Shown piece after piece: positions 1 to 64,000 of a DNA stretch of 64,000 bases. The stretch is from contig JBAUYF010000038.1 of the NCBI GenBank assembly GCA_049584655.1, positions 5,524-69,523 of the forward strand, written 5' to 3'. The notes under the pieces were generated by a model that did no database searches, was not told where the DNA came from, and worked only from the letters and a program-made list of their open reading frames with translations. The position numbers and the translations under genes were made by a program. This DNA is from Thermoplasmata archaeon (lineage in GTDB: Archaea > Thermoplasmatota > Thermoplasmata > Lutacidiplasmatales > UBA184). Positions within the stretch are counted from its first letter, which is position 1, and each line of letters starts with the position of its first letter.

Positions 1-812
1 GCAGAATAGCCTACGAAATTCAACGCACGCCGGCCTTGCTACGACACGTAGGAGTGAACTCCCCGCCCTCCGGTCCTAGGGGAATCAGATCGACTCATGT
101 CGATACGCTCAAACAGAATCTGGCGTGGAGCCCGGCCACATTCGCAATTTATTTCAACGCATTACGGCGATTTCTGCGTTGGGCGCGGAATCCCCTCGCA
201 TCAGATCGCGGAGTTTGGGCGGTACCAGCCGAGACGACGGGTCGAAGGAGATGGCTCACGCCCGAGCAACTGGCCCGCCTGTATCGAGCCGCACGGGGTC
301 GCGAACGAATTCTTGTCGCGTTGGAAGGTTTCAACGGATTACGTCGCGTGGAAGTGTTACGATTGCGAGCCAGGGACATCGACTTCGAGCGGCAACGTTT
401 GCACGTCCTAGGGAAGGGCAAGAACGGAGGCAAGTGGCGGACCCTTCCAATGTTCTCCGAAACCTCGAGAGTGCTACAGACGGTCTCGGCGAGTGGGGGC
501 CAGAACGCAATGGTAGTCCCGCTATCGCAATCCGGTGCGGACCTCGTCCTTCATCGCGTGGCCACTCGGGCGGGATTCCCAGGTCTCGGTCTGCGAGTTT
601 CGCATCACGATCTTCGGCGGACGTTCGGGCGCCTCGCGCACAAAGCCGGCATGGACCTCGTCCAACTGAAGAATCTCTATGGCCACACGTCGCTGGATCA
701 AACCGTGCATTACATCGGCCTGGACGAAGACGAGATGCGAGCTGGCCTCGATCGGCTTGCAACGCTGATAGGCCCATTACTTGGACCAGGGGAGTCAACC
801 AACGTTCCATAG
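1..812 (+). CDS. Tyrosine recombinase / phage-type integrase, catalytic domain (5'-partial, runs off window start)
   Basis: The frame is open from the window edge. The C-terminal region carries the RHRY catalytic signature (HHDLRRTFG and LYGHTSLDQTVHY), typical of XerC/XerD/phage integrases. Confidence 0.75.
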   Translation, partial: RIAYEIQRTPALLRHVGVNSPPSGPRGIRSTHVDTLKQNLAWSPATFAIYFNALRRFLRWARNPLASDRGVWAVPAETTGRRRWLTPEQLARLYRAARGRERILVALEGFNGLRRVEVLRLRARDIDFERQRLHVLGKGKNGGKWRTLPMFSETSRVLQTVSASGGQNAMVVPLSQSGADLVLHRVATRAGFPGLGLRVSHHDLRRTFGRLAHKAGMDLVQLKNLYGHTSLDQTVHYIGLDEDEMRAGLDRLATLIGPLLGPGESTNVP

Positions 813-942
813 GGGCGAAGGCGCGAGCCCTGAGCGGCCCGGCAGTTCGGGAAGTTTCGCCGAGCGGGGGGTGGGCGATGGGTTGAGCTCCCGGCGGTCC
901 TCTGGGGTACACTTTGAGTATCGGCCGCCATTGGCCCGCGTC

Positions 943-1824
943 ATGAGGGTCATCCTTGACCATACAGCTCGCAAGGGTGCGATCCGGGGCGACCGAGCCT
1001 GGGCTTTCTTCTGCGGTACCAAACTATCCCCTGAGGGCGACGAAGGATTCTGGGGATTCGCTAACTGGCTCTGGAACGCGCTGGCCAAGAAGACCGGTAA
1101 TCTCAATCGGGACTCGAGAGGACCCGTGATCGTATCGATCCCTGAGCTCGAGCCCGCCGCGATGGACTTTGTCGCCCGACTGGTCTCTTTCTGGTCCACG
1201 GATGTACGGGAACGGAGAGGCCGCACCCTTTCCGGGAATCGCTGGCGCGCGCCGGTAGTGAACGTCCTCAACGACCAGGCGAGGGAGGGAGCGGAGAAGA
1301 CGCTCGTCCGGGAGACCGATGCGGATGGGTCGACCGAATTGAACTTGATGCCCTTGCTTGGTCCCGGGCGGGCATTCTTCAGCGTCCAGGTCATCGAGAA
1401 GGGTGGCGTGACGGCGCGCATGCACAGCCACTCGGCCGTGGACGAGTACTACCTGATTCTCGAAGGAAAGGGCACCCTCCGATACAACGGACGAGCCGTC
1501 CCGGTCAAGAGAGGCGACATCATCGGGAAACCCACCGGCCCGGACGCTGCCACGCACCTCCTCGCCAATCGGGGCGAGCGGTTGCGCATTCTAGATATGG
1601 AGATCTGGCACGAGCGCTTCACTGGAACCCCGACCACGGCGAAGGACATCATCTACTGGCCCGACACCGCGGAGGTCTACATGCGAGGGCCCGGTTGGGG
1701 AGCGCTCATCCCGCGAGATGCGATGGTGTCGACCACTGACTTGGAGACCCACTGGAGCGAAGCGTATCGCCGTACCAAGGACGGGAAGCGGAGAATCACC
1801 AAGTCCCGGGCCTGGACCAAGTAG
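943..1824 (+). CDS. Cupin domain protein (RmlC-like cupin fold, C-terminal)
   Basis: ATG at 943 (MRVILDH...). The C-terminal half has the cupin motif HSHSAVDEYYLILEGKG...VKRGDIIG. The tracked ORF start at 781 overlaps the integrase end and is probably a spurious extension. Confidence 0.6.
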   Translation: MRVILDHTARKGAIRGDRAWAFFCGTKLSPEGDEGFWGFANWLWNALAKKTGNLNRDSRGPVIVSIPELEPAAMDFVARLVSFWSTDVRERRGRTLSGNRWRAPVVNVLNDQAREGAEKTLVRETDADGSTELNLMPLLGPGRAFFSVQVIEKGGVTARMHSHSAVDEYYLILEGKGTLRYNGRAVPVKRGDIIGKPTGPDAATHLLANRGERLRILDMEIWHERFTGTPTTAKDIIYWPDTAEVYMRGPGWGALIPRDAMVSTTDLETHWSEAYRRTKDGKRRITKSRAWTK

Positions 1825-1889
1825 GGGCGGTGCGATGCCGGGGGTGAGCACAAGGGGTGCTTGCCAATAGCCGAGGCGGGGAGTCCCCC

Positions 1890-2306
1890 CTAGCGCTTGC
1901 TTGAGCTGGAGATGTCCCGCGAGATGCGCCACGTACCGTCGGGTTTGCGCACGTAGACTATCAGGAACTTGCCTTCGTCGTTTATTCGAGCGGATTCCGC
2001 CGCCTCGAGGACCATCCGATAAGTGCCGACTTCGATCGCGACGTCGTCGAGGATTCGAAGGTCCTCCGTTTCCACCGCGAACTCCCGGATCCGCGAGGAG
2101 GTCAGCCAGCTCGCGAAGAGCTTCTCAATGGCGCCAATCCCTCGGCAGAGGTCGGAGGTCTGGGGGACTACGATCGCCTCCTCATCGTAGTGGGCGACCA
2201 GCCCCGCCACATCGCTTCGGCGCATGGCGGCGATGAAACCGTTATGAGCCGCCTCGATGGCCCGTCGCGCTCTCTCGACTGACTCTCCCGTCGGCGCCTG
2301 ACTCAA
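1890..2306 (-). CDS. SnoaL-like / NTF2-like domain protein (DUF4440 / ketosteroid isomerase-like)
   Basis: 138 aa. Its residue pattern (EAAHNGFIAAMRRSD...AHYDEEAIVV...GKFLIVYVRKPDGTWRI) matches NTF2-like fold proteins. Confidence 0.55.
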   Translation of the reverse strand: MSQAPTGESVERARRAIEAAHNGFIAAMRRSDVAGLVAHYDEEAIVVPQTSDLCRGIGAIEKLFASWLTSSRIREFAVETEDLRILDDVAIEVGTYRMVLEAAESARINDEGKFLIVYVRKPDGTWRISRDISSSSKR

Positions 2307-2470
2307 CGGTCCACCATCCTTGGAGGGGCTTCGACCGCAAGATGGGTGCGCCGTAGATTAGCTTCTGGTTCCCCATTTTGCCGAGGCGTGACCTGAACGA
2401 TGGAAACCAAATCGGCAATTGCGCCGCCCCCCCATTCTGTCGCAACTCGACCCGATCTCGAGATCGAGAA

Positions 2471-2872
2471 CTACTTCGCGGAGAGATAGGCACGGAGCGG
2501 GTCCCAATAGGACTTCTTCCAGCCCGATGATAGATGCCCCACGTGTTCGGTGGGAACGCGGGAATGCGTGAACGTCACTCGAGTACCCCGAGGCGTCGCA
2601 GCGAGCGAGTAGCGAACTCTCGATTCATGGCCCTCCGGCCACTTCGGGTCGCTCGGGACCCAGGTCTGGTAGATGGTCTTGCCCGGCACGAGCTTGAGAT
2701 TCTTGCCGTGAATGTACCCGCCCCACGCCATGAACGTGCCCCCGACCTTCGGGCTGATACGCGCCTTGGTTTTGGTGAATGCCACGTGCCGCTTCGTCGT
2801 CATCAACGCGTCGTACACCTGACGGGGGGTTCCGGGAAGGTTGACGGTTTGTCGAATCGATGCGACTTTCAT
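2471..2872 (-). CDS. SRPBCC family protein (Activator of Hsp90 ATPase homolog / polyketide cyclase-like)
   Basis: 133 aa. The AHSA1-type pattern begins MKVASIRQTVNLPGTPRQVYDALMT... Confidence 0.6.
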   Translation of the reverse strand: MKVASIRQTVNLPGTPRQVYDALMTTKRHVAFTKTKARISPKVGGTFMAWGGYIHGKNLKLVPGKTIYQTWVPSDPKWPEGHESRVRYSLAATPRGTRVTFTHSRVPTEHVGHLSSGWKKSYWDPLRAYLSAK

Positions 2873-3029
2873 GGATTGCCCTCGAACGACCCAACAATTC
2901 TCGCGTCATAAGTGGGAGGACGGCGCGCCCACGTAATGACGGCGGGCCCTCAACGCCTGTGCTCGCGGGAACGCACCTCCGCCACAATGGCGGGGGCCTC
3001 CGTTCAAGATCACACCCGACGAGATCGCG

Positions 3030-3998
3030 TTACATCGTAATGACAATCTTGCCGCGCGCGTGCCCTTCGATCAGGTATCGGAGAGCTTCCGGGACTTGCC
3101 CGAACGAGAAGCGCTTGTCGATCCGGGGGGTAAGTTTCCCCGCGTCGATGAACTCCTTAAGGGCAACCAACTCGGGCTTCCGGACCGACGCAATGAAGAA
3201 AGCCGCGCGAGGGCCGAACAGACGGGTGCCCAGCATGCCTTTGAAAATCAGTTTGGGAAGAAGTTTCCCCACCGAGCCGGGCCCGGCGCCGACGACCACG
3301 AGGAGTCCGCCGGGGTTGAGCGCGCGACGGTATGCTGCGAGAGAATGGTTGAGTTGCGTGTCGAAGATGACGTCAAATCGTTCCCCGCTTTTTGTAAAGT
3401 CCTCGCACGTGTAGTCGAAGGCTCGCTCGACCCCGAGGAACTTGTTCCAATCGACCATGGCAGTGCTGCAGACGCAGCTCACCTGGGCGCCGAGGGCCAG
3501 TGCGATTTGCACGGCGAAGGTCCCGACTCCCCCCGACGCACCGTTGATCAAGACTCGCTGACCTGGTCTGACTTTGGCCTTGTCGCGGAGACCTTGTAGC
3601 GCCGTGACGGCCGCAATGGGAACTGCGGCGGCCTCCTCGAACGTCAATCGCGTTGGCTTCGGTCCGACCTCAACCTGGTCGGAAACTGCATACTCGGCGT
3701 ACGCGCCACGACCAACACCGAAGACCTCGTCACCCACATGCAAGTCCTTCACGCCAGTCCCAACGGCTTCAACTCGACCGGCGAGGTCGATCCCAGCCCG
3801 CCCTTCCTTTGGTTTGAAGAATCCGCGCCCCTTCCTTAGGAGGAACGGCATTTTCAAATTGTGTCGGTCTGCGGCATTCACCGAAGAAGCGCGAACCCGT
3901 ACCAGGACCTCCTGGTCGTCCCGGAACGCAGGAAGGGGAACTTCACGAAGCTCCAGAACTTCGGGCCCGCCGTATCGTTCAAAGGCCCACGCCTTCAT
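3030..3998 (-). CDS. NADPH:quinone oxidoreductase / zinc-type alcohol dehydrogenase superfamily (MDR)
   Basis: MKAWAFERYGGPEVLELREV...VLVRVRASSVNAADRH..., with the Rossmann motif INGASGGVGTFAVQIA. The start was moved to the ATG at 3998 (MKAWAF). Confidence 0.8.
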   Translation of the reverse strand: MKAWAFERYGGPEVLELREVPLPAFRDDQEVLVRVRASSVNAADRHNLKMPFLLRKGRGFFKPKEGRAGIDLAGRVEAVGTGVKDLHVGDEVFGVGRGAYAEYAVSDQVEVGPKPTRLTFEEAAAVPIAAVTALQGLRDKAKVRPGQRVLINGASGGVGTFAVQIALALGAQVSCVCSTAMVDWNKFLGVERAFDYTCEDFTKSGERFDVIFDTQLNHSLAAYRRALNPGGLLVVVGAGPGSVGKLLPKLIFKGMLGTRLFGPRAAFFIASVRKPELVALKEFIDAGKLTPRIDKRFSFGQVPEALRYLIEGHARGKIVITM

Positions 3999-4166
3999 CG
4001 TGCCCGGCAAACTGGCCGTGGATGTTGACGCGTCGGGCACAGCTGCGGGATGTAGCGGGGGTATTCTAGTCCTTGGGTACGTATCACTGAGGGAACAAAC
4101 TGGCCACGCGGTGGCAAGGGCGAGAGATTACCTAGGACCGCGGGTCTCGCGGGTGCGGAGTAAGAC

Positions 4167-5966
4167 ATGGATGCCCAATCTTCGCCGATCAATCGGCTCC
4201 GGGCGTGGCTCGAATATCCCATGTCGAGCGGACCCGCAGTTTCCGCGGATGCAAAATGGTTGTATTTCATTTCGAATCGGGGCGGCATCCCACAAGCGTG
4301 GGGAGCGCCAATGGCAGGCGGCGATGCCGTCTGCCTCCACCCGGCTCGCGAGAACGTCGACCGGATCATTGCTTCTCCCGAGGGACCCACTCTGATCCTC
4401 TCCATCGATCGGGGCGGTAACGAACATTGGCAATTGTTTGTCCGTGACGGCGCCGGGAACGACTCGACTCCGCCCCTTCGGGATCTGACGAAGGACGCCG
4501 CCCGGATCCACGAGCCCGGCGCGTGGCGGGATGGGAGTCGATTCGTGTACTCTTCGAATCGCCGGGACGAGCGATTTTTCGACGTGTACGAGCTCGACGC
4601 GATTCGAGGAGGGGAACCGCGCCTTCTGCGGCAGCAGGACGCCTGGACCTCCGTTTTGGCCGCTCAGAAGGTTCGGGTGCTTCTGAGTAGAGCGAACACG
4701 AACCTCGACCATGACCTGATCCTGCTCGCCGGGGAACGCGAAGTACATTTGACGCCCCACTTGGGCGAACTCACAGTCTGGTCTGCGGACTTGGCGGGGG
4801 AAGACGTGCTGGCGGGTGCAAACCCTGATCGAGAGCTCGCCTCGCTGGTGCGCTATCGGCCAGGGAGTGGTCCCGAGGTAATTGGTGAGTTCGAAGCGGA
4901 TGTCGAATTGGTCAAAGGAGAGCCGGGTGGGACTCGCGTCGCTTTCGCGGTGAATCGGAAAGGCTCGAGCGAGCTTCGCGTCTTAGACCTCCGATCGAAC
5001 GAGCAGCACGTTCTGGATATGCCGGGACTCGGCGTCGTCACCTCCATCGCGTGGATTCCGGGCGGCGATGGCTTCGTATTCGCGTTCGACTCCTCCGTGA
5101 CCGGGGCGGAGATTTGGCGTTCCCATCTGTCGTCTGGCGAGTTCCAGCCTCTGACGAAGAGCCCGACCCCCATGCCGGGAACTCCGGTCGAACCATCGCT
5201 TCACACTTTTCATACCGAGGATGGGCTCGACGTTCCATACTGGGATTACACTCCCACTAGGGGGACCATCCGCGGGACGATCGTTAGCGTGCATGGGGGT
5301 CCAGAATCCCAGGCGCGGCCCCGGTTCGAAGGCGGCCTCTATGCCTTTCTCGTCGGGGAAGGGTGGAAAGTCGTCGAGCCGAACGTTCGCGGAAGCACCG
5401 GGTACGGTCGAACGTACGTCCACATGGACGATGTCCGCAAGCGGATGGATTCGGTGCGCGACTTGCGTGACCTGGTTCGAGCTCTCTCGTCGGAGGAAAA
5501 GACCCAGCCCGGCCGGATCGGGATCTTCGGCGGAAGTTATGGAGGATTCATGGTCCTTTCCGCGATCACCACCTACCCGGAGTTGTGGGGCGCCGCGGTT
5601 GAGTTCTTTGGAATATCGAATTTCGTGACCTTCTTAGAGCATACTGGAGCGTGGCGGCGAAAAATACGCGAAGACGAGTACGGCAGTCTCGAACGCGACC
5701 GGGAGTTCCTCGAGGCGATCTCGCCTATTCATCGTGTGGACCGAATTGTCACTCCTCTGCTCGTCGCGCATGGGGAAAATGACCCACGCGTGCCGATCGT
5801 GGAGGCGGAGCAAATCGTCGAGGCGCTCCGCCGGCGCCGGGTTCCCGTCGAATACCTCCGCTACTCAAACGAGGGACACGGGTTCACGAGACTCGAGAAC
5901 CAAATCGATAGTATCGGCCGGACCTCGGAGTTCTTCGCACGATATCTCGGCCCGTCCGCGCCCTAG
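4167..5966 (+). CDS. S9 family serine peptidase (prolyl oligopeptidase / acylaminoacyl-peptidase-like)
   Basis: 599 aa. The N-terminal half is a beta-propeller and the C-terminal half is an alpha/beta hydrolase. It has a GGSYGGF nucleophile elbow and a HGENDPRVP motif. Confidence 0.85.
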   Translation: MDAQSSPINRLRAWLEYPMSSGPAVSADAKWLYFISNRGGIPQAWGAPMAGGDAVCLHPARENVDRIIASPEGPTLILSIDRGGNEHWQLFVRDGAGNDSTPPLRDLTKDAARIHEPGAWRDGSRFVYSSNRRDERFFDVYELDAIRGGEPRLLRQQDAWTSVLAAQKVRVLLSRANTNLDHDLILLAGEREVHLTPHLGELTVWSADLAGEDVLAGANPDRELASLVRYRPGSGPEVIGEFEADVELVKGEPGGTRVAFAVNRKGSSELRVLDLRSNEQHVLDMPGLGVVTSIAWIPGGDGFVFAFDSSVTGAEIWRSHLSSGEFQPLTKSPTPMPGTPVEPSLHTFHTEDGLDVPYWDYTPTRGTIRGTIVSVHGGPESQARPRFEGGLYAFLVGEGWKVVEPNVRGSTGYGRTYVHMDDVRKRMDSVRDLRDLVRALSSEEKTQPGRIGIFGGSYGGFMVLSAITTYPELWGAAVEFFGISNFVTFLEHTGAWRRKIREDEYGSLERDREFLEAISPIHRVDRIVTPLLVAHGENDPRVPIVEAEQIVEALRRRRVPVEYLRYSNEGHGFTRLENQIDSIGRTSEFFARYLGPSAP

Positions 5967-6071
5967 TCGCAAGTCGCTCGCGTGCGCACTGGGCACTACG
6001 GGGTCCAGGCCTTTAGTGCAATTCCAAATCGCCCGCGAGGGAAAAACCCAATCGTCGTGTTGGGTTGCGTC

Positions 6072-6554
6072 TCACCGCAACTCTCGCCAGCCCGCCGAGA
6101 GAACGACGATTCCTACCGCCCACAAGATGAGGGCGACCGCGCCGAGATAATTCAAATGGACCGTAAAGAGCACCAACGTCGGTTCCAACAGGAGGAGGAT
6201 GAGACTCGAGGCAAAGAATCCGTCCGCGCGCGTCTGATAGGCTGTGGCGCGAGACGGGGTCGTCCGCAGCGCTTCCATGACAAACCAATAATTGAGCGAG
6301 GAGAGCGAGATCAGGGTTAGGCTGACGATGATAACCAGTACAGTCCCCTGAAAGAGGAGATTGTTGATGGTCCCGGCGACATCGCGATCGTACAAGAAGA
6401 TCAAAACGAACGTCAAGATGGCAATGCAGGTGCCGCCAAGACCGGCGGTAAGCGACCGGTTCTCATTGGCGTCGTTGTACATGGCCAAGTGCGTCGGATG
6501 GACGCGTCCCTCGGGGTTCGTATCGGGGGCGATCGGCGACGCGTTGGGGTCCAC
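6072..6554 (-). CDS. Hypothetical membrane protein (about 4 TM helices)
   Basis: 160 aa with several long hydrophobic stretches. No recognisable family. Confidence 0.4.
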   Translation of the reverse strand: MDPNASPIAPDTNPEGRVHPTHLAMYNDANENRSLTAGLGGTCIAILTFVLIFLYDRDVAGTINNLLFQGTVLVIIVSLTLISLSSLNYWFVMEALRTTPSRATAYQTRADGFFASSLILLLLEPTLVLFTVHLNYLGAVALILWAVGIVVLSAGWRELR

Positions 6555-6685
6555 GACCTCCCCAGAGGTGCCGGCCTAATCAAGGTCGTGACGGGCGGCC
6601 GACCTGCGGGAGACGTGCGCGTTGAATGGATGGGCGATGCCGCGCTGTGAACTAATGAGCGAGCCGGCTCTCGCGTCCACCTTGC

Positions 6686-7642
6686 ATGGCCCTGCTGCTG
6701 ACGGACCGAGACCTACCACAATGCCTCTCGATGGCGGAAGCAATCGCCGCTATCGAGACGGCATTGAGTGAACGGCGGGATCGAACGGCCGTTTCCCACC
6801 CGCGAACCCACTGGCCGGTGGGAAGCACCGGCTTCACGATCACCCCCGGAGGATTCGAGACCACGGGCGTTCTCGGAATGCGCGTCTACCTCCGAGGAGG
6901 CGGCGCGAACGACCAATTGACCGCTGTTTGGGACTCTTCGAGCCATCGTCTCGAGGGCATCATTGTCGGTTCGGACCTGGGGGCAATCCGAACGGGGGCG
7001 ATCGGTGGCGTGGCGTTCCAGCGACTGGCCCCGGCGGCTGTCACCTCCGCCGCGGTGATCGGAGGGGGTCTTCAAACTCAGACCCAGCTGAGGGCACTCC
7101 TCACTGTACGGCCTACCGTCCGGTCGGTCGCGCTGTACCGGCGGGACCCCGACCGTCGCCGAGTCGCGGCCGAGAGTCTGACGCACGAGTTGGGGATTAA
7201 CGTCTCCCCAGCTCCAAGCGCTGAAGCCGCGGTAGCGGAAGCCGAGGTGGTTGTCCTCGCGACCGATTCGTCAACCCCCGTGGTACAAGCGGACTGGCTG
7301 CGCAGCGGGGCGCACGTAAACTCGCTGGGTCCCAAGTACGTGGCGAATAGCGAGATTGGTCTCGACGTGCTCAACTGGGCGGACCTGCTCGTCTGCGACT
7401 TCCCCGAGGAGTACCGAAGGGAGGAAGACTTCCTTCTCCACGGATCACCGCAGGAGGGTAACATCCTCGACCTCGCCGATCTAGCAGGAGAGCCGATCAG
7501 CCGGCCGCCCGAGAAGAAGACCCTCTTTCTCTCCCATGGACTCGCAGGAACCGAGGTAATGGTCGCTCACCGTGCGATCAAGAATGCGGAACGGCTCGGA
7601 CTCGGAACTCGTATCGCGATTCCGGAGCGTGTTGACACTTGA
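6686..7642 (+). CDS. Ornithine cyclodeaminase / mu-crystallin family protein (also the archaeal alanine dehydrogenase family)
   Basis: 318 aa. The N-terminus (LLLTDRDLPQCLSMAEAIAAIETAL) and a Rossmann-like region fit the OCD/mu-crystallin family. Confidence 0.8.
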   Translation: MALLLTDRDLPQCLSMAEAIAAIETALSERRDRTAVSHPRTHWPVGSTGFTITPGGFETTGVLGMRVYLRGGGANDQLTAVWDSSSHRLEGIIVGSDLGAIRTGAIGGVAFQRLAPAAVTSAAVIGGGLQTQTQLRALLTVRPTVRSVALYRRDPDRRRVAAESLTHELGINVSPAPSAEAAVAEAEVVVLATDSSTPVVQADWLRSGAHVNSLGPKYVANSEIGLDVLNWADLLVCDFPEEYRREEDFLLHGSPQEGNILDLADLAGEPISRPPEKKTLFLSHGLAGTEVMVAHRAIKNAERLGLGTRIAIPERVDT

Positions 7643-7812
7643 TCAGCCGCGACTTTGCCCGCGGGTGCCGATTCCCGAGGGAATGGTCCCCAGCGGATTC
7701 GATTACTGGTTGCTCCGTGATGTCCGAGGGCGGGCGCGACCCTCCGGTGACCGGGTTCGATGATTATCGAGCATAGTCGGCACCCAACGAACGCTAAGGG
7801 AGTGAGATTTCG

Positions 7813-9063
7813 ATGACTCGGACGCCCCTGCGCGCTTCCCTTGAATCCGCTCGGCGCCTCTCGGTGACCAAGCAGCGTCTCGCGGGCCCGCTGCCCGCGC
7901 GAATCACGCCCAGTAGGATACTTTCGGTCGTGCGCGACCTGGCCTACGTTCAGTGGGATCCCATTAGCGTCGTAGCACCCTCCCACATCCTGTCCTTCTG
8001 GGCTCGGCTCGGCGATTTCCGACTCGCTGACCTCGAACGGCTGTTGTGGGAAGATAAGAAGCTCTTCGAACATTGGACGCCGATCGCGTCGATCGTCCTC
8101 TCCGAAGATTATCCTCTCTATCATTCGCTCATGAGTCGATACCCTGACTCGCTCTCTGCTTCTTGGGGAAACCATCGTACACGAACCCAGAAGTTCCTCG
8201 TCGATCGGGCGGGGCTTCGGAAGAAGATGCTCTCGGAGCTTCGGAAGGGACCTCTTCAGATCGGCCAGTTCGCCGATCACCAACGAGGGCGGCGGAGTGA
8301 GGGCGATTGGAGCTCGGGCAGCGATGTCCAGGAGATGCTCTTCCACCTCCTCATGCGGGGGGAGGTGATGGTCGTCGGCCACAGTGGCAACCAGAATATC
8401 TGGGGGCTCTCGGAAGATTTCCTGCCAAGCTGGGTGGATCGAAGGCAGCTCCCCGAAGTTGACGTCGACCGCCAGGCCGCGGAGCGAGCCCTCCGGGCAT
8501 TAGGAACGGCGACCCCGAGCGAGATCCGCTTCTACTACGTGCGGGGTCGCTATCAGCACCTCGATCGGACTTTGGCCCGCCTCGAGGAAGATTCTGTGAT
8601 CCATCCGGTGATCGTGGACGGCGTTCGCGACCGGGAGGTGCGATATGTCCATAACCGGGACCTATCGATGTTGGAATCGATTGGTACGGACGGGTGGGAG
8701 CCCCGACTGTCCTTGATTCCCCCGTTCGACAACATGGTCTACAACCAAGCGCGGGGGAATCGGCTCTTTGGTTTCGACTACATCCGGGAGCAGTTCCTGC
8801 CGAAGGAGAAGCGAAAGTTCGGGACGTACGTTCTTCCCATCGTCTGGGGGGAGAGATTCATTGGCCGGATTGACGCGCGTTTGGACAAACAGAAGGGAGA
8901 ACTCGTGATCAATGCCGTTCACGCAGAGCGGGATGCGCCTGCGGACCGGGAGGTCGGAGTCCGGATCGAGGAGACGATCGATCGCTTAGCGGCATTTGTG
9001 GGAGCAAAACGGGTGACCTATACTTCCCGGGTCCCCACCCCCTGGAGGAGTGCCCTCCGTTGA
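7813..9063 (+). CDS. Winged-helix DNA glycosylase-like protein of the AlkZ/YcaQ family (DUF1006)
   Basis: 416 aa. The N-terminal pattern (LSVTKQRLAG...RDLAYVQWDPISVV...HILSFWARLGDF) resembles the YcaQ/AlkZ interstrand-crosslink glycosylase family. I made this call from memory of the family signature. Confidence 0.5.
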   Translation: MTRTPLRASLESARRLSVTKQRLAGPLPARITPSRILSVVRDLAYVQWDPISVVAPSHILSFWARLGDFRLADLERLLWEDKKLFEHWTPIASIVLSEDYPLYHSLMSRYPDSLSASWGNHRTRTQKFLVDRAGLRKKMLSELRKGPLQIGQFADHQRGRRSEGDWSSGSDVQEMLFHLLMRGEVMVVGHSGNQNIWGLSEDFLPSWVDRRQLPEVDVDRQAAERALRALGTATPSEIRFYYVRGRYQHLDRTLARLEEDSVIHPVIVDGVRDREVRYVHNRDLSMLESIGTDGWEPRLSLIPPFDNMVYNQARGNRLFGFDYIREQFLPKEKRKFGTYVLPIVWGERFIGRIDARLDKQKGELVINAVHAERDAPADREVGVRIEETIDRLAAFVGAKRVTYTSRVPTPWRSALR

Positions 9064-9078
9064 TTGGGGGCGGCTCTC

Positions 9079-9390
9079 TGAGCCAGTGATTCGGCAGGAA
9101 TCACTCCCTTCCGTTACATCGTGCGAGACCCCGCCGATCGCGGACTCCGGCATCGTATTTGCTTGTTCTATGCGAACCGACGCACCGAGGACGCTCCTTT
9201 CATCGCGGAACTTCGGGCCCTCGAACGTGTCAACCCGAAGTATTCGTTCATTCCAAGTTTGACTCAGCCGTCGACTTCGACGAAGGGCTGGTCTGGCGAG
9301 ACGGGCCGACTTGACATGACGATGCGCAACCGCCATGCCGACGATGGCCGGCCTCCCGTCTACTACATCGCGGGGCCCCTACGATTGTGA
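9079..9390 (+). pseudogene. Remnant of an FNR-like oxidoreductase NAD(P)-binding domain (both termini missing)
   Basis: The frame opens directly after a TGA at 9079-9081 with a GITPF-type motif, then LFYANRRTEDAPFIAEL...GETGRL...YYIAGP. Only the NAD-binding half of a ferredoxin-NAD(P) reductase-type protein is present. The FAD-binding and 2Fe-2S parts are absent. It ends prematurely after YYIAGP. Confidence 0.45.
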
Positions 9391-9460
9391 GGGGACTCCA
9401 ACCGATGCTCTCCGACGGTGGAATTGACTCAGCCAGCGTAACTGAACGTCAGTAACCGAC

Positions 9461-10150
9461 TTGGTACCAGCGGCTTTCGACCGCGCGCTGCTCGGCCGCC
9501 AACCTCAATTGAATCAAGCCTATTGTTGGGACCGAACGTCGGGGCGAACGATGGGGAAGCGAGTTGAGCCAGAACCGATGAGTCACCCAGGCACCTCCAT
9601 TCGACGCGTAAATTGGTCGAAGGAGCTAGGCGTAGTTCGTCAGTTCTTCCAGGATTACCGTCAATGGGTTGCCGACCACGAGGAAGTTACCGGACTTCTC
9701 GAATCCGGTACGTCGGCGGGCCTCAAGATGATCGACGAGCAGATCACGGATCTTCCGGGAGCCTACGGTCCTCCGCACGGCGAAGTCCTTTTCGGTGTCG
9801 AAAAGGAAACCATCGTGGCGTGTGGCGCTCTGCGGGAATTCCGACCGAAGGTCGCCGAAATCAAGCGACTCTTTGTGCGAGAGGACCACCGCGGCCCCGG
9901 CTTTGGCAAGCGACTGACGAGCGCACTTCTCGACCGCGCCGGCGAACTGAGGTACGAGAGTGTCCGAGTCGACACGCTCGCGACGATGGCGGCGGCGATT
10001 GAGTTCTATCAAGACCTGGGTTTCCGGCCCATTTCCTCGTATTGGCCTCACCCGGCCCCTGGCGCCCTATTCTTTGAATATCGAGTTATGAACGTGTCAA
10101 AGCCAACACGTCGATCCAGAACTACGAAAAAGAAACGGCCCGCCAAGTAG
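9461..10150 (+). CDS. GNAT family N-acetyltransferase
   Basis: Acetyl-CoA binding motif RGPGFGKRLTSALLDRA and ...AIEFYQDLGF. The true start may be the internal ATG near 9551. Confidence 0.75.
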   Translation: MVPAAFDRALLGRQPQLNQAYCWDRTSGRTMGKRVEPEPMSHPGTSIRRVNWSKELGVVRQFFQDYRQWVADHEEVTGLLESGTSAGLKMIDEQITDLPGAYGPPHGEVLFGVEKETIVACGALREFRPKVAEIKRLFVREDHRGPGFGKRLTSALLDRAGELRYESVRVDTLATMAAAIEFYQDLGFRPISSYWPHPAPGALFFEYRVMNVSKPTRRSRTTKKKRPAK

Positions 10151-10289
10151 GCACGGCCTGTTGGGGACTCGGGAAATTCGACGTGAGACGAGGCGACTTG
10201 GTACCGGCTTGGAAACCGCCGACGGTACCGGCCGGTCAATGATTCTCCACCCCTCTCCGGCCCCGATCAGGCGGGATGGCCCTGGGTCC

Positions 10290-10326
10290 AATGATTATAT
10301 ATTCCTTAAATACTTTAAATAGGAAT
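10290..10326 (+). promoter_or_regulatory. AT-rich archaeal promoter with TATA-like boxes upstream of tbp
   Basis: ATTATATATT at 10294-10303 and TTTAAATAGG at 10315-10324 sit immediately upstream of the ATG at 10327. The spacing fits a leaderless or short-leader archaeal transcript. Confidence 0.5.
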
Positions 10327-10950
10327 ATGAAACAAATCGAAATCCAGAACGTGGTCGCATCGACCGCTCTGAGCACGCAGCTTGATCTCCGAGTGATCGC
10401 GGATCAACTTGACGGGGCGGAATACGCCCCGGACGAGTTTCCCGGGTTGATTTATCGACTCAAGAAACCCAAGACGGCAATCCTGTTGTTTCATTCCGGT
10501 AAGGTCGTCTGCACAGGCGGAAAGAGTCAGAAGGACGTGGAGGAGTCCATCCGAACGATATCGCGCATGGTCCGGAAGACGGGCCAAAAGGTCACCTCTC
10601 GCCCCGTGATCGAGATCCAAAACATCGTCTCGACCGCGGACCTGGAAAGCGACCTCGACCTCAATGCGATCGCCGTCACCCTCGGCCTCGACCGGGTGGA
10701 GTATGAGCCCGAGCAGTTCCCGGGACTTGTCTATCGGCTCGAGAAGCCGAGGGTCGTGATCCTGCTCTTTGGGAGCGGCAAACTCGTCCTTACGGGAGCT
10801 CGAAAGCCGTCGGACGCCCAGGAAGCGGCCGAGCTCGTGAAGAGTGACCTGGAGAGAGCTGGTCTCCTCGTCGGGCGACGCGCCTCGAACCAGGCGCCCG
10901 TAGGTCAACCCGCTCGACCCGCACGATCGGCGCCCCAGATCTCCGCCTAG
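10327..10950 (+). CDS. tbp: TATA-box binding protein (TBP)
   Basis: Two direct TBP repeats (MKQIEIQNVVASTALSTQLDLRVIA...FPGLIYRL and IEIQNIVSTADLESDLDLNAIA...FPGLVYRL). The ATG at 10327 was chosen over the upstream tracked start. Confidence 0.9.
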   Translation: MKQIEIQNVVASTALSTQLDLRVIADQLDGAEYAPDEFPGLIYRLKKPKTAILLFHSGKVVCTGGKSQKDVEESIRTISRMVRKTGQKVTSRPVIEIQNIVSTADLESDLDLNAIAVTLGLDRVEYEPEQFPGLVYRLEKPRVVILLFGSGKLVLTGARKPSDAQEAAELVKSDLERAGLLVGRRASNQAPVGQPARPARSAPQISA

Positions 10951-11092
10951 AGCCTCTGCGCCCCGGGCATCGGTCCCGCCTAGCACCGCGGCGTACCGTC
11001 AGCGACCGCCTTAGATCCGGGGGGTCGCGTAAGAGATATCCGACTTTTCGGCTACCCAATTCTCCCATTCCTATCCGACGTCAGGCGATCTC

Positions 11093-11602
11093 ATGGTACG
11101 AAACCAAGGTCGAGTCACTCGTTTCGTCGTGATGGCCGTGCTCCAAGCGGCCCGCGCGCAGTCGCTGGGATTGCCGCACGGCTCCGCACTCTCCTGGGGG
11201 TTGAATCGCGCCATCTTCTACGCGGCGGCGAAGCAAGGGTTCCGCCAGCCACCCTCAAAGTCGGGTGGAGAGCCGAGTAAGTCCGTCGCGGCGCCTCCTC
11301 CCGAGTTGTATCGTCTGGGCCAAGACGAGGCATACCGCGACCCAAACGCTCGCGAACTCACCTTCGCGATCGGTGGCGAAGCCCAAACTGTCGAGCGATT
11401 CGAAAAGCAGGTGGCCTCCCGCTTCGGCACGAAGGAGAATTTTCGAGCGGCGTGGGACGAAGCGATGCACATAGTCGGAGAGTTCGACCGGGCCGCGTTG
11501 GAATCGCCTCCGCGCTTTTACGAAGAAGTGTACAAGCCACGACGAGACGAACTCTCCGACTCGTGGACCCAGCGGTATTCTCCGCCCCCCAAGAAGAAGT
11601 AG
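11093..11602 (+). CDS. Hypothetical protein
   Basis: 169-aa ORF with a hydrophobic N-terminus. No recognisable domain. It is overlapped only by weaker antisense ORFs. Confidence 0.3.
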   Translation: MVRNQGRVTRFVVMAVLQAARAQSLGLPHGSALSWGLNRAIFYAAAKQGFRQPPSKSGGEPSKSVAAPPPELYRLGQDEAYRDPNARELTFAIGGEAQTVERFEKQVASRFGTKENFRAAWDEAMHIVGEFDRAALESPPRFYEEVYKPRRDELSDSWTQRYSPPPKKK

Positions 11603-11630
11603 TCGCCGTTGCGCGAAATGCACCTCCTGA

Positions 11631-12203
11631 GTGCATCGTTCTATCGGCCGACTGGAGCCACGTGTTGGCAAGTTTCGATCGTGTACACAGTTAGCCGTGA
11701 ATATTCTGGCGCAGCCTGGCGAGCGAGCCGGTCCACTCTCGCCTCTCGAACTTTATCAGGACCCGGGATTTGTGCCTCGTATGACCGCGACGGAGGAGAG
11801 GCCCATTTGGGTCGGTTCCATTGTCGTCGATTGTACCAACCTGGAGCAAATGATCCGGTTCTGGAGCGAGGCGCTTCACTATGTCCCGAGGGGTCCCGTT
11901 CGACCCGATGGCGTCATACTCCAGGACCCGAAAGGTATCGGACCGAATCTAAACCTGAGTTTGTCGAATGAGGGCCCGCTCGCAGAATATCGACTCCATT
12001 TGGACCTCTATGTCAAGGATCCCCTCGCCGAGCAGGAACGGCTCCTGCAACTCGGCGCCACGATCAATTTCCCGGCTCAGAAGGGGAAAGATTTCATCAC
12101 CTTAGCTGACCCGGACGGGAATCTGTTCTGTCTAATCGATATTGATTGGCCGAAGGATCGGAACTACTGGGGGGACGAGTGGGAGTTTGGGCGACGGGAT
12201 TGA
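11631..12203 (+). CDS. VOC family protein (glyoxalase / bleomycin resistance / dioxygenase fold)
   Basis: IVVDCTNLEQMIRFWSEAL...HLDLYV...FITLADPDGNLFCLID. The true start may be the internal ATG near 11781 (MTATEERPIW). Confidence 0.65.
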   Translation: MHRSIGRLEPRVGKFRSCTQLAVNILAQPGERAGPLSPLELYQDPGFVPRMTATEERPIWVGSIVVDCTNLEQMIRFWSEALHYVPRGPVRPDGVILQDPKGIGPNLNLSLSNEGPLAEYRLHLDLYVKDPLAEQERLLQLGATINFPAQKGKDFITLADPDGNLFCLIDIDWPKDRNYWGDEWEFGRRD

Positions 12204-12753
12204 GTCCTCCCGGCCCGCCGATCGTCGAAGGAGTACGCCCACCAGGCTCGGTCGAAGCGGAGTCGCTCGGCGTTTGGGATTTTGTTTTCCGAGAGGCCGT
12301 GAAGGTAATCTTCGCCTCCGCCATTCTGAAGTACCGTGAGCGAGAACGGCCCCCGCGAAGGTACCCGCGACCTGCCGCGCCGAAGCCCCGATGCCGGTCA
12401 CCGCAGTGTCGATGACGACAGCGTCGCCGGCACGGCCTACGGAATACTCTCCCGGTCACTCCGAAGAAGGAGGGCGGAGTTAGTCGCGTTGATGGAGGCG
12501 GGAGGGGCCGTTGAAACGGTGGCTAGCGCCTACCAAGCCCAACACCCACTCGAACCGGCGGTGAGCCGGGAAGAGATCGAGGCGGCCGTCAACGAAGCGA
12601 AGTCGGGGACTGCACGGACAGACGCGAGAGTCGCACAACCCCGGCACCGGCCCTTGGGACCGCGGGACCATTCGCGATAGAACGCGACGGCAATCGTCTC
12701 GTGGATCCAATCCGCTCCCGCGCGGAGGCCGATGAAGGCAGTCCAGCTTGAGA

Positions 12754-13416
12754 TCAGCTTTCCGAAGTGGCGTCCTTGGGAGCCAGACCCTTCCCATCAG
12801 GAGACGCGGGTGGCCCTCGTCGACGCACCTCACGGAACCTCGAGATGATCGTCAGGTTTCGTCCCACGAGGATACCTGCCACGAAGGAGAAGAGGGCGTC
12901 TGCGGTACGGAGGGACCACTCCTCGAGGGGCGACAGTGGATGTGGGATCTGCCCGATGTAAGTGCCCCCGACCAGGATCAGTTCCAGGCCGAGCTCGCCC
13001 AAAAATAGGATCGCGAAAACGATGGGGAGCCAAATGCCGCGCGTCCGGACGTACCATCCGTCGTCGGGGCGCCACTCGAACTCGACATCGCGTTTCGTTT
13101 CACGCCGGGCAAACAGAGCACCGAGGAGGACGAGTCCCACGTAGAGCGTTCCTAGTCCCGCTAGTAGGAGAGTTTCTCCGGAGGGGACCGAAAGGAGCGC
13201 GCCGACGACGAACGCCGACAGGATCGCGATATAGATGATAGCGTAAGCAACCAGGCCCCCGACGCTCGCGCGGACGCCCTTGACCATGTGGTAAGCGCGC
13301 ACCAGGATCAAGGCACCCAGGAGCGCCCCGAACGCAATGTTACCAAAAATGTCGAGGTCGAAGAGTATCGTAACCTGCGGCACTGGGAACTCAGCGTGGA
13401 CCAGCGGTCGGGCCAC
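12754..13416 (-). CDS. Hypothetical polytopic membrane protein
   Basis: 220 aa with about 6 hydrophobic helices and a charged C-terminal tail. Confidence 0.5.
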   Translation of the reverse strand: MARPLVHAEFPVPQVTILFDLDIFGNIAFGALLGALILVRAYHMVKGVRASVGGLVAYAIIYIAILSAFVVGALLSVPSGETLLLAGLGTLYVGLVLLGALFARRETKRDVEFEWRPDDGWYVRTRGIWLPIVFAILFLGELGLELILVGGTYIGQIPHPLSPLEEWSLRTADALFSFVAGILVGRNLTIISRFREVRRRGPPASPDGKGLAPKDATSES

Positions 13417-13442
13417 TTAACTCCGCGCGCGTAGAATCTCGC

Positions 13443-13742
13443 TTAACGGCGGCGCGTCCTCGGTGTCCAGCCATGGAGGTCCATTCGCACCCTTCGGCCC
13501 CGGAACGTGACGCCCTCGATCTCGAGGCGTAAGCGCTGCTCTCGACCCTCTTCGCCGGGGAGAGCAATCCGGCCGCCCGCGGCCACTACCCGATGCCACG
13601 GCAACCCCGTGGTCTGCAGCGCCCGTACGGTGAGTCGAGCGGCCCGGGGGAATCCCGCTGCCGCCGCCACCTGGCCATACGTGATCACTTTCCCCCGCGG
13701 CACGCGGGCGATCACTGCCCTAAACGCGGCCAGCGATCGCAT
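13443..13742 (-). CDS. Alkyltransferase-like (ATL) protein: MGMT DNA-binding domain with Trp replacing the active-site Cys
   Basis: 99 aa. GQVAAAAGFPRAARLTVRALQTTGLPWHRVV has PWHRV where O6-alkylguanine transferases have PCHRV. Cys-to-Trp is the hallmark of ATL proteins (E. coli YbaZ, S. pombe Atl1). Confidence 0.7.
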   Translation of the reverse strand: MRSLAAFRAVIARVPRGKVITYGQVAAAAGFPRAARLTVRALQTTGLPWHRVVAAGGRIALPGEEGREQRLRLEIEGVTFRGRRVRMDLHGWTPRTRRR

Positions 13743-14062
13743 TCAAATTCCTGGGGTTTCGGAACACCAGAGGCATCGGGTTACTCCTCCTTTCTGGACC
13801 ATTGGAGCGTGAAAGAGGATAACGAACATTACCGGCCCTAGAAGCAGGCGGCCCGAGGGGAAAACCCGGCTCCCGCTCTGTCTACCTTAAGATTCGGATG
13901 TTGCGAGATCGTCGGACTCATACCATGGCCCTTACCGTTCGGACCCCCGCAGGAACTTCTTCCCTGCGGGAGGGTTTCACATTTAACACCTTAACTGCGC
14001 TTGAGCCGCCCCTTAACCGTCAACGGACAATCGTAGGCTTGCGAAATCAAGGAGTGGTTCGA

Positions 14063-14302
14063 ATGAAATGTGAACACTGCGGAACCGAGTTCAACGGCGA
14101 AGGAATGACGTGCCCCGGATGCGGCCAGATCAGCAACGTGGGGCATACCACCGTGGGCGCGCCCGGTACGGTCGGGCCTGCGAGGGCCAACGGGTCGCAT
14201 GAGGTGCGCAACTCGAGTACCCCGCAATCCGAGCGTACCGCGCCAGTACTCACAAATCCGGGCCGGCCTCGCGGGGAAGTCATCGAGGGCGCCGGGGGTT
14301 AG
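14063..14302 (+). CDS. Small zinc-ribbon protein
   Basis: MKCEHCGTEFNGEGMTCPGCGQ gives two CxxC pairs. An AGGAG-like purine tract lies 6-14 nt upstream (14049-14057). The start was moved to the ATG at 14063. Confidence 0.5.
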   Translation: MKCEHCGTEFNGEGMTCPGCGQISNVGHTTVGAPGTVGPARANGSHEVRNSSTPQSERTAPVLTNPGRPRGEVIEGAGG

Positions 14303-14304
14303 AC

Positions 14305-14325
14305 GGCGGACTTTTTTTTTCCGCC
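14305..14325 (+). terminator. Hairpin with oligo-T loop or tail immediately after the zinc-ribbon gene stop
   Basis: GGCGGA-CTTTTTTTTT-TCCGCC. A T-run is the canonical archaeal termination signal. Confidence 0.45.
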
Positions 14326-14547
14326 AAATTATTCGTCCGTTCGTCCTGCGTCCCGCGACCTTACTAAGACGCCTCGCCGCTGCGAGTCCTGCCTTGTTTA
14401 GAAAGCCGATAAGCACCCGAAGGACAGTCCAACCGAAGGCTTCCCAATTCGTTATTCGACCGTCCACATGGGGATCGACTCCCTCAAGAGTGCCTTGGTA
14501 GGTTCGCTACTTTCCGCCGTCTTCGTTCGATAGGCCTCGGGCCGAAC

Positions 14548-15219
14548 TCAGGGCGGGCTAGCGAGATGTGCCCAGACGATGTTGATGCCATACAACACCG
14601 CGGCGACGCCGGCCAAGATGACCGCCGCCATGAAAAGACCGAGGAGGACTCTCCACAGCCAGGGGTAGTTCGGGATGGGTGGCGAGGGCAGTGGGTCGGC
14701 TCCGGGAACCTGGGGGCCGACGACGAACCAATCAATGAACAGCGTCGCGGGGTAAACCATGATCGCGACCCCGCCGAATGCGAGGTACATCAGCAAGGTC
14801 TCATACGCGTCCTGGGTGAGATTGAGTTGGTAGGCGCGGAATCCGTAGAAGAGCACCCCCAATCCGATGATAACTGAAAACATCCCGACAAAGTGGGTCG
14901 GGAGGCGCATCCAGATCGTGACCGCGAACGCGACCGTTAGAAGCGCCAACAGGACGAGCACGTCGAAAAAGAATAGATCGTATGACGTAGCCCCCGGAAA
15001 GCCGTTGATGGGCCAAGTGAACTCCCCCCAAATGGCGAAGAGTCCGATGATCAGCCCCAGCATTCCGATCAGGAGGGCTCCCGCCCGGAGATGGCTGTAC
15101 GCCCGGACCGGATCTTTCCGGTGGAACTCGAACCAAACGAGGGCCCCCGTGTAGAAGACCGTCGCGCAAAGCAGGATCAGCAGGTCGATTACGAGGCTCA
15201 GATCGTCGATGAAACTCAT
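14548..15219 (-). CDS. Hypothetical polytopic membrane protein
   Basis: 223 aa with about 6-7 TM helices. No recognisable family. Confidence 0.5.
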   Translation of the reverse strand: MSFIDDLSLVIDLLILLCATVFYTGALVWFEFHRKDPVRAYSHLRAGALLIGMLGLIIGLFAIWGEFTWPINGFPGATSYDLFFFDVLVLLALLTVAFAVTIWMRLPTHFVGMFSVIIGLGVLFYGFRAYQLNLTQDAYETLLMYLAFGGVAIMVYPATLFIDWFVVGPQVPGADPLPSPPIPNYPWLWRVLLGLFMAAVILAGVAAVLYGINIVWAHLASPP

Positions 15220-15526
15220 TTCAGCACTTTCAACCCTTAACCGGGGAGCCCCGATAAAGCCCCGGGTACGATTTTGTGCCCCGGGCCCCGAACTTCAGAA
15301 CCTGCATCGCCATTTACCGACAGGATGCCCTCAGGCTCGCTAGGAAGATCGCGTCGTCTCTGCAAGCGCCCGCAAGGCAACTAGGGATGGACGCGAAGGA
15401 GCCGATTGTCCGGCGTTTCGTCAAGCCACACCGAAAGTTGTACCGCGCCTTAGTGCGGGTATGGCGACGTCGGGACGGCGTCGTTCCATTCGCGGCCCTC
15501 TGTCGTCAACAATCAGGTGACCACCG

Positions 15527-16078
15527 GTGGAGGAGTTTAATGACTCCGATCACGTTTCCGTCGCAGCCGTCATGAAGCGCAACCAGCCGCCCCGAATCTA
15601 TCGCATCCTGCTCCAAGCGCGAAATTTGACCCGATCTCGACGTTTCTACGAGTCGCTCCTTTCCATTCGAGGTCGACTCGTAGGGGGTGGCCGGATCTAC
15701 TTCGATTGCGGTCCCATTCTCCTGGGGATCTTGGACTACTCCTCCGTTCCACGCACCAAGGTCACGACCCCCACGGAGGCACTGTACTTTGCCACGAGCG
15801 ACCTCGAGAGCGTACATCGACGGGCGCGCCGATTGCGCTGCCTCACCTCGGGACTTCTGCACGACGACCCTTCCAGTCCGCTCGGCGAGATCGTCGTGCG
15901 ACCGTGGGGGGAGCGGTCGTTCTATGCGGAGGATCCCTCCGGCAACCCGCTCTGCTTTGTGGACGAACGCACCCTATTCACCGGAACTCCGCAACAGGTT
16001 GCCGCTCTCCGTCGAGCGCACCGCGCGCCGGTCAGATCACGGAGCGCGGGGCGAAGCAAGCAGCCCAAATCTCGATAA
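15527..16078 (+). CDS. VOC family protein (glyoxalase-like)
   Basis: RIYRILLQARNLTRSRRFYESLL...EIVVRPWGERSFYAEDPSGNPLCFVDE. The start is probably the internal ATG near 15572. Confidence 0.6.
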   Translation: MEEFNDSDHVSVAAVMKRNQPPRIYRILLQARNLTRSRRFYESLLSIRGRLVGGGRIYFDCGPILLGILDYSSVPRTKVTTPTEALYFATSDLESVHRRARRLRCLTSGLLHDDPSSPLGEIVVRPWGERSFYAEDPSGNPLCFVDERTLFTGTPQQVAALRRAHRAPVRSRSAGRSKQPKSR

Positions 16079-16196
16079 TTCGTATCGGCGGCCCGTGTTC
16101 GGAACGGCGACGCATTCGAAATGGACGGATGTGCTCGGCTGATTCCCCGCGACCGGCGTGCAAGGCTTGTCCTCCGGGCTATAGCTCCCGCACGTT

Positions 16197-17798
16197 TCAA
16201 ACACTGCGTTGGCTCGTGATATCTTCCCCGGGCGCCGTGAGCTCCCCGCCGACATGCTCCTTGTCTTCCGAGGGGCCTTGTGGGACCCGGCCCACGAAAA
16301 ACAGGGAGAACACGAAGGCGAGAGCGATGCAGACCGCTAGGATGAGGAAGAGCTCGTTGTAGGTGGTCACGAGTGCGTTTTGCATATCGACGGGCGTAGG
16401 GGTTCCCCCGGATAGGCTTCGGTACCGCCACGTTTCATAGACCGTCAAGAGCGAGATGCCTAACGCGCCGCCGAGACTCTGCAGAAATCGGGTGATCCCG
16501 ATAGCCGCGCCGACCTCGGCGCCGGGAGCCTCATTTTGGACGGCGATCGTCGTCCCCGCTAAGGAGAGCCCTAGACCGAAACCGAGCGGAATCAACGGGA
16601 GCGCGATTCCGCCGATCGGGAGGAACCCTCCAGCCAGTACCCAGAGGGGAGTGGACGAGGTCAGATCAGTGAGGAAGAAGGCCGACACGCTCGAGAGCGC
16701 GAGGCCCGTAGCCAGGAGGTTCCGATACGAAATTCGGGTGAGTATCTGCCCCGAAAGGGCTGCGCCCAAGATCAATGGAACCGCCAGGAAGTAAATGATG
16801 TCGCGCACGTCGCTCGTGGCGTTCGGACCGTCTTGCAACAAAACGATGCCGACAAAGACCGAGAGGAATGTGATGAGCGAACTGAAGACAACGCCCGTAA
16901 ACAGCATCGTCCCGCTACTCGCAGCGATCACCCGCCGTCCTAGCAGACGAAGCGGTACGAGCGGTTCCGTCGTTCGGAACTCCCACCAGAGAAACGCGGC
17001 CAAAAGCACAATCGCCGATGCCAAGAGGCTGATGACGCGTGGATCCGACCACGTCCATCCGGCATCGGCCACTTGCACCAAGGCGAACATCAAGGAGCCC
17101 ACCCAGCCAGTGAGCAGCGCCGCCCCCACAGTATCGAACCGGCCTGAGATCGCCGGCCGCAGCGGGCCCACCGCGACCAACAGTACCACCATCGCCAGGA
17201 TCCCGAAGGGCAAATTGATGTAGAACACCCATCGCCAGGTTGTGACCGACACAATGTAGCTCCCCACGAGCGGCCCTAGCACGATCGCGAGCCCCGACGC
17301 TCCCGCGAGCATGCCGGTGACCCGAGCGCGGGTCTTCGGAGGGAACATGACGGCCACCATCGCGATGGCGACGGGGAACACGCCCCCCCCGCCGAACCCT
17401 TGGATGCCCCGGAACACGATCAGCTCCGCGAGATTCTGGCTCAGTCCCGCGAGGGCGGAACCCGCGATGAACACCGCGAGGCCCGCGACAAAGACGTTTC
17501 GTCGGCTCGTGATGTCCGATAGACGAGAGAAGATAGGGATCGAAATCGTGGACGAGATGAGATACGCGCTGACGACAAAAGTCACTCCATTGACCTGGTG
17601 AAGGTCGACGGCGATTTTCGGAAGGACGGTGGCCACGACGAGCGAGTCCATGGCCCCCATCAGGATCGCCAGGAATACGGCGACGAGCACCAGGATCGCC
17701 CCGATCTCCGAGAGATTTCCGAAGGGGGTCGTGTCTTCGGACTTCGCGGATTTCGTGCTCAGCGGGCCGGAGTCGGGCATGGTCGGCGGGTCGACCAT
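16197..17798 (-). CDS. MFS transporter, DHA2 (EmrB/QacA) drug:H+ antiporter family, 14 TMS
   Basis: 533 aa with the motif LAGLSQNLAELIVFRGIQGFGGGG and 14 hydrophobic segments. Confidence 0.85.
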   Translation of the reverse strand: MVDPPTMPDSGPLSTKSAKSEDTTPFGNLSEIGAILVLVAVFLAILMGAMDSLVVATVLPKIAVDLHQVNGVTFVVSAYLISSTISIPIFSRLSDITSRRNVFVAGLAVFIAGSALAGLSQNLAELIVFRGIQGFGGGGVFPVAIAMVAVMFPPKTRARVTGMLAGASGLAIVLGPLVGSYIVSVTTWRWVFYINLPFGILAMVVLLVAVGPLRPAISGRFDTVGAALLTGWVGSLMFALVQVADAGWTWSDPRVISLLASAIVLLAAFLWWEFRTTEPLVPLRLLGRRVIAASSGTMLFTGVVFSSLITFLSVFVGIVLLQDGPNATSDVRDIIYFLAVPLILGAALSGQILTRISYRNLLATGLALSSVSAFFLTDLTSSTPLWVLAGGFLPIGGIALPLIPLGFGLGLSLAGTTIAVQNEAPGAEVGAAIGITRFLQSLGGALGISLLTVYETWRYRSLSGGTPTPVDMQNALVTTYNELFLILAVCIALAFVFSLFFVGRVPQGPSEDKEHVGGELTAPGEDITSQRSV

Positions 17799-17867
17799 GA
17801 CTGCTGGTCACTATAAAGTCTTACGGTCATTTATTTGGACGCAAGAAGGTAGAAATACCATCCAGCC

Positions 17868-18485
17868 GTGCCCAATGGCAAGAGCCCTGAGGAAACTGAC
17901 GCCGGAATGCCGAAGGTCGTTGCGGAATACAAGGCGCAGGCGCGAGATCGGATCGTGGCCGCGGCCCGTGTGGTGTTCCGTCGCGAAGGATTCTGGAGCG
18001 CGACGATGGACGACATTGCCCGTGAGATCGGTGTCAGCAAGGGAGCCCTTTACCTCTATTTTCGAACCAAGAACGATCTGTTGGAGGAAATTCAGAATCG
18101 TTTCCGCAGCGAGGTACTTCAGGGGTGGGAGGGACTACTCGAGAAGGGGGACGTGGCGGAGGGGATCGCGAACTCCTTAGACGCGGTCTTCTCACGGGAA
18201 GTGGACCCGGGGGTTTGGCACGAGCTAGGAGCGGCGTCGGCGGCGGACCCGGCGCTTCGACGCGTCCTGGAAAAGGACGCACGCGAGGATCAGAGGCTCA
18301 TGAGACGGTTCCTGCTCCGACTCCAGCAACGCGGACGGATCCCCACATCGAAGGACCCCAGTGCGCTCGCGGACGTCGTCATATCCCTGCTGCGCGGAAC
18401 CGTTGCCGAACTCATGATTCAAGGTCAGGCCACGATCTCTCGGAAGCGACTGGTGCGTTCACTACGTCTGGTCCTCGGTATGTAA
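17868..18485 (+). CDS. TetR/AcrR family transcriptional regulator
   Basis: N-terminal HTH FRREGFWSATMDDIAREIGVSKGALYLYFRTKNDLL. It is divergent from the MFS pump, the classic repressor-pump pair. Confidence 0.85.
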   Translation: MPNGKSPEETDAGMPKVVAEYKAQARDRIVAAARVVFRREGFWSATMDDIAREIGVSKGALYLYFRTKNDLLEEIQNRFRSEVLQGWEGLLEKGDVAEGIANSLDAVFSREVDPGVWHELGAASAADPALRRVLEKDAREDQRLMRRFLLRLQQRGRIPTSKDPSALADVVISLLRGTVAELMIQGQATISRKRLVRSLRLVLGM

Positions 18486-18672
18486 CCTGACGATTCTCCG
18501 CGCGCAAGCTCGGAAGTCCCCCTTCCATGTCCCCCGTCCAACCCCCTGGATTCCTGGTCGGTCTCTCGGGAGTCGTCGGATCTTTCCCTGCCCGGGTACG
18601 GCCTCTGCACGATCGCCCCCTCCAAACATACATACGAGTCAAACGACCTAGAATCTTCGGAGACTCGCGCGA

Positions 18673-20112
18673 ATGCCACGGAATCCTCGTTTTCCTCTCC
18701 CGCAACCGCTGTTCGATGAACCAGTGTTCAGCCAAGGAGCACCGACTCCTGACCCGACTCGGTTCAAAGTGCCGCATCCTTCCGACGCCCTCCTGTACGC
18801 GAAGATCCAAGCTCTACTCTACGAAGATGCGGTAGGATTCCCCCTCTCACGAGCCGCTCCCGGGGATCTGTATGAACTGGCGACCGCGCTCGGCCCGCAC
18901 GGACCCGAGATGGTGCAATCGATTCAGTCGGTCGGCGAGATTGCGTTCCACATGGTCGGAGACATCGGGGCGTCCACGGCAGGGAAGTACCCGGATGAGA
19001 TCCTGGTGTCGGACCGAATCACGGAGGACTGCCAGACTGCGGCGAGCGCGGATCGCCCCGCGTTCCTCTACCTCCTGGGGGATTTGATCTACGACTTCGG
19101 CGAATCGCAATATTACTACGATCAATTCTACGAGCCGTATCGGAACTATCCGGCACCGATCTTCGCCATCCCGGGGAACCACGACTCATTCATCATTCCG
19201 GGAACTTCGGCCACCGAGACCCCGCTCGATACTTTCCAGCGAAACTTCTGCGCTACGGAACCGGTCGTTACACCCGAGGCGGGGTCCCTACATCGAACGG
19301 CCATGACCCAGCCCGGCGTCTACTTCACGCTCGACGCGCCGTTCGTGCGTATCATCGGGCTGTTTAGCAATGCGCTCGAAGACCCAGGGGTCATTTCCAG
19401 CCAAGGGGGAACTTGGAAGTCGGTGCCGGATTACCAGCTCGACTTCCTGGCGGCCCAACTCAACCGGATCAAAAGCGACGCTTTCACCGGGGCGGTGGTT
19501 CTTGCCGTTCACCACCCACCCTTCTCCTATGCGCCTTCGGCGGCGGGTTCCGGGACGGGCGGCACACATGGCGGAAATCCGGTGATGCTGGCCCAGATCG
19601 ACGCCATCTGCAGCGCGGCGGGCGTGTACCCTCACGCGTTCATTTCCGGACATTCGCACAACTACCAGCGATTTACCCGATCCCTCCAATTTGCGGGAGG
19701 ATCGTATGAGATTCCGTTCATCGTGTGCGGGGACGGAGGCCACGGCCTCGCTTCGCTCGTCCAGGCGCGACTGGGATCGCCGGCTCAGGAGCCGAGCGAT
19801 GGACTCGATGTATCGTACTTGGATTCGAGCACCACCGTCGATACGACCGGTCTCACTCTCGATCGGCATGACGATCAGACATACGGGTATCTCCGATTCC
19901 AAATAGACGCTCAGCAATTGAGCGTCGGCTTCTACCCGGTTGACGCGGGAATTCCCGCGGATACGCGGTCGGACACAGTCACCGTCGAAATTCCCTCCCA
20001 TTCGCTGGTCCAGCAAACATCGACCTCGGTTCGTTCGGCCCGTTCCCGAAAGCAATCGGTTCGCAAGGCATCCAGTCGAGTCGTTCGTGCTCCCAAGCCT
20101 CGACGCAGATAG
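18673..20112 (+). CDS. Calcineurin-like metallophosphoesterase (purple acid phosphatase-like)
   Basis: Metal-binding motifs GDIGAS, GDLIYD, GNHD, HHPP and GHSH. Basic C-terminal tail. Confidence 0.75.
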   Translation: MPRNPRFPLPQPLFDEPVFSQGAPTPDPTRFKVPHPSDALLYAKIQALLYEDAVGFPLSRAAPGDLYELATALGPHGPEMVQSIQSVGEIAFHMVGDIGASTAGKYPDEILVSDRITEDCQTAASADRPAFLYLLGDLIYDFGESQYYYDQFYEPYRNYPAPIFAIPGNHDSFIIPGTSATETPLDTFQRNFCATEPVVTPEAGSLHRTAMTQPGVYFTLDAPFVRIIGLFSNALEDPGVISSQGGTWKSVPDYQLDFLAAQLNRIKSDAFTGAVVLAVHHPPFSYAPSAAGSGTGGTHGGNPVMLAQIDAICSAAGVYPHAFISGHSHNYQRFTRSLQFAGGSYEIPFIVCGDGGHGLASLVQARLGSPAQEPSDGLDVSYLDSSTTVDTTGLTLDRHDDQTYGYLRFQIDAQQLSVGFYPVDAGIPADTRSDTVTVEIPSHSLVQQTSTSVRSARSRKQSVRKASSRVVRAPKPRRR

Positions 20113-20175
20113 AGCCGTTTGCACATGCGACCCGCATCGGTGCCCCGGACGAGCATCGGCCGACCCGATGGTGTG

Positions 20176-20538
20176 CTAGTCGTCAACATTTTCGACGTGA
20201 TTCTGAGGAAACCAGCCCAGCTGCGATTGCGAATCCCGGCACCAGAGCCACCCCCCTTCTCGGTCCTCCGAGATCACCTGCAGCTCCTCTCCGAGGAGGG
20301 GGTCCAGTGACGTCGTGTCGTAGTCCGCCATCACGTCACCGGTCTTCCCCTCGATCCGCAGGATACGAGATGGGATCCAACCCACGGCCCCGTCTTTCAT
20401 GGTGACTAGCACGAAGGCGGGCCACTCATCGGATTGCTCACCCACCTCGACCACTTCACCCGGCCGAACTTGGAGCGGTGGGTAGACGATCTTCTTGGAG
20501 GGAGGCAAGCGTTTCGTGACTCGAACAAGGGAAGGCAT
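20176..20538 (-). CDS. SH3-like domain protein
   Basis: ADYDTTSLDPLLGEELQVISEDREGGWLWCRDSQSQLGWFPQNHVE resembles an SH3 ALYDY...WW...G.FP.NYV pattern. Confidence 0.45.
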   Translation of the reverse strand: MPSLVRVTKRLPPSKKIVYPPLQVRPGEVVEVGEQSDEWPAFVLVTMKDGAVGWIPSRILRIEGKTGDVMADYDTTSLDPLLGEELQVISEDREGGWLWCRDSQSQLGWFPQNHVENVDD

Positions 20539-20732
20539 TCAGGCAAGGACAGTAGGGGACCCATAAGGCACAATCCGTCCATCCCGAGCGCCGCTCAGAA
20601 CCGCTTGTAAATCTCACTTCTTGGACCTCGCTTACAAGATTCTCGGCGCCCTAACCCACTGCACCTCGACAACTGAGCCGGGGGTAGCTCAAGGGTCAGT
20701 CTTCACGTAGCCCGACGGTATCGGTCGGGGGT

Positions 20733-21611
20733 ATGCGGCACGCGATTCTAGGAGCCGGCGGCGTGGGAGGTCTGCTCGGGGCGTGTCTCGCGCACACCGG
20801 CGACCGCGTTACACTTGTCGTGCGGCCCGAGATGGTCACGGAGACGCCTCGCAGTTTACGATTAGAGAGTCCGTTTGGCAATTTTCAAGCCGATGTCACG
20901 ATCGCCGCAGAAGTTCCTCCAGTAGACGTGCTCTGGATTACCGTCAAAGCTCCACAATTGGAGGCCGCGCTCAATGCGCTTCGAAGTCCGCAGAATGCGC
21001 CCTCGATTGTTCCGCTTTTGAACGGCATCGATCACGTGGCGATGCTCCGGGCCCGGTATACCTCCGACCAGGTGATCGCAGGGACGATCGCGGTCGAAAC
21101 CGAGCGGGTCGCCCCGGGCCAAGTCGTGCATCGCTCGCCGTTCGCCCGCCTGAGCATCTCCTCCGTCGGTCGCCCCGCTTTGGCCGGCACCCTGGACCAT
21201 CTGCAACGACTCGGCTTCACGTGCCAATTTGTCGACGACGAACCGACCCTATTGTGGAGCAAGCTGGTTTTTCTCGCTCCCGTGGCGCTGACCACGACCG
21301 CGGCGGACCGACCGATCGGCGGGATCGTTTCCGACCCGGTTTGGAAGATACAGTTGGAATCGAGCGTACGGGAAGCATGTGCGGTAGCCCTCGCGGAAGG
21401 AGCGAAGGTCGACGCCGCAAATGTCCTGGCGATGACCCTCGGTATGCCCCCCGGTTTGCGGAGCTCCATGCAGAAGGATGTAGAGCAGCACCGGACTCCG
21501 GAACTGGATGCCATCGCGGGACCGATCCTCCGCGGGGCACGGCATCACAACATTCCCGCTCCGGCCACCCAGCAACTAGTAGAAGCGGTAGCCAAGCGAG
21601 CCCAAGGCTGA
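20733..21611 (+). CDS. panE: 2-dehydropantoate 2-reductase (ketopantoate reductase)
   Basis: MRHAILGAGGVGGLLGACLA... is the Rossmann N-terminus of the ApbA/PanE family. The C-terminal ApbA domain is present. Confidence 0.8.
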   Translation: MRHAILGAGGVGGLLGACLAHTGDRVTLVVRPEMVTETPRSLRLESPFGNFQADVTIAAEVPPVDVLWITVKAPQLEAALNALRSPQNAPSIVPLLNGIDHVAMLRARYTSDQVIAGTIAVETERVAPGQVVHRSPFARLSISSVGRPALAGTLDHLQRLGFTCQFVDDEPTLLWSKLVFLAPVALTTTAADRPIGGIVSDPVWKIQLESSVREACAVALAEGAKVDAANVLAMTLGMPPGLRSSMQKDVEQHRTPELDAIAGPILRGARHHNIPAPATQQLVEAVAKRAQG

Positions 21612-21616
21612 GCCGG

Positions 21617-22936
21617 TTAGTTGGCGCTACGCTTGGCACGACCGGGCTTACATTCCCAGGGTAATACGACGCAGTACACCTCGACGGGAACCTTCACATG
21701 CTTCAGGCGCTTCTTCCCGACACTTTTCATCGGTAGTTCGAACTTGTTACGGACTTGATCGTACACTTGCCGACTGATCGAGATTCCCCCTTCCGGTGCC
21801 AAGGGCTCAATTCGGGAGGCCACATTGACGGCGTCCCCGAGAATGTCCGCTCCCGATTCGATCACATCGCCCAAGTGGATGCCGACGCGCAGCCGGATCC
21901 GATCCTTCACCGCCCGCGTCCGGTTGTGCTCGTGGATCCGCTCTTGAATTTCGAAGGCACACTTCGTCGCGTCCAACGCACTCGAAAACTCCACGAGGAC
22001 TCCGTCGCCGAGGGTTTTGACCTCCCGTCCTTTGTGTTTTGAAAACGCCGTACGCAACGTACGGCGATGAGCTTCGAGCACTCGGAGAGACTCCGCGTCA
22101 TCTTTCTGCGCGAGGGCGGTATACCCCGCTAGATCGGTATACATGATGGCCGCCAATCGACCCGGTCCGTGAGGCGGGGCTCCACGCTCGAGCACCACTT
22201 CCCCGTTGTCGAGGAGCTGCATCCGATGCCAGCGCGTGTCGCAGACCTTACCTCGAATCATCCGAATCCGGATGTAATGGGCGATCTGACCGCCTTCCGA
22301 CTCGGACTTTACGTCAATGATGCCGTCACAGAGCGCCTCGAATTTTGTGTAGAACGTGTCGCTCGCGATCCCCTTGACGAAACCTAGAAAATGGGGGGTT
22401 TCGCGGGCTCGGATGCCGTACGGTAGAGCCCCGATCCGCCACGAGTCGATGAATTCCTTCTCCCCGTTGTACTGGAGAAAGATAGCAGCGTTATCATCCA
22501 AGTGGAGCCAACGTTTGTCCTCAGCGCTGTAGCCCGCTTTAGCGGCCTTCTTCCAGCGCACGGCGCTTTGGGCCACGTCCCAGGGATTGCTAGAGGTCGA
22601 AGTCCAGCGGTTCGACTTCCCGCGCGCCGCTTTCCGGACCTTCTCCGCGTACTCGACCGTCGGCGTAAAGCTGTCCCAGATGTTGAGGAGCCCTACTTTT
22701 TCCATTTTCTTGGCATCGATTCCCAAGCGTCCGAGCGCCTCTCGCGCTTCGTCCGGGAAGTGCTGGAAGACGTGATACTACGTTTTCATACCTTTTTTCA
22801 GCGCCAAGGCGGCGATCATCAGGGAAGTCTCATACCAGAGCGAGTCAGCGCCGAACTCGACGATGTAGTGACCTCCGTAGAAGAAGCCGTTCGGGGCGAG
22901 CTCGTTCAGAATGGGCACCTTGAGAGTTTCGCGCAT
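21617..22936 (-). pseudogene. Class III adenylate/guanylate cyclase fused to a degenerate (P-loop-less) KaiC/RecA-like domain, interrupted by an in-frame TAG at 22778-22780
   Basis: The C-terminus has cyclase motifs (AAIMYTDLAGYT, VKTLGDGVLVEF, GIHLGDV...GDAVNVASRIE). The upstream KaiC-like region is MRETLKVPILNELAPNGFFYGGHYIVEFGADSLWYETSL...GMKT-TAG-YHVFQHFPDEAREALGRLGIDAKKMEK..., with GGHYIVEF in place of a Walker A motif. The same frame is open from 22993 to 21617 except for a single amber codon. TAG is a common stop in this window. Confidence 0.55.
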
Positions 22937-23082
22937 ACGCGGCGACCACCGCACATCGAGGTTCTCGGAATGAACATTGCGTAGAACGCCGGATCAGGGC
23001 GTCCGCCCCGGGGTCATCGTTCAGGCGCCGTCACGTTCCCACTCGGTTACCCGACGAGCCCTTCGGGAGCCTCGACCCCAGC

Positions 23083-23658
23083 TCAACGAGTGAGCCGGCT
23101 GGCAGGTTGGCGGGGTTTCTTCGGATTGACGGAGCTGCCGGGCAGCATCAATTGCATCAATTCCACATCGAGCAGCCGACCGAACTTGAGTCCGACCTCG
23201 CGCATGACGCCCACGGTCGTGAATCCCGCTGACACGTGAAGCTGCCGGCTTGCAGGATTGCCTTCGGCGATGCGCGCCAGGATGGTATGAATCCCGAGGG
23301 CGACGGCCCGTGCCCGAATTTCCGTCACGAGCTGGCGGCCAATGCCACGACCTCTCCACGGGCTGGCCACGTACACCGATATTTCGGATGTAGCCGCATA
23401 CGCTCGACGTTCCGACCACGGGCTCAAGCCAGCCCAACCGATGACTTCTCCGTCGACCTCGGCGACCAGCACCGGATGCTGCGAGTCGTGATGCGCGAGC
23501 CACGCCCTCTGACCCTCGATGGAGCGCGGCTCGGTATCGAACGTCGCCGTGGTGGTTCGAACCGCCTCGTTGTAAATGGTCGCAATGGCTCCGGCATCCA
23601 TCGTCAGCGCCGCACGGATTCTCGGCTGGTCACGCATTCGACGATCCTTCACTGACAT
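23083..23658 (-). CDS. GNAT family N-acetyltransferase (phosphinothricin/L-amino-acid N-acyltransferase-like)
   Basis: IRAALTMDAGAIATIYNEAV...VYVASPWRGRGIGRQLV... Confidence 0.8.
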   Translation of the reverse strand: MSVKDRRMRDQPRIRAALTMDAGAIATIYNEAVRTTTATFDTEPRSIEGQRAWLAHHDSQHPVLVAEVDGEVIGWAGLSPWSERRAYAATSEISVYVASPWRGRGIGRQLVTEIRARAVALGIHTILARIAEGNPASRQLHVSAGFTTVGVMREVGLKFGRLLDVELMQLMLPGSSVNPKKPRQPASRLTR

Positions 23659-23703
23659 CGATCCCGAGAGAGTCGTTGCACAAGTCGCACGGGATCGTCC
23701 GAT

Positions 23704-25149
23704 CTAGGAACGTAGACGCGTACGATCTGCGATTCGGAGGATGGCGGCCAACGAGCGATCGACGTCGTCTTGGGTAGTGGCCCAAGAGCTCACACTGATC
23801 CGCATCGCCGATCGGCCATGCCAGCGCGTACCTCCGCACCAGCATGTGCCGTCCTCTTGCACACCCGCGATCACTCGCGCGGTGGCGTCGTCGTCCCCGA
23901 ATGCTACGAGAACTTGGTTCAACTCCACCTCGTTCAGAATCTCATACCCGGCGGCGTGGAGTCCCTCGGCGAATCGAGTCGCAAAAGCACACGTCCGCTC
24001 GACGAGCTCCGCGAGACCTCGGCGCCCCAGGGATTGGATCGCCGCCCACGTGTCCACGCCCCGAGCGCGACGCGAGAGTTCGGGGGTAAAGTGGGAAGGT
24101 TCTCTTCGATCACTCTTCACCAAATAGGCGGCCGGACCAATAGACATCGACGCAAGGAGGTCGGGTGGGTTTCGTACGAAAACGAGTCCGCTATCGTAGG
24201 GAACGTTCAACCATTTGTGACCATCCGTCGCCCACGAATCGGCGAGTTCCACTCCCGCAGTCAAGTATCGGCGTTTAGGCGCCACGGAGGCCCGGAGTCC
24301 GAATGCCCCATCCACGTGCACCCATGCCCCGGCGCTCTTCACGCGTGTGGAAATTTCCCCAATAGGATCGAACGCGCCGCTGTTCACGTTCCCGGCCTGG
24401 ACGCAGACAATCGCTGGAGTCGTCAAGGGGGGTATGGCATCAGCTCTCATGCGCCCTTGAGAATCCACGGACACGCGCAGGACGCGGCCGCGCCCGAGCC
24501 CTAGCATCGAGACCGCCTTGAGGAGAGAAGCATGTGCCTCTTCGCCGACGACCACGGTGATCGGCGGTGACCCGGCCAATCCGAGCTCCTCGACGTCCCA
24601 GCCAACGTTAGCCAGAACAGTGTGACGCGCGGCCGCAAGCCCGGTAAAGTTGGCCATCGTGGCCCCGGTGACGAAGGCACCCTCACTCCCTGCGGGCAGC
24701 TGGAGGAGGTCCCGCGACCAGCGAAGCGCGATCTCTTCGAGTCGCGCCGCGACCGGGGAGGCTCCGAAAAATGCCGTATTCTGGTTCCACGCCCCCGCTA
24801 ACCAATTCGCCGCGAGGGCCGCGGGAAGGGCACTTCCGATTACAAACCCAAAATAGCGCCCCCCCGCGCAACCAACGGCGGCCGGGGAACCCCGATCGTC
24901 GAGGATCTCGATCACGCGGCGCGGGTCTTGACCCGCTTCAGGAAGAGCGCCATCGAGCGCATCGAGTCCCTGAATATCGTTCAATGTCGGCGAGACCCGT
25001 CGTTCGTCGAGGCTTCGCAGGAATCGGAGGCTCCGTTCCGTGGCCTCCCGGAGCGGCGCCTCGGCAGGAAGTGCGGGCGCCTCCAACGTGCTCGGGACGC
25101 TGGGCCCCAGTCTCCTATCGGAATTGGTCATTTTTCTCGACTCGGTCAC
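23704..25149 (-). CDS. Group II pyridoxal-phosphate-dependent amino acid decarboxylase
   Basis: 481 aa. The PLP-lysine context is SWATDGHKWLNVPYDSGLVFV. The fold fits glutamate/tyrosine/diaminobutyrate decarboxylases. Confidence 0.8.
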   Translation of the reverse strand: MTESRKMTNSDRRLGPSVPSTLEAPALPAEAPLREATERSLRFLRSLDERRVSPTLNDIQGLDALDGALPEAGQDPRRVIEILDDRGSPAAVGCAGGRYFGFVIGSALPAALAANWLAGAWNQNTAFFGASPVAARLEEIALRWSRDLLQLPAGSEGAFVTGATMANFTGLAAARHTVLANVGWDVEELGLAGSPPITVVVGEEAHASLLKAVSMLGLGRGRVLRVSVDSQGRMRADAIPPLTTPAIVCVQAGNVNSGAFDPIGEISTRVKSAGAWVHVDGAFGLRASVAPKRRYLTAGVELADSWATDGHKWLNVPYDSGLVFVRNPPDLLASMSIGPAAYLVKSDRREPSHFTPELSRRARGVDTWAAIQSLGRRGLAELVERTCAFATRFAEGLHAAGYEILNEVELNQVLVAFGDDDATARVIAGVQEDGTCWCGGTRWHGRSAMRISVSSWATTQDDVDRSLAAILRIADRTRLRS

Positions 25150-25320
25150 TTGGGAAAGCGACGGCAGCCATCAAGGTGGCGCTAGGGTCGACTTCCGCGC
25201 GGTCAATGGAGCAGTACCCGCGTCGATCGCTGGGCGCGAACTCGACTGTCTGACCGCCTTAGCGAGGGGCGCGGAGGAACCCCCGGAGCCGTGTCCGCCC
25301 GCCCCTTCGGGGCGGTTGAT

Positions 25321-25422
25321 CTACGCTTGTTGTATCAGTTCCTGGGTGTGCCCCTCGTGGTTCTGGACTTCTTCGGCGTCGGTCGAGGAAAATTCCGTTC
25401 CGCAGTCAGTGCACCGGATCAT
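25321..25422 (-). CDS. 33-aa C2H2-type zinc-finger micro-protein
   Basis: MIRCTDCGTEFSSTDAEEVQNHEGHTQELIQQA is an exact C-x2-C-x12-H-x4-H pattern. A TATA-like GTATATAC lies about 30 nt upstream (25447-25462 on the plus strand). Below the ORF-track cutoff. Confidence 0.4.
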   Translation of the reverse strand: MIRCTDCGTEFSSTDAEEVQNHEGHTQELIQQA

Positions 25423-25579
25423 AGTGGGCGTCGGGGCCGACATAATTGGGCAAAGGTGGGTTGGTATATACAGTCAGTCGAACGCCCTCCAGCAAATCCG
25501 AGGTCGTCGCACGGGAGCGTGCGGCCTCTTCGCCATCCACGCGTGACTTCCGCTTCGAACGTAGACAGTCTGAATGGCA

Positions 25580-26182
25580 TTACGCTCCCGTCCCCGAGGA
25601 CGGGGTCACGGCAGGCGGAGCGGAGGATTTCCGGGCCACGACCGTTTCAAATCGCCACCGGCGCCGCACGTACACGAAAGTGTAGCCGTGATCCGTGAGC
25701 CATTGCCGGATCAGTTCCAGGTGGAGGAAGTCTTCGTAGAGCAGGAGCCCTCCGGGGCGGAGCACGCGATCGATCTCGGCGAGCGCCTGCGGGACGCGAC
25801 TAAAATCGTGATGAGAGGGGCTGGCGTGGTGAATCGTAACGAAAGCGAGAACGACGTCATACGTCGCCTCGGCAAAGGGGAGGTGCAATACATCCGCCTC
25901 ACGGAAGACGACGGCGGAGGGCCGGTTCGACGGGAAATGACGGTGAAGTGTTCGCTGTGCCGCCTCGAGCTGTCGAGGGTCCAAGTCCGTCGTGACGTAT
26001 TGCGCTGGCTGAAAACCTTCTACGAATCGAGCTGCGAGCTCTCCGCTGCCACAACCAATTTCGAGGCAGACGGCGGCGGGCGGAATCGGCGCGCTCGATC
26101 GTATTCGAGCGAACGATCGAGCGGCGCGGCGCCGTGCTGAAAGGTTGACAAAAAATCGAGAGAACGCGTTCATTTCGGGCAT
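25580..26182 (-). CDS. Class I SAM-dependent methyltransferase
   Basis: Motif I (CLEIGCGSGELAARFV), with an acidic post-I motif and a motif II region. Confidence 0.75.
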   Translation of the reverse strand: MPEMNAFSRFFVNLSARRRAARSFARIRSSAPIPPAAVCLEIGCGSGELAARFVEGFQPAQYVTTDLDPRQLEAAQRTLHRHFPSNRPSAVVFREADVLHLPFAEATYDVVLAFVTIHHASPSHHDFSRVPQALAEIDRVLRPGGLLLYEDFLHLELIRQWLTDHGYTFVYVRRRWRFETVVARKSSAPPAVTPSSGTGA

Positions 26183-26337
26183 GGGTCAGTGGCGGGAGAA
26201 CCTGCCCTTCTTTTACTCGTCGGTCGGGGCTGGTTGGGGCTCTGGGCAACCCAACGGGGTCAAACATTAGACCCGGTAGTGATTCGCCCCCATTCACATC
26301 GACAACTCCTTTACCTTGAATCACCAGTCGTGCCCTG

Positions 26338-27093
26338 ATGGCTGGCCAGTTTTGCATGCAATGCGGAAAGCCACTTACCCCGGGGACCCAGTTCTGCATG
26401 AGTTGCGGTGCCCCAATCCGTGGTGCTGCGCCCTCCGAAGCGCCCGGCGCGATTCCCCCGCTTCCCCCTCCTCCGCCCCCGCCTCCCGGCCCGTCCCTTG
26501 GCTCCGTGCTGGGAGTCGAGGGTGGTCGGAACTTCCTACTCCAACACCAGCTGATGAGCAACGGGCGCAACTACCGCGTGCTAAATTCGGAAAAGCGTCA
26601 CCTCTTCACGGTACGCGAAAGTTTCGGTCAGGAGGTACGGGCGAACTTCCTCGGAGGATCGGGTATGTCCCGCCCCGCCTTCGGACTCGGTGCGCTCGCC
26701 ATGGGCACCCGCAGCTTCATTTGGGAAGTGTTGGACGCGGCCGGGACCCCGCGCGGTCGAATCTCGATCCAGGTCTCTCGTGGCAACGCGGTATCCACCC
26801 TCGCGGACTTGGCCGGGACCCCGCTCCTGGCGATCAATGTCGACAAGGGGTTAGTGGGGGGACTGGCCGCCACGGCGGCCACGGTTGACGGGCGACCGAT
26901 GTTTCAAGCTCACGGGAATTTGATACACCACAATTTTTCGATTCAAGACCCCGCCGGACAGGAGGTGGCCAAGGTCCACGAGGCGTGGGCCTCGGTCCGC
27001 GACACCTACAACGTCGACCTCACAGGGAATGTGGACCCTCTGGGCCCGTTGATCTTCGCCATCCTGATCGACCGCGAAAAAGAGACCAACTAG
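26338..27093 (+). CDS. Zinc-ribbon + polyproline linker + LURP-one-related (DUF567, Tubby-like/scramblase fold) domain protein
   Basis: N-terminal FCMQCGKPL...FCMSCGAPI double CxxC. A PPLPPPPPPPPGP linker follows. The C-terminal domain (...WASVRDTYNVDLTGNVDPLGPLIFAILID) matches the LOR family. Confidence 0.55.
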   Translation: MAGQFCMQCGKPLTPGTQFCMSCGAPIRGAAPSEAPGAIPPLPPPPPPPPGPSLGSVLGVEGGRNFLLQHQLMSNGRNYRVLNSEKRHLFTVRESFGQEVRANFLGGSGMSRPAFGLGALAMGTRSFIWEVLDAAGTPRGRISIQVSRGNAVSTLADLAGTPLLAINVDKGLVGGLAATAATVDGRPMFQAHGNLIHHNFSIQDPAGQEVAKVHEAWASVRDTYNVDLTGNVDPLGPLIFAILIDREKETN

Positions 27094-27525
27094 GCCGGGG
27101 CGTTCGGTTCCGTACCAATCGTACGGGGTTCTAGCCGGCCGAAATCCTGAGAAGACTAGATTCAGCGGGTTCGATGGGCGGAGGCTCCCCCCCAGGGTCC
27201 TTTCAAAGAACTCGGTCAAGGTTCGTATGGAGCGAACCTTCTGCTCCATGTCGGCCGAGCCGTGCCCCGCCAGACGTCCGCGCGCCGCCCGGGCGCGGCG
27301 AGGCGATCGGCGGGCAATCTTGGAGGACGAACGCGGAGTCATGGTTTCCTGGGACGGGTGTTGCGATGCGTCCCCTAGACGAGTGCCTTACAACAGCCAT
27401 GGAACCGAAATCGCGGTCCACTTGGATTTCCGCCGACTCCGTCGGTCCGGTTATTGACCACGACCGATGCCAGATCCTTTCCGGCGACGACCTGACGCGG
27501 GCAGCGTCCATTGAACTTCTATCGA

Positions 27526-27897
27526 TTAGTCGAAGTGATTGGAGACCGCAACGAGGTAGACGAGTAGAATGATCACGATCACAAGCCCGAGCCAGGATTG
27601 GGATACGAATTCCACTGCGCCGTAGAGGAGGAGCACAATAATCGCGAGGACCAGCGCCCAGAGCTCCTGATTCCAAAGTCCATAGGCGACGGCGAGGATG
27701 ACGAGGCCAATGATGAGGATAATCAGGCCGCCGATGATCCCTCCCAGTCCGAACACAGTCGTGCCCCCTCCGAGCCCGAGGCCGACGCCGAGCAGCGCGA
27801 CGAGAAGTCCCAGGAGGAAGACAAAGAATCCAAAGATCCCGATCAGAACGGCGATGATCGCGACCCCGAGCGGAAGTCGACCTACGGCGGTGGACAT
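27526..27897 (-). CDS. Small glycine-rich hydrophobic membrane protein
   Basis: 123 aa, almost entirely G/L/I/V with 3-4 TM helices. Confidence 0.4.
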   Translation of the reverse strand: MSTAVGRLPLGVAIIAVLIGIFGFFVFLLGLLVALLGVGLGLGGGTTVFGLGGIIGGLIILIIGLVILAVAYGLWNQELWALVLAIIVLLLYGAVEFVSQSWLGLVIVIILLVYLVAVSNHFD

Positions 27898-27997
27898 AGC
27901 AGCCGTATTTCCCGAGGCTCTAAAATGCTTGCCAAGGTCGAACGACGTCGCGGACGCGACTGCTTTTCTTTCTTCCGGAGAAATCGATTACCGGAAT

Positions 27998-29038
27998 TTA
28001 CGAGGGATTTCCCTCTCCTAGACGCGTCCAGGTGGCTACGAGTACGCGAACTGCTCGGCGCAGATCCGGCAGTTCCGCGCGCTCCTGATCCGTATGATCG
28101 AGATGTGAATCGCCTGGTCCGTAGACGGCGGCGGGGCATTGCCACGCGGGGAGGACGGTGTTGAGGTCGGAAGTCCCCGCCTTCCGATAGAGAGTCGGCG
28201 TTCCGCCTTCGCTTCGGATCGCAGCCGAAAGCAGCTGCACCACGCGATTTCGGCGTTCCACTTCGACCGGGTCTACCTGAACGACCGCGCGCAACGCAAT
28301 GGTGGGCGGGGAAGCGACCGAAATCTCATGGTAGATCGAGATCGCTCGGATCGATAGCGGGAGGCGCAGGTCGAGATCGACGTCCACACTCTCCCGGCCT
28401 CCGCGCAAATGCGTGCCGATCTGGACGACCTTCATGGTCACGGACTGGAACGGAGTTGGCCCACGGTGGCCCTCGCAGATCGCGCGGACTTGACTCGCCC
28501 ACGCCAAGGCTTGGTCGACCGTGCTCGGCGCTGGAGAGGAGAGGTGGGATCGGGTTCCTTCGAACGTCGCTTGAAGCCGTAGCTCTCCTTTGTAGGCGAT
28601 CGTGATTCCGTCCCACCCCGTCGGCTCCCCCACGATCAAATAGTTCGGCCGATACCGACCCACGAGATACTGCGCGCCCCGCGAATCCCGTTCCTCCCCG
28701 ACGGCGGCTACGATTTGGATCCCGGCCGTCAGATCTGGCGCGGCTCCTGAGTAGAGTGCGGCGATCAGCGACGCCTTCGCGTCGCAGGCGCCGCGCCCGG
28801 CGATTGCCCGTCGATTCGAGCGTATCGGAATAACGCCTTCGACGGTGTCGATGTGGCCGAGGAACATGAGCCGATGCGGTTTCTTCCCTCGCGACGCGAT
28901 CCCATTCCCAATCGGATCGATGCAGAACTCGTAACCCAGGTGACGGGCGATCTCCCCGAAAACGTGCACCCCGGGCGATTCTTGGCCCGTTGGGCTGTAG
29001 GCGCGAACCAGCCGAAGCAACGCCGCGCGTTCATCCAC
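27998..29038 (-). CDS. lysK: [LysW]-lysine/ornithine hydrolase (M20 peptidase, ArgE/LysK)
   Basis: M20 family motifs (HIDTV, GACDAKAS, EEDSRGA). It terminates the LysW cluster. Confidence 0.8.
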   Translation of the reverse strand: MDERAALLRLVRAYSPTGQESPGVHVFGEIARHLGYEFCIDPIGNGIASRGKKPHRLMFLGHIDTVEGVIPIRSNRRAIAGRGACDAKASLIAALYSGAAPDLTAGIQIVAAVGEERDSRGAQYLVGRYRPNYLIVGEPTGWDGITIAYKGELRLQATFEGTRSHLSSPAPSTVDQALAWASQVRAICEGHRGPTPFQSVTMKVVQIGTHLRGGRESVDVDLDLRLPLSIRAISIYHEISVASPPTIALRAVVQVDPVEVERRNRVVQLLSAAIRSEGGTPTLYRKAGTSDLNTVLPAWQCPAAVYGPGDSHLDHTDQERAELPDLRRAVRVLVATWTRLGEGNPS

Positions 29039-30188
29039 GGCTGAACACCGTCTCGAGAGCGTCGAGCGCGCGATTCCAGTCGCTCTCGTTAATGACCAAC
29101 GGGGGAAGGAGTCGGACGATATTGGATCCGCCTCCGATCGCTAGCACCCCCTGCTGGGCAAGGGCATCGAGATACGGGCTGGCCCGCTCTTTGAGCTCGA
29201 TCCCGATCATCAATCCCAGCCCCCGCACTTCCCGTACAAGGGGCGAGCGGGACTCGACGAGCCGCTGCATCCCGTGGCTTCCCAGACGATCGGCGCGTTC
29301 CCAGAGCCGTTCCTTGAGCAGGTAGTCGATGGCCGCTGACCCGGCGGCGCAGGCAAGGGCATTCCCCCCGAAGGTTGAATTGTGACTTCCTGCGAATCGC
29401 GCTTCGACCTCAGCCGAGCAGAGCGTGGCGCCGATGGGTACACCCCCGGCGAGGGACTTCGCGAGTGTCATGATATCCGGACGCACGTTCCAGCGCTCGC
29501 TCGCAAAGATACGGCCAGTCCGACCCATACCGGTCTGAACCTCGTCCAGGATCAGCAAAGCGCCGGCACGGTCACAAATTTCTCGGGCGGCGGGGAGATA
29601 TTCGGGAGCAGCCACGTGCACTCCGCCCTCCCCCTGGACGGCTTCCAAGATCACGGCCGCGGTACCCTCGTCGACGGCCGATCGGAGCGCCTCGATGTCA
29701 TTGTAGGGTACATGCGAGAATCCTGGAACGAGAGGCTCGAACGGTTCGCGAAAGTCGCGTCGCCACGTGGCGCTCAAGGCGCCCATCGTTCTCCCGTGGA
29801 AACCGCGCATGGCCGCCACGAACTTGGTCCTTCGAGTTGCAGATCGCGCAAATTTCAGGGCCGCTTCCACCGCTTCGGTGCCCGAGTTGGACAGAAAAAC
29901 ACGCGTTAGGTTGGAGGGCGCGATCGACAAAAGGCGGGTTACGAAAGCTCGACGCGCCGGAGTCGGGAAGGCGGGGCCAATGTGGATGAGTTGTCGGGCC
30001 TGGGATTCAATCGCCGCGGCAATCGTAGGATTTGCATATCCTAAGTTGGCAACGCCAAAGGAAGCGCCGCAATCGATGTAGGACCGTCCCTCCGAATCCC
30101 AGAGAGTAGCCCCTTCGCCGCGTACTATCTCCAACGGTCGTTGCGGAAAACAGGCAAATTCGCCCCCGGCCGACTGCGTCGCGGTCAT
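29031..30188 (-). CDS. lysJ: [LysW]-aminoadipate/glutamate semialdehyde aminotransferase (class III aminotransferase, ArgD/LysJ)
   Basis: Class III fold with the PLP lysine in TLAKSLAGGVPIGA. It overlaps lysK by 8 nt. Confidence 0.85.
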   Translation of the reverse strand: MTATQSAGGEFACFPQRPLEIVRGEGATLWDSEGRSYIDCGASFGVANLGYANPTIAAAIESQARQLIHIGPAFPTPARRAFVTRLLSIAPSNLTRVFLSNSGTEAVEAALKFARSATRRTKFVAAMRGFHGRTMGALSATWRRDFREPFEPLVPGFSHVPYNDIEALRSAVDEGTAAVILEAVQGEGGVHVAAPEYLPAAREICDRAGALLILDEVQTGMGRTGRIFASERWNVRPDIMTLAKSLAGGVPIGATLCSAEVEARFAGSHNSTFGGNALACAAGSAAIDYLLKERLWERADRLGSHGMQRLVESRSPLVREVRGLGLMIGIELKERASPYLDALAQQGVLAIGGGSNIVRLLPPLVINESDWNRALDALETVFSRG

Positions 30189-30976
30189 GCGACCACCGTT
30201 CCTTGTCCGGCGATTGCCTGAGCAATCGGTTGCGCAACGTGAGAGGATCCAATGACGACTCGGTCCACGCCGTGGCGGGCAGCCTCCTCGGCGGCGAGGA
30301 GCTTCTTCTTCATCCTTCCGTGCGCGACTTCCAGAAACGACGCGAAGCGCGCTTCGGTGACCAGGGGGACGACCGTCTCGAAATTTTCCGGATCCTCGAG
30401 GAGCCCTGGAACGTTCGTCAGCAGGACGAGAGCCTGCGCGTGGACGGCGATCGCGAGCCGTGCCGCGAGACGGTCGGCGTCCACGTTCACGACTTCCCCG
30501 GTCGCAGTAATCGCGGGAGGAGATACGACCGGAACATAGCCCGCACGGACCAGCAGTTGGAGCAACTCAGCATTGACCGTCTCGATGGTGCCCCCGTGGT
30601 CGTCCTTCACGTGGATGATTCGGCCTTGCTCGACGGATCGCGTTCCTTCTTTCCGCTGAGCTACAACCAGCGCCCCGTCGACCCCGCTCAAACCGAGGGC
30701 CCGAATCCCCAGGCCTTGCAGGTGCGCTACGATCTGCGTATTCACTTTTCCGGCGAGCGCCATAGTCAAGAGCTCGAGACCCGGCATGTCGGTGTGTCGA
30801 GACACCACTCCGCTCGGAGAGGTCAAGTAACGGGCCGGTCGACCGAGTGCGACCCCCAATCGGTCCACCTCCGCGGAGCCTCCGTGCACCAGGATACATT
30901 CGGGCTGGGAGGCGACCTCGGCTAACGCAGGGGCAAGGTCATTCCCTTCGGCTCCCCCTAACTTGACTACGATCAT
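30185..30976 (-). CDS. lysZ: [LysW]-aminoadipate/glutamate kinase (amino acid kinase family, ArgB/LysZ)
   Basis: MIVVKLGGAEGNDL... belongs to the acetylglutamate-kinase fold. The start was moved to the ATG at 30976. It overlaps the lysJ start by 4 nt. Confidence 0.8.
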   Translation of the reverse strand: MIVVKLGGAEGNDLAPALAEVASQPECILVHGGSAEVDRLGVALGRPARYLTSPSGVVSRHTDMPGLELLTMALAGKVNTQIVAHLQGLGIRALGLSGVDGALVVAQRKEGTRSVEQGRIIHVKDDHGGTIETVNAELLQLLVRAGYVPVVSPPAITATGEVVNVDADRLAARLAIAVHAQALVLLTNVPGLLEDPENFETVVPLVTEARFASFLEVAHGRMKKKLLAAEEAARHGVDRVVIGSSHVAQPIAQAIAGQGTVVA

Positions 30977-30989
30977 CGCTGGCCCCTCT

Positions 30990-32015
30990 CTAGATGGGAT
31001 GTAACCCGAGAAATTCGAGCCCGGTCGTTTCCGGGAAGCCGGCTCGGATATTCCAGCACTGAACCGCGTTTCCCGCGGCTCCCTTCCCGAGATTATCGAG
31101 CGCTGCGGTCGCAATGATGCGCTCTCCATGGGGGTCAACGACAAATCCGACATCACAGAAGTTGGTTCCCGCCAAGATCTTAGGTTCGGGATGACGATAG
31201 AGACCGTCCACGTCGTGGACGATGCGCACGAAGGGTTCGTTCTGATACGACTCCCGGTACGTCCGCCACAGCTCCTTCTCCGTCGGCGCGGTCCGATAGA
31301 ATGCGTGACACGTCGCGAGGACTCCGCGGACGGCCTCTACGCCGTGGCAGGAGAGGGCCACTCGCACCCCGGATTCCTGTTCGATCTCGGCGGTGTGACG
31401 ATGGAGCGCGGGGGAGTACAATCGCATTACGCCCGATCGCTCGGCATGCCCCGAGGCCGGTCCTCCCTCCGCACCACTCGCCGAGGAGCCGCTCTTGGCG
31501 TCGATTACGATGGGTGTGTCGCGGAGAAATCCCGCCCGGACCAAGGGGCGAAGGGCGAGGATCGATGCCGTCGCGATGCATCCCGGAACGGAGATGAGCG
31601 GGGCGTTGCGAAGGGTCGATCGATGTAGCTCGGGGAGTCCGAAGATCGATCGTGGGAGAATCTCGGGATGAGGATGCGTGACTCCGTAGTAGGTAGGGTA
31701 CAGGGTTGGATCGTGCAACCGAAAATCAGCGCTCAGATCAATGTAGAGACCACCGGTTGCCAGCCACTCGGCCATCTTTCCCATCGAACGGCCGTGCGGG
31801 GTTGCGATGAACGTGACGTCGGTGGCTCGTAACTGCTCGTGTAGCGTGAAGACGAGGTCGGTGGCCTTGCGGAGGTTCGGATGGGCCCGTGAGACAGGTT
31901 TCCCGGCCAGCGCGTCGGAGGTCACCTGGACGACTTCCGCTTGGGGGTGGCGTAAGAGAAGCCGAAGCAACTCTCCGCCGACATAGCCTGAGCCGCCCAC
32001 GACTGCGACCTTCAT
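30990..32015 (-). CDS. lysY: [LysW]-aminoadipyl/glutamyl-phosphate reductase (ArgC/LysY)
   Basis: MKVAVVGGSGYVGGELLRLLLRHP... with a catalytic Cys region (VPGCIATAS). The start was moved to the ATG at 32015. The tracked 424-aa ORF includes a spurious 83-aa extension. Confidence 0.85.
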   Translation of the reverse strand: MKVAVVGGSGYVGGELLRLLLRHPQAEVVQVTSDALAGKPVSRAHPNLRKATDLVFTLHEQLRATDVTFIATPHGRSMGKMAEWLATGGLYIDLSADFRLHDPTLYPTYYGVTHPHPEILPRSIFGLPELHRSTLRNAPLISVPGCIATASILALRPLVRAGFLRDTPIVIDAKSGSSASGAEGGPASGHAERSGVMRLYSPALHRHTAEIEQESGVRVALSCHGVEAVRGVLATCHAFYRTAPTEKELWRTYRESYQNEPFVRIVHDVDGLYRHPEPKILAGTNFCDVGFVVDPHGERIIATAALDNLGKGAAGNAVQCWNIRAGFPETTGLEFLGLHPI

Positions 32016-32863
32016 CGGTGGCCCTGGTCTACGGCGAAAGAGACGATCCGGTCGGCGATGTCGATCTGGGTCGCCGCCGCGAGCGCCTTGAACTCGGGGG
32101 TAGGGTTGACCTCGTGGACGACCAAGCCTCGAGGGGATTCCATGAGGTCCACGGCCAGAACGCCACCCCCTACTGCTTGCGCCGCCTTCAGAGACAATTC
32201 GCGGAGCTCGGGAGTCGGAATGAGCGCCTCGGTCGACCCTCCTCGAGCCGCGTTGGTGCGCCAATCCTCGGAGTAGCGATACATCGCCGCCACGACCTCA
32301 TCGCCAACGACGAGAACCCGAAGGTCGCGACCCGGCTTCGGGACGTACTCTTGCACGTAGAACACCGAGTGCTGCGGCGATGCGAGCGCAATCTTGTGCT
32401 CAAGAATCTGTTCGGCCTCGCGCCGACTCTCCACCTTCGCCATGAGGCGGCCCCACGAACCAATCGGCGGCTTGAGAACGGCAGGGTAACCTATCTCGTC
32501 CAGGGCGCGCAGCGCCGCGTCGGGTGTGAGGGCGACTATCGTTCGGGGCGTGGGAATGCCGGCGGCGTGAAAGCGAATCGATGCGAGCGCCTTGTCCCCG
32601 CTCAATTCGAGGACGGCCGATGGATTGACGGTCGGGATACCGTAATGCTCGAAGAAACGAGAAGCATACACCGCGCGTGAGTGACTTACCGACCGATTCA
32701 GCACCACGTTCGCCGGATCCTCCGGTGCCTCGAGACCGAACGTCTGCGCCTCGTCGTGGAGGCGCTCGACGCGGAGACCGCGTCGCTCCGCCGCCTCGAG
32801 GATGCCCCGCTCCTCGGGGCGCACGATCGTATAGAACAAGGCGAGGCGGAACCCGTTACTCAC
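32012..32863 (-). CDS. lysX: Lysine biosynthesis enzyme LysX / ArgX (RimK-type ATP-grasp ligase that attaches substrate to LysW)
   Basis: 283 aa ATP-grasp. GTG start at 32863. ATGA overlap with the lysY start. Confidence 0.85.
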   Translation of the reverse strand: MSNGFRLALFYTIVRPEERGILEAAERRGLRVERLHDEAQTFGLEAPEDPANVVLNRSVSHSRAVYASRFFEHYGIPTVNPSAVLELSGDKALASIRFHAAGIPTPRTIVALTPDAALRALDEIGYPAVLKPPIGSWGRLMAKVESRREAEQILEHKIALASPQHSVFYVQEYVPKPGRDLRVLVVGDEVVAAMYRYSEDWRTNAARGGSTEALIPTPELRELSLKAAQAVGGGVLAVDLMESPRGLVVHEVNPTPEFKALAAATQIDIADRIVSFAVDQGHR

Positions 32864-33017
32864 CCCAGTCCTCAGCGACCTTCGGGGCCGGCACCACCGA
32901 GAACGGTTGGCACGCCGTCACTTCGAGCTCGCTTCCGCAATCGGGGCAGGAGAAAATCTCTCCTTCGATCATATCCTTCGGCACTACAGGGGCCTCACAT
33001 TCCGGGCAGTTCGTCAT
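32856..33017 (-). CDS. lysW: Amino-group carrier protein LysW/ArgW (53 aa, zinc ribbon with acidic C-terminal EDWGE tail)
   Basis: MTNCPECEAPVVPKDMIEGEIFSCPDCGSELEVTACQPFSVVPAPKVAEDWGE. Two CxxC pairs plus the C-terminal ...DWGE typical of LysW. Its stop overlaps the lysX GTG start. Not in the ORF track (<60 aa). Confidence 0.8.
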   Translation of the reverse strand: MTNCPECEAPVVPKDMIEGEIFSCPDCGSELEVTACQPFSVVPAPKVAEDWGE

Positions 33018-33018
33018 T

Positions 33019-34407
33019 CTACTTCTCTCTCAGGATCTCTTCGACCCGTTCGTCCTTCGCATGGAGCTCGGACAGTGATTGGAGCGCGTGGTCCAAACTC
33101 TCGCGCGCCCGTTCGAGTTGGGTCTGAACGGATCGCGGACTTGGACCCCCAGGTGAGCTCCGAGTCTTGAGAGCCTCCGATGGGTCGGTGATCTCGGGAC
33201 CGAGGAGCAGCGCGCCGGGGGATCCTCCCTCGTGGGCGTACCGCTTCGCGACCTCCTCGTGAGCTTGGCGAAACGGAACCCCTTCACGAGTCCGCTGCTC
33301 AACGAAATCCGTTGCGTAGAGTCGCGGGTCCCGAGCGGCTTGATCGATCCGGGGCAGGTTGAATTGGAGGGCAGGTACGAGCTGGGAGAACGCTTCGAGC
33401 GTCTCGCGGACTTGAACGGTGGCGTCGAAGACCGGCGCCTTGTCTTCCTGTAGGTCTCGATTGTATGCCATCGGCAGACCCTTGAGGACGGCGAGCAAGC
33501 CCACGAGATCCCCGAGGACTCGCGCGGACTTCGCCCGTCCGAGTTCTGCCACGTCCGGGTTCCGCTTCTGAGGCATCAGGCTGCTGCCGGAACCGAGTTC
33601 CGGAGTGGGCAACAGGAATCCGAACTCTTGACTGGCCCAGAGTGTGATCTCCTCTCCGAGTGAACTCAGATGAATGGCAAGCAGACTGAGGGTGAAAAGA
33701 TACTCCGCAAAGTAATCTCGATCACTGACCGCGTCCAGGGAATTTTGGAACACTTGCGAAAACCCGAGTCGATGGGCGACCCACGTCGGGTCGATCGGTA
33801 ACGACGTGCCCGCGAGCGCCCCGGCCCCGAGTGGGGAGACGTCCGCTCGCCGGGCACAGTCGATCAGTCGTTCGAAATCGCGCGCGAGCCGCCACTGATG
33901 GGCGAGCAGCTGGTGGGCGATCGAGACGAGCTGGGCGCGTTGCAAATGTGTGTACCCCGGTAGCGGATTCTCGAAGGTCTGGCTGGCGCGCTCGAGGAGC
34001 GCCGCGCGCAGGTCGGCGACCGCGACCCCGACCGTCCGAACCGCGCGCCGCAGCCAGAGCCGCTCGTCCAGCGCGATCTGGTCGTTCCGGCTCCGGGCAG
34101 AATGGAGCTTCCCTCCAATCGCTCCGACGCGCTCGGTAAGGGCGACCTCAACGTTGGTATGCACATCTTCGAGCTCTTCGCGCCAAGTGAATCGACCGCT
34201 CTCCATATCGGAGTGAATTCCTCGGAGACCGGAGACGAGACGTTCGGCTTCCGGCATCGGGATGATTCCCGTCCGCCCGAGCATCTCCGCGTGCACGATG
34301 CTTCCCGCCACGTCAAAGCGGGCCAGGGCCCGGTCTACCACGAGCGAGGCCAAGTACGGGGCCGCCGCGGTCCGAACGAAGGCGGGAGAACTAGGAACGT
34401 CATTCAT
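33019..34407 (-). CDS. argH: Argininosuccinate lyase
   Basis: 462 aa fumarase/lyase fold with the signature GSSLMPQKRNPD. Confidence 0.9.
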   Translation of the reverse strand: MNDVPSSPAFVRTAAAPYLASLVVDRALARFDVAGSIVHAEMLGRTGIIPMPEAERLVSGLRGIHSDMESGRFTWREELEDVHTNVEVALTERVGAIGGKLHSARSRNDQIALDERLWLRRAVRTVGVAVADLRAALLERASQTFENPLPGYTHLQRAQLVSIAHQLLAHQWRLARDFERLIDCARRADVSPLGAGALAGTSLPIDPTWVAHRLGFSQVFQNSLDAVSDRDYFAEYLFTLSLLAIHLSSLGEEITLWASQEFGFLLPTPELGSGSSLMPQKRNPDVAELGRAKSARVLGDLVGLLAVLKGLPMAYNRDLQEDKAPVFDATVQVRETLEAFSQLVPALQFNLPRIDQAARDPRLYATDFVEQRTREGVPFRQAHEEVAKRYAHEGGSPGALLLGPEITDPSEALKTRSSPGGPSPRSVQTQLERARESLDHALQSLSELHAKDERVEEILREK

Positions 34408-34426
34408 AGTGCCGTCGCCGCGGCGG

Positions 34427-35659
34427 TCAGCTCGGGATCTTGGCGGGTGCGGCTAATTTGGGCTTCGCGTTTTGCCCCACGGCCGCCCAGGTTCGCGCGG
34501 GCAATCCCCAGACGTAGATGAACCCCTCCGCCATTTCCTGCCGGAACTGGTCCCCGGAGGAATAGGTGGCCAAGGCGTGCTGATAGAGAGAATACGGGGA
34601 GATTCGGCCCGTCACATGGCAGGAGCCTTTGAACAGCTTGAGGGTCACTTGCCCCGTGACCCGTTCTTGAGTCGCCGCGAAGAACGCGTCGAGGGCTTCT
34701 CGCAACGGAGTGAACCAAAGCCCATCGTAGATCAATTGCGCATATCGCCCTTCGAGGGTTCGTTTGACTTCGAGTAGATCCCGCGGCAGGACCATGCCTT
34801 CCAGCGCCTGGTGGCCCCCGATCAGGACGAGCGCGGCCGGGCATTCGTAGACCTCGCGCGATTTGATGCCTACCACCCGGGACTCTACATGGTCGATCCG
34901 ACCGACGCCGTGCGCGCCGGCGATCTGATTTAGCGACGTGATGAGCGTGACGAGATCCATCGGGCGGCCGTTCAAGCCCGTGGGGCGGCCGGCGAGGAAA
35001 TCGAGCGTCACATACTCGGGCGAATCGGGTGCGGCCGTCGGGCTCGTCGTCCAACCGTACGCTTCCTCGGGAGGCTCGAGGGCCGGATTTTCTAAGACGC
35101 CGCACTCGACGGATCGTCCCCAAAGATTCTCATCCGTGCTGTAGGGAGAGCCGCTCTTCGCGGGCACTGGGATTCCGCGCTCCGCCGCATAGACGATCTC
35201 TTCTTCCCGGGACATCCCCCACTCCCGTGCGGGGGCGATGACTCGAAGTTCAGGAGCCAGTGCCGTGGTGGAGAGATCGAATCGGACCTGGTCGTTCCCC
35301 TTGCCGGTGCACCCATGCGCCACATTCGTGGCGCCTTCTTCCCGCGCGATCGCGACGACGTGCTGTCCGATCAGGGGCCGGGCGAGGGACGTGCTAAGAG
35401 GGTATTGCCCTTCGTAGAGCGCATTGGCCCGAATCGCGCGGACCAGATACTGTTCCGCGAACTCTTCCCGCGCATCGATCACGTACGCCCGGGTGGCCCC
35501 GGCACGTTCCGCTTTGCGCCGCGTGGCTTCGAGATCGACCGGCTGGCCCACGTCGACGGTCACGGCAATGACCTCGTGGCCCAGGTCTTTGAGCCAGGGA
35601 ATCGCGACCGAGGTATCGAGCCCTCCCGAATAGGCGAGGACAACTTTCGAGTGGCCCAT
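34427..35659 (-). CDS. argG: Argininosuccinate synthase
   Basis: Begins MGHSKVVLAYSGGLDTSV... (PP-loop AYSGGLDTS). 410 aa. Confidence 0.9.
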   Translation of the reverse strand: MGHSKVVLAYSGGLDTSVAIPWLKDLGHEVIAVTVDVGQPVDLEATRRKAERAGATRAYVIDAREEFAEQYLVRAIRANALYEGQYPLSTSLARPLIGQHVVAIAREEGATNVAHGCTGKGNDQVRFDLSTTALAPELRVIAPAREWGMSREEEIVYAAERGIPVPAKSGSPYSTDENLWGRSVECGVLENPALEPPEEAYGWTTSPTAAPDSPEYVTLDFLAGRPTGLNGRPMDLVTLITSLNQIAGAHGVGRIDHVESRVVGIKSREVYECPAALVLIGGHQALEGMVLPRDLLEVKRTLEGRYAQLIYDGLWFTPLREALDAFFAATQERVTGQVTLKLFKGSCHVTGRISPYSLYQHALATYSSGDQFRQEMAEGFIYVWGLPARTWAAVGQNAKPKLAAPAKIPS

Positions 35660-35772
35660 TTCAGAAGGTCCTAGATTAAGAGAAAGAATCGAAGCGCAGT
35701 ATATTTAGGATTTGACCAAAGTTGGGCATTTTCGGGCGAAAGTGTCTAATTTAGGACAGTCAATCGAGCACC
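35660..35772. promoter_or_regulatory. AT-rich divergent promoter region between argG and the ACT-domain regulator gene
   Basis: Contains TATATTTAGG at about 35710 and TAATTTAGG at about 35748. GC content is markedly lower than the flanks. Confidence 0.4.
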
Positions 35773-36411
35773 ATGAGTGAGATCACCGAGGGAGTGCGCC
35801 ATTACATCGAATCCCACCCCGCCGTCTCTGACGCGATGCGTCTGGGCATCGCAAACTATTCGGCTGTTGCTCGGCGTATCGCCAAGGAACAGCACTACCC
35901 TCAACTCCAAGCTGTTCTCGCCGCGGTTCGGCGGTACCCCATCACGGCTTCCCAATCGTACCGAGACGAGGTCATCCGTCGTGTCCTTCGGCAGAGCCGC
36001 ATCGAGACGCGAACCAAGATTGCTACGGTAACCGTGACCCAGGGGATCGACGTCTTGCAGCGGCTGGGGGATGTCGTCGAGGAGCTGCTCGACGAGAACA
36101 GCATCTGTCGTCTCATCCAGGTGTCGCGCGGTAGCGTGATCATCATCGAGGAGGACTCGATTAGTCGCGTTACCAAGCGTCTCCGCGAATCCCAGGTGAT
36201 CAGCATCCGGAAAGGGTTGGTCGAACTGGCCGTCACGAGCCCCGAGAATATCGAGCAGACCCCAGGGCTGCTCGCGCTGCTCGCGAGCATGTTGTCCGCT
36301 CGGGGGATTAACATCGTGCAAGGCATGTCCTGCTATACCGACACGATCTTCATTTTGGGCCGCGCCGACATGTCCGCCGCGGTCGAAGCCCTCACCCTCG
36401 CCCTCGAATGA
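35773..36411 (+). CDS. Predicted regulator of amino-acid metabolism with a C-terminal ACT domain (COG2150-like)
   Basis: 212 aa. N-terminal helix-turn-helix-like region. The C-terminal PGLLALLASMLSARGINIVQG...IFILG is an ACT-type ligand-binding fold. It sits divergent from the arg cluster. Confidence 0.55.
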   Translation: MSEITEGVRHYIESHPAVSDAMRLGIANYSAVARRIAKEQHYPQLQAVLAAVRRYPITASQSYRDEVIRRVLRQSRIETRTKIATVTVTQGIDVLQRLGDVVEELLDENSICRLIQVSRGSVIIIEEDSISRVTKRLRESQVISIRKGLVELAVTSPENIEQTPGLLALLASMLSARGINIVQGMSCYTDTIFILGRADMSAAVEALTLALE

Positions 36412-36506
36412 GCCGCCCCCCCGGACGGGTCGACCGACGGAAAGCGACAGTTACTAACTCGATATCGAATGAATAACGGTATAATCTCGTTGGAGCTCCG
36501 GGGGGC

Positions 36507-37079
36507 GTGCGATCCCCCCGTTCTTCCCCTGCGCCTGGTTGGCGACACGGCTTCCTCGGGGTATACGCCCTGAGCGCCGTCGAGGAGTCGCCCCTCTACG
36601 CGCATCAGCTCTCGACCCGGATCGCCGAGCGGACCCAGGGAGCTTGGCGGCCCAGCCCGGGAGCGATCTATCCGGCCTTTCGTTCGTTGGTCGCGCGGGG
36701 CCTCGTCGAAACCCACACGGTGGCAGGTCGTCGCCAATACTACATCACCGCGGCGGGTCGTCGCGAGGTTGCGATCCTCCGCTCCCGTCGGCGCCAGTGG
36801 ATCGATCGTCTGGGCGGGTCGTGGCGTCTTATGCTCGACCTGGTCGATCCCGCCGAGCGCGTGGAGGCTACCCTGACCCGCTTACGCGCCACGCTCCATA
36901 CGATCGAGATCCTGACCGGCGAAGATCGGGAACTCCTCAGCGCTTGGGACCGCTCGTACGTGAGCCGGCAGGCCATCGGCGAGCTGCGTCGCACGATCGA
37001 GCGCCTCGAGCATTCGAGCAAGGGACCCGTGTCTTCGCCGGCGTCGCGCCGAACCCGCCCGTCTCGCACGGAGGCCTAG
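36507..37079 (+). CDS. PadR family transcriptional regulator
   Basis: LSTRIAERTQGAWRPSPGAIYPAFRSLVARGLVE...GRRQYYITAAGRRE is the PadR winged helix. TAG stop at 37077. Confidence 0.75.
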   Translation: MRSPRSSPAPGWRHGFLGVYALSAVEESPLYAHQLSTRIAERTQGAWRPSPGAIYPAFRSLVARGLVETHTVAGRRQYYITAAGRREVAILRSRRRQWIDRLGGSWRLMLDLVDPAERVEATLTRLRATLHTIEILTGEDRELLSAWDRSYVSRQAIGELRRTIERLEHSSKGPVSSPASRRTRPSRTEA

Positions 37080-37081
37080 CG

Positions 37082-38056
37082 ATGGATGCGATCGTGACCG
37101 ATAATCTGACGATGAAGTACGGCTCGCTGGTCGCGCTCGACCACGTCTCGATCAAGATCCCCAATCGCTCGATCTTCGGGCTCCTCGGGCCGAACGGCGC
37201 GGGTAAAACCACGATGATCAAGCTGCTCACGGGGCTCGTTCGGCCCACCGAGGGGGATGCCATAGTGGCCGGCTTCAGCGTTCGGAAGAACCCGTACAAG
37301 GTCAAGGAACGGATCGGCTGGGTCGCCGCCGAGGTCATCCTGGACGACGACCTCACCGCGTGGGAGAATCTCTGGCTCCAAGCGAAGCTCCAGAATCAGA
37401 AGGATTGGCAGGGCCGAGCGCGCGATTTGCTGGCGTACTTCAGCCTCACCGACCGGATGAAAGACCGCGTGGGTCGATTTTCCACGGGAATGCGAAAGAA
37501 GCTCGAGATAGCGCTCGCGCTGCTCCACCAACCGTCCGTGATCTTCATGGACGAACCGACGATCGGACTGGATCCGGCGACTCGGGGCATGCTGTGGGAC
37601 CTGACGCGGGGCATTAACCGCGAGTTTGGCGTCACGATCCTTCTGACCACTCACTACATCGAGGAGGCGGATGCCCTCTGCGAAACGTTGGGTATCTTGG
37701 AGCGGGGCAAGATCGTTGCGCTCGGGTCGCCCTCCGAGTTGAAAAGTCGGGTCGGAGGCGACCTCATTGAGCTCGAAACGACGTCTCCCCCCGACGCTAG
37801 CATTCTCCGCGGCCTCCCTGGGGTGCAGGACGTCCGCGACCACGGCAAATCGGTGATCCTCAAGGTGGGATCCGCCGAAGAGACGTTACCAGCGCTGCTC
37901 CGAGTACTTCCCGCGGACGGGGTCAAACGGATTAACGTTGAAAAGCCGAACCTCGAGACCGTCTACCTCGACCTCACGGGCCGACGCCTGACGGAGGAAG
38001 ACACGCACGTCGACGTTCGGAAGTTCTACACGGCGATTCGGAGGGCGCGCCAGTGA
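37082..38056 (+). CDS. ABC transporter ATP-binding protein (ABC-2 / drug-exporter type)
   Basis: Walker A GPNGAGKTT, signature LSGGMRKKLEIA (FSTGMRKKL) and Walker B IFMDEPT. The ATG at 37082 was chosen over the tracked 36539 start, which overlaps padR. Confidence 0.85.
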   Translation: MDAIVTDNLTMKYGSLVALDHVSIKIPNRSIFGLLGPNGAGKTTMIKLLTGLVRPTEGDAIVAGFSVRKNPYKVKERIGWVAAEVILDDDLTAWENLWLQAKLQNQKDWQGRARDLLAYFSLTDRMKDRVGRFSTGMRKKLEIALALLHQPSVIFMDEPTIGLDPATRGMLWDLTRGINREFGVTILLTTHYIEEADALCETLGILERGKIVALGSPSELKSRVGGDLIELETTSPPDASILRGLPGVQDVRDHGKSVILKVGSAEETLPALLRVLPADGVKRINVEKPNLETVYLDLTGRRLTEEDTHVDVRKFYTAIRRARQ

Positions 38057-38829
38057 CGGCGAGTCAGATCCAGGGTCTGTACATCCGAGAGCTGACCCGG
38101 CTGTATCGCAACCCCGCAGTGCTGATCATGACGTTCGTGCAGCCATTCATGTGGCTGGCGTTCTTTGGGAGCAGTTTTTCGGGTTTGTCCACGGAGGAGT
38201 TGGACCAGTTTTTTCACACCAACGCGACGAACTACATTCAATTCCTGTTGCCTGGCGTACTCGCGACCTCTCAATTAACGATTGGAATGTTCGCGTCAAT
38301 GAGCACGATTCAAGACAAGCGATTTGGCTACATGAAGCGCATTTTGCTTACCCCCACGGCGAAGGGGACGGTCTTCTTCTCGAAGGTTTTGGGAGCGACC
38401 ACTCGGGGTCTGATCCAGATCCCGATCATGGTCGGAGCTGCGCTAGCGTTCGGGGTTCGGTTCCCAACGGATCCGGTCCTGTGGCTGGGGTGGATCGCCA
38501 CGCTGTTCTTGTTGGGGCTCGGGTTCACCTCGCTTTTCATGGCCGTCACGGCCTCGAGTACCGACTGGCAGACCCCGGGCGTCGTCTCGAACTTCATCAC
38601 CATGCCACTCATGTTCTCGAGCGCGGCTCTCTTCCCACAAGCGAACTTTCCGCAGTGGATGCTCTTGATCTCCCACGTGAACCCGATCACCTACGCGGCG
38701 CTGTTCGGCCGCGCGTTCGTGCTGGGCAATCCGGTCAACTGGACGTACCTAGGCTATGTCGGGATATTCGCGGTAACGATGCTGGCTATCGGCACGCTCG
38801 TATCGGAGCGGTGGCTCAAGGTCGAGTAG
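38053..38829 (+). CDS. ABC-2 family transporter permease
   Basis: 258 aa with 6 TM helices. GTGA start/stop overlap with the ATPase. Confidence 0.75.
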   Translation: MTASQIQGLYIRELTRLYRNPAVLIMTFVQPFMWLAFFGSSFSGLSTEELDQFFHTNATNYIQFLLPGVLATSQLTIGMFASMSTIQDKRFGYMKRILLTPTAKGTVFFSKVLGATTRGLIQIPIMVGAALAFGVRFPTDPVLWLGWIATLFLLGLGFTSLFMAVTASSTDWQTPGVVSNFITMPLMFSSAALFPQANFPQWMLLISHVNPITYAALFGRAFVLGNPVNWTYLGYVGIFAVTMLAIGTLVSERWLKVE

Positions 38830-38835
38830 AGGAGA

Positions 38836-39419
38836 GTGATCCGAGTGGCGCGTTCCGACCTTGGGGCGAGCAAGACCGTCAATGAACGCCTCCACCGAGA
38901 ACAGATACCCGGCCTTGCTCCGCAGTTCGCCAAGCTCTATCACCGAAGCTTCGAGTCGGCGACCCATCCACCCTCGGCGCAAGACGAAGCCGCATTCATC
39001 CCGACGTTAGACCTGCATGCGAAACGCGAGGGTTTCGACCTTGTCGGTGGGCGTGAAGGGGACTCGGGTGACCTCATCGGTTTCGTCTACGGCTATCGCA
39101 GTGCCCCGGGTCAGTACTGGAATGAGAAGGTTACCGCGCCGCTCCCACCGAAGTTGCGGAAGCGGTGGTTCTCCCACGCTTTCACATCCCCGTCCTGGCG
39201 GTAATGCCCGAATATCAACGGCGCGGGATTGGGAGCGCACTCCTCGAACACTTGTTGACGGCTCGAACCGAATCGACGGCGGTATTGACGACGCTCCAGG
39301 ACGATCGGCGCGCGGTGGAATTCTATCGCCGGCAAGGGTGGTCGGTGCTGCTCTCCGACTTTCAGTTCGGAGCACAGACCCCGCGGTACTTGCTTTTGGG
39401 ACGTCCGCTACGAAGCTGA
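38836..39419 (+). pseudogene. GNAT N-acetyltransferase split by a frameshift (or an assembly indel)
   Basis: Frame 1 (38836-39204) encodes the N-terminal half (...GDLIGFVYGYRSAPGQYWNEKV). Frame 3 (open from 39116, tracked ORF start 39165, ends 39419) carries the acetyl-CoA motif VVLPRFHIPVLAVMPEYQRRGIGSALLEHLL...AVEFYRRQGW. The switch lies in about 39115-39165. Confidence 0.45.
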
Positions 39420-39456
39420 ACCCCCCGCGGTCGACTAGGCCAAATAATCGACCGAC

Positions 39457-39948
39457 GTGCGCCGACTGTTGACGCCCCGACCATCCACGCGCCGCTCATC
39501 CGAACGACGGCCCACCGAAGCGCTTCCACCGGAACCTACGGCTCCGTCCGCGGGCTATCGGTCCGTTTCGGAACGGACCGAAGAGCTGGGCGAGGCTCTT
39601 GAAGAAGCGTGCCAGCATGTCGCGCAAATGCCAGAGTTTCGGGGAGTTTCGTTGGGGATCCTCGAGCCCATTTCGATGCGTGAACTTGCCCCGGGGGCGC
39701 TGGGTTGGCACTGCGAAATCCGACTCTCCGCGACGGGCACCAATTCGACGTTGTATCTTGTTTTGAGCCCCCGTGGAACGAAGGCCGAGAGTTCACTGAC
39801 CGGAGTTCATCCGAAAGAGATTGCGTATCGGCATGCCCTGGATGGCGAAGTCGGCGTCGAATTGCTGGTTCGATCGAGCGCGGCGCGCGATCTCCCACGA
39901 CTGCGAAGCGTGGCGGATGCGATCCGCGTCGAGCTGGAAGCCGAGTAA
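39457..39948 (+). CDS. Hypothetical protein
   Basis: 163-aa ORF with a basic, Pro-rich N-terminus. No recognisable domain. Confidence 0.3.
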   Translation: MRRLLTPRPSTRRSSERRPTEALPPEPTAPSAGYRSVSERTEELGEALEEACQHVAQMPEFRGVSLGILEPISMRELAPGALGWHCEIRLSATGTNSTLYLVLSPRGTKAESSLTGVHPKEIAYRHALDGEVGVELLVRSSAARDLPRLRSVADAIRVELEAE

Positions 39949-40031
39949 CCACCTCAATTGCATACGGTATTCAGATACACCGGCCGAGGCGTTGAAGTAG
40001 CGGCGGGATCCCACTAGCCCGAGGATCGCCG

Positions 40032-41000
40032 ATGACGGAGCTTTTCGAATTCGCGTTGATCGCCGTTGCGTTCGGTTTCGCCTTCAGCATCGGCGCCCAC
40101 TACACCGGTGCGTGCATGGGTATGCCGTACGCGGCCCGCGCGATCCGGCTCGTCCCTGCGCTCCTCGTGATGGCCCCTCTCGCCCTCGCCGGCGCGGTCC
40201 TCGCGAGCGAGCGTGTCGAAACCACCGTGGGGCACGGCATCCTCGGCGGAGGGACGATTCTTATCCCCATGGCCCTCGCAATCGTGGGTTCCGCGTTCGC
40301 GCTGACCCTCGTCTACAACTTCGTCCGACTCCCGACCTCCACGATCCAGATCTTCGTATTCTCGGTCATCGGCGCCGGCGTCGCGCTGGGCTTTCCGGTC
40401 CTCTGGGGAACGATCGGCGTCCTGCTTCTCCTCTGGGCGACGGCCCCGTTCGCTGCGTTCGCGCTCGGCTACGTCACATTGCGGATCTGGGACTCTCGAC
40501 GCGCATCGGGAAGCGCCCCGGCTTCCCTCGGACGATGGGCGGGGTTCGGGCTTGTGACGGTCGGGGCGGTCGCCTCCTTTGCGATGGGCGCGAACGACGT
40601 CTCGAACGCCTCCGGATCTCTCGTGATGACGGGACTGTTCTCTCTCCTGGTGGCGGGTGCGATCGGAGGCCTAGGACTGGCCCTCGGCGTTCTCACGTGG
40701 GGGCGGCCGCTCCTCGATCGTGTCGCTTTCGATATCGTGAAACTGGACACTCGGATGGCCACCGCCGCGCAGTTTGCCCAGGCCGCCGTCATCCTCGCCT
40801 CGGTCGGCTTCGGCTACTTCACCTCTATGAATCAGGCGCTCGTCGGCGCCCTCATCGGAGTTGGCGTGGCCCGCCGCCAAGGGAAGACTCAATGGAAGAC
40901 GATCCGGGAGATAATGGTGGGATGGGCATTGGGTCCGGTGTCCGGGTTCACGCTGGCTTTCGTGGTCGCGTGGGGATTCCGAACGGTCGGGTGGATCTAG
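40032..41000 (+). CDS. Inorganic phosphate (or sulfate) permease, PiT/PHO4 family
   Basis: FAMGANDVSNASGSLV is the PiT GANDVxNA signature. The first repeat is degenerate (FSIGAHYTGACMG). About 10 TM helices. Confidence 0.7.
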   Translation: MTELFEFALIAVAFGFAFSIGAHYTGACMGMPYAARAIRLVPALLVMAPLALAGAVLASERVETTVGHGILGGGTILIPMALAIVGSAFALTLVYNFVRLPTSTIQIFVFSVIGAGVALGFPVLWGTIGVLLLLWATAPFAAFALGYVTLRIWDSRRASGSAPASLGRWAGFGLVTVGAVASFAMGANDVSNASGSLVMTGLFSLLVAGAIGGLGLALGVLTWGRPLLDRVAFDIVKLDTRMATAAQFAQAAVILASVGFGYFTSMNQALVGALIGVGVARRQGKTQWKTIREIMVGWALGPVSGFTLAFVVAWGFRTVGWI

Positions 41001-42190
41001 GACGGTATCCGCGCTGGATTGGATTCGTGCGGTCGCAGCTCGGCGGCCTCCGGAGCAGGGAACGGCACCCCGATGAGGCCCAGCGATACCGAATCGGACG
41101 CGATCGCGCGGTCCAGACCGACCTCGGCGATATCGGTCGTATACGCGGCGGTCCGTTCGAGCGATTGCAGGAGGAGTCCGAGGGAACTGATGGATCGAGG
41201 CGATAGCTGGGAGGAAGCGCTGCGTGCGAGGAACCGCTCGGTGAGAGTCGAATGCGTGGATCGCAACGCTTCGCCGGTATCGATGACCTCGTTGGCGCGG
41301 GCGGCGCTCGGATGTTCCGTGACCTCAAATGCCGCGACCAGGCTGTCGAGCACCTGGCCGTGGTAAGCACTCAGGGCTCGGAGCATGGCATTGGGGATCT
41401 CCTCCTGGCGTAGCGCCTGGCCCCATAGCGCGATCGTGACCGCATGGTCGGCGATCCGCTCGAGGGAGCGAGCCAGTAGCAGTGAATCCACCGTCTCTTC
41501 GGACGGTCGGTCCGGAGCTTCTGCCGCCGGACCTTCGAGGAGTCGCAAGGCGAGCACGCGCTCGATCGTCCACGCGTGACGGTCCACTTCATCGTCTCGC
41601 AGCTCGAACGGTTCGGCGGTGATGGATGCGCCCGGCTCCCAAGCCGCTCCGGCGTCGCGCTGCATGCGGACGACCAACTGGAACATTCGGTGCAAGAGCT
41701 GGGGGATCGAAATCTGTGCGCCCCGAGATACGTCGCGCAGCACCAGCTCTTCGCCTTCGTCCGAAACGACTTCGGGTTGGGCCGTGCGTCGCGCGAACGT
41801 CCGTGCCACCTGGCGGGTTTCTGCCGAGATCCCTCCGGGTTCTCGGAGAACGAACTCGTTGGCACCCCGTACATAGGCGCCGATGAGGCGGCGGAATAGG
41901 TGTTCGGAGGAAGTTCGGGGTTCGACGGGCAGAATGACTCGTAGGCTCGACGCGTCGCTACGGCCGTCGCGGACGAGGATTGATCCGTCTCCGAGGCGCC
42001 GCAGCCGGACGGCACTTCCGGGCGCAAGCCCGCGGTCTCCCATCCACGCGCGTGGCAACGAGACGCCCACGGTGACCGCCCCCATCCGTTGGAGGAAACG
42101 GGTCGTCTCTTGGGTCGGCTCGGGCGGCGTTCGGCTTCGACGTCGGGGTGGGTTGATCGTTACCAGAGGCTCGTGGGTCGGGGTCGTCAT
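40997..42190 (-). CDS. PhoU-domain phosphate uptake regulator with an N-terminal AbrB/SpoVT-like domain
   Basis: Two PhoU repeats (LERIADHAVTIA; ERTAAYTTDIAE). The N-terminal VGVSLPRAWMGDRGLAPGSAVRL is a swapped-hairpin-like segment. Confidence 0.7.
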   Translation of the reverse strand: MTTPTHEPLVTINPPRRRSRTPPEPTQETTRFLQRMGAVTVGVSLPRAWMGDRGLAPGSAVRLRRLGDGSILVRDGRSDASSLRVILPVEPRTSSEHLFRRLIGAYVRGANEFVLREPGGISAETRQVARTFARRTAQPEVVSDEGEELVLRDVSRGAQISIPQLLHRMFQLVVRMQRDAGAAWEPGASITAEPFELRDDEVDRHAWTIERVLALRLLEGPAAEAPDRPSEETVDSLLLARSLERIADHAVTIALWGQALRQEEIPNAMLRALSAYHGQVLDSLVAAFEVTEHPSAARANEVIDTGEALRSTHSTLTERFLARSASSQLSPRSISSLGLLLQSLERTAAYTTDIAEVGLDRAIASDSVSLGLIGVPFPAPEAAELRPHESNPARIPS

Positions 42191-42301
42191 CGGAATGGGA
42201 ATGGGTCCATCAGAATATATAGAATTCTTAATGAGAATATATTTTGATACATAGGAATAGATAGTGACCGCCGCGTCAGGGGAGCGGTCCCATCGGGCGA
42301 C
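42191..42301. promoter_or_regulatory. AT-rich promoter region of the phoU-like gene with duplicated GAATATAT elements
   Basis: CAGAATATATAGAATTCTTAATGAGAATATATTTTGA has two GAATATAT copies 24 nt apart. On the minus strand these read as TATA-like boxes. Confidence 0.4.
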
Positions 42302-43222
42302 CTAGGTTGTGGCGGGCAGTTCGCGGGCAAAGGCGCTCAGCATCGCCGCTGCATTCGGGAGATTTCGTTGCGAGAGCTGCTCGACGTTGACGCCGAGGGG
42401 AATCGTGATTTCTTGGGAGCGTACTCCCTCGCAAAGCTTAGACCAGATGCCGAGGGCATGCTTGATCGACCTCGCCCCCGCTTCGGACTCTTCCCCCTCA
42501 AGGATCGACCGTTCGGCTTCCTCGGGAAAGTCCCCGCCGAGCCACCGGATGAACTCGGCATCTGTCTCATCTCCGATGGGCGCGAGGCTCAGGAGCACGG
42601 TCGCGGGTTTGAGGCCGGATTGTCGGCAGAGGAGGTCGTAGTCGTGCAGCATCTTGAGGACGCTCTCCGAGTCGAACACGATCTGCGTGGTGAAGTAGGT
42701 GGCTCCCGCGCGGACCTTGGCGAGCATTCGGTGGGCCTCCCCCGCGCGTTGCGGGATCGCAATATTGCCGAGCGAACCCCCCGCACCCTGCAGGACCGAT
42801 CGACATCGGGCATCGGCCTCGATAACGGAGGGGCCCGGATACGGAATGTATCGGCTGCTGCCGCCTACGAGGATGGCGTGCTTCAGGCCGCGCCGTACCG
42901 TCTCCTCGGCCCAGGCCCCGACGCTGTCTAGGTCAGGCAAGTGCGCGACGACCTTGTTGACAATCGCTTCGCGTCCCGTTCGCTCCTGGATCTTCTGACC
43001 GAACGCGCGAATGTCGCCGGAGCGATAGTAGGGCTGTCCATCGTGGTTCTCGTCGACGAGCTCGGGAATAATCACCGCATCCACGCGGGGGACGTTCTGG
43101 ATCAGTTGGACGAGCGACTCGAAGTGGTGTTCGGCGCGGGCTGGGTTCACCCGAGATCCTTGGGGAACGGGCTCGAAGAGGAGCGGCGTGGCGCGGACCG
43201 CTTCCAACCAGGACCTTCCCAT
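42302..43222 (-). CDS. metF: 5,10-methylenetetrahydrofolate reductase family protein
   Basis: MTHFR TIM-barrel pattern with ...AGATYFTTQIVFDSE... The start was moved to the ATG at 43222 (MGRSWLEAV). Confidence 0.65.
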   Translation of the reverse strand: MGRSWLEAVRATPLLFEPVPQGSRVNPARAEHHFESLVQLIQNVPRVDAVIIPELVDENHDGQPYYRSGDIRAFGQKIQERTGREAIVNKVVAHLPDLDSVGAWAEETVRRGLKHAILVGGSSRYIPYPGPSVIEADARCRSVLQGAGGSLGNIAIPQRAGEAHRMLAKVRAGATYFTTQIVFDSESVLKMLHDYDLLCRQSGLKPATVLLSLAPIGDETDAEFIRWLGGDFPEEAERSILEGEESEAGARSIKHALGIWSKLCEGVRSQEITIPLGVNVEQLSQRNLPNAAAMLSAFARELPATT

Positions 43223-43351
43223 CGCTGCGCGCTCCCTCTCGGACTGAACGTTGGCCCGAGTCCTCCTGCGATATGAGGTTTGACCGAACTTCGTCCTTGC
43301 AAGCAGCGCAATACGCTGACTCGAGAGGAAAACCTTCCCGGGCACCGCGAG

Positions 43352-44233
43352 TCAAAGATCGACGGGTTTCGATTCCGAAGCCGGAAGCCGGAATAATTCC
43401 CGGGCGTTCCCACCGAGGATTCGCTCCTTCTCGTCCTCGGCGACCGGTAACCCCGTAACAAGTCGAACCGAAAGCTCGAGCGACACGAGCGGCCAGTCCG
43501 ACCCGAAGAGGACTCGGCGGCTGTCGCCGACCGTCAAGAGCAGTCGCTCGAGTTCCCGCTGGGTCTGCTCGAACATTGCGCCGAAATAGCGAAGGCTCGG
43601 ATGTCCGAGAAGTCCCGACGTATCGGTGTAGACGTTAGGGTTCTTGTAGACGATCTCGGCCGTCTCCGAGATCCAAGGATTTCCGAGGTGGCAGAGGACG
43701 AATCGGACGTCGCGGTAACGCACCGCGACTTCGTCCACTTCGATCGGACGTGCGTACTTGACGAGCCCGTCGGGAGCGAGGGTGTCGCCTTGATGGAGGA
43801 GCACGGGTAGATTTCGTCGATGGGCGAACTCATAGAACGGGTCGAGCCGCCGGTCGTACGGATAGAACGGAAAGTAGCCGGGAAACAGCTTGAGCGCCGC
43901 GAGTTCGGGAGCCTTTTCCCAGAGCCCGATCGCATGCGCGATCGACTCTTCTCCTAGCGTCGGGGAGGTACTCGCGACCGGCCGGAGACGACCGTGGCTG
44001 TGCGTGAGTTGTTCCTGACCCTCCTTGAGTGCCGCCTCTTGGCTCGGAACGAACGCATACGGGATCGAAAGGGCGTAGCCAATGCCGTGGTCGTCCATTT
44101 CCTGGAGGAGGCTCCCGACCGAGTTAACGAGATCCGTACGGTAGAGGGCGTTCGGTTGCTTCGGCCAGTAGTCGGTGCGGTGGACGTGCGCGTCGACTCG
44201 CGGCCCGAAAGCTGGCGTCGTAGCCGACAGCAC
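43352..44233 (-). CDS. Amidohydrolase-2 family metal-dependent hydrolase (TIM barrel)
   Basis: VDAHVHRTDYWP...VLLHQGD...VLCHLGNPW...LFGSDWPL are the metal-ligand motifs of PF04909. Confidence 0.7.
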   Translation of the reverse strand: MLSATTPAFGPRVDAHVHRTDYWPKQPNALYRTDLVNSVGSLLQEMDDHGIGYALSIPYAFVPSQEAALKEGQEQLTHSHGRLRPVASTSPTLGEESIAHAIGLWEKAPELAALKLFPGYFPFYPYDRRLDPFYEFAHRRNLPVLLHQGDTLAPDGLVKYARPIEVDEVAVRYRDVRFVLCHLGNPWISETAEIVYKNPNVYTDTSGLLGHPSLRYFGAMFEQTQRELERLLLTVGDSRRVLFGSDWPLVSLELSVRLVTGLPVAEDEKERILGGNARELFRLPASESKPVDL

Positions 44234-44295
44234 GGACTACGCACGGATAATCCATCGCGTGGGGCCGGCGGGATAGTTGATATGTTCCGTTCGCC

Positions 44296-45816
44296 GTGGA
44301 GCGGGCGCTGGTGGTGGTAGACGTGACCGACCCCGCCCGATGGTTGAGCTACCCGGATGCTCCACGCATTGTACACCCACCCCCCGGCCCGCGATCGAAA
44401 GCGCTGCTCGCCCGCCAATCCGAATGGGAGACCGAGGCCGTCACCTATCCGCGGAATTTTCCGATCGCGATTCAAGCGGCTCAAGGGGCCACGGTCGAGG
44501 ATGCGGACGGCAACCGCTTCATCGATTGGATGAGCGGTATCTCGGTCCTCAACCTGGGGCACCGCCACCCGCGATTGACCAAGGCGCTCGAGACCCAGGC
44601 GGCTCGGGTCTGGCACGCCCTCGAGCTGCCGACCGAGGCCCGTGTGGCCTTCCTCGAGGAGCTCCGAGGCGCGTTGCCCGGACGTTTGCGCAACCACGCG
44701 CGCGTCTTGTTCACAGTCACGGGCGGCGACGCCATTGAGACCGCGGTCAATCTGGCAGATTACGTGCAGCATCGGACCGGGACCGTCGCCTTCTCGGGGG
44801 CGTATCACGGCGTCCACGGGGGCGCTGCGAATCTCACCAGTGGGAAACGGTTCCATCAGACGACCTCGTTCCACGGAGGGTCCATTGTCCGGGTACCGTA
44901 CCCCGACCCGTATCGACCGCTCCTGGATTCGGACGACACGACCGCGGGAACCCTACGGTACTTGGAACACCTCATCTCGGACCCGTACTCCGGCGTCGAC
45001 AGCATCTCTTCGGTGTTGGTCGAGCCGATTCTCGGTGAGGGAGGCTACGTGATCCCGCCGCCTGATTTCCTCCCGGCCTTGCGTGAGTTTTGCGACCGCC
45101 ACAACCTGCTCCTGATCTTCGACGAGGTGCAAACCGGCCTGGGCCGGACGGGGAAGATGTGGGCGGCCGAGCATTCCGGCGTGACGCCCGACATCCTGTG
45201 CGTGGCGAAGTCGATCGGCGGTGGGCTTCCCCTCTCCCTCGTCGCGTATCGAGACGACCTTCCCGTCCAACTACCGGTCGGCTTTCACTTGGGAACTTTC
45301 CGCGCCAATCCCCTCGCCCTCGCCGTGGGGACCGAGGTACTGCGGACCCTGCGCGAGGAGGATTGGATCCCCCGGGTCGCCCGACGGGGCGCCCAATTGC
45401 TGGACCAATTCCGAGAGATCCAACGGCGACATCCTACCATCGGGGACGTGCGCGGACAGGGGTTCATGATCGGTCTCGAATTCGTCCACGACCATCGGAA
45501 GCGCCTGCCGTGGGGGGATCGCGCGAAGGCGATGCGGCACGAACTGTTCGTGCGGGGCGTCCTGATGCATACGTGCGGCCCGTTCGATCAGACGCTTCGG
45601 TTCATGGCGCCCCTCGTCATCGAAGATGAGTTGCTCGAGCGAGGTCTCGCAGCGTTCGAAGAATCGGTGGCTTCGCTGGATGGAGTTCCCTCGGTCGGCG
45701 CCCGGCATCGCCCGTCCCCCGCGACGATTCCGGGACCGGAACCTTACACCTCCCGGCTGCCGGCCCCTGTTCACCCGATCCCGGCGCCCATTCCGCCGGG
45801 CCGGACGCTACCGTAG
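44296..45816 (+). CDS. Class III aminotransferase (4-aminobutyrate / omega-amino acid aminotransferase-like)
   Basis: PLP lysine in ILCVAKSIGGGLPLS, DEVQTGLGRTG and GGYVIPPPDFL. Pro-rich C-terminal tail. Confidence 0.85.
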   Translation: MERALVVVDVTDPARWLSYPDAPRIVHPPPGPRSKALLARQSEWETEAVTYPRNFPIAIQAAQGATVEDADGNRFIDWMSGISVLNLGHRHPRLTKALETQAARVWHALELPTEARVAFLEELRGALPGRLRNHARVLFTVTGGDAIETAVNLADYVQHRTGTVAFSGAYHGVHGGAANLTSGKRFHQTTSFHGGSIVRVPYPDPYRPLLDSDDTTAGTLRYLEHLISDPYSGVDSISSVLVEPILGEGGYVIPPPDFLPALREFCDRHNLLLIFDEVQTGLGRTGKMWAAEHSGVTPDILCVAKSIGGGLPLSLVAYRDDLPVQLPVGFHLGTFRANPLALAVGTEVLRTLREEDWIPRVARRGAQLLDQFREIQRRHPTIGDVRGQGFMIGLEFVHDHRKRLPWGDRAKAMRHELFVRGVLMHTCGPFDQTLRFMAPLVIEDELLERGLAAFEESVASLDGVPSVGARHRPSPATIPGPEPYTSRLPAPVHPIPAPIPPGRTLP

Positions 45817-45839
45817 GTGGGACTTGTGTTCCGACCGCA

Positions 45840-47324
45840 TTAGGGTGCGTAGTTGACCGTGATCAACTTGACCTCGGTCATCTCTTCCATCGCATAGCGA
45901 ACGCCCTCGCGTCCGAGCCCGCTTTCCTTGATCCCCCCGAAGGGGAGAGCATCCCAGCGAAGGTTCGTGGGATCGTTCAAATGAACGGAACCCGCTCGGA
46001 TGCGTTTGGCGAGGCCGAAGGCGCGCTTCAAGTCGTTCGTGTAGACGGTCGCTTGGAGCCCGTACGGAGTTCCATTGGCGATCCGGATCGCCTCATCGTC
46101 GTCCCGGAACCGTAGAATCGGAGCGATCGGGCCGAACGGCTCCTCGCGGGCAACCTTCGCTTCGGGCGGAACTCGATCGATCACGGTGGGTGCGAAGAAG
46201 TTTCCCTCCCCAGGCTCACCGAGCCGCTCCCCGCCGGCAAGGATCGAGGCGTTGCGGTCGCGGGCATCCTGAACGAAACCATCGAGACGGTCGAGAGCGG
46301 CTTCGTCGATCAACGGACCGACCTGGGTGCTCTCTTCGAGCGCGGGGCCCACTTTGAGTCGGCGTACACCTTCGACCAACGCACGAGTGAACGGCTCCGC
46401 GATTCCATCTGCGACCAGCAACCGCTTGGACGCAGTGCAAACCTGACCTGAATATCCGAATACGCCACGGATGGCGGCCGGAACCACGGTCGCGAGGGGG
46501 GCGTCCTCGAGAATCAGAAAAGGGTCCATCCCCCCCATTTCGAGAATGGTTCGCTTCGCGTGGCGGCCGGCTTTCTCGGCGATCCCCTTTCCGACCTCGG
46601 TGGAACCGGTGAATGTCACGAGTCGGGTCTTCGGGTGCTCGACGAGGGCATCGCCAACCGAGCGCCCCGGCCCGATGACGACGTTGAGGACGCCCGCAGG
46701 AATGCCGGCGGCCTCCGCATGGTGCGCCAGCCGCAGGGCGGTGAAAGGTGCGGCGCTGGTGGGTTTGATGACCACCGGATTTCCCGCGGCGAGCGCGGGC
46801 GCCACCTTGTGAGTCAGCAGATTCAGCGGGAAGTTGAACGGACTGATCGCGACCACGACTCCGATCGGGTCCCGAGTGGTAAACAGAAAGCGCCGCTCGT
46901 TGCCGACGGGGTAAGGATACGCGTCCGCCGGGAAACTCTCCCCGGTCAAGTGTCGGATCTCCTCGGCGGCGAGCCGGAACACGCCAACGGCGCGCTCCAC
47001 CTCGGTCCGACTCTCGACGATCGGTTTGCCGACTTCGGAGGCGATCAGACGCGCCATGACCTCGGAGTCGGCAGCTAGTCGACCCGCGATTGCTTGCAAG
47101 AGCCGGGCTCGCTCATGCCCGCTGGTCGACCCCCAGCGATCTTCGACGCCGGCGGCCGCGTCGACCGCCGCTGCCGCGTCCGACGCATCGGCCAGCGCGA
47201 CCTCCCCGAGGATCTTCCCAGTCGACGGGTTCCGCAGCGGCTGATAGAGTCCCGTAGAGGGAGGCCGCCAGCTTCCCCCGATAAACAGGGAAGCCCGGCC
47301 ATCGGCCGGAATTCCTTCGAGCAT
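45840..47324 (-). CDS. NAD(P)+-dependent aldehyde dehydrogenase
   Basis: 494 aa. Catalytic Cys in GQVCTA and the ELGG motif. Confidence 0.9.
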   Translation of the reverse strand: MLEGIPADGRASLFIGGSWRPPSTGLYQPLRNPSTGKILGEVALADASDAAAAVDAAAGVEDRWGSTSGHERARLLQAIAGRLAADSEVMARLIASEVGKPIVESRTEVERAVGVFRLAAEEIRHLTGESFPADAYPYPVGNERRFLFTTRDPIGVVVAISPFNFPLNLLTHKVAPALAAGNPVVIKPTSAAPFTALRLAHHAEAAGIPAGVLNVVIGPGRSVGDALVEHPKTRLVTFTGSTEVGKGIAEKAGRHAKRTILEMGGMDPFLILEDAPLATVVPAAIRGVFGYSGQVCTASKRLLVADGIAEPFTRALVEGVRRLKVGPALEESTQVGPLIDEAALDRLDGFVQDARDRNASILAGGERLGEPGEGNFFAPTVIDRVPPEAKVAREEPFGPIAPILRFRDDDEAIRIANGTPYGLQATVYTNDLKRAFGLAKRIRAGSVHLNDPTNLRWDALPFGGIKESGLGREGVRYAMEEMTEVKLITVNYAP

Positions 47325-47339
47325 CGGCGTTGCGCCCCT

Positions 47340-48833
47340 CTACGATGGGTCGCCGTAGACCGTGTAGTGCCAACCTTTGCGGGCGAGCCCCGTTAGATCG
47401 ACGTAGATGTTCTTGACGACGGTGTAGTCCAATAGCGAATCGGTACCGAGGTCTTTGCCGAATCCGGATTGCTTGAATCCCCCGTGCGGCGTCTCGGAGC
47501 CGATCGGCAGGTGGTCGTTGATCCACACGTCACCGAAGCGCAGCGTATTGGCCGCTTTGAGGGCAGTCTGAACGTCCTTGGTCCAGACGCTCCCCGCCAG
47601 TCCATACTCCACCCCGTTCGCGATCTCCATCGCTTCATCGAACTTTTCGAACTCGATCACGTCGAGGACCGGCCCGAAGATCTCCTTCTGAGCGATCGCC
47701 ATATCCGGCGCCACCTCGTCGAAGACGGTCGGGGCGACGAAGGCCCCCTGCTTGCGCTTGGGTCCTCCGTCCGTTCCTCCCGTTTTGAGCTTCGCTCCCT
47801 CGCGTTTACCCGTGGTCACGAAGTCGAGCACTTTCTTCTGGTGGGTCTTGTGCACGAGCGGCCCGAGGTCGGTCTTACGGCTCATCGGATCTCCGATCCG
47901 GATCGTTTGAACGCGCTCCACCAAGTGCTTGACGAACTTGTCCCGGATCGAACGGTGCAGGATCAGTCGGGTGGCCGCCGTGCAATCCTGGCCCCCGTTC
48001 ACGTAACCTCCCACGATAGCCCCCTCGACTGCGGCGGCCAAGTCGGCCTCCGGAAAGACGACAAAGGGAGCCTTGCCGCCGAGCTCCAACTGAACGCGCT
48101 TTACGGTCTGGCTCGCGGCCTCCATGATCTTCTTGCCCGTCGCCGTGTCACCAGTCAACGACACCATGTCGACCTTGGGCGAGCGTGTGATCTCATCGCC
48201 AACTTCGCCGCCGGGTCCGGTCACGATGTTGAGGGCGCCGGGGGGTAGGCCCGCGTCGAGGAATGCCTTGCCCAGCTCGAGGGTCGAAAGCGGGGTCCAA
48301 CTCGCGGGCTTGAGCACGACGGTGTTGCCCGTCACAAGAGCGGGGCCCACCTTCCAGACGGCCATCATGAAGGGATAGTTCCAGGGCGTGATCGATCCCA
48401 CGACCCCGACCGGCTCTCGACGAAAGATCGTGGTGCCATCGCCGAGATATTCCGCGGGACTCTTCGCGTCCATCGTTCGGCCGGCCCCGGCGTAGAAAAT
48501 CAGATTGTCGATGGAACCGGGCAGGTCCACGTCCGCGGCTTGCTTGATCGTCTTGCCCTGATTCCGACTCTCGAGTTCCGCAATCGCAGCGAGGCGCTCT
48601 TGCAGCAATTGTGCGGTCTTGAGATAGACATCGCCGCGCGCCTTGGGCGTCATGCGCGGCCACGGACCGCGGTCGAACGCTTCGCGCGCCGCGTCGATCG
48701 CATTGCGGGCGTCCTCGCGATCGCCCAGAGGCACGGTCCCGATCTTACCGCCGTCGAACGGGCTGATCACGGACGAGGTCGCTTCGGAATTTGCCTCCAC
48801 CCATTCGCCTCGGATCAGCATCCGTGCCGCCAT
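47340..48833 (-). CDS. NAD(P)+-dependent aldehyde dehydrogenase (second, tandem)
   Basis: ELGGKAP and the CTAATR region. The start was moved to the ATG at 48833 (MAARMLIRGEW). The tracked ORF adds a 130-aa low-complexity extension that I reject. Confidence 0.85.
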   Translation of the reverse strand: MAARMLIRGEWVEANSEATSSVISPFDGGKIGTVPLGDREDARNAIDAAREAFDRGPWPRMTPKARGDVYLKTAQLLQERLAAIAELESRNQGKTIKQAADVDLPGSIDNLIFYAGAGRTMDAKSPAEYLGDGTTIFRREPVGVVGSITPWNYPFMMAVWKVGPALVTGNTVVLKPASWTPLSTLELGKAFLDAGLPPGALNIVTGPGGEVGDEITRSPKVDMVSLTGDTATGKKIMEAASQTVKRVQLELGGKAPFVVFPEADLAAAVEGAIVGGYVNGGQDCTAATRLILHRSIRDKFVKHLVERVQTIRIGDPMSRKTDLGPLVHKTHQKKVLDFVTTGKREGAKLKTGGTDGGPKRKQGAFVAPTVFDEVAPDMAIAQKEIFGPVLDVIEFEKFDEAMEIANGVEYGLAGSVWTKDVQTALKAANTLRFGDVWINDHLPIGSETPHGGFKQSGFGKDLGTDSLLDYTVVKNIYVDLTGLARKGWHYTVYGDPS

Positions 48834-48936
48834 GTTCGCACCCGGGTGAGCCGAGCCCGGGTGAGGTAAATATGTTGGCGATAGCCGACCGTCGGCCAAT
48901 GTGTCGTTGCCAACCGCGAGCCGGAGCGAGTGCGAC

Positions 48937-50109
48937 CTAAGCAACCGCGGCGGAGGTGCTTCCCTCGGCCGGAATCGGAGCCTTTTCGGGCTCGGGACCT
49001 TGCGCGAAGAGGGTCTCGGGCGCGATATCCGCGACTTCTTCTGCGCGGTGGCACGCAACGAGCGTAGAGGGATCGCCTGGACGAGGGCGGAGGAGGGGCT
49101 CCTCTGTCTTGCATCGGTCGATCGCGAACGGGCATCGAGCCGTGAATCGACATCCCGGGGGAGGGCGAACCAGCGTGGGAATCTCTCCGGTGATCCGGTA
49201 GCGGGCGTGACGACGGCGCACATCAGCGACCGGAAGGGCGGCGAGGAGCGCCTTGGTGTAGGGATGGGTGGGATGTTCGAGCAGCTGGTGGACCGGTCCG
49301 ACCTCGACGATCTTTCCTAGATACATCACCGCGACCCGATCGGCCACATAGCGCACGGCGGCGACGTTGTGGGTAATCAGTAGGTAGGCGAACCCGAACT
49401 CGCGCTGTAAGGTTACGAGGCGATTGAGGATCTGCGCTTGGACGGCGACATCCAGGGCGCTCGTCGGCTCGTCCAACACGATGAGCTTAGGTCGAACGGA
49501 GAGGGCGCGGGCCAGCGAAAGGCGTTGGCGACCGCCGCCCGAAAACTCGTGCGGGTACTGATCGAGGCAGTCCGGGGGTAGTCCGACCGTGGGCAAGACC
49601 TCCGATACGCGCGCACGGAGCTGACGCCGGGATAGGCGAGACCTCTTCGGCGGGCGTTCCGCCTTATGCCCGGACGAGCCCAACCGCTGTTTCATGCGCG
49701 CGGTCCAAGAGGGACGCGCCAGCTGCTCCTGCGCCCGGATCGGTTCGCTCACGATCTGCCAAACCTTGAGCCGTGGGTCGAGGGAGCCGACCGGATCCTG
49801 GAAAACGATCTGGACATTTCGTCGCCACTCGCGCAGCTTCCGACCGGAGAGCTCGCTCACGTCCCGCCCATCAAACAGAATCTCGCCGTCCGTGAGGTCG
49901 TGAAGTCGCGCGATCAGCCAGCCGAGGGTGGTTTTGCCCGAGCCGCTCTCCCCGATCAGTCCCACTGTCTCGCCGGCCTCGACCGTCAAAGAAACGTCAT
50001 CCAGTGCATGGATGGCCAGCGACTCCCGCCCCATGGCCGCATCAATAACCGATCGGGAGAGGGGAAAGTGCTTCACCGCATGTTTGACCTCGACCAGCGG
50101 TGGGCTCAT
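48937..50109 (-). CDS. Peptide/nickel-type ABC transporter ATP-binding protein (OppF/DppF-like)
   Basis: Walker A GESGSGKTT, signature FSGGGRQRL (LSGGQ) and Walker B LIVLDEPTSALD. It has the C-terminal oligopeptide-transporter domain. ATGA overlap with the upstream ATPase gene. Confidence 0.85.
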   Translation of the reverse strand: MSPPLVEVKHAVKHFPLSRSVIDAAMGRESLAIHALDDVSLTVEAGETVGLIGESGSGKTTLGWLIARLHDLTDGEILFDGRDVSELSGRKLREWRRNVQIVFQDPVGSLDPRLKVWQIVSEPIRAQEQLARPSWTARMKQRLGSSGHKAERPPKRSRLSRRQLRARVSEVLPTVGLPPDCLDQYPHEFSGGGRQRLSLARALSVRPKLIVLDEPTSALDVAVQAQILNRLVTLQREFGFAYLLITHNVAAVRYVADRVAVMYLGKIVEVGPVHQLLEHPTHPYTKALLAALPVADVRRRHARYRITGEIPTLVRPPPGCRFTARCPFAIDRCKTEEPLLRPRPGDPSTLVACHRAEEVADIAPETLFAQGPEPEKAPIPAEGSTSAAVA

Positions 50110-51320
50110 AGCTCCGGGACCCCCTCCGCAAAGTAGCACGCCGAGGCGTGCGTGCTGCCCGCCGGACGCCGGCGAAGGGGCTCCATCGGCGGACCTGGAT
50201 CCACCTTACACTTTTCCCGAGCCAGGACGCACCGAGGGGCGAAGTTGCACCCCGTCGGAAGTCGCGAGAGATTCGGAACCGTTCCCGCAAGGGAAGGGAG
50301 CGGGCCGTCTGACTTGTACCGGTTCGGGACCGACCGGAGTAGCGCCTTCGTGTAGGGGTGACCCGGGCTCTCGAACACCTCCGCGACAGGGCCGAATTCG
50401 ACGAGATGGCCGGCGTACATGACGCCGACATCGTCCGCGATCTCGGCGATCACGCCCAAGTCGTGGCTAATGAAGAGGATCGAAGTGTGGACCTCGTCGA
50501 TCAGTTCTTTCATCAACGTGAGCACTTGCGCCTGGATGGTCACGTCCAGCGCGCTGGTTGGCTCGTCGGCGACGAGGAGCTCGGGTTTTTCGGAAAGGGC
50601 CATCGCAATCATGATGCGCTGTCGCATCCCGCCCGACAGCTCGTGCGGATACAGCCGAAGGATCGTCTCGGGGTCGTTGATCCGGACCAACCGAAGATAT
50701 TCGAGCACTTCCTCCTTGATGCTCTCGGGCGGATCGGGGATCGTACGTCGTTTGGCGCCCTCGCTCGTGGCCGCTGCCGGTAGGAACGGATGGGCGAGGA
50801 TCTCCCCGGTAGGTGGGAGTTGCCTTCGCGAGTAATCGAATGCCTTGAGCTCAGGCCCGAGGTCAGGCATATTGCCGGCTTCCCGTCGGCGCCGGACTCG
50901 GACCGCCTCGGCCACTTGGTCGAGGATGCGGTAGGCCGGATTCAGCGAGTTCGTGGGCTCCTGGAAGATCATCCCGATTCCGGTACCCCGGACGTAGGGC
51001 ACCTTCCATTTGGGGATCGACAACAGGTCGACACCGCGAAACTCGATCTTGCCCGACAAGGTCTTCGCGGGCGGTTCGGGCAATAGACGCGGGATGGAGT
51101 GGCCGAGCGTGCTCTTTCCGCATCCGGTTTCCCCGACGATCCCAACCACTCGGCCGGGCGGGACTTCGAAGGAAACGTTGTCGAGCGCGCGAAACGTACC
51201 GGAACCGACCGTATACTGAACCGAGAGGCCCTCGACGCGCAGCGCCAGCTCGCTCCCGGGCCGGTCCGAAAGGAAGGAGGCCTGGGGAAGATCCGGCGCG
51301 GAAGCCGCCGGTGATTGCAC
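50106..51320 (-). CDS. Peptide/nickel-type ABC transporter ATP-binding protein (OppD/DppD-like)
   Basis: Walker A GETGCGKST, signature LSGGMRQRI and Walker B LLVADEPTSALD. Confidence 0.85.
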   Translation of the reverse strand: MQSPAASAPDLPQASFLSDRPGSELALRVEGLSVQYTVGSGTFRALDNVSFEVPPGRVVGIVGETGCGKSTLGHSIPRLLPEPPAKTLSGKIEFRGVDLLSIPKWKVPYVRGTGIGMIFQEPTNSLNPAYRILDQVAEAVRVRRRREAGNMPDLGPELKAFDYSRRQLPPTGEILAHPFLPAAATSEGAKRRTIPDPPESIKEEVLEYLRLVRINDPETILRLYPHELSGGMRQRIMIAMALSEKPELLVADEPTSALDVTIQAQVLTLMKELIDEVHTSILFISHDLGVIAEIADDVGVMYAGHLVEFGPVAEVFESPGHPYTKALLRSVPNRYKSDGPLPSLAGTVPNLSRLPTGCNFAPRCVLAREKCKVDPGPPMEPLRRRPAGSTHASACYFAEGVPEL

Positions 51321-51400
51321 GCCGCATTGAACGGTCCGCCCTACTAATAAGTGCCGAAATCGAGCATGGAGGCCCCCCGAGGCTCAGGAGCCCCGGAGCG

Positions 51401-53146
51401 TCAGGGAAGGTAGTCGCGGGGGAGGGTGCGAAGCTCAGTGAACACTTCGTGGAGGATGCCGATGAACTGCTCGACGTCCTTCTCCGTATGCGCGGTCGAG
51501 AACGTGATCCGCTCGTAGTTATCGGGATGGATGTACACCCCTCGATCGAGCAAGAGCTGGTGATTGCGCAGGAACAGATTCCAGTCGATTTGCAGCGATT
51601 CGCGGTAGTTGGAGATCTTTTTCCGACGCGTGAAGAAGAACTGGAGCATGCCGTTCACGGACTGGACCAGCACCGAGATTTTCGCATCCCGACCGGCGGA
51701 CTCGATCCCCCTCTCCATCTGTGTGGTCAATCGCCCGAACCGCTCGTAGAGCTCGTCTCCTCCACGCGCGAGGATCTTGAGATTCGCGAGGGCCACCGCC
51801 AGCGAGAGATTGTTCGCGAAGTAGGTGCCTCCGAAGGAGATACGGCCTGGAGAGATCGAGTCCATGTACTCGGCTTTACCGGAAACCGCAGAGATCGTGA
51901 CGCCCCCTCCCAAGGCTTTGGCCCAGCACGACAGGTCCGGTTGGACCTTGTAGAGCTGCTGTGCCCCTCCGGGAGCTACGCGGAATCCGGTGAACACTTC
52001 ATCGAAGATCAGCAAGAGTTCGTTCTCGTGCGCGATCTCTCGAAGTCGTTTCAAGTAATCCGGCGCGGGCGCAATGACGCCGGCGTTGGCCATGATCGGC
52101 TCCAGGATGACAGCGGCCAGCCGGTCCCGGTACCGTTTGACCATACGCTCGAACGCTGGGATCGAATTGTACGGAGCGACCATGACGTAGTCCGTCACCC
52201 CGGGGGGAATCCCCGCCGAGTTCGGAAGCGGACGCGGATACTCGTCCAGCCCGGCCACGATCGGCGGCGCCTCCGCGCTAATCAGGGCATAGTCGTGTTG
52301 TCCGTGGTAGTGACCTTCGAACTTGAGAATCGCATCTTTCCCAGTGACGGCCCGCGAGATGCGGATCGCATTCATCGTCGCGTCCGAGCCGTTCGAGCAG
52401 AAGGCGACCCGCTCCGAGTTGGGAACCAGCTTGTGGAACATCTTCGCGACTTCGATCTCGAGTTCGGTCGGCGCCGCAAAATGGAGTCCGAGCTCCGCGG
52501 CATGCTCGACCGCCTTGACCATCTCGGGGTGGGCATGCCCGTTGATAAGGCAGCCGTAAGCGAGATTGAAATCGAGGTACTCGTTGTCGTCGACATCCCA
52601 GATTCGAGCGCCCTTACCCCGCGCGATGAACGGGGGAACTGGGTCGTAGGAAGCCACTCGAATGAGCGAGCTCGAGGAGTTCGGAATGTACTTCTTGCCT
52701 TCCTCGAAGAGCTTCGCACTCTTCTTGAGTTTCGGTACCAGCCGTGCGATCGGGATGGGAAGCGGGATCACCTCCTCTTCGGCCGATTCCTTGGCTTCCT
52801 TCGCCTCTTTTGACTCCTTGGCTTCCTTGGAATCACGCGCCTCCTTAGCCTCCTTAGCCTCCTTGGCCTCGGTAGCGTCCTTCGATTCCTTGGAATCCCG
52901 TGGCTCCTTCTCTTTCTCCTTCTCTCTCTCTTTCTCTTTCTCTGACTCGCGCTTGTCGCGTTCCTCTGACGCGGGCGAGCGCGTGGTCGGGACGATCGCT
53001 ACCGAGGAGCTATCGGTTTTCTTGACCGCGCTGCCCTCGGCACTCAAACGGTCGGGGAAGGGAGAATCCGGGTAGGTTGAGGTCGGAGGTACCTCCAAAC
53101 CGAGCCTCGTCGGCCGATCCGGAGGGGCGGCGTCTCTCTCCGCCAT
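51401..53146 (-). CDS. Class III aminotransferase of the glutamate-1-semialdehyde aminomutase (HemL)-like subfamily with an approximately 120-aa K/E-rich N-terminal extension
   Basis: The core (...KLFEEGKKYIPNSSSSLIRVASYDPVPPFIARGKGARIWDVDDNEYLDF...GHYHGQ...PLP-Lys) matches GSA-AM-like transaminases. There is no ATG between the repeat region and the conserved core. The extension is in frame and free of stops. Confidence 0.7.
   Translation of the reverse strand: MAERDAAPPDRPTRLGLEVPPTSTYPDSPFPDRLSAEGSAVKKTDSSSVAIVPTTRSPASEERDKRESEKEKEREKEKEKEPRDSKESKDATEAKEAKEAKEARDSKEAKESKEAKEAKESAEEEVIPLPIPIARLVPKLKKSAKLFEEGKKYIPNSSSSLIRVASYDPVPPFIARGKGARIWDVDDNEYLDFNLAYGCLINGHAHPEMVKAVEHAAELGLHFAAPTELEIEVAKMFHKLVPNSERVAFCSNGSDATMNAIRISRAVTGKDAILKFEGHYHGQHDYALISAEAPPIVAGLDEYPRPLPNSAGIPPGVTDYVMVAPYNSIPAFERMVKRYRDRLAAVILEPIMANAGVIAPAPDYLKRLREIAHENELLLIFDEVFTGFRVAPGGAQQLYKVQPDLSCWAKALGGGVTISAVSGKAEYMDSISPGRISFGGTYFANNLSLAVALANLKILARGGDELYERFGRLTTQMERGIESAGRDAKISVLVQSVNGMLQFFFTRRKKISNYRESLQIDWNLFLRNHQLLLDRGVYIHPDNYERITFSTAHTEKDVEQFIGILHEVFTELRTLPRDYLP
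52795..52970 (-). repeat. Tandem low-complexity repeat (CTCCTT/AGCCTCCTT units on the plus strand), encoding KEKEREKEKEKE...EAKEAKEAKEARDSKEAKESKEAKEAKE
   Basis: Short purine-rich units are visibly repeated on the coding strand. Both strands stay open across the repeat. Confidence 0.6.
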
Positions 53147-53429
53147 AAAAACATAATCCTAAGTGGTTCGGGCAGCCGGAACGGCCTATATATATTTGGC
53201 GTGAGGGGAGAATGCGATTTTGTTCTCATATATAGTACACCAACGCGCAATCATTCGTAAGTAAATCGCGATATTTTCAGCATTATTGCCTACTAAAGCA
53301 CTAAAATATACCCAAAAGAACCCAAAACTGGCTGTCTACCTGACGGCTCTGCGCCGACTTCGCAGCGGAAGGTGACGCAACCGACGGCTCCCGCGGGGGG
53401 AGTCTGCGAGGTCGTCCCATAGGAGCTTC
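53147..53429. promoter_or_regulatory. AT-rich island (about 280 bp) inside an otherwise GC-rich operon, with multiple TATA-like boxes
   Basis: CCTATATATATTTGG (53185-53199), CTCATATATAGTAC (53227-53240), GCGATATTTT and GCGATTTTGT motifs, and CTAAAATATACCC. No ORF. Lies between the cupin gene and the hemL-like gene. Confidence 0.5.
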
Positions 53430-53762
53430 TTAGTCGCTAACTTGCTCCGCGGGCGCGAAGAAGACCAGGAGACGAAGTTCCTCCTCGATGGAGTGAAAAT
53501 GGTGCTCCCGGTGAGCTGGGACGTATAGGACCGAACCCATCGTCACAGCGCTATCCTCCGCGCCACATCGGAACCGGCCGCGGCCGGCGAGGACGTAATA
53601 GACCTCGTCCTCCGCGTGCGGGGATTGGGAGTCCGTCACCCCCGCGGGAAGTCGATAGACTCCCGCGCTCAACGTAGGAACCCGCAAGAATTCGAAGTAC
53701 CGATCCCGTTTTTGGTGCTGCGCATCGAACAGCTGGTGCAAGTCCCACCGCTCTGCCGTCAT
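53430..53762 (-). CDS. Cupin domain protein (111 aa)
   Basis: ...PHAEDEVYYVLAGRGRFRCGAED...GSVLYVPAHREHHFHS is a cupin two-motif signature. The ATG at 53762 was chosen. The tracked ORF extends into the amine oxidase gene. Confidence 0.6.
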   Translation of the reverse strand: MTAERWDLHQLFDAQHQKRDRYFEFLRVPTLSAGVYRLPAGVTDSQSPHAEDEVYYVLAGRGRFRCGAEDSAVTMGSVLYVPAHREHHFHSIEEELRLLVFFAPAEQVSD

Positions 53763-53818
53763 GGGGCGCCGATGCACCGTAGGGGGATGACTCCTTGGCC
53801 CGTCGCTTTCCCTTCGAA

Positions 53819-55177
53819 TTATTGGGCCGAGGAGGATTTGTTCGGGAAAGCCCGCAAAGCCTCCTCGGCAGCTCGATATCCAGTCTCGATCGCCCCATGC
53901 ACGGTGCTGGCTGCTCCGCTGGAATGCGTGGCTTCTCCGGCAAAGAAAACACGGCCGTCTTCGGGCACGGATAGATCTCGTCGGTCCTGGAGTCCCACCC
54001 CCGGGGGAAGATACGAGTAAGCCCCCACGGCAAATGGGTCGAAGGGCCACCGGTGGACGGCCGTCCCGAGGGCGGGACCCACGCGGCTCCCCGCGGGAAG
54101 GATCGACTCCAATTCCGCAATCGTCGCTTCCAATAGAGGGCTGTCTTCCCACGAGGCCCTGCGACGCGCCTCCCGGCCCACGGTGAAGGCCGTGTAGACC
54201 TCTTGGGCCTCGCCGAGCCCGACGCGGGGGCGCAGGAACGAGGAAGCGCCGTCCCCCCAGATCATCGAGAAGTCGCCCCATCGGTCCCGAAGCGGGTGGT
54301 CAGCAGTCCAGAAATGGACCGCGATAGCGTCGCCCATCGCGATCCGGTCGATCGCGCGCCGCTTCACCTCAGAGAGCGGCGGATCAAACGCGATCATTCC
54401 CGCTCGTAAGACTCCCAACGGCACAGTCACGATCACCGCGGTCGCGCCCAACTCGAAGGACTGCCCATCGGTCGGTCGCTCCCACCGTACGCGGATCGTC
54501 GGCTCCCGAAAATCGATGCGCCGCACGACCGCCCCGGTCTGGATCCATGGGCGAAGCGAATCGGCACGTCGGCGCATCAACTCGGAGTACCCTTCGCGCA
54601 ACTGGAAGTTCGTAAAGCCAAACTTCTCCGAGGCCGCGCGCTCCTCTTCAAGGGGTCCTCGCACTCCGATAGCGTCCGCATCCGCGGCGTACACATGGGC
54701 GAACATCAGGTCGACCAAAGATCGCGCGGCCACTCCCGTGCGGGCCTCAGTGAGCCAACTGGCCAGCGGCAGATCGGTCCCTGCGTACGCGTCCAGTCGG
54801 CGAGGAATGAGGATGCCACCCTCGAGGGTTGCCCGCGTGCCGAACACTGGATGGAAGGGGAACGCCATCCACGGCATTCGGGCAACCCTCCGACCGACGG
54901 CAAACCGGCCTTTCTGCATCAAGGGCAGCGGGCGCACCGAGAGGCCCGTCTCCTGAATCCAGGCGTGGGTCGCCACAGATCGGCCGTGCACCATCTGGGC
55001 TCCCAATTCGAGCGGGCACGACGGGCCACGGGAGTAATCCGTGAAGGCGCGCCCGCCGATCCGGTCGCGACCTTCGAGCACGCGAATACTCCGGCCCGCA
55101 CGCAACAGCCGCTCGGCGGCGGCAATCCCCGCGGCGCCGGCCCCGACGACGATCACGTCGTAGCGAAGTCGGTTCAT
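53819..55177 (-). CDS. Flavin-containing amine oxidase (polyamine/putrescine/monoamine oxidase family)
   Basis: N-terminal dinucleotide fold YDVIVVGAGAAGIAAAERLLRAGRSIRVLEGRDRIGGRA. 452 aa. ATGA overlap with the upstream permease gene. Confidence 0.85.
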   Translation of the reverse strand: MNRLRYDVIVVGAGAAGIAAAERLLRAGRSIRVLEGRDRIGGRAFTDYSRGPSCPLELGAQMVHGRSVATHAWIQETGLSVRPLPLMQKGRFAVGRRVARMPWMAFPFHPVFGTRATLEGGILIPRRLDAYAGTDLPLASWLTEARTGVAARSLVDLMFAHVYAADADAIGVRGPLEEERAASEKFGFTNFQLREGYSELMRRRADSLRPWIQTGAVVRRIDFREPTIRVRWERPTDGQSFELGATAVIVTVPLGVLRAGMIAFDPPLSEVKRRAIDRIAMGDAIAVHFWTADHPLRDRWGDFSMIWGDGASSFLRPRVGLGEAQEVYTAFTVGREARRRASWEDSPLLEATIAELESILPAGSRVGPALGTAVHRWPFDPFAVGAYSYLPPGVGLQDRRDLSVPEDGRVFFAGEATHSSGAASTVHGAIETGYRAAEEALRAFPNKSSSAQ

Positions 55178-56340
55178 TCCGGCGCAACATTTGGGATTGG
55201 CGTCGCAGGGGCTTCTTCCGGCAGCCGAGTATCAGTATCTGCGGCTGACAAAGCCCGTCGCGTCCGCGGGTCGAGCACGTCCCGCAACCCGTCGCCGAGG
55301 AGGCTGAAGGCGAGCACGCTGATGAAAATCGCGAGCCCGGGAGCCGCGATCGTCCAGGGGTACGTCAGGAGAAAACCGGCCGTCTGGTAGTACTGTACCA
55401 TCGACCCCCACTCGGGAACGGACGAGTTCGGGCCCACGCCGACGAACGAGATTGTCGAGAACGTGACGAGGACCGAGCCGATATCCAGGGTAAAGTACAC
55501 GACGATCGGCTCGACGATATTTCGGAGCACGTGCCGGGTCAGGATCCGCGTGTCACTGACGCCGGCGGCACGCGCCGCGACCACGTAGGGTTGGTACTTG
55601 ATCGCCAGGACCTCCCCGCGGACGAGCCGAACGTAGTACGGCCACCACGTCAGGAGGAGCGAAAGATAGCCGGCGCCTAGGCCCCGCCCGAAGATCGCTG
55701 CCAGCGCCAGCGCCAGTACGAGGCTCGGGAACGCGAGAAACACATCCGTAACGCGCAAGATGGTCGCGGAAAGGATGCGGCGCCAAGGGCCGGGTGAATC
55801 CCAGTATCCCGAGACCAAGCCTAATCCGCCACCGATCAACAGCGAGATTCCCGTAATCGAGATCCCGATCCCGAGGTCGAGCGGGGCCGCGTAGAGCGTC
55901 CGCGAGAAGATGTCGCGCCCGAGATTATCAGTCCCGAACCAGTGCTGCCAGGAGGGCGGCTGCGGGGCGGTCGTGGGGCTGATCTGGTTCGGCCCGTAGG
56001 GCAGGACCGAATACGACATCCGGAAGAGCTGCGGGAAGGCGACGGTATGACCGAAAAGGTGGAAGAGGACGATTGGTTGGGCAAAGAACCCCGTAAACGT
56101 CGGGACGACCCAGATGATGAATGCGCCGCCGGTGATGAGGACGACGAGAATGAACCCGACGAGCGACAGCACGTTGGCCCGGAGCACTTGGATGAGGCGG
56201 ACGACGCCTCGATACGCGCGATAGGACGTCGATCGGCGGGACCAACGCCGGGTAGGTGGAACTGGAGACGATTCCGCCGGCACCGGACTCGCAGCCTCAG
56301 ATTCCGAAATGGTGGGCGTGGGCGCGGAGTCGTCGCTCAT
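55174..56340 (-). CDS. Peptide/nickel-type ABC transporter permease (OppC/DppC-like)
   Basis: 388 aa with 6 TM helices and a BPD-transporter EAA-like loop. It directly follows the oppB-like gene with no gap. Confidence 0.85.
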   Translation of the reverse strand: MSDDSAPTPTISESEAASPVPAESSPVPPTRRWSRRSTSYRAYRGVVRLIQVLRANVLSLVGFILVVLITGGAFIIWVVPTFTGFFAQPIVLFHLFGHTVAFPQLFRMSYSVLPYGPNQISPTTAPQPPSWQHWFGTDNLGRDIFSRTLYAAPLDLGIGISITGISLLIGGGLGLVSGYWDSPGPWRRILSATILRVTDVFLAFPSLVLALALAAIFGRGLGAGYLSLLLTWWPYYVRLVRGEVLAIKYQPYVVAARAAGVSDTRILTRHVLRNIVEPIVVYFTLDIGSVLVTFSTISFVGVGPNSSVPEWGSMVQYYQTAGFLLTYPWTIAAPGLAIFISVLAFSLLGDGLRDVLDPRTRRALSAADTDTRLPEEAPATPIPNVAPE

Positions 56341-57363
56341 CTAGCGCCAATCCACCCGGGGATCGATGATCCCGTAGAGTATGTCGGCGATCAGATTCGC
56401 GACGACGACCGAAATGGAAAATACGATGACCACGCCAATGGTGCCGGCGAAATTGTAGTTGATGATCGCGTTGTAGGCATATTGACCGATCCCCGGCCAC
56501 GAGAAGATCTCCTCGACGACCACGGTCCCTGATAGCAGTCCGCTCGCGGTGAAACCGAGCACGGTTGTCGTGGTGATCAGCGAGTTTCGGAGGGCGTGTT
56601 TGAACAGCACGACCTCCTGCGAGAGGCCTTTCATCTTCGCGCTCTTCACGTACTCGAGCGGGAGGACCTCGAGCATCGAGGCGCGCGTCATGCGCGTGAT
56701 GATTCCGAGGTTCAGGAAGGCCAAGGCCGTCGCGGGGAGGATCAGATGTGTGATCGCATCCAAGGTGTACGGCAGGTTTCCCGCAAGGAGCGCGTCGAGG
56801 ACCGACATATGGGTCGGTTGAGGGAACGGAGGCGGATTGGTGGTGAAATCGCCGCTCGTCGGCAGCCCTAAAAACGGACCCACGGCGATCGCGAGTACGA
56901 TCGCCGCCAAATAGGTGGGCGCGGCCCAACCACTGAGGTAGAAGATGCGCACGAGGTGGTCGGGCCAGCGCCCCGCATAGTGCGCGGCCACCACCCCGAG
57001 TGTGATACCGAAAACGATCATCAGGAACAATGAAGCGAGAACGAGCTCGACCGTTTCGGGAAGCGCCTGAGCGATCGCGGGGAGGACGGGCCCCGTCCCG
57101 TTCGGGTCGACCCCCCAGTTTCCGCCGACGAGCTGAACGAGATACTTGTAAAACTGGACGTCGATCGGTTGATTCAAGCCGAAATAATTTCGACACGCGG
57201 CGAGCGCGTCGGGTTTCGCCCGTGGGATCCAGCGAGTGCAGGGGTCCGAAACTCCGATGTGGATGAAGATGAACGTGATCAGAATGGCCCCGATCACGAC
57301 GGGAATGAGCTCCGCGAACCGGATCGCGATAAAGACGGCCAGGTCGCGGAGGCTCCGTCCCAT
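56341..57363 (-). CDS. Peptide/nickel-type ABC transporter permease (OppB/DppB-like)
   Basis: 340 aa. Begins MGRSLRDLAVFIAIRFAELIPVVIGAILITFIFIH..., the typical OppB N-terminus. Confidence 0.85.
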   Translation of the reverse strand: MGRSLRDLAVFIAIRFAELIPVVIGAILITFIFIHIGVSDPCTRWIPRAKPDALAACRNYFGLNQPIDVQFYKYLVQLVGGNWGVDPNGTGPVLPAIAQALPETVELVLASLFLMIVFGITLGVVAAHYAGRWPDHLVRIFYLSGWAAPTYLAAIVLAIAVGPFLGLPTSGDFTTNPPPFPQPTHMSVLDALLAGNLPYTLDAITHLILPATALAFLNLGIITRMTRASMLEVLPLEYVKSAKMKGLSQEVVLFKHALRNSLITTTTVLGFTASGLLSGTVVVEEIFSWPGIGQYAYNAIINYNFAGTIGVVIVFSISVVVANLIADILYGIIDPRVDWR

Positions 57364-57500
57364 GAGGACCTACTCGACCTCCGAAGGAGGGGGGTCGGGG
57401 TTGGAGGACCCTACGGACCAACGCACGAGGCCCTCGCACCGCCGCCGTGGTAATAAATGCCGCGGCGAGGTACGCTTTCGACAGCCAATCGACTAACGCA

Positions 57501-57956
57501 TCATGGCGCCGGCGGGGGAGGTGGTGGCGGCTCCGACAGATGTTTCGTGAGCGAACTCGCGAACGCTTCCGCATCGCCCTGTACCCGACGCTTGAGGTAG
57601 CCGTCGATCACGACACGCAGGGGGCCGGCGCCCATCATGTCCAGCTTTAGTGTGAGGGCGGTCGTCTCGGTACTTTGGGGCACTAAATCGATCTGTCCCT
57701 CGATGGTCGCATCCGCCCCTCGCGCCGCGAACCGAACCCGACTCTCCGTAGCTTCGAGTAGTTCCCCTTGAAATTCGGTCCGACGGGTGAGCGGCCCAAG
57801 CCTGATCTCGACGAGCCAGGTGGCTGTGGTCGCGGTCTTCGGTACGACCCCTACGACCTGCGGAATGTTCGAGGCCAGGAACCTGGGATCCTTCAGTAGA
57901 TCCACGATCCGGCTCGGCGCCGCCGGCAGGGTGAACGTGATTGTGGAGGTGGGCAT
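57501..57956 (-). CDS. SRPBCC family protein (CoxG / polyketide-cyclase-like ligand-binding fold)
   Basis: 151 aa with a CoxG-like pattern. Poly-Pro C-terminal tail. Confidence 0.55.
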   Translation of the reverse strand: MPTSTITFTLPAAPSRIVDLLKDPRFLASNIPQVVGVVPKTATTATWLVEIRLGPLTRRTEFQGELLEATESRVRFAARGADATIEGQIDLVPQSTETTALTLKLDMMGAGPLRVVIDGYLKRRVQGDAEAFASSLTKHLSEPPPPPPPAP

Positions 57957-57971
57957 CCGATTGGTTCCTCG

Positions 57972-59534
57972 CTAGTTAGGGAGCGTTCGCGAAGGTCCGC
58001 GCCGGTCTTCCAAGATCACGTGAGCGGCGTTGTGACCCGGGGCGCCGATCACTCCTCCTCCGGGATGTGTAGCCGAACCGCACATGTAGAGACCAGGGAC
58101 TGGTGTTCGATAATTGGCCCAACCCGGAATAGGGCGCATGGAAAAGATCTGGTCGGGCGTAATGTCACCCTGATCGATGTTTCCGCCGGGCATGCCAAGA
58201 ATCCGCTCGATATCCGACGGCGTGACGACCTGCCAATGGCGGACGAGGGCTCGGATCCCGGGCGCATACCCTTCGAGAGTCGCAAGCACCGTCTCGGCCA
58301 CGGACTCGCGGGCATCGTCCCAGGTAAGCCCCGCCAACTGCGTTGGAGCAAATTGGACGAAGCAGGTCATCGTGTGCTTGCCGGGTGGGGCGGTGCCCGG
58401 GTCAGCCAGGCTCTGGAAGTACAGGTCGATGTACGGGGCGCGCGAGAAACGACCGTACTTCGCGTCGTCGTACGCGCGCTCGATGTATTCCATTGAGGGA
58501 GCGATATCGATCGCGCCCATCAGATACCCCGAGTTAGGAGCCGCCTCGAATCGAGGTAGCTTATCGAGCGCCGCATTGAACTTGAGACACGCCCCGCGCG
58601 CTTTCACGCGTCGGACTCGAGCCTCCAGGGTTTTATCGAGCGTATCCGGCGGGAGAAGTTTGAGCAGGGTCGTTTGAGTGTCCACGGAGGACACGACGAG
58701 ATCGGCCCGATGTACCGCGCCCTGCTCCGTCTCGACTCCGGTGGCTCGGCCGTTCGCGAGCAGTATTCGGCGCACGGCGGCGCCAGTCACGATCTCCGCC
58801 CCATGCTGTTGCGCCGAAGTGGCGATCGCCTGGGTGATGGCACCCATCCCGCCCGTCATTTGCCCCCAAACGCGTCGGTGACCTTCGATCGTGCCGATAT
58901 TGTGATGGCCGAGGATGTAGGCCGTTCCTGGCGTATACGGTCCGGCAAAAGTTCCGATAACGGCGGACGAGGAGAGAGCGCCCTTGAGTTCCGGAGACTC
59001 GAACCAGTCATCCAGGAAATCCCGCGCGCTTTTCAGGAAAAGATCCCGCAACATCGGTTCGGCTTCCCCGGGTGGGAGTGTTTGGAAGAAATCGGCGATC
59101 GGCATGGGCGGCGCCATCATGGCCGGTTCGATCACATCGAGAACGTGATCCCAGTACTCGACGTACTTGGGATAGACGCGGGCGTCCTTTTCCGAGAATT
59201 TCGCGATCTCCTTCTGCTCCTTCTCGTCATCGATCCAAAAGGCAAGGTACCGGCCGTCGGGCTGCGGGGCAAATCCCTGGGGATCGGACAGAATCGGTTG
59301 ATATCCATACCGCGTGAGCGCGAGATCCTGAATGATCTGAGGTCGGAGTAACCCACTGGCATACGCGAACGTGTTGATCCGGTATCCGGGCCACGGTTCT
59401 TCTGTGACGCACGCCCCTCCCACGATATCCCGGCGCTCGAGCACGAGCACGTGGAGTCCGGCTTTGGCTAGGTAGGCCGCGTTGATCAAACCGTTATGGC
59501 CGGCTCCGATCACGATGGCGTCGTAGTCGGCCAT
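57972..59534 (-). CDS. FAD/NAD(P)-dependent oxidoreductase of the phytoene-desaturase-related (CrtI-like, COG1233) family
   Basis: MADYDAIVIGAGHNGLINAAYLAKAGLHVLVLERRDIVGGACVTEE. 520 aa. Confidence 0.8.
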   Translation of the reverse strand: MADYDAIVIGAGHNGLINAAYLAKAGLHVLVLERRDIVGGACVTEEPWPGYRINTFAYASGLLRPQIIQDLALTRYGYQPILSDPQGFAPQPDGRYLAFWIDDEKEQKEIAKFSEKDARVYPKYVEYWDHVLDVIEPAMMAPPMPIADFFQTLPPGEAEPMLRDLFLKSARDFLDDWFESPELKGALSSSAVIGTFAGPYTPGTAYILGHHNIGTIEGHRRVWGQMTGGMGAITQAIATSAQQHGAEIVTGAAVRRILLANGRATGVETEQGAVHRADLVVSSVDTQTTLLKLLPPDTLDKTLEARVRRVKARGACLKFNAALDKLPRFEAAPNSGYLMGAIDIAPSMEYIERAYDDAKYGRFSRAPYIDLYFQSLADPGTAPPGKHTMTCFVQFAPTQLAGLTWDDARESVAETVLATLEGYAPGIRALVRHWQVVTPSDIERILGMPGGNIDQGDITPDQIFSMRPIPGWANYRTPVPGLYMCGSATHPGGGVIGAPGHNAAHVILEDRRGPSRTLPN

Positions 59535-59686
59535 TCAGGTCGGGGAGACGAGGCCGGTAATAAAGGCGAGAGGTGTGACGGATCTCCGATACGCGCGAGT
59601 GATTTCAATGGGATGTCGCGGCTAGCGACCCGAACCGTTATCCCCGTCCTCCGGTTCCTAAAAATTGTCGCATCCGCGAGGGGTCC

Positions 59687-60856
59687 GTGGCGAAGAGTTC
59701 AGTCGGCTCCGGCGCCCAGAGTTTGCTACGTGCTGGCTCGCCCGAGTTCCACGCAGTAGATCGCCCCCTCGAACGCGCCTCGACCCTCCCCGGTCGGATG
59801 TTCAGCGATCCCGAGGTCTACGCCGCGGAAGTCGAGCGCTTATTCCGTCACGTCTGGCAGTGCGTGGGTCGCGCGGACGAAATTCAACGGCCCGGTGACT
59901 TCCGGACCTACGAGATCGCAGGTTCAGGCGTCATTGTCCTTCGCAATGCCGACGGGGACTTGAAAGCCTACCACAACGTCTGTCGCCATCGGGGAACTTG
60001 TCTCGTGGAGGAGCCGGCCGGGTCCGGACTGAAACGGATCTTGTGTCCCTATCATGCCTGGACCTACGACCTCAACGGCCGACTGCTCGGCGCTCCGCAT
60101 ATGTCGGAAGTGGAGGAGTTCGACCGTCGCGACTACGGGCTCATCCCGGTTTCACTCGACATCTGGCGAGGATTCCTGTTCTTGAACCTGAGCCCGAATC
60201 CAGAACCGCTCAAGCGGAGCTTGGGGGACCTCCCGCAACGGGCCCAGCCGTATCCACTCGAACGGCTCCGCCTCGCCCATCGGGTGACCTATGACGTCCA
60301 TGCCAACTGGAAGCTCATCGTCCAGAACGCCAACGAGTGCTATCATTGCCCCGGCGTGCATCCCCAATTGGTCTGCCTGACACCCTATCGCTCGGGCGAA
60401 GAGGACCTCCGCCAGGGTCCTATCTTCGGAGGCTGGATGGACTTCGTGAAGGGAGTGACCAGCCTCACCGCGAACGGACGGACAACGCGAGCCACGTTCT
60501 CGAATCTCTCCGCCGAGGATCTGGCGCGTGTGTACTACTACGTGCTATGGCCCGCGAATTTCCTCAGCTTCCTCCCGGATTACGTCACCCTCGATTGGTT
60601 CATTCCCAAGGGCCCCGAGCTCACGCAGTTAGTGTTCGACCTCTATGTCGACCGCGACGAATCGGACCCCGCCAACGATGCGATGGCGTTCTGGGATACG
60701 ACGAACCGCCAGGATTGGCATATTTGCGAACTCGCGCACCGAGGATCGAAGACGCTCGGCTACACGCAGGGCCGGTACAGCGGCGAGGAAGAAGTCGTTC
60801 ACCTGGTCGATCGATACTATTTGCGCCGGATGGGGCTGCTGAAACGAGGCCGCTGA
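59687..60856 (+). CDS. Rieske [2Fe-2S] non-heme iron oxygenase, alpha-subunit type (GbcA/Stc2/CntA-like)
   Basis: Rieske CRHRG...CPYHAW and mononuclear Fe site NANECYHCPGVHP. GTG start. Confidence 0.85.
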   Translation: MAKSSVGSGAQSLLRAGSPEFHAVDRPLERASTLPGRMFSDPEVYAAEVERLFRHVWQCVGRADEIQRPGDFRTYEIAGSGVIVLRNADGDLKAYHNVCRHRGTCLVEEPAGSGLKRILCPYHAWTYDLNGRLLGAPHMSEVEEFDRRDYGLIPVSLDIWRGFLFLNLSPNPEPLKRSLGDLPQRAQPYPLERLRLAHRVTYDVHANWKLIVQNANECYHCPGVHPQLVCLTPYRSGEEDLRQGPIFGGWMDFVKGVTSLTANGRTTRATFSNLSAEDLARVYYYVLWPANFLSFLPDYVTLDWFIPKGPELTQLVFDLYVDRDESDPANDAMAFWDTTNRQDWHICELAHRGSKTLGYTQGRYSGEEEVVHLVDRYYLRRMGLLKRGR

Positions 60857-60888
60857 AACCGCGGTCTCGCGTACATGGAACCTGCCCC

Positions 60889-62055
60889 CTACTTGCGGGC
60901 CTTGAGCTGCTCGTCCACGAACATGTCAAAGTCGCACACGAGCGTCTCCTGCTCGCTGTAGCGGCCGCCGTGCCAGACGCGGGAACGTGTCCCTTGCTGG
61001 CCGAGCTCGCAGACGCGCCAGTCCTGGCGGTTGATCTCGTCCCAAAGTCCGGCGGCGTCGTTCGGGTCGAATCCGGGACTTTCGACCGCTTCTCGCGTGA
61101 AGTAGAACTCGTTCTCCACGCGTGAATGGGAGGGGGACTGGGGAAGGATCCGGTGGATCATCACGTAGTCTGGCTGGATGCTGAAGAACGTGTTGGGGAA
61201 GAGCGTGTAGTAGTAGACCCGCTTCTTGTCCTCGGCCGTCATACCCGGGATGAGGGGACGGGTCGTGTAGCCGGACCGCGTCATGGACTGGTAGTCCTTC
61301 GCGAACGTCATGAATCCGCCCGAAAAGCTTCCCATTCGGCCGGCTTCGTGGAAGAAGGCGTCGTTATCCCCGGTCATGTAAGGGGTCAAACGATTGAGCT
61401 CCGGGTGGATTGGCGCGCAATGGTAGCATTCTGAGAAATTCTCGACCAGTAGCTTCCAGTTCGCCTCGATCTCGTAGGCGTGTCGGGCTCCGAGCTTCAG
61501 GTCGGCGATCGGGAACCGTTGGAATCGGTCAAAAAATCGGCCCAGTTGGTCCCGCAAGGTCGGGCCGGTTGATTCGAGGTTGGCGAAGAGAAACCCTCCC
61601 CACCGGTCGATCCGAACCGAGTACAAGCCGAAATCCTTCCGGTCGAACCCCACGAGCTCTCGGGTATGGGTGGCGGCCGTCAGCTTCCCATCGAGCGAGT
61701 AGGTCCATGCGTGATAGGGACAGACGATCGATTTCGCGACGGTCCCCTCGGGTTCGGATAGCAAGCGCGTGCCGCGGTGCCGACAGACGTTGTAGAAGCC
61801 GTGAACCTCCCCGGCTCGGTCCCGGATAAACAGGACGTTCTCGGGACCTAGTTGGCGTGTAAAGAAATCGCCCGGGTTCGGGATCTGATCTTCTCGGCCC
61901 ATCAAAAGCCAGCTGGGATAGAAGAAACGATCCAGTTCGGCCTGAAAGATCGCAGGATCCCAGTAGTTGCGACCGTCCGGCGTATGTTGACTCAGGTGGG
62001 CCGTGGGCTCGCTATGCTCCACGTCCGAAATTGCGGATTTTACCTGAGAACTCAT
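60889..62055 (-). CDS. Rieske [2Fe-2S] non-heme iron oxygenase, paralog of 59687-60856
   Basis: CRHRGTRLL...CPYHAWTY and NFSECYHCAPIHPEL. Clear paralogy with its convergent neighbour. Confidence 0.85.
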   Translation of the reverse strand: MSSQVKSAISDVEHSEPTAHLSQHTPDGRNYWDPAIFQAELDRFFYPSWLLMGREDQIPNPGDFFTRQLGPENVLFIRDRAGEVHGFYNVCRHRGTRLLSEPEGTVAKSIVCPYHAWTYSLDGKLTAATHTRELVGFDRKDFGLYSVRIDRWGGFLFANLESTGPTLRDQLGRFFDRFQRFPIADLKLGARHAYEIEANWKLLVENFSECYHCAPIHPELNRLTPYMTGDNDAFFHEAGRMGSFSGGFMTFAKDYQSMTRSGYTTRPLIPGMTAEDKKRVYYYTLFPNTFFSIQPDYVMIHRILPQSPSHSRVENEFYFTREAVESPGFDPNDAAGLWDEINRQDWRVCELGQQGTRSRVWHGGRYSEQETLVCDFDMFVDEQLKARK

Positions 62056-62227
62056 CGATCATTCTGGGACCTCCCCCGGGATAAAACCTTGCCGTTTTCC
62101 TCGGTACTTGTCCCAAGAATCCGGATCGGAAGTTATAGAGCGATCGCTGAAAGAACCGCCCCCTTTCCGTCACCCCGGAGAGCCGGAATCGTACGGATTA
62201 GTGTCGGCATGCCAGAGTATATCAGGG

Positions 62228-64000
62228 TTGGAGCTTTCCAGAATTTCGGTTCCCGGGGTCGCTTTGAATCCGAAGTGGGTGCGCGTCATCGCCATCGTGG
62301 TCGTCATTGGATTGGTCCTGGCGGGGATTGGAATCTACTATAGCGTCACCCACGCGAACACCGGATGTGGATTGCAGTCCTCGAATCCGCTCATCATCGA
62401 CCAAGCGGAGGAGACGGATTCGGCCGACCCGCAGGTGGCCTCCTCGACCCCCGACTGGGGGCTCGTCCAACAGATCTACCAGACCCTCATCATGTACAAT
62501 CAGTCCAGTTTGACCCAATTCACCCCCGTCCTCGCCCAGAACTGGACTGCGTCGGGTTCGAGTCAGCCGGACCCCCAATCGGTTGCTGCGTACAATTGGA
62601 ACTTCACCCTCCGCCCGGGCGTCCACTTCTCGAACGGGGACCCATTCAATGCCTACGTGATGTGGTATAGTCTGTACCGTCTGATCGCGCTCCAAGGCAT
62701 CGACCAGTACTTGCTCGCCCAGAACTTCTGGTTCCCCTTCACGAACTACTACGCCGATTGGAACTCGTCGGCCGCGAATCTCACGAACTGGCTCAATACG
62801 TGGAACTTCGACAATCCCACCTCAAGCGAGATCGCCATCATGGAGGAGGGAAATCAGTCCTTCCAAGTGCTCGGCCCGTACGAGATCGAGTTCAATCTAG
62901 GGTACGGCTACAACGGGCTCATTCCCTACGCGTACTTCTTAGCCGAAATGTCCACCCCCGGCGCGGCTGCCGTCGACCCGACGTTTATCCAAGCCAACGG
63001 CGGGATCCAGCCCGGGAACCCGAGTACGCCGCTTGCCACGACCGCGGTGGGTACCGGTCCCTACCTCATGACCGCCTACAGTTCGACGGCGGGCTACACG
63101 CTCAAGCCCGATCCGAACTATTGGGCAAAGGGTATTGCGGCCAACGAGACGTGGAATAACAACTTGCAACCCGCGAAGGTCTCCGTCCAGGTGAATTTCC
63201 AGGAGAGTCAGGAAATCACGATCAACGATCTGAAGACCAAAGCGGTCGCCGCCGCCTCATTCGCGTATTTCGGCCCCTCGGCGATCAATCAGGTGAAGGG
63301 AATCTCCTGTATCACCGTCCAAGAACTCAATATTGTCTTCAGCGGGGCGGGAGGCTCTTGGTGGGTCTTCATGGACCAGCAGCAATACCCGTTCAACAAC
63401 CTGAGCGTGCGGGCGGCCATCGTCCATGCCATTAACTATTCACAGGTCGCCACCCAGGCGTTCGGCGGCTATTCCTCGGAATGGGTCGGGCCCGTGGCCC
63501 CGGGTCACCCCTACTACAATCCGGCGAACCTGACCCCGTACCAATACAACCTGGCGTTAGCGAAGCAAGAGATCGCGGACTCCCCGTGCGCGGCCAATGC
63601 CTGCGCCGGCATGACGTTCAATTACGAGTATCTGACCAGCGGTTCCAACGATTGGGAAGACGCCGCGCTCATTATACAAACCGACCTGGCCCAGATCGGG
63701 ATCACGATCAACCCCGTAGGGGTCGACCTCCCGACGTTCTACGCGCTCCAAGTCGTCAACAACGGCGTTTGTACTTCGGACACAAGCCAAGACGGGGGAC
63801 CGTTCTACATTGGGCAGGATTTCTATTCCTCGGACTACATCTCCCCGGACGATTGGACGCAGAACGACTTTGCCAGCACGGGAAGCGCGAACATCTGCCA
63901 ATCGGAGTTCAACACAAATGCTACCCACGACGGCCCATTGAACGTGAGCCTGGACAACCTGGTGTACAATGCGGCGGGCGATACCAATGCGACCAACCTG
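62228..64000 (+). CDS. ABC transporter substrate-binding protein, family 5 (OppA/DppA/NikA-like), membrane-anchored, 3'-partial
   Basis: The frame is open from 62048 to the window end. The N-terminal anchor KWVRVIAIVVVIGLVLAGIGIYY is followed by a family-5 SBP-like sequence with many N-x-S/T sequons. The start is uncertain (TTG 62228 or GTG 62279). Not in the ORF track because there is no stop in the window. Confidence 0.7.
   Translation, partial: MELSRISVPGVALNPKWVRVIAIVVVIGLVLAGIGIYYSVTHANTGCGLQSSNPLIIDQAEETDSADPQVASSTPDWGLVQQIYQTLIMYNQSSLTQFTPVLAQNWTASGSSQPDPQSVAAYNWNFTLRPGVHFSNGDPFNAYVMWYSLYRLIALQGIDQYLLAQNFWFPFTNYYADWNSSAANLTNWLNTWNFDNPTSSEIAIMEEGNQSFQVLGPYEIEFNLGYGYNGLIPYAYFLAEMSTPGAAAVDPTFIQANGGIQPGNPSTPLATTAVGTGPYLMTAYSSTAGYTLKPDPNYWAKGIAANETWNNNLQPAKVSVQVNFQESQEITINDLKTKAVAAASFAYFGPSAINQVKGISCITVQELNIVFSGAGGSWWVFMDQQQYPFNNLSVRAAIVHAINYSQVATQAFGGYSSEWVGPVAPGHPYYNPANLTPYQYNLALAKQEIADSPCAANACAGMTFNYEYLTSGSNDWEDAALIIQTDLAQIGITINPVGVDLPTFYALQVVNNGVCTSDTSQDGGPFYIGQDFYSSDYISPDDWTQNDFASTGSANICQSEFNTNATHDGPLNVSLDNLVYNAAGDTNATNL

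Follow-up and report, generated by a model that had tools for sequence, protein, structure and literature searches.

The locus examined here raises the question of what a short archaeal protein does when it carries the active-site box of the O6-alkylguanine-DNA alkyltransferases (AGTs) with tryptophan in the place of the alkyl-acceptor cysteine. An initial annotation had read the gene as coding for an alkyltransferase-like (ATL) protein, a sensor of DNA damage with the MGMT fold. We therefore asked whether the gene is intact, whether its product belongs with the ATLs or with the genuine alkyltransferases, how the family is distributed, and what repair route the protein may serve. Throughout, the window refers to the whole stretch of 64,000 nucleotides (64 kb) that was analysed.

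An intact gene for a cysteine-free protein

The coordinates, length and PWHRV motif given in the initial annotation were correct, and the strand, on which it was silent, is minus. The features of the gene are as follows, with residue numbers referring to the encoded protein.

13443..13742, minus strand: ATL coding sequence, 99 codons plus TAA (open reading frame list and raw sequence)
13443-13445, minus strand: stop codon TAA
13740-13742, minus strand: start codon ATG
13743..13745, minus strand: in-frame TGA stop abutting the ATG (raw sequence)
13677-13679, minus strand: Y22, equivalent to Atl1 Y25 (alignment)
13620..13688, minus strand: helix-turn-helix DNA-binding region, residues 19-41 (AlphaFold helices 22-28 and 35-41)
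13635-13637, minus strand: R36, the Arg finger, equivalent to Atl1 R39 (alignment)
13602..13619, minus strand: loop from the recognition helix to PWHRV, residues 42-47, LQTTGL (alignments)
13587..13601, minus strand: P48-W49-H50-R51-V52, with Trp for the alkyl-acceptor Cys (six-frame motif scan and alignment)
13446..13508, minus strand: ATL-type C-terminal extension, residues 79-99 (alignment and Foldseek)
13467-13469, minus strand: W92, in 'GWTP' (aligned C-terminal Trp)

The 99-amino-acid product is MRSLAAFRAVIARVPRGKVITYGQVAAAAGFPRAARLTVRALQTTGLPWHRVVAAGGRIALPGEEGREQRLRLEIEGVTFRGRRVRMDLHGWTPRTRRR, in which the motif reads LPWHRVV and in which there are 0 cysteines. Upstream of the gene, a GGAGG box followed after 9 nt by an ATG opens a 19-codon frame (MPLVFRNPRNLNAIAGRV; window 13743-13800, minus strand), which runs across the start codon of the ATL gene in a different frame. 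Conservation of this upstream region was sought in relatives and none was found, so that the small frame is probably there by chance; we dropped it as a real element.

A protein of 99 amino acids has the length of the C-terminal domain of an Ogt alone, and this speaks for a pseudogene fragment, in which a frameshift or truncation of an ogt would have left the C-terminal part alone, a concern raised along with the initial annotation. Several observations speak against such a remnant. The TGA stop abuts the ATG, and therefore the ATL frame has no N-terminal extension. Over the 560 bp upstream of the gene, each of the three frames contains several stops, and neither an MGMT N-terminal domain nor any other Pfam family was found in these frames at E values up to 1. 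The closest homologues, at least 120 of them at 76-100% identity, have the same single domain and an equivalent start position; the only differences among them are Arg-rich tails that vary and start codons called further upstream. Pairwise dN/dS against Thermoplasmata orthologues ranged from 0.05 to 0.11 (dN 0.07 and dS 0.81 for the closest orthologue, at locus L010). The gene is intact and under strong purifying selection. Its product, moreover, is nearer to the ATLs than to any Ogt, and the invariant residue at the acceptor position is W, not C, as described below. We regard the remnant reading as having next to no chance of being right.

We also looked for a genuine ogt gene. A six-frame search for P-C-[HYF]-R-[VI] over the 64-kb window and about 340 kb of archaeal loci revealed none, the sole match being a non-coding chance match at 4105-4119. 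The supplements of the paper describing the Lutacidiplasmatales (PMC9287336) contain no ogt or PF01035 entries.

Family membership, conserved residues and predicted fold

Residues 9-78 of the protein matched PF01035, the 6-O-methylguanine DNA methyltransferase DNA-binding domain, at a level well above chance (E = 5.7e-16 in Pfam; 58.6 bits against a gathering cutoff of 27). This MGMT C-terminal-type domain is the only domain present, the N-terminal domain of AGTs being absent. The protein fell under the curated cutoffs of all Ogt/Ada models in NCBIfam, scoring 30.5 bits against TIGR00589 (cutoff 46.4) and 16-23 bits against the Ogt equivalog models (cutoffs 164-345). In the sequence search of the PDB, the top two matches were both ATLs, vpAtl of Vibrio parahaemolyticus (2kif, E = 9.5e-14) and Atl1 of S. 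pombe (3gva, E = 6.6e-9); genuine AGTs appeared at E values of 1e-4 or weaker, and the best of them, Sulfolobus OGT (SsOGT), reached about 1e-4. E. coli YbaZ/Atl (b0454), whose sequence was taken from NC_000913.3, where it is annotated 'DNA base-flipping protein', was 45% identical over 77 residues (E = 3e-17, BLASTP). As the initial annotation had supposed, comparison with Atl1, YbaZ and genuine Ogt sequences gave a far better match to the ATLs than to the alkyltransferases.

The predicted structure agreed with this assignment. An AlphaFold2 model built from an alignment of 121 relatives had a mean pLDDT of 94.2 and a pTM of 0.85. In a Foldseek search against the PDB, it matched vpAtl with a TM score of 0.84 (35% identity over 101 columns) and Atl1 with TM scores of 0.79 for the free and 0.77 for the DNA-bound form. 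The C-terminal domains of AGTs gave TM scores of 0.54-0.69 over just 77-85 columns, against about 101 columns for the ATLs. All 41 of the 41 PDB matches with E values up to about 0.015 were ATL or AGT structures.

The position of the tryptophan is central to the question. In HMMER alignments with Atl1, vpAtl and SsOGT, the PWHRV of the protein lay over PWHRV of Atl1, PWFRV of vpAtl and PCHRV of SsOGT, and therefore the Trp sits at the Cys-equivalent position, as had been claimed: W49 aligns with W56 of Atl1 and with the Cys of SsOGT. Among the 121 aligned relatives, R36, P48, W49, R51 and L73 were invariant, and Y22, G23, P15, G17 and others were at least 90% conserved. In both AGTs and ATLs, the Tyr and the Arg finger drive nucleotide flipping (PMC10779285, section 3.5 and Figure 5 legend).

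With regard to the AGTs (Ogt, Ada-C and MGMT; for example SsOGT, 4zye, and the human protein, 1eh6), the protein shares the C-terminal fold, the helix-turn-helix, the Arg finger, the Tyr and the P-x-H-R-V frame of the motif, but it lacks the N-terminal domain and the acceptor Cys, and indeed contains no Cys at all. Because cysteine is wholly missing, suicide alkyl transfer of the known type is impossible. An active alkyltransferase using another acceptor residue could be imagined, since the PCHRV box keeps its His50 and Arg51. Nevertheless, the protein contains no cysteine and lies under all the NCBIfam Ogt cutoffs. The ATL of E. coli, moreover, is neither an alkyltransferase nor a glycosylase nor an endonuclease, and a W-to-C change does not bring activity back (PMC10779285, section 3.5). 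We consider an active alkyltransferase highly improbable.

Comparison with the characterised ATLs placed the protein among them and also revealed where it departs from each. Like E. coli YbaZ, it is built as one MGMT-C-like domain in which PWHRV occurs together with the Arg finger, the Tyr and a C-terminal Trp, and its sequence is of bacterial type. It differs from YbaZ in that YbaZ has an N-terminal extension of about 30 residues and 4 more residues in the loop before PWHRV ('KRLPEGSTLPWHRV' against 'LQTTGLPWHRV'), whereas the protein of the window ends in a short Arg-rich tail and comes from an archaeon. vpAtl (2kif and 2kim) is the best match both in sequence and in structure and has the same length and architecture, but its motif is PWFRV instead of PWHRV and its pocket loop, 'GNLPEGSKLPW', is longer. 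S. pombe Atl1 (3gva, 3gx4 and others) has the same PWHRV, and its Y25, R39 and W56 correspond to Y22, R36 and W49. On the other hand, Atl1 is only about 29-34% identical, its C-terminal hairpin is longer, and it acts together with eukaryotic nucleotide excision repair (Rad13/XPG); its P50 and R69 have no clear equivalents in the protein. Towards the C-terminus, W92 is matched in the alignment by a Trp in YbaZ ('YRWNY'), vpAtl ('YKWQP') and Atl1 ('YMWKP'); the Arg-rich tail is short (RTRRR), and the basic tails of orthologues vary.

Two of these differences concern the pocket. Judging from the alignment and from the gaps in BLASTP and HMMER, the loop before PWHRV is 4 residues shorter than in YbaZ, vpAtl and Atl1; in Atl1 this loop bears P50, a residue in contact with the alkyl group (PMC10779285, Figure 5 legend). 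The pocket residue R69 of Atl1 aligns with P61. R69 is also missing from the E. coli and Vibrio ATLs, and so, with YbaZ and vpAtl doing without it, R69 is no requirement of the family. The shorter loop and the replacement of R69 by Pro nevertheless mean that the lesion range may differ. Taken with the tail, these differences in sequence leave room for a different lesion range and are not in themselves evidence for one.

Overall, the Trp in place of Cys, the Arg finger, the Tyr, the single domain, and a sequence and predicted fold nearer to the ATLs than to the AGTs uphold the ATL identity proposed at the start. Sequence and model alike support an ordinary, well-conserved member of the ATL family.

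Host, distribution and gene neighbourhood

That the host is an archaeon, as originally assumed, was confirmed by an NCBI entry with 100% identity ('MAG: MGMT family protein [Thermoplasmata archaeon]'), whose contigs measure up to 203 kb, and by a gene for the TATA-binding protein, TBP (PF00352), at 10276-10950. At least 120 homologues had at least 76% identity, and those with an organism name were Thermoplasmata MAGs. We further scanned one genome per GTDB species with a query alignment of 24 sequences. Orthologues with at least about 70% identity belonged to soil and peat Thermoplasmata MAGs, including Candidatus Lutacidiplasma silvani and UBA184, and Thermoplasmata orthologues were located on 1-Mb contigs and on a closed 2.18-Mb chromosome. 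Bacterial sequences reached 70% in the scan in just two cases, both fragments matched over 81-88 residues. The tier of 52-70% identity was almost all Acidobacteriota (Terriglobia, Bryobacterales and Ca. Angelobacter). In a neighbour-joining tree of 100 columns, drawn without support values (loci L006-L085), the Thermoplasmata ATLs formed one clade, with the exception of L041, nested among the ATLs of Acidobacteriota. Since the nearest relatives of the clade are Acidobacteriota ATLs, a bacterial origin is suggested, and the tree hints at, but falls short of proving, a single transfer of the ATL gene from bacteria to archaea between co-habiting soil lineages.

An exhaustive search of cluster representatives returned 3785 at E < 1e-3. 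Among the best 150 of the 3785, every ATL-domain sequence that covered the motif had W at the Cys position; the motif was PWHRV or nearly so in about 100 of the 150 and PWQRV in about 44. In the PWQRV sequences (P0136-P0268; loci L027-L085), Gln replaces the His of the former catalytic network; the ATL reviews consulted make no mention of this variant. Member counts from the representative search should be read with caution, as giant repeat proteins rank among its top matches. Two of these, P0198 (2698 aa) and P0222 (2069 aa), were considered as multi-ATL repeats and rejected as false positives that arise from summed weak matches; their phmmer E values were about 1e-18 to 1e-19, and P0198 has 22 SpaA prealbumin-like repeats.

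The genes around the ATL gene are the following.

7813-9063, plus strand: AlkZ-like DNA glycosylase, 416 aa (PF06224, E = 4.3e-50)
10276-10950, plus strand: TBP gene (PF00352), 2.5 kb from the ATL gene
12754-13416, minus strand: predicted membrane protein, 220 aa, no Pfam family, 26 bp downstream of the ATL stop
14063-14302, divergent: zinc-ribbon open reading frame, 79 aa, preceding the ATL gene

The AlkZ/YcaQ-like gene to which the initial annotation had drawn attention is real, as its PF06224 match attests. It lies on the opposite strand 4.4 kb away, with several unrelated genes between, and forms no operon with the ATL gene. The N-terminal region of its product reads 'YVQWDPIS', a Q-x-D motif, which we take to be of the YcaQ type and not the Q-x-Q catalytic motif of AlkZ.

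The 220-aa membrane gene is present in the same-species contigs L001 and L002 and was not found in the syntenic L010 or in any other locus compared. In L010, the ATL gene is followed directly by a homologue of the 114-aa open reading frame at 12336-12680. The membrane gene looks like a lineage-specific insertion or deletion, and we rejected it as an operon member or conserved partner given its absence from L010 and the other loci and its lack of a Pfam family. Among the loci compared, the synteny of the neighbourhood was shared with L010 only, and another ATL orthologue adjoins an integrase and a PIN gene. The gene order is thus not kept among relatives and the ATL gene has no repair gene beside it, so that there is no conserved operon or repair cluster; the idea of a conserved repair-gene neighbourhood found no support.

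Further features were observed in passing. At L087, a 365-aa TBP-domain protein (9828-10925) lies 1.5 kb from the ATL orthologue on a contig that is otherwise non-syntenic. The window also contains a LysW/LysX amino-group-carrier-protein cluster at about 27998-34407 on the minus strand, made up of Lyase_1, Zn_ribbon_LysW, a RimK/LysX ATP-grasp protein, a semialdehyde dehydrogenase, an amino-acid kinase, an aminotransferase and an M20 peptidase. Such LysW/LysX clusters are typical of archaeal lysine and arginine biosynthesis. No tRNA or Rfam family was found in the 64-kb window.

Repair route and place among archaeal ATLs

What would such a protein do? By analogy with E. coli YbaZ/Atl, T. thermophilus TTHA1564 and S. 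pombe Atl1 (PMC10779285, PMC7216122), it would bind the minor groove of DNA and flip an O6-alkylguanine into a pocket that W49 closes and in which no reaction takes place. Being unable to transfer the alkyl group, it would stay bound as a stable, bulky, DNA-bending complex that recruits nucleotide excision repair. The protein thus probably flags alkylated guanines for excision repair and does not repair them itself, and we infer a handoff of the lesion to nucleotide excision repair. The most plausible partner appears to be the bacterial-type UvrABC system, approached through UvrA and UvrC, because the protein is an ATL of bacterial type and uvrABC has been reported in the Lutacidiplasmatales, a related soil order of the Thermoplasmata (PMC9287336). 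UvrA or UvrC is the partner expected for YbaZ too, and the interactions of ATLs with UvrA and with UvrC have been reviewed (PMC10779285). The G+C content of the window is 62%, against about 67-71% reported for the Lutacidiplasmatales (PMC9287336); the window being under that range, the host may belong to another order, and the report of UvrABC may then not carry over. All in all, we give a probability of roughly three in four to a functional ATL that binds and flips O6-alkylguanine and hands it to nucleotide excision repair, most plausibly UvrABC.

The rest of the weight falls chiefly on a diverged role, in which the protein would keep the ATL fold, and its DNA binding by helix-turn-helix and Arg finger, but would serve another lesion spectrum, or a pathway other than UvrABC-dependent excision of O6-alkylguanine. 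Archaeal excision of the XPF/XPB-Bax1 type, transcription blockage, or base excision together with the AlkZ-like glycosylase are candidates. The shortened loop and the unconserved R69 of Atl1 would fit a changed pocket, although R69 is absent from the E. coli and Vibrio ATLs too, and neither the W nor the core residues for flipping vary. The variable Arg-rich C-terminal tails, absent from the characterised ATLs, also favour divergence, as does a sister subclade with PWQRV, in which the motif appears to be drifting. With respect to the pathway, no uvrA, uvrB or uvrC was seen in the annotated parts of the 64-kb window, but a related order carries uvrABC (PMC9287336). The AlkZ-like gene at 4.4 kb invites the base-excision version, and its opposite strand, the unrelated genes in between and the unconserved synteny of the ATL gene tell against it. 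We judge a diverged role to be unlikely, while deserving of some weight. A bolder proposal unites the single Acidobacteriota-like transfer to soil Thermoplasmata with an altered lesion set or a route outside UvrABC; it owes its appeal to the shortened pocket loop and the Arg-rich tails of the lineage, and we hold it to be a little less probable again. If it were true, the Thermoplasmata ATL clade would be a tractable entry to archaeal excision repair of alkylation damage.

The initial annotation had called archaeal ATLs less well described. This is fair in that no experimental study of an archaeal ATL was found in the literature searched, and archaeal ATLs appear to be uncharacterised experimentally so far; it does not make them new, as two reviews (PMC3950489 and PMC10779285) credit Tubbs et al. 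2009 with reporting them from sequence. The first of these states that 'some archaea contain ATL proteins' (section 3.4), and the latter mentions an archaeal ATL-EndoV fusion (section 4). Like the archaeal proteins ascribed to Tubbs et al. in those reviews, the protein of the window is of ATL type in an archaeon; unlike the fusions as described there, it is a stand-alone domain without EndoV.

The public annotation, 'MGMT family protein', is correct but vague, and the sequence allows it to be refined to a putatively non-catalytic ATL. A non-catalytic ATL means that the gene should not be counted as Ogt direct-reversal capacity when the metabolism or repair of soil Thermoplasmata is reconstructed. 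A protein of 99 amino acids that is free of cysteine and confidently modelled is also an easy target for characterisation. The importance of the finding is modest, and this ATL gene leaves current understanding as it stands. What it adds is the record of a well-conserved clade of archaeal ATLs, apparently acquired from an Acidobacteriota-like source, within a group for which bacterial-type UvrABC has been reported; this agrees with a view of mesophilic archaea as importers of entire repair modules from bacteria.

Follow-up and report, generated by a model that had tools for sequence, protein, structure and literature searches.

Binding proteins of the Opp family classically bind peptides, nickel/metallophores or sugars, not small amines. 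Small polyamines are usually taken up through PotD/F-type rather than Opp-type binding proteins, and betaines through ProX/OpuA-type or BCCT transporters. On alphaproteobacterial megaplasmids, an enzyme set related to the one described here is coupled to a PotD-type importer. A Fuscovulum megaplasmid encodes homologues of the HemL-like aminotransferase (36%), of the CrtI-like enzyme (43% and 33%) and of the two Rieske oxygenases (30-34%). This set adjoins a GcvT-like aminomethyltransferase, a cupin, an amidohydrolase and a PotD/F-type 'polyamine' ABC importer, and subsets of it are present on Rhizobium and Shinella megaplasmids.

We analysed a stretch of 64,000 nucleotides (the window) from an uncultured Thermoplasmata archaeon, an aerobe of soil or peat. 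Its archaeal origin, already proposed from the sequence, was borne out by a TBP gene at 10276-10950 and by an identical oxidase protein that NCBI names Thermoplasmata archaeon. Gene families were assigned by Pfam and NCBIfam profile searches on ORF translations (Table 1). The minus-strand gene order of the initial annotation was recovered in full (11/11 genes by ORFs, Pfam and NCBIfam), and this gene string proved to be the central part of a larger island, which exceeds both coordinates first given. The island comprises 21 genes over about 27 kb, from window position 43352 to about 69746, its last ~5.7 kb lying beyond the window end. We consider it fairly probable that this conserved island, built around one Opp/Dpp importer, is amine-catabolic and serves to import and degrade an N-alkylated amine. 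Its left edge is an amidohydrolase gene whose sole PDB relative is the uncharacterised 3irs. Beyond the genes first annotated, the island encodes two Rieske oxygenases of group V, whose signature marks quaternary-ammonium enzymes, a second CrtI-like flavoenzyme, two carboxyspermidine-dehydrogenase-like (CASDH-like) proteins and further aminotransferases; no Rieske reductase or ferredoxin partner, GcvT-like protein or regulator was seen in it. A prolyl-oligopeptidase gene and arginine-biosynthesis genes are found elsewhere in the window.

Table 1. Features of the island within the window, with the basis of each assignment.
Feature	Position	Strand	Basis
Amidohydrolase_2 (PF04909) protein, 293 aa	43352-44233	minus	Pfam 114 bits
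Class-III (omega) aminotransferase, GabT/OAT/DABA-AT group	44296-45816	plus	PF00202 343 bits
ALDH2, SSADH/GAPN/lactaldehyde-DH group	45840-47324	minus	PF00171 539 bits
ALDH1, aminoaldehyde/betaine-aldehyde dehydrogenase type	47340-48830	minus	NF010000, PDB matches
oppF-type ATPase	48937-50109	minus	ABC_tran + oligo_HPY
oppD-type ATPase	50106-51320	minus	ABC_tran + oligo_HPY
HemL(GSAM)-like class-III aminotransferase	51401-53146	minus	NCBIfam, PDB matches
Conserved non-coding region, AT-rich gap, 283 nt	53147-53429	minus	sequence read
Small single-domain cupin	53430-53765	minus	Cupin_2 41.8 bits
Flavin amine oxidase, cytoplasmic	53819-55177	minus	PF01593 193 bits
oppC-type permease, ~100-aa N-terminal extension	55174-56340	minus	BPD_transp_1 98 bits
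oppB-type permease	56341-57363	minus	BPD_transp_1 132 bits + BPD_transp_1_N
SRPBCC-fold protein	57501-57956	minus	Polyketide_cyc2 30.7 bits
CrtI-family NAD(P)/FAD oxidoreductase	57972-59534	minus	Pfam/NCBIfam
Rieske oxygenase A, group V, Vb-like	59687-60856	plus	Rieske + Ring_hydroxyl_A
Rieske oxygenase B, group V, Va-like	60889-62055	minus	PDB matches, motif
Opp-family substrate-binding protein (SBP_bac_5, 648 aa)	62228-64000	plus	six-frame read; PF00496

The island encodes a single complete Opp/Dpp-family ABC importer, consisting of a membrane-anchored binding protein, OppB, OppC, OppD and OppF. The four ABC genes belong to one system and not to two disrupted ones: all clustered with one set of 'type I' relatives (57-75% identity), none with a paralogous 'type II' system. 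The gene of the binding protein, which has an N-terminal membrane anchor, runs past the window end to about 64174; the identical contigs L001 and L026/L027 carry it as a PF00496 call.

Comparison with relatives showed that the gene order is kept. The full 17-gene order was found in three other lineages, L004, L007 and L005 (=L008), with amine-oxidase identities of 82%, 83% and 67%, while the core oppB-oppC-oxidase-cupin-oppD-oppF extends to three more GTDB species and to eight contigs from metagenomes (amine-oxidase identity 52-57%). The core read SacDH-SBP / RieskeB / RieskeA / CrtI-SRPBCC-oppBC-AmOx-cupin-oppDF in L010, L013 and L016; the same core order held in L035-L042 as far as the contigs reach, and L034 holds oppB alone. 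The amidohydrolase gene is syntenic in L004, L005, L007, L012, L013 and L020. Two loci, L012 and L020, contain no Opp genes and keep the block AmOx-cupin / AT / ALDH / AT / amidohydrolase / GabT-like AT / ALDH2; the oxidase is therefore linked to the downstream enzymes. The gene arrangement is not due to chance.

The placement of catabolic enzymes between permease and ATPase genes was likewise conserved, the amine oxidase and cupin genes standing there in 12/12 loci that reach the junction. The ATGA overlaps first described are real: read in the sequence, the oppC/oxidase junction is GGAATGAACC, where the oxidase start overlaps the oppC stop, and the oppD/oppF junction is GCTATGAGCC, where the oppF start (50109; a longer ORF start at 50139 is not used) overlaps the oppD stop. 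The oppB and oppC genes abut at TAGATG. Since the oxidase gene overlaps oppC or follows it within 13 nt in all 12 Thermoplasmata loci reaching this junction, the oxidase and cupin are probably transcribed, and probably also translated, together with the permeases. The cupin gene was always paired with the oxidase gene in the loci compared, following it in L004, L005, L007, L010, L012, L013, L015, L016, L020, L037 and L042.

The proposal of one translationally coupled 14-kb operon did not hold beyond these two overlaps and one abutment. The gene string is broken by gaps of 137, 283, 80 and 106 nt, and every gap of at least 80 nt contains a TATA-like A/T run in stretches conserved at 81-98% between lineages; the promoter calls are based on such A/T motifs and on conservation. 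The 80-nt gap upstream of oppD contains TTATTA, and its oppD-proximal 41 nt are 97.6% identical to L004. The AT-rich gap of the initial annotation exists as described. It contains a hairpin and T-tracts, likely the terminator of the upstream unit, followed by three TATA-like boxes, likely the promoter of the HemL-like gene. Its identity to L004, L007 and L005 was 91%, 91% and 80%, versus 69-81% for the amine-oxidase coding sequence; neither an Rfam match nor covariation was found in it.

The HemL-like aminotransferase itself scored 409 bits with NF000818 (cut-off 398) and 406 bits with TIGR00713 hemL (cut-off 527), and up to 298 bits with GSAM structures in the PDB. It bears an N-terminal extension of ~140 aa (52727-53146), KE/P-rich and with indels in multiples of 3. 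Its gene is absent between cupin and oppD in type I relatives, and its closest relatives (78-88%) lie upstream of the paralogous oppB'C'D'F' genes. As read from these comparisons, insertion of this gene between cupin and oppD is specific to the lineage, and the gene came, with its own predicted promoter, from the paralogous Opp locus. Because of this transplanted gene and of the conserved promoter-like gaps, we predict several transcription units and not one, probably CrtI-like-SRPBCC; oppB-oppC-oxidase-cupin; HemL-like (possibly with oppD-oppF); oppD-oppF; and ALDH1-ALDH2.

The enzyme logic of C-N cleavage, aminoaldehyde dehydrogenase, omega-transaminase and semialdehyde dehydrogenase supports amine catabolism, and the closest solved relatives fit the chemistry first proposed. 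ALDH1 matched betaine-aldehyde dehydrogenases (BADHs) best in the PDB, together with YdcW (1wnb) and ABALDH (6c43), at ~380-400 bits; ALDH2 matched 8hap (400 bits) and GabD 3jz4 (353 bits). The convergent aminotransferase gene, whose stop lies 23 nt from that of ALDH2, is present as annotated, and its product is closest to the GABA-AT group (7vno, 3oks and 1sf2, ~250 bits); linkage to ALDH2 is kept by its orthologues (69-72% identity) in L012, L013 and L020. The attempt to assign the amine oxidase to a PuO, PAO or MAO clade placed it equidistant from these and from the LSD clade. Its sequence matches were 60-92 bits, and its AF2 model (pLDDT 93) gave TM-scores of 0.78-0.84 to LSD2, PAO, PuO and MAO alike, at 20-25% identity. 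The CrtI-like protein had Amino_oxidase as top Pfam match (54.8 bits); it is probably an amine (N-alkyl) oxidoreductase. By score thresholds it does not count as a carotenoid enzyme (crtI_fam 125 bits, cut-off 238; CrtO 330 bits, cut-off 1000). The SRPBCC gene follows the CrtI-like gene in all type I loci; the gene called 'CoxG-like' is thus present, while the label itself is weak because its COXG score of 20.6 bits falls below the cut-off. In the NCBIfam search no enzyme reached the equivalog cut-offs for PuO, ABALDH, GabT or GabD, so the enzyme specificities are all assigned by remote homology (20-45% identity).

The initial reading had not taken into account some conserved neighbours suggestive of quaternary or N-methylated amines, namely both Rieske oxygenases of group V and the CrtI-like flavoenzymes. 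A tentative possibility is that the whole island degrades a quaternary amine such as choline, betaine aldehyde, glycine betaine, gamma-butyrobetaine, carnitine or a trimethylated amino acid. Cleavage or hydroxylation beside the trimethylammonium group would fall to the Va-like Rieske enzyme, ALDH1 would be a betaine-aldehyde or TMABA dehydrogenase, and the Vb-like enzyme, the amine oxidase and the CrtI-like enzymes would strip methyls stepwise, leaving an omega-amino acid for the GabT-like aminotransferase and ALDH2. Both Rieske proteins have the group V signature E-C-x-H-C-xxx-H. In Rieske A the motif is QNANECYHCPGVHPQL, with the bridging Glu, Cys-x-x-Cys and an Ala at the CntA-Y203 position; in Rieske B it is ENFSECYHCAPIHPEL, with Phe at that position. 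The motifs are kept in all orthologues, except that Rieske B shows an Ile/Val exchange in the xxx stretch (AP[IV]HP) and varies in the residue that follows HP. By the group V rule and the reading of the Y203 position (PMC7948474, PMC10952381), Rieske A resembles the N-demethylase type of GbcA and Stc2, and Rieske B the C-N cleaving or hydroxylating type of CntA, CMO and OxyBAC. The best matches were GbcA by NCBIfam for Rieske A (198 bits) and, for Rieske B, CntA 6y8j in the PDB (161 bits) and then Stc2. The top rank of the BADHs for ALDH1 points the same way, as do the N-methyl-lysine demethylases LSD2 and LSD1, the top matches of the oxidase in sequence and fold, although the LSD fold resemblance is no stronger than that to PAO, PuO or MAO. 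The GcvT-like neighbour of the bacterial CrtI-like homologues is typical of N-demethylation, and enrichment of betB and gbcA KOs, as well as of peptide transporters, is described for soil Thermoplasmata ('Ca. Angelarchaeales'; PMC9038741). However, the Rieske scores for GbcA (198-218 bits) are far from the cut-off of 670, the archaeal island lacks a detectable reductase partner or C1/formaldehyde-handling gene, betaines normally use transporters of other types, and glycine-betaine catabolism needs neither two CASDH-like enzymes nor three or four aminotransferases.

The route proposed initially begins with import of one of the simple polyamines or diamines putrescine, spermidine or cadaverine; the amine oxidase would then yield an aminoaldehyde, ALDH1 GABA, the GabT-like enzyme succinate semialdehyde and ALDH2 succinate, with all genes expressed from one coupled operon. 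Spermidine fragments would need three or four aminotransferases and two ALDHs, as present; the CASDH-like neighbours are polyamine-type, and the bacterial analogue has a PotD/F-type binding protein. ALDH1 came near the cut-off for aminobutyraldehyde dehydrogenase (NF010000, 575 versus 615 bits; BADH 494 bits), GABA-AT-type aminotransferases are present, and ALDH2 is SSADH-like. The ALDH placement stood in so far as ALDH1 is nearest BADH/ABALDH and ALDH2 nearest SSADH/GAPN, but the equivalog cut-offs were missed (TIGR01780 SSADH, 397 versus 646 bits). We nevertheless regard this reading as rather unlikely. The oxidase is not particularly PuO-like, the Rieske oxygenases, CrtI-like enzymes and SRPBCC protein are left unexplained, the promoter-like gaps and the transplanted HemL-like gene contradict a single operon, and an Opp-type binding protein would be unusual for small polyamines. 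The enzyme logic of the putrescine-to-succinate proposal thus fits, whereas specificity thresholds, oxidase clade and neighbouring genes do not; as every enzyme fell short of an equivalog threshold and the oxidase is equidistant, it is one of several options.

Ordinary oligopeptide import with catabolism of Lys, Orn or Arg, for instance by a saccharopine-like route in which the Rieske enzymes and oxidase treat methylated lysine, appears improbable. It would agree with the established Opp/Dpp membership, the Saccharopine-dehydrogenase Pfam domains in the island, the OAT- or AcOAT-like NCBIfam scores of aminotransferases (for the convergent enzyme all below cut-offs), the LSD-like oxidase matches, and the prolyl-oligopeptidase and arginine genes. 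However, the structures closest to the SacDH-like proteins are of the bacterial carboxyspermidine-dehydrogenase type (8deb, with the related 4ina and 4rl6); their five PDB matches (4ina, 4rl6, 8deb, 8h4z, 3ic5) do not include 1e5q and 2axq, which we take to be the fungal saccharopine reductases. Neither a peptidase nor an AlaDH-type lysine-ketoglutarate reductase is present in the island, and the binding protein is remote from every solved homologue in the PDB comparison (49 bits at most), including peptide-binding OppA and DppA. Biosynthesis and uptake of an opine-type metallophore or unusual polyamine is very improbable: the CASDH-like enzymes, biosynthetic in bacteria, and the convergent aminotransferase with its DABA-AT-like scores could, in principle, build rather than degrade, and Nik, Opp2 and staphylopine Cnt subunits are among the top NCBIfam matches of permeases and ATPases (NikC/Opp2C/Opp4C for OppC), but all these scores are below cut-offs, those of Nik and Cnt far below, no nicotianamine-synthase-like gene, carboxyspermidine decarboxylase or exporter was found in the island, and two ALDHs, an amine oxidase of the H2O2-forming type and Rieske oxygenases that cleave C-N bonds are hallmarks of catabolism.

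We return to import and catabolism of an N-alkylated amine, most likely an omega-amino compound, polyamine-like or N-methylated/quaternary, or else a conjugate of one that is big enough for an Opp-type binding protein. After uptake by the importer, a quaternary nitrogen would be attacked by the group V Rieske oxygenases, the Va-like enzyme performing C-N cleavage or hydroxylation and the Vb-like enzyme N-demethylation, while a tertiary or secondary nitrogen would be handled by the amine oxidase, the CrtI-like flavoenzymes and the CASDH-like enzymes. ALDH1 would oxidise the resulting aminoaldehydes or betaine aldehydes, class-III aminotransferases would transaminate the omega-amino acids, and ALDH2 would turn the semialdehydes into dicarboxylates such as succinate. 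The island would represent a real, conserved and so far uncharacterised archaeal pathway.

ORF listing and profile searches recovered all the genes that the initial annotation had named, in the minus-strand order it had given, and direct reading of the sequence confirmed the ATGA overlaps that it had noted between oppC and the oxidase gene and between oppD and oppF. The abutment of oppB and oppC was read in the same way. Several genes had been missed: two Rieske oxygenase genes, the gene for a binding protein (SBP), two genes for carboxyspermidine (CASDH)/saccharopine dehydrogenase-like (SacDH-like) proteins, a second CrtI-like gene and an extra class-III aminotransferase gene. On an identical contig that continues past the window, the SBP gene is followed by a SacDH-like gene in the same direction and, on the opposite strand, by the further class-III aminotransferase gene, the second CrtI-like oxidoreductase gene and the second SacDH-like gene, after which unrelated genes begin. 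The island spans about 27 kb and 21 genes. The archaeal source of the DNA was indicated by a TBP gene at 10276-10950, and an identical oxidase protein has been deposited under 'Thermoplasmata archaeon'; the contig also recurs in the MAG GCA_049280115.1 and in assemblies from soil and peat, the samples that contain it being SRR28012030, SRR28061326 and JGI 3300079534.

Genes of the island located in the window, with the basis of each assignment
Gene	Position (nt)	Strand	Basis or remark
CrtI-family FAD oxidoreductase	57972-59534	-	ORF listing and profile searches
SRPBCC protein	57501-57956	-	COXG score below cut-off
oppB	56341-57363	-	ORF listing and profile searches
oppC	55174-56340	-	ORF listing and profile searches
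Flavin amine oxidase	53819-55177	-	full-length PF01593, 193 bits
Cupin	53430-53765	-	ORF listing and profile searches
GSAM/HemL-like class-III aminotransferase	51401-53146	-	ORF listing and profile searches
oppD	50106-51320	-	ORF listing and profile searches
oppF	48937-50109	-	ORF listing and profile searches
ALDH1	47340-48830	-	ORF listing and profile searches
ALDH2	45840-47324	-	ORF listing and profile searches
Class-III aminotransferase, convergent	44296-45816		ORF listing and profile searches
Rieske oxygenase alpha subunit A	59687-60856	+	directly upstream of the initially annotated gene string
Rieske oxygenase alpha subunit B	60889-62055	-	directly upstream of the initially annotated gene string
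SBP_bac_5 gene, 648 aa, N-terminal membrane anchor	62228 onwards		runs past the window end
Amidohydro_2 gene	43352-44233		left end of the conserved block

Directly downstream of the amidohydrolase gene lies a 347-aa ORF (42302-43345, minus strand) whose sole match was a sub-threshold one (20.9 bits) to the mycobacterial-type methylenetetrahydrofolate reductase family PF19345; this ORF did not turn up in the distant syntenic loci. Elsewhere the window carries unrelated genes, namely an arginine-biosynthesis string (argG, argH, argC, argB, argD-like, M20 deacylase), a group II PLP decarboxylase, a protein with an adenylate/guanylate-cyclase domain, and a PHO4 phosphate transporter with a PhoU-domain protein (jointly at 27998-35659, 23704-25149, 21617-22726 and 40032-42190). 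Scans of the window for tRNAs and Rfam families gave no matches.

The island encodes a complete Opp-family importer. A family-5 SBP (PF00496) is present, and its gene is syntenic in every type I locus (relatives with the oxidase-cupin pair between oppC and oppD) that reaches far enough upstream. Pfam assignments and identity matrices indicated that the two BPD_transp_1 permeases and the two ATPases with an oligo_HPY C-terminal domain belong to one system: OppB, OppC, OppD and OppF all grouped with the same type I relatives and were uniformly farther from a paralogous, type II Opp locus. The ABC genes are therefore not two separate disrupted systems, and the same matrices ruled out a chimera of two Opp systems. 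The window importer shares with the Opp/Dpp/Nik family (PepT, TC 3.A.1.5) the SBP_bac_5 protein, the two permeases and the two ATPases. In contrast to canonical oppABCDF, however, its SBP gene lies 2.7 kb off on the other strand, and the oxidase and cupin genes, plus an aminotransferase gene in this lineage, stand between the C and D genes. OppD and OppF also differ from their canonical counterparts by insertions in the ABC domain, and OppC by a long N-terminal extension. The insertions in OppD and OppF (404 and 390 aa; 48937-51320) measure about 40-70 aa, the Pfam ABC_tran match covering 211 and 182 residues, respectively, against a 137-position profile; the extension of OppC (55174-56340) is about 100 aa long and rich in Ser, Pro and Ala. 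In a PDB search the SBP scored at most 49 bits with any solved homologue (HbpA, NikA, GsiB, AgaA, MbnE). The type II locus, found on metagenome contigs of related archaea (L043-L046), has a canonical oppB'C'D'F' string; when the contigs are combined its order is SacDH-like gene, GSAM-like aminotransferase gene, oppB'C'D'F', the SacDH-like gene being seen in L044 only. Upstream of this locus, L044 also carries true GlnA and Amidohydro_3 genes. As the adjacent glutamine synthetase passes the GlnA equivalog (531 vs 429 bits), a gamma-glutamylation (PuuA-type) route was rejected for the type II locus.

The oxidase-cupin pair keeps a fixed place next to oppC, and its linkage to the Rieske, CrtI-like, SacDH-like, ALDH and aminotransferase genes is conserved. 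Among GTDB representatives and metagenome contigs, the complete order was found in three further lineages, with oxidases 82%, 83% and 67% identical to that of the window and neighbouring genes 86-98% identical. The order CrtI-SRPBCC-oppB-oppC-oxidase-cupin-oppD-oppF was present, as far as the contigs reach, in ten more distant Thermoplasmata loci (L010, L013, L016, L035-L039, L041 and L042; oxidase 52-57% and oppB 67-76% identical), while L040 covers the upstream half only and L034 oppB only. Wherever a distant contig was long enough, SacDH-SBP/RieskeB/RieskeA were found upstream. The start of the oxidase gene overlaps the oppC stop codon or lies at most 13 nt away in all loci reaching this junction (12/12). 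It follows from the conserved order and junction that the insertion of the oxidase-cupin pair between permease and ATPase genes is ancestral to the group and under selection. Two loci (L012 and L020) have no Opp genes and keep a block of oxidase-cupin, aminotransferase, methyltransferase-like ORF, ALDH, aminotransferase, amidohydrolase, GabT-like aminotransferase (69-70% identical) and ALDH2 (71-74%), L012 also having Rieske B; this Opp-free block ties the oxidase functionally to the downstream enzymes. An oxidase homologue alone was found in about ten other loci. Within the enzyme block of L020 lies a class-I SAM-methyltransferase gene (3295-4110), its Pfam domain confirmed in that locus only. 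An ORF of L016 (16132-16971) resembles it by its N-terminus alone, and the methyltransferase gene is missing from the window lineage.

The initial annotation had described the 14-kb string as one translationally coupled operon, which the intergenic regions contradict. Along the string the gaps measure 15, 137, 0, -4, 53, 283, 80, -4, 106 and 15 nt. Every gap of at least 80 nt contains an A/T-only run located 25-90 nt upstream of the next start (for example ATTTATTA, TTATTA, ATATTTA and AAATATATATA), and such runs also precede the CrtI-like gene and both Rieske genes. Promoters are predicted at about 59560, 57455, 53190, 51347 and 48870. Conservation of the gaps of at least 80 nt is 81-98%, the promoter-like stretches being conserved at least as well as coding DNA. 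The 283-nt gap (53147-53429, minus strand) is 91%, 91% and 80% identical to those of L004, L007 and L005, three lineages with the full gene order, compared with 69-81% for the oxidase gene; in the 80-nt gap before oppD, the gene-proximal 41 nt are 97.6% identical to L004. Given these conserved boxes and a HemL-like gene with its own promoter, the string would comprise several transcription units. The 283-nt gap, between the cupin and HemL-like genes, begins with a hairpin (CCGCTGCGAAGGCGG), followed by T-tracts and three TATA-like boxes; hairpin and T-tracts would make a putative terminator. A riboswitch or sRNA in this gap is unsupported, since an E-value Rfam scan returned no family and the alignment fold no covariation, and the gap is more likely to be a promoter/operator.

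The HemL-like gene is missing at this position in all distant type I loci, and its nearest relatives (78-88% identity) lie directly upstream of type II oppB'. The orthologue in L044 shares its promoter architecture (CCAATTATATATAGCC, about 27 nt, TTTATGGCGGAG) and the MAE start, and both proteins are extended N-terminally by a KE/P-rich stretch of about 110-140 aa in which the motif RL[ST]AEGSA is conserved. Indels in the extension are multiples of three, indicating that it is translated; a reading as untranslated filler was rejected in view of the conservation of its ATG, its frame, its 3n indels and an orthologue in another locus. The comparison indicates that the HemL-like gene is a transplant that brought its own promoter, with the type II locus as the likely donor. 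The extension (52727-53146 in the window, minus strand; 7242-7560 in L044) is disordered and contains repeats such as EAKEAKE. At locus positions 8821-10004 and 12036-13762 of L005 (the same as L008; CAVVLX010000007.1, a 1-Mb contig), the reading frames of oppC and of the HemL-like gene are broken, each into two ORFs, owing either to frameshift mutations or to assembly indel errors.

The PF01593 match of the oxidase covers residues 16-440, and the protein has the N-terminal GxGxxG FAD site and the two-domain fold of the family. Its AF2 model (pLDDT 93.3) superposed in Foldseek on LSD2, maize PAO, PuO and MAOs with TM scores of 0.78-0.84, all equidistant at 20-25% identity. The best phmmer matches were LSD2 (92 bits), NicA2-type enzymes (72), PAOX (67), PAO (65) and MAO-B (63), with LSD1 also among them and none above 92 bits; PuO was outside the top 60 matches. 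Sequence and model thus point to a separate clade with no clear affinity to the PuO, PAO or MAO clade. The archaeal oxidase shares the full-length domain and the superposing fold with LSD1/LSD2, polyamine oxidase, putrescine oxidase and MAO; unlike them, it has no SWIRM or tower domain, is always paired with a small cupin and is coupled to a permease gene. Searches of plasmids by tblastn with the oxidase and a SacDH-like protein returned nothing but isolated genes, 30-33% identical and set in unrelated contexts. The oxidase and cupin genes (53430-55177) evolve much faster than their neighbours: protein identities to L004, L005 and L007 were 82%, 83% and 67% for the oxidase and 79%, 80% and 64% for the cupin, as against 88-98% for oppB, oppC, oppD, oppF and both ALDHs and 78-94% for the other cluster genes. 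This may reflect diversifying specificity, or replacement of the cassette through recombination.

Among group V Rieske oxygenases, CntA, choline monooxygenase and OxyBAC make up subgroup Va, and GbcA/BmoA and Stc2 subgroup Vb. The hallmark of group V is a bridging Glu and a Cys-x-x-Cys pair at the mononuclear Fe site; members combine a Rieske motif CxH-x(15-20)-CxxH with E205-C206-x-H208-C209-xxx-H213 (CntA numbering), and an aromatic residue at CntA-Y203 defines Va, its absence Vb (PMC7948474, PMC10952381). Both window proteins contain the group V motif (Rieske A, NECYHCPGVH; Rieske B, SECYHCAPIH). Rieske B (ENFSECYHCAPIHPEL) has Phe at the pi-cation position CntA-Y203 and is Va-like, while Rieske A (QNANECYHCPGVHPQL) has Ala there and is Vb-like, of the demethylase type. 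The motif positions were invariant across the seven orthologous loci searched (L004, L005, L007, L010, L012, L013, L016), variation in Rieske B being limited to an Ile/Val exchange in the xxx stretch and to the residue after HP. Both proteins are closest to quaternary-amine enzymes: Rieske B matched CntA best (161 bits), then Stc2, and GbcA was the top NCBIfam model for both, with 198 and 218 bits against the equivalog cut-off of 670 (NF058607). They differ from CntA, GbcA and Stc2 by their archaeal host, by having no adjacent CntB- or GbcB-type reductase gene, and by their arrangement as convergent paralogues, stop codons 32 nt apart, beside an Opp importer. No FNR/ferredoxin-type gene was found among the called genes of the identical contigs (L026/L027) or of the window part of the island; a reductase partner could be encoded elsewhere in the genome.

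None of the enzymes (oxidase, Rieske, SacDH-like, ALDHs, GABA-AT/OAT-like aminotransferases) reached an equivalog threshold. ALDH1 is BADH/ABALDH-like, narrowly missing NF010000 (575 vs 615 bits) and falling short of the TIGR03374 equivalog (439 vs 909). ALDH2 is SSADH/GAPN-like (GabD, TIGR01780, 397 vs 646), and the convergent and distal aminotransferases are GABA-AT/OAT-like (GabT, TIGR00700, 292 vs 507 for the convergent one). The HemL-like aminotransferase scored below the TIGR00713 equivalog (406 vs 527 bits) and passed only the broad subfamily model NF000818 (409 vs 398); it always occurs in an Opp or SacDH amine cluster, never in a haem-pathway context. The CrtI-like protein fell below the cut-offs for carotenoid enzymes (crtI_fam, 125 vs 238; CrtO, 330 vs 1000), no carotenoid genes lie near its gene, and its only PDB matches at E <= 1e-8 were CrtI (4dgk, 65 bits), an oxidoreductase (3ka7, 54) and gamma-carotene desaturase (4rep, 47). 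The SacDH-like proteins scored 121 and 57 bits with NF043000 (cut-off 800), and their closest solved family is carboxyspermidine dehydrogenase (8deb, 126 bits; relatives 4ina, 135 bits, and 4rl6). A PDB search with the amidohydrolase gave no functional clue.

The CrtI-like protein also has 43% identical homologues on alphaproteobacterial megaplasmids. In Fuscovulum ytuae (NZ_CP124537.1, 111801-126258), the cluster starts with a GSAM-like aminotransferase (36% identical to that of the window), two CrtI-like genes and a GcvT-like aminomethyltransferase, and continues with two Rieske alpha subunits (one with ENYSECLHC), a PotD/F-type ABC importer, a cupin and an amidohydrolase. The Fuscovulum cupin is annotated as 'DMSP-lyase family'. 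Variants of the cluster occur in Rhizobium sp. SL42 and Shinella zoogloeoides. The bacterial and archaeal clusters thus share the GSAM-like aminotransferase, CrtI-like proteins (43% and 33%), two Rieske alpha subunits (30-34%), a cupin and an amidohydrolase, all beside an ABC importer. The bacterial cluster differs in its PotD/F-type importer and GcvT-like gene; it has no PF01593 oxidase of the archaeal clade, nor were ALDH or CASDH-like genes seen in it. That a related enzyme set is coupled to another importer family argues for a pathway in which these enzymes act on a small nitrogenous solute, with the GcvT-like partner as a pointer to N-demethylation. The bacterial cluster could be a tractable model of the same chemistry.

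Taken as a whole, the island probably serves the catabolism of N-alkylated amines; specific substrates rank below this general reading. Following import of such an amine, the Rieske enzymes would dealkylate a quaternary nitrogen, and the oxidase, CrtI-like and SacDH-like enzymes a tertiary or secondary one; ALDH1 would then oxidise the aminoaldehydes, the resulting omega-amino acids would be transaminated, and ALDH2 would oxidise the semialdehydes to dicarboxylates. The putrescine-to-succinate route proposed in the initial annotation is a special case of this scheme. It accounts for five genes, and the four enzyme classes of bacterial putrescine/polyamine catabolism (PuO or PatA, ABALDH YdcW/KauB, GabT, GabD) do occur in one neighbourhood, with ALDH1 near the ABALDH subfamily and the aminotransferase and ALDH2 in the GabT and SSADH superclades. 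However, the archaeal oxidase appears to form its own clade, the importer is of the Opp and not the PotFGHI type, equivalog thresholds are not reached, and the conserved group V Rieske, CrtI-like and CASDH-like genes, together with those for the SRPBCC protein, cupin and amidohydrolase, are extras that the bacterial route does not have; the Rieske, CrtI-like and SacDH-like genes are left over. A betaine-type route, which also ranks below N-alkylated amine catabolism, would account for the Rieske, ALDH1 and flavoenzyme genes but leaves over the many aminotransferases and the CASDH-like genes. As each of the two routes leaves genes unaccounted for, we prefer the broader reading of N-alkylated amine catabolism. 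Enrichment of betB and gbcA KOs and of peptide transporters has been noted in soil Thermoplasmata (PMC9038741), a context at KO level only.

A doubtful further proposal is an undescribed archaeal pathway for amines that combine quaternary or N-methyl groups with polyamine-type secondary amines, imported by a recruited Opp-family SBP, with the oxidase produced in fixed ratio with the permease and perhaps docked to it. Candidate substrates would be N-methylated or branched polyamines, or small conjugates bearing trimethyl-lysine or -ornithine. If this is true, the importer would be the first of the Opp type for an amine or betaine, and archaeal group V Rieske oxygenases would gain their first functional context.

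No protein family of the island is new, and catabolic clusters specific to one substrate, each with its own ABC importer, are common. New features are the fixed insertion of an amine oxidase gene between those for the Opp permeases and ATPases, the presence of group V Rieske oxygenases together with polyamine-type enzymes, and the archaeal host; the gene combination has no characterised counterpart in the literature on Thermoplasmata or bacteria, where no publication characterising the archaeal or the megaplasmid cluster was found. As the alphaproteobacterial hosts are culturable, the chemistry could be solved there. Thermoplasmata of soil and peat are abundant and uncultured, and their substrates have mostly been guessed from KO lists. 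The island offers a catabolic unit that is concrete, conserved and testable, and a lead to the diet of soil Thermoplasmata. In it, an Opp-family importer has been put to a new use and has an enzyme gene firmly joined to its permease gene, and the range of quaternary-amine (group V) Rieske oxygenases is extended to Archaea. It suggests that N-alkylated amines, a pool of soil organic nitrogen, are taken up and mineralised by these archaea.

Follow-up and report, generated by a model that had tools for sequence, protein, structure and literature searches.

The locus raises the question of why an open reading frame (ORF) for a metabolic enzyme begins so far upstream of its recognizable catalytic core, and what the additional residues might do if they are translated. 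Within the window, the 64,000-nucleotide stretch of DNA analysed here, the ORF starts with an ATG at 53146-53144 on the minus strand and predicts the N-terminal peptide (M)AERDAAPPDRPTR; the exact 581-aa protein is contained in three independent Logan assemblies. The Pfam Aminotran_3 match spans residues 167-542. Alignments to the NCBIfam GSAM models and to every solved GSAM structure begin no earlier than residues 137-145, so the extension comprises approximately 138 aa. The first-pass annotation had recognized this extension but placed its length at 120 aa, which is too short by the GSAM alignments. It had also stated that no ATG separates the core from the ATG at 53146, and a scan of the ORF likewise found none in frame after M1 until the core is reached. 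Other in-frame start codons in this interval are limited to TTG at L17, TTG at L34 and GTG at V126 (52771-52769). Chance long ORFs are frequent in the GC-rich DNA of the 64-kb window, and one of 500 aa lies antisense at 51311-52813.

Table. Features of the aminotransferase locus, with positions in the window
Feature	Position	Strand	Basis
BRE/TATA-like promoter element, GCCAAATATATATA, -54..-41 from ATG	53187..53200	-	conservation; promoter function presumed
Conserved block between TATA box and start, GTTCCGGCTGCCCGAAC, consensus CTCGGGGTCC...	53166..53182	-	column conservation
SD-like AGGAT, -14..-10	53156..53160	-	conservation; role presumed
Complete CDS, 581 aa + stop, GSAM-like class-III aminotransferase with N-terminal tail	51401..53146	-	ORF and profile matches
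Start codon and N-terminal cap, residues 1-9, MAERDAAPP (family consensus MAEREPAPP)	53120..53146	-	conservation
Semi-conserved motif, residues 33-43, RLSAEGSAVKK	53018..53050	-	conservation island
Hypervariable K/E-rich polyampholyte spacer, residues 61-125	52772..52966	-	TRF, composition, ortholog comparison
In-frame GTG (V126), only plausible internal start, rejected	52769..52771	-	codon comparison across relatives
Strongly conserved junction, residues 128-143, PLPIPIARLVPKLKKS, entering first core helix	52718..52765	-	conservation
Aminotransferase class-III/GSAM-like catalytic core, residues 139-581	51404..52732	-	Pfam, NCBIfam, structure alignments

The extension is itself composed of two dissimilar parts. 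TRF located three arrays scoring 46-68: one of period 6 at 52904-52943, which encodes residues 68-81, and two of period 9 at 52839-52893 and 52787-52830, which encode residues 85-120. Elsewhere in the 64 kb a single further array scores above 46. Residues 61-125 are 60% K+E, while residues 1-60 are Pro/Ser/Thr-rich and free of repeats; the earlier description of an extension built from a K/E-rich tandem repeat thus holds for the former segment and not for the latter. K+E content peaks at 63% over a 30-aa stretch of the tail, and in a six-frame scan of the window this ORF alone, among those of 100 aa or longer, contained a 30-aa stretch of at least 40% K+E.

The tail was compared across more than 110 orthologous proteins and ~30 genomes of Thermoplasmata, including Lutacidiplasmatales/TMEG members. 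The genomes of this clade are MAGs, mostly from soil and peat. Each of the top-120 homologs is 474-576 aa long and tailed, and every ortholog whose core is at least 71% identical carries, in open frame, a tail of 66-131 residues measured to the junction. At the level of genome loci, again at no less than 71% core identity and with contig-edge fragments left out of the count, 74-132 aa of open frame precede 'IARLVPKL', and the distal start is an ATG (GTG in L014) followed by 'A[ED]..PAP' across the Thermoplasmata loci. The tail has diverged in a manner typical of coding DNA. Between the window and its 94%-identical relative L004, tail substitutions at codon positions 1/2/3 number 10/4/36, and a third-position excess was also evident in Biopython pairwise alignments of further close pairs (the pair L016/L018 was ignored owing to an over-gapped, unreliable alignment). 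The repeat copy-number differences among close relatives that had been anticipated are seen against L004 as indels of 6, 9 and 9 nt, each in frame and inside the repeat arrays; in well-aligned close pairs, too, indels are multiples of 3 located in repeats. KEA, SEK/PEK, EPKEKA and AKEA units have expanded in a lineage-specific manner. The spacer gains and loses units of 3, 6 and 9 nt in frame, and we infer that replication slippage is the cause.

Conservation also extends upstream of the distal ATG. At the BRE/TATA-like element the GC content falls to 49%, and across 33 orthologous loci GCCAATTATATATA keeps a constant spacing to the start codon. The block that follows is possibly an operator or initiation region. 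In orthologs the SD-like motif reads AGGATGTG or GAGATG within -14..-8 and is followed by ATGGCGGA. This conservation emerges when the loci are aligned on the distal ATG, and the putative archaeal promoter and SD-like motif would thus serve this start codon.

From these comparisons, translation almost certainly starts at the ATG at 53146 and takes in the first 414 nt of the ORF, as the orthologs all carry a clade-specific N-terminal region of 66-131 residues. Two readings had initially been offered. One, a genuine charged and disordered N-terminal tail, draws support from the tailed orthologs, the promoter-like upstream DNA and the coding-type substitutions; the other, a repeat-containing 5' leader with a non-ATG start near KLFEEG, fails because the orthologs do not begin at a GTG or TTG there and are all tailed, with tails of the same type that differ in length. 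A version of the leader in which the repeat region is untranslated or regulatory and the enzyme begins at the GTG at 52771, possibly alongside a long isoform, commands very little credence. That codon is in frame and GAGGAG stands ahead of it, reading AGGAGGTGATC across the codon, and long chance ORFs such as the antisense one are not rare in this DNA. However, the SD-like string abuts the GTG with zero spacing, and V126 is not conserved: the codon is GCG in L004, the GTG is also absent from P0001 and P0002, and further orthologs have T, A or P at this position. L007, L009 and L010 have no ATG, GTG or TTG anywhere between the distal ATG and the core. Moreover, 'PLPIPIARLVP', directly after V126, is strongly conserved as protein, the tail substitutions and indels are of coding type, and the conserved promoter-like and SD-like elements are situated ahead of the distal ATG. 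The internal start was rejected because its codon is unconserved and some orthologs are devoid of any internal start. It might alternatively be the nucleic acid that matters, the purine-rich repeat providing multiple AGGAGG-like mRNA sites that modulate ribosome traffic while the peptide is incidental. We consider the probability of this to be close to nil, even with AAGGAGGCT present three times and AGGAGGTGATC once within 52768-52870 and a marked strand skew across the repeat region, since AAG and GAG, the codons for K and E, are inevitably purine-rich, orthologs arrive at an equal composition with PEK, SEK, EPK and AKEA units and much proline, and tail substitutions are mainly at the third position.

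What has been retained in the tail is a pattern rather than a sequence. The cap pattern was found in 106 of 114 tails and AEG[S/G/T]-type variants of the second motif in 90, and within the junction P130, A134, R135, L136, P138 and S143 are invariant. The sequences show a fixed order that runs from the cap through 'RL-x-AEGSAV', a Pro/Thr/Ala-rich stretch, the K/E(/P/A/S) spacer and an acidic patch to the PLPIPIARLVPKLKKS junction, the last of these being clade-specific and missing from the outgroups. Net charge lies between -3 and -10 in each of the 114 tails, with 9-30% proline and 7-23% hydrophobic residues. Selection retains the presence, composition and net charge of the tail but not its sequence. 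Conservation of the 'MAE...' cap could partly be exerted at the DNA level, for translation initiation (ATGGCGGA). A tail HMM run against 9607 local ORFs matched only the HemL-like aminotransferase family, and the tail profile identified no other protein family carrying the tail among 1.84 billion representatives, a set with one sequence per 50% cluster in which tails confined to non-representatives would be missed. A literature search returned no published description of the aminotransferase tail.

The structural properties of the tail were assessed by prediction. An AF2 model based on 113 sequences reached a mediocre mean pLDDT of 65.9, improving on a first model from 30 sequences (mean pLDDT 51.5) that was too poor for use. 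Core blocks score 80-96 and a helix at the junction (residues 131-153) 72-79; residues 1-58 have no secondary structure (pLDDT 32-44), and isolated helices were drawn at 59-78 and 92-116 with pLDDT of about 59-70. As both models are mediocre, the low pLDDT of the tail is weak evidence for disorder. On a charge-hydropathy plot the spacer falls far on the disordered side and residues 1-60 are borderline. By prediction, then, the tail displays the low pLDDT, the charge-hydropathy position and the fast divergence with retained composition of an IDR. We tentatively consider most of it to be disordered, although its K/E segments may fold into isolated helices. No hydrophobic h-region or transmembrane segment was detected in any of the 114 tails, where the longest hydrophobic run is 8 residues (median 3), and a twin-arginine-like pattern occurs in only three; without a signal-like segment, the enzyme is presumably cytoplasmic.

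The enzyme scores 215 bits with PF00202, for which the gathering threshold is 30.5. It only just passes the NCBIfam subfamily model NF000818 (409.2 against 398) and falls short of the TIGR00713 HemL equivalog cut-off (405.9 against 527.3 bits). K410 ('WAKALGGG', 51917-51919) is invariant in 113 sequences and aligns with the Lys of 'LGKVIGGG' in GSAM 3bs8, which we take to be the PLP-lysine. In most loci the aminotransferase gene is promoter-proximal and is followed immediately by two genes for Opp/Dpp-type permeases and two for ATPases, and the one-strand order HemL-like, permease, permease, ATPase, ATPase recurs in about 22 loci. In this window, where the ATPases are encoded at 48937-51320, the gene is flanked by ATPases, amine oxidases and aldehyde dehydrogenases, and a cupin also belongs to the cluster; the flanking genes identified with Pfam comprise saccharopine-dehydrogenase-like proteins, permeases, ATPases, amine oxidases and aldehyde dehydrogenases. 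Archaeal outgroups with tails of 19-39 aa also have the gene adjoining Opp/Dpp and aldehyde dehydrogenase genes, indicating that the transporter link is older than the long tail. In roughly 30 loci, no tetrapyrrole genes (hemA/B/C/D) were present among those neighbours, up to about 6 kb away, that were identified, although this is weak evidence against HemL because linkage is not obligatory for HemL. The position of the gene at the head of an Opp/Dpp-type ABC importer cluster in most loci makes a true HemL improbable. The 'HemL-like' wording of the first-pass annotation was therefore apt, given the score below the equivalog cut-off and the amine/peptide-uptake cluster, and a catabolic omega-aminotransferase is a more probable identity for the enzyme than the HemL of the haem pathway. 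Two further ideas were discarded. One was that the aminotransferase replaces the substrate-binding protein at the head of the Opp/Dpp operon; it was dropped because L006 has an SBP_bac_5 gene in convergent orientation downstream and because neither a signal nor a hydrophobic segment occurs in the tail. The other was an intein, suggested by 2.4-kb tblastn spans in three Thermoplasmatales homologs (L043, L044 and L047), and was likewise dismissed: the L043 and L047 ORFs are ordinary, with about 450 aa from the likely start and 472-476 codons between stops, and the 2.4-kb span probably joins a neighbouring paralog.

With translation and context in place, the overall best explanation is that the tail is a flexible tether presenting docking motifs, a proposal to which we give about an even chance. 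A flexible and highly soluble tail would keep its conserved N-terminal motifs at a distance of tens of residues from the catalytic dimer, where they could dock onto a partner; taken jointly, disorder, tethering and docking fall at or slightly below that level. On the strength of gene order, the most plausible docking partners would be products of the enzyme's own gene cluster, and docking would couple the uptake of amine or peptide-like substrates to transamination. A more ambitious form of this proposal, which we regard as unlikely, casts the tail as a recruitment device whose cap and 'RLSAEGSAV' motif dock the aminotransferase onto a larger assembly, forming an archaeal 'transport metabolon'. 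The most plausible target would then be the cytoplasmic face (OppD/F-type ATPases) of the downstream ABC importer, or a neighbouring oxidase or dehydrogenase, and the assembly would channel the imported amine and reactive aldehyde products. An as yet unrecognised archaeal protein compartment would be a less likely target of such recruitment.

Tethering need not be invoked if the translated tail is a low-complexity appendage that is prone to slippage and merely tolerated, or no more than a generic solubility or anti-aggregation 'entropic bristle', and this simpler account, while rather doubtful, has several observations in its favor. The spacer sequence is unconserved, tail length varies from 66 to 131 aa, repeat units differ by lineage, and mixed K/E charge generally favors expanded, soluble chains. 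In L020 the tail frame is shifted relative to the core; if real, this shift would mean that the tail reading frame has been lost and that the enzyme may tolerate loss of the tail. However, a neutral appendage should show repeated loss, and the tail is present in every ortholog examined, down to a core identity of about 71%. First- and second-position substitutions in the tail are suppressed, and three conserved islands persist within a freely drifting region whose net charge is held at -3 to -10. Analogy suggests that the tail could instead be a targeting or cargo-loading domain through which the PLP enzyme enters a protein compartment. The disordered N-terminal domain of a cysteine desulfurase targets that enzyme to Family 2 encapsulins, and in both cases a PLP enzyme of fold type I carries a long disordered N-terminus that evolves fast and contains a few conserved motifs (PMC8049743). 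Disordered termini are general for Family 2 cargo, but these systems have been reported from 14 phyla, all bacterial (PMC8346489). Since the neighbours identified include no HK97-fold encapsulin shell gene or anything else encapsulin-like, and the cargo motifs LARLANEFFS and AASPYYFLDG (from PMC8049743) occur in 0 of 114 tails, we rejected an encapsulin cargo domain as very improbable.

The family offers a large natural series: its more than 110 orthologs have tails of 66-131 residues, and the spacer drifts, probably by codon-repeat slippage, while presence, charge and three motifs are kept. It is thus a clean test case for selection on composition versus sequence in archaeal IDRs, and for the question whether tails of this kind anchor an enzyme to a transporter or to another enzyme. 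To our knowledge, metabolic enzymes of prokaryotes seldom carry long disordered regions, and a role has been assigned to few of these. In practical terms, ortholog comparison fixes the start codon of the aminotransferase gene, the protein should not be called HemL in haem-synthesis reconstructions for Lutacidiplasmatales, and a conserved amine/peptide-uptake cluster is flagged in uncultured acid-soil archaea.

Comparison with known systems places these features in perspective. The class-III aminotransferase fold is held in common with GSAM (PDB 3bs8, 2gsa; best PDB E-values 3e-88 to 1e-79 over residues 140-572). In contrast to GSAM, the protein has a 138-aa N-terminal addition without counterpart in any solved structure, reads 'IPNSSSSLIRV' where 3bs8 has 'MPGGVNSPVRA', contains a 7-residue insertion relative to 3bs8, and is encoded in an ABC-importer/amine-oxidase/aldehyde-dehydrogenase cluster. 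The SrpI/CyD cysteine desulfurase is likewise a PLP enzyme with a long disordered N-terminus that keeps its composition and a few short motifs while its sequence drifts (PMC8049743). Here, however, the host is archaeal, the tail is K/E-rich and repeat-built, and neither cargo motifs nor a shell gene among the identified neighbours accompany it. ER/K single alpha-helix segments and 'KEKE' motifs are known in eukaryotic proteins, and residues 61-81 and 92-116 resemble them in alternating E/K/R and in being drawn by AF2 as isolated helices. Unlike ER/K helices, the runs are short and broken by Pro, Ser, Asp and Thr, and orthologous spacers contain 9-30% proline; this is a poor fit to a rigid helix, and the conserved property is probably composition rather than helicity. 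The K/E/P/A-rich spacers of TonB and TolA are membrane-anchored and periplasm-spanning, whereas the tail has no hydrophobic segment (longest run <=8 residues) and the enzyme is presumably cytoplasmic. The likeness lies in the spacer itself, which in TonB and TolA separates a terminal interaction module from the remainder of the protein and which in both cases is charged, low in complexity and variable in length.

The HemL-like aminotransferase carries an N-terminal addition of about 138 residues, the tail, whose length follows from where GSAM relatives begin to align: at residues 140-142 for the NCBIfam GSAM models and, for all solved GSAM structures, with their own first few residues at query residues 137-145 (the Pfam Aminotran_3 domain spans residues 167-542). 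The first-pass annotation had proposed a 120-aa extension built from tandem repeats; the extension is real, but it is longer, and repeats are confined to its second half: residues 1-60, rich in Pro/Ser/Thr, lack them, while residues 61-125, the spacer, reach 60% K+E. The three tail arrays rank among the top-scoring of the 64-kb window by Tandem Repeats Finder, the two of period 9 jointly covering residues 85-120 with K-E-A/S units, and no comparable K/E-rich stretch was found in other ORFs in six frames across the whole window. The sole other array scoring >50 lies in the N-terminal part of an aldehyde dehydrogenase and encodes an Ala/Asp-rich 'ASDAAAAVDAAAGV'.

Two readings had been offered for the extension, a genuine charged tail or a repeat-bearing 5' leader with the enzyme starting at a non-ATG codon. 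As first noted, no in-frame ATG lies between M1 and the core, the catalytic part from about residue 139; in-frame alternatives are limited to TTG at L17, TTG at L34 and GTG at V126 (52771-52769). A 500-aa antisense ORF overlapping nearly the whole gene is taken to be open by chance, the DNA being GC-rich, so ORF length alone is no proof of coding here. Five independent lines support translation. The best 120 homologs, rather than starting near the core, are all tailed and 474-576 aa long, with a median of ~90 aa ahead of 'IARLVPKL'. In every locus of the tail clade (long-tailed Thermoplasmata loci with at least 71% core identity), those cut by contig ends excluded and with the frame shifted in L020, an open frame extends 74-132 codons upstream of the core, and its start codon, ATG except in L014 (GTG), precedes A-[E/D]-x-x-P-A-P. 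In L005, L007, L012, L031, L038 and L039 the distal ATG itself opens the frame, and L007, L009 and L010 have no further ATG, GTG or TTG ahead of the core, which makes the tail an obligatory part of their enzyme. Against the closest genome, L004 (protein 94% identical), substitutions at codon positions 1/2/3 number 10/4/36 in the tail and 12/2/149 in the core, and repeat copy number differs, as had been thought worth checking, by exactly three in-frame indels (6, 9 and 9 nt) confined to the arrays; other close pairs (L008, L010, L011) show 3-nt indels only and a third-position excess. This pattern is that of coding DNA under purifying selection weaker than the core's. An internal start at GTG-126 is ruled out, as L004 has GCG at this codon, other orthologs have T, A or P at the position, and the PLPIPIARLVP that directly follows is strongly conserved as protein. 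The fifth line is the upstream DNA of 33 loci, which, anchored on the distal ATG, is conserved more than the tail itself. The leader reading is therefore rejected, and the tail is a translated, clade-conserved, repeat-driven, charged segment. In one MAG (SPRUCE_215, L020:1505-3106) the tail (MAELETAPTP...) and core occupy different frames, with one frameshift just ahead of 'PITIARLVP', attributable either to faulty assembly or to a natural tail-less/pseudogene allele.

The conserved upstream DNA comprises a BRE/TATA-like GCCAATTATATATA at -54..-41 from the ATG, TTCT at -66..-63, a CTCGGGGTCC(GAA) block that separates the TATA box from the start, and an SD-like AGGATGTG or GAGATG at -14..-8 followed by ATGGCGGA; in the window the BRE/TATA-like, CTCGGGGTCC and SD-like elements lie within a 283-nt intergenic region where GC dips to 49%. 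With the TATA box ~45 nt upstream, archaeal promoter geometry would imply a transcript start some 15-20 nt ahead of the ATG. Conservation of the region across its equivalents in L004-L042 suggests that the cluster may share a regulator or operator. In the window, the CTCGGGGTCC block forms an imperfect palindrome, GTTCCGG-CTG-CCCGAAC.

Features of the aminotransferase gene and its surroundings in the window
Feature	Position	Strand or residues	Details
Aminotransferase ORF	51401..53146	minus	581 aa, start ATG 53146
Tandem array, period 6	52904-52943	residues 68-81	SEKEKEREKEKEKE; Tandem Repeats Finder
Tandem array, period 9	52839-52893		Tandem Repeats Finder
Tandem array, period 9	52787-52830		Tandem Repeats Finder
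SD-like motif	53156-53160		conservation in 33 loci
CTCGGGGTCC block	53166-53182		conservation in 33 loci
BRE/TATA-like element	53187-53200		conservation in 33 loci
Intergenic region	53147-53429
Antisense ORF	51311-52813	plus
OppD-like ATPase	50106-51320	minus	404 aa
Aldehyde dehydrogenase	45840-47324
Tandem array, period 18	47143-47186
Amine-catabolism island	44296-62055

Alignment of 114 tails revealed conserved islands amid drift: a cap, MAEREPAPP, in 106 of them; a mid motif, 'RL-x-AEGSAV' and variants, in 90; a PP-x-TPP stretch; an acidic patch; and the junction at the tail/core border (residues 128-143), 'PLPIPIARLVPKLKKS', with P130, A134, R135, L136, P138 and S143 invariant. The K/E-rich spacer is essentially without positional conservation. 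Across these tails, length up to the junction ranges over 66-131 aa, charged fraction over 0.17-0.48, proline over 9-30% and hydrophobic residues over 7-23%, and net charge is always negative (-3 to -10). The amplified units vary by lineage (KEA, SEK/PEK, EPKEKA, AKEA(A)), thus the tail expanded repeatedly, and with different units, which argues that selection sees composition and length, not sequence. A role of the purine-rich repeat at the mRNA level is a minor alternative. An AF2 model built from 113 sequences, used in place of a poor earlier run with 30, gave a usable core (many blocks at pLDDT 80-96), residues 1-58 without secondary structure (pLDDT 32-44), isolated helices at 59-78 and 92-116 (pLDDT 59-70) and a helix at 131-153 (pLDDT 72-79) beginning inside the junction motif. 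In a charge-hydropathy plot the spacer falls well into the disordered region and residues 1-60 at the borderline. We conclude that the tail is predicted to be mostly disordered, its K/E segments helix-prone.

Three independent metagenome assemblies encode an identical protein, and 'Thermoplasmata archaeon' MAGs supply all of the best 120 homologs. Among the species-representative genomes whose core identity is 71% or more are AcS5-58, AcS13-54 and UBA184, of the order Lutacidiplasmatales (TMEG), which are acid-soil archaea (PMC9287336); in the divergent copy L032 (64-70% core identity) the layout 'VLTADDAG ... PLPPPPVSVLRLMP' is still recognisable. Because archaeal outgroups at 50-57% identity have just 19-39 residues before the core, unrelated to the tail, and Terriglobia homologs at ~41% start mostly 3-8 residues ahead of it, the long tail and junction motif are innovations of the tail clade. 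In a set of 9607 six-frame ORFs drawn from the window and 83 loci, a tail HMM matched nothing but these aminotransferases, and the nine matches of the tail profile among 1.84 billion cluster representatives are all N-terminal fragments of the same family. Some MAGs hold two tailed copies, L008/L011 in JOPF349 and L010/L015 in SMAG_U14978; the latter's clearly unlike tails (MADLPTAP..., 100 aa, versus MAEPQPAP..., 91 aa) suggest paralogs or mixed strains. In the Thermoplasmatales homologs L043, L044 and L047, tblastn spans reach ~2.4 kb, twice gene length; an intein is ruled out in the two loci examined, the L043 and L047 ORFs being ordinary at ~450 aa from the likely start, and both loci have a second class-III aminotransferase immediately downstream.

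The enzyme misses the HemL equivalog cut-off (406 vs 527) and passes the GSAM subfamily model only just. K410 is the lysine of the GSAM 'LGKVIGGG' motif. 'GGVNSPVRA' of GSAM 3bs8 is replaced by 'NSSSSLIRV', and the enzyme has a 7-residue insertion relative to that structure. In the window, genes for two Opp/Dpp-type ATPases and two aldehyde dehydrogenases lie to one side of its gene, and those for a cupin, a flavin amine oxidase and two permeases to the other. Nearby are two Rieske oxygenases, along with another amine oxidase and another class-III aminotransferase. The surrounding region is a dense amine-catabolism island, including two flavin amine oxidases and two Rieske/ring-hydroxylating-type oxygenases, where genes for the oxidase, cupin and aminotransferase separate the importer's permeases from its ATPases; none of the island genes scanned was recognised as coding for a binding protein. 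About 22 other loci (including L006, L009, L010 and L012; locus positions about 4400-12000), which represent most relatives, share the one-strand order HemL-like, permease, permease, ATPase, ATPase, so the window holds a rearranged version. A saccharopine-dehydrogenase-like gene lies upstream in both loci examined (L006, L012), a family-5 binding protein gene lies convergent and downstream in L006, and in the short-tailed archaeal outgroups the aminotransferase likewise adjoins Opp/Dpp and aldehyde dehydrogenase genes. We infer a catabolic omega-aminotransferase coupled to amine/peptide-like uptake, not a haem-pathway enzyme.

We tentatively favour a role for the tail as a flexible, soluble tether whose conserved cap and mid motifs would dock onto a partner, most plausibly a protein of the same cluster. 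The long OppD-like ATPase seems by eye, with no reference OppD/DppD aligned, to have a Pro/Ser-rich N-terminal stretch of ~25 aa and a charged insertion further inside the protein, both of which might offer docking surfaces should the tether model hold. The main rival, somewhat unlikely in our estimate, holds that the tail lacks a specific partner and either acts as an entropic bristle or is tolerated as an appendage.

That the tailed enzyme is real, a known fold with a lineage-specific, predicted IDR, is well supported. No description of the tail was found in the literature searched, and a charged tail on an archaeal metabolic enzyme is mildly surprising, without raising any question of long standing. 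An encapsulin-like cargo domain is a minor alternative: the tail's design is analogous to that of Family 2 encapsulin cargo (PMC8049743, PMC8346489), but the 114 tails lack the cargo motifs, and no shell gene was seen among the neighbours identified.
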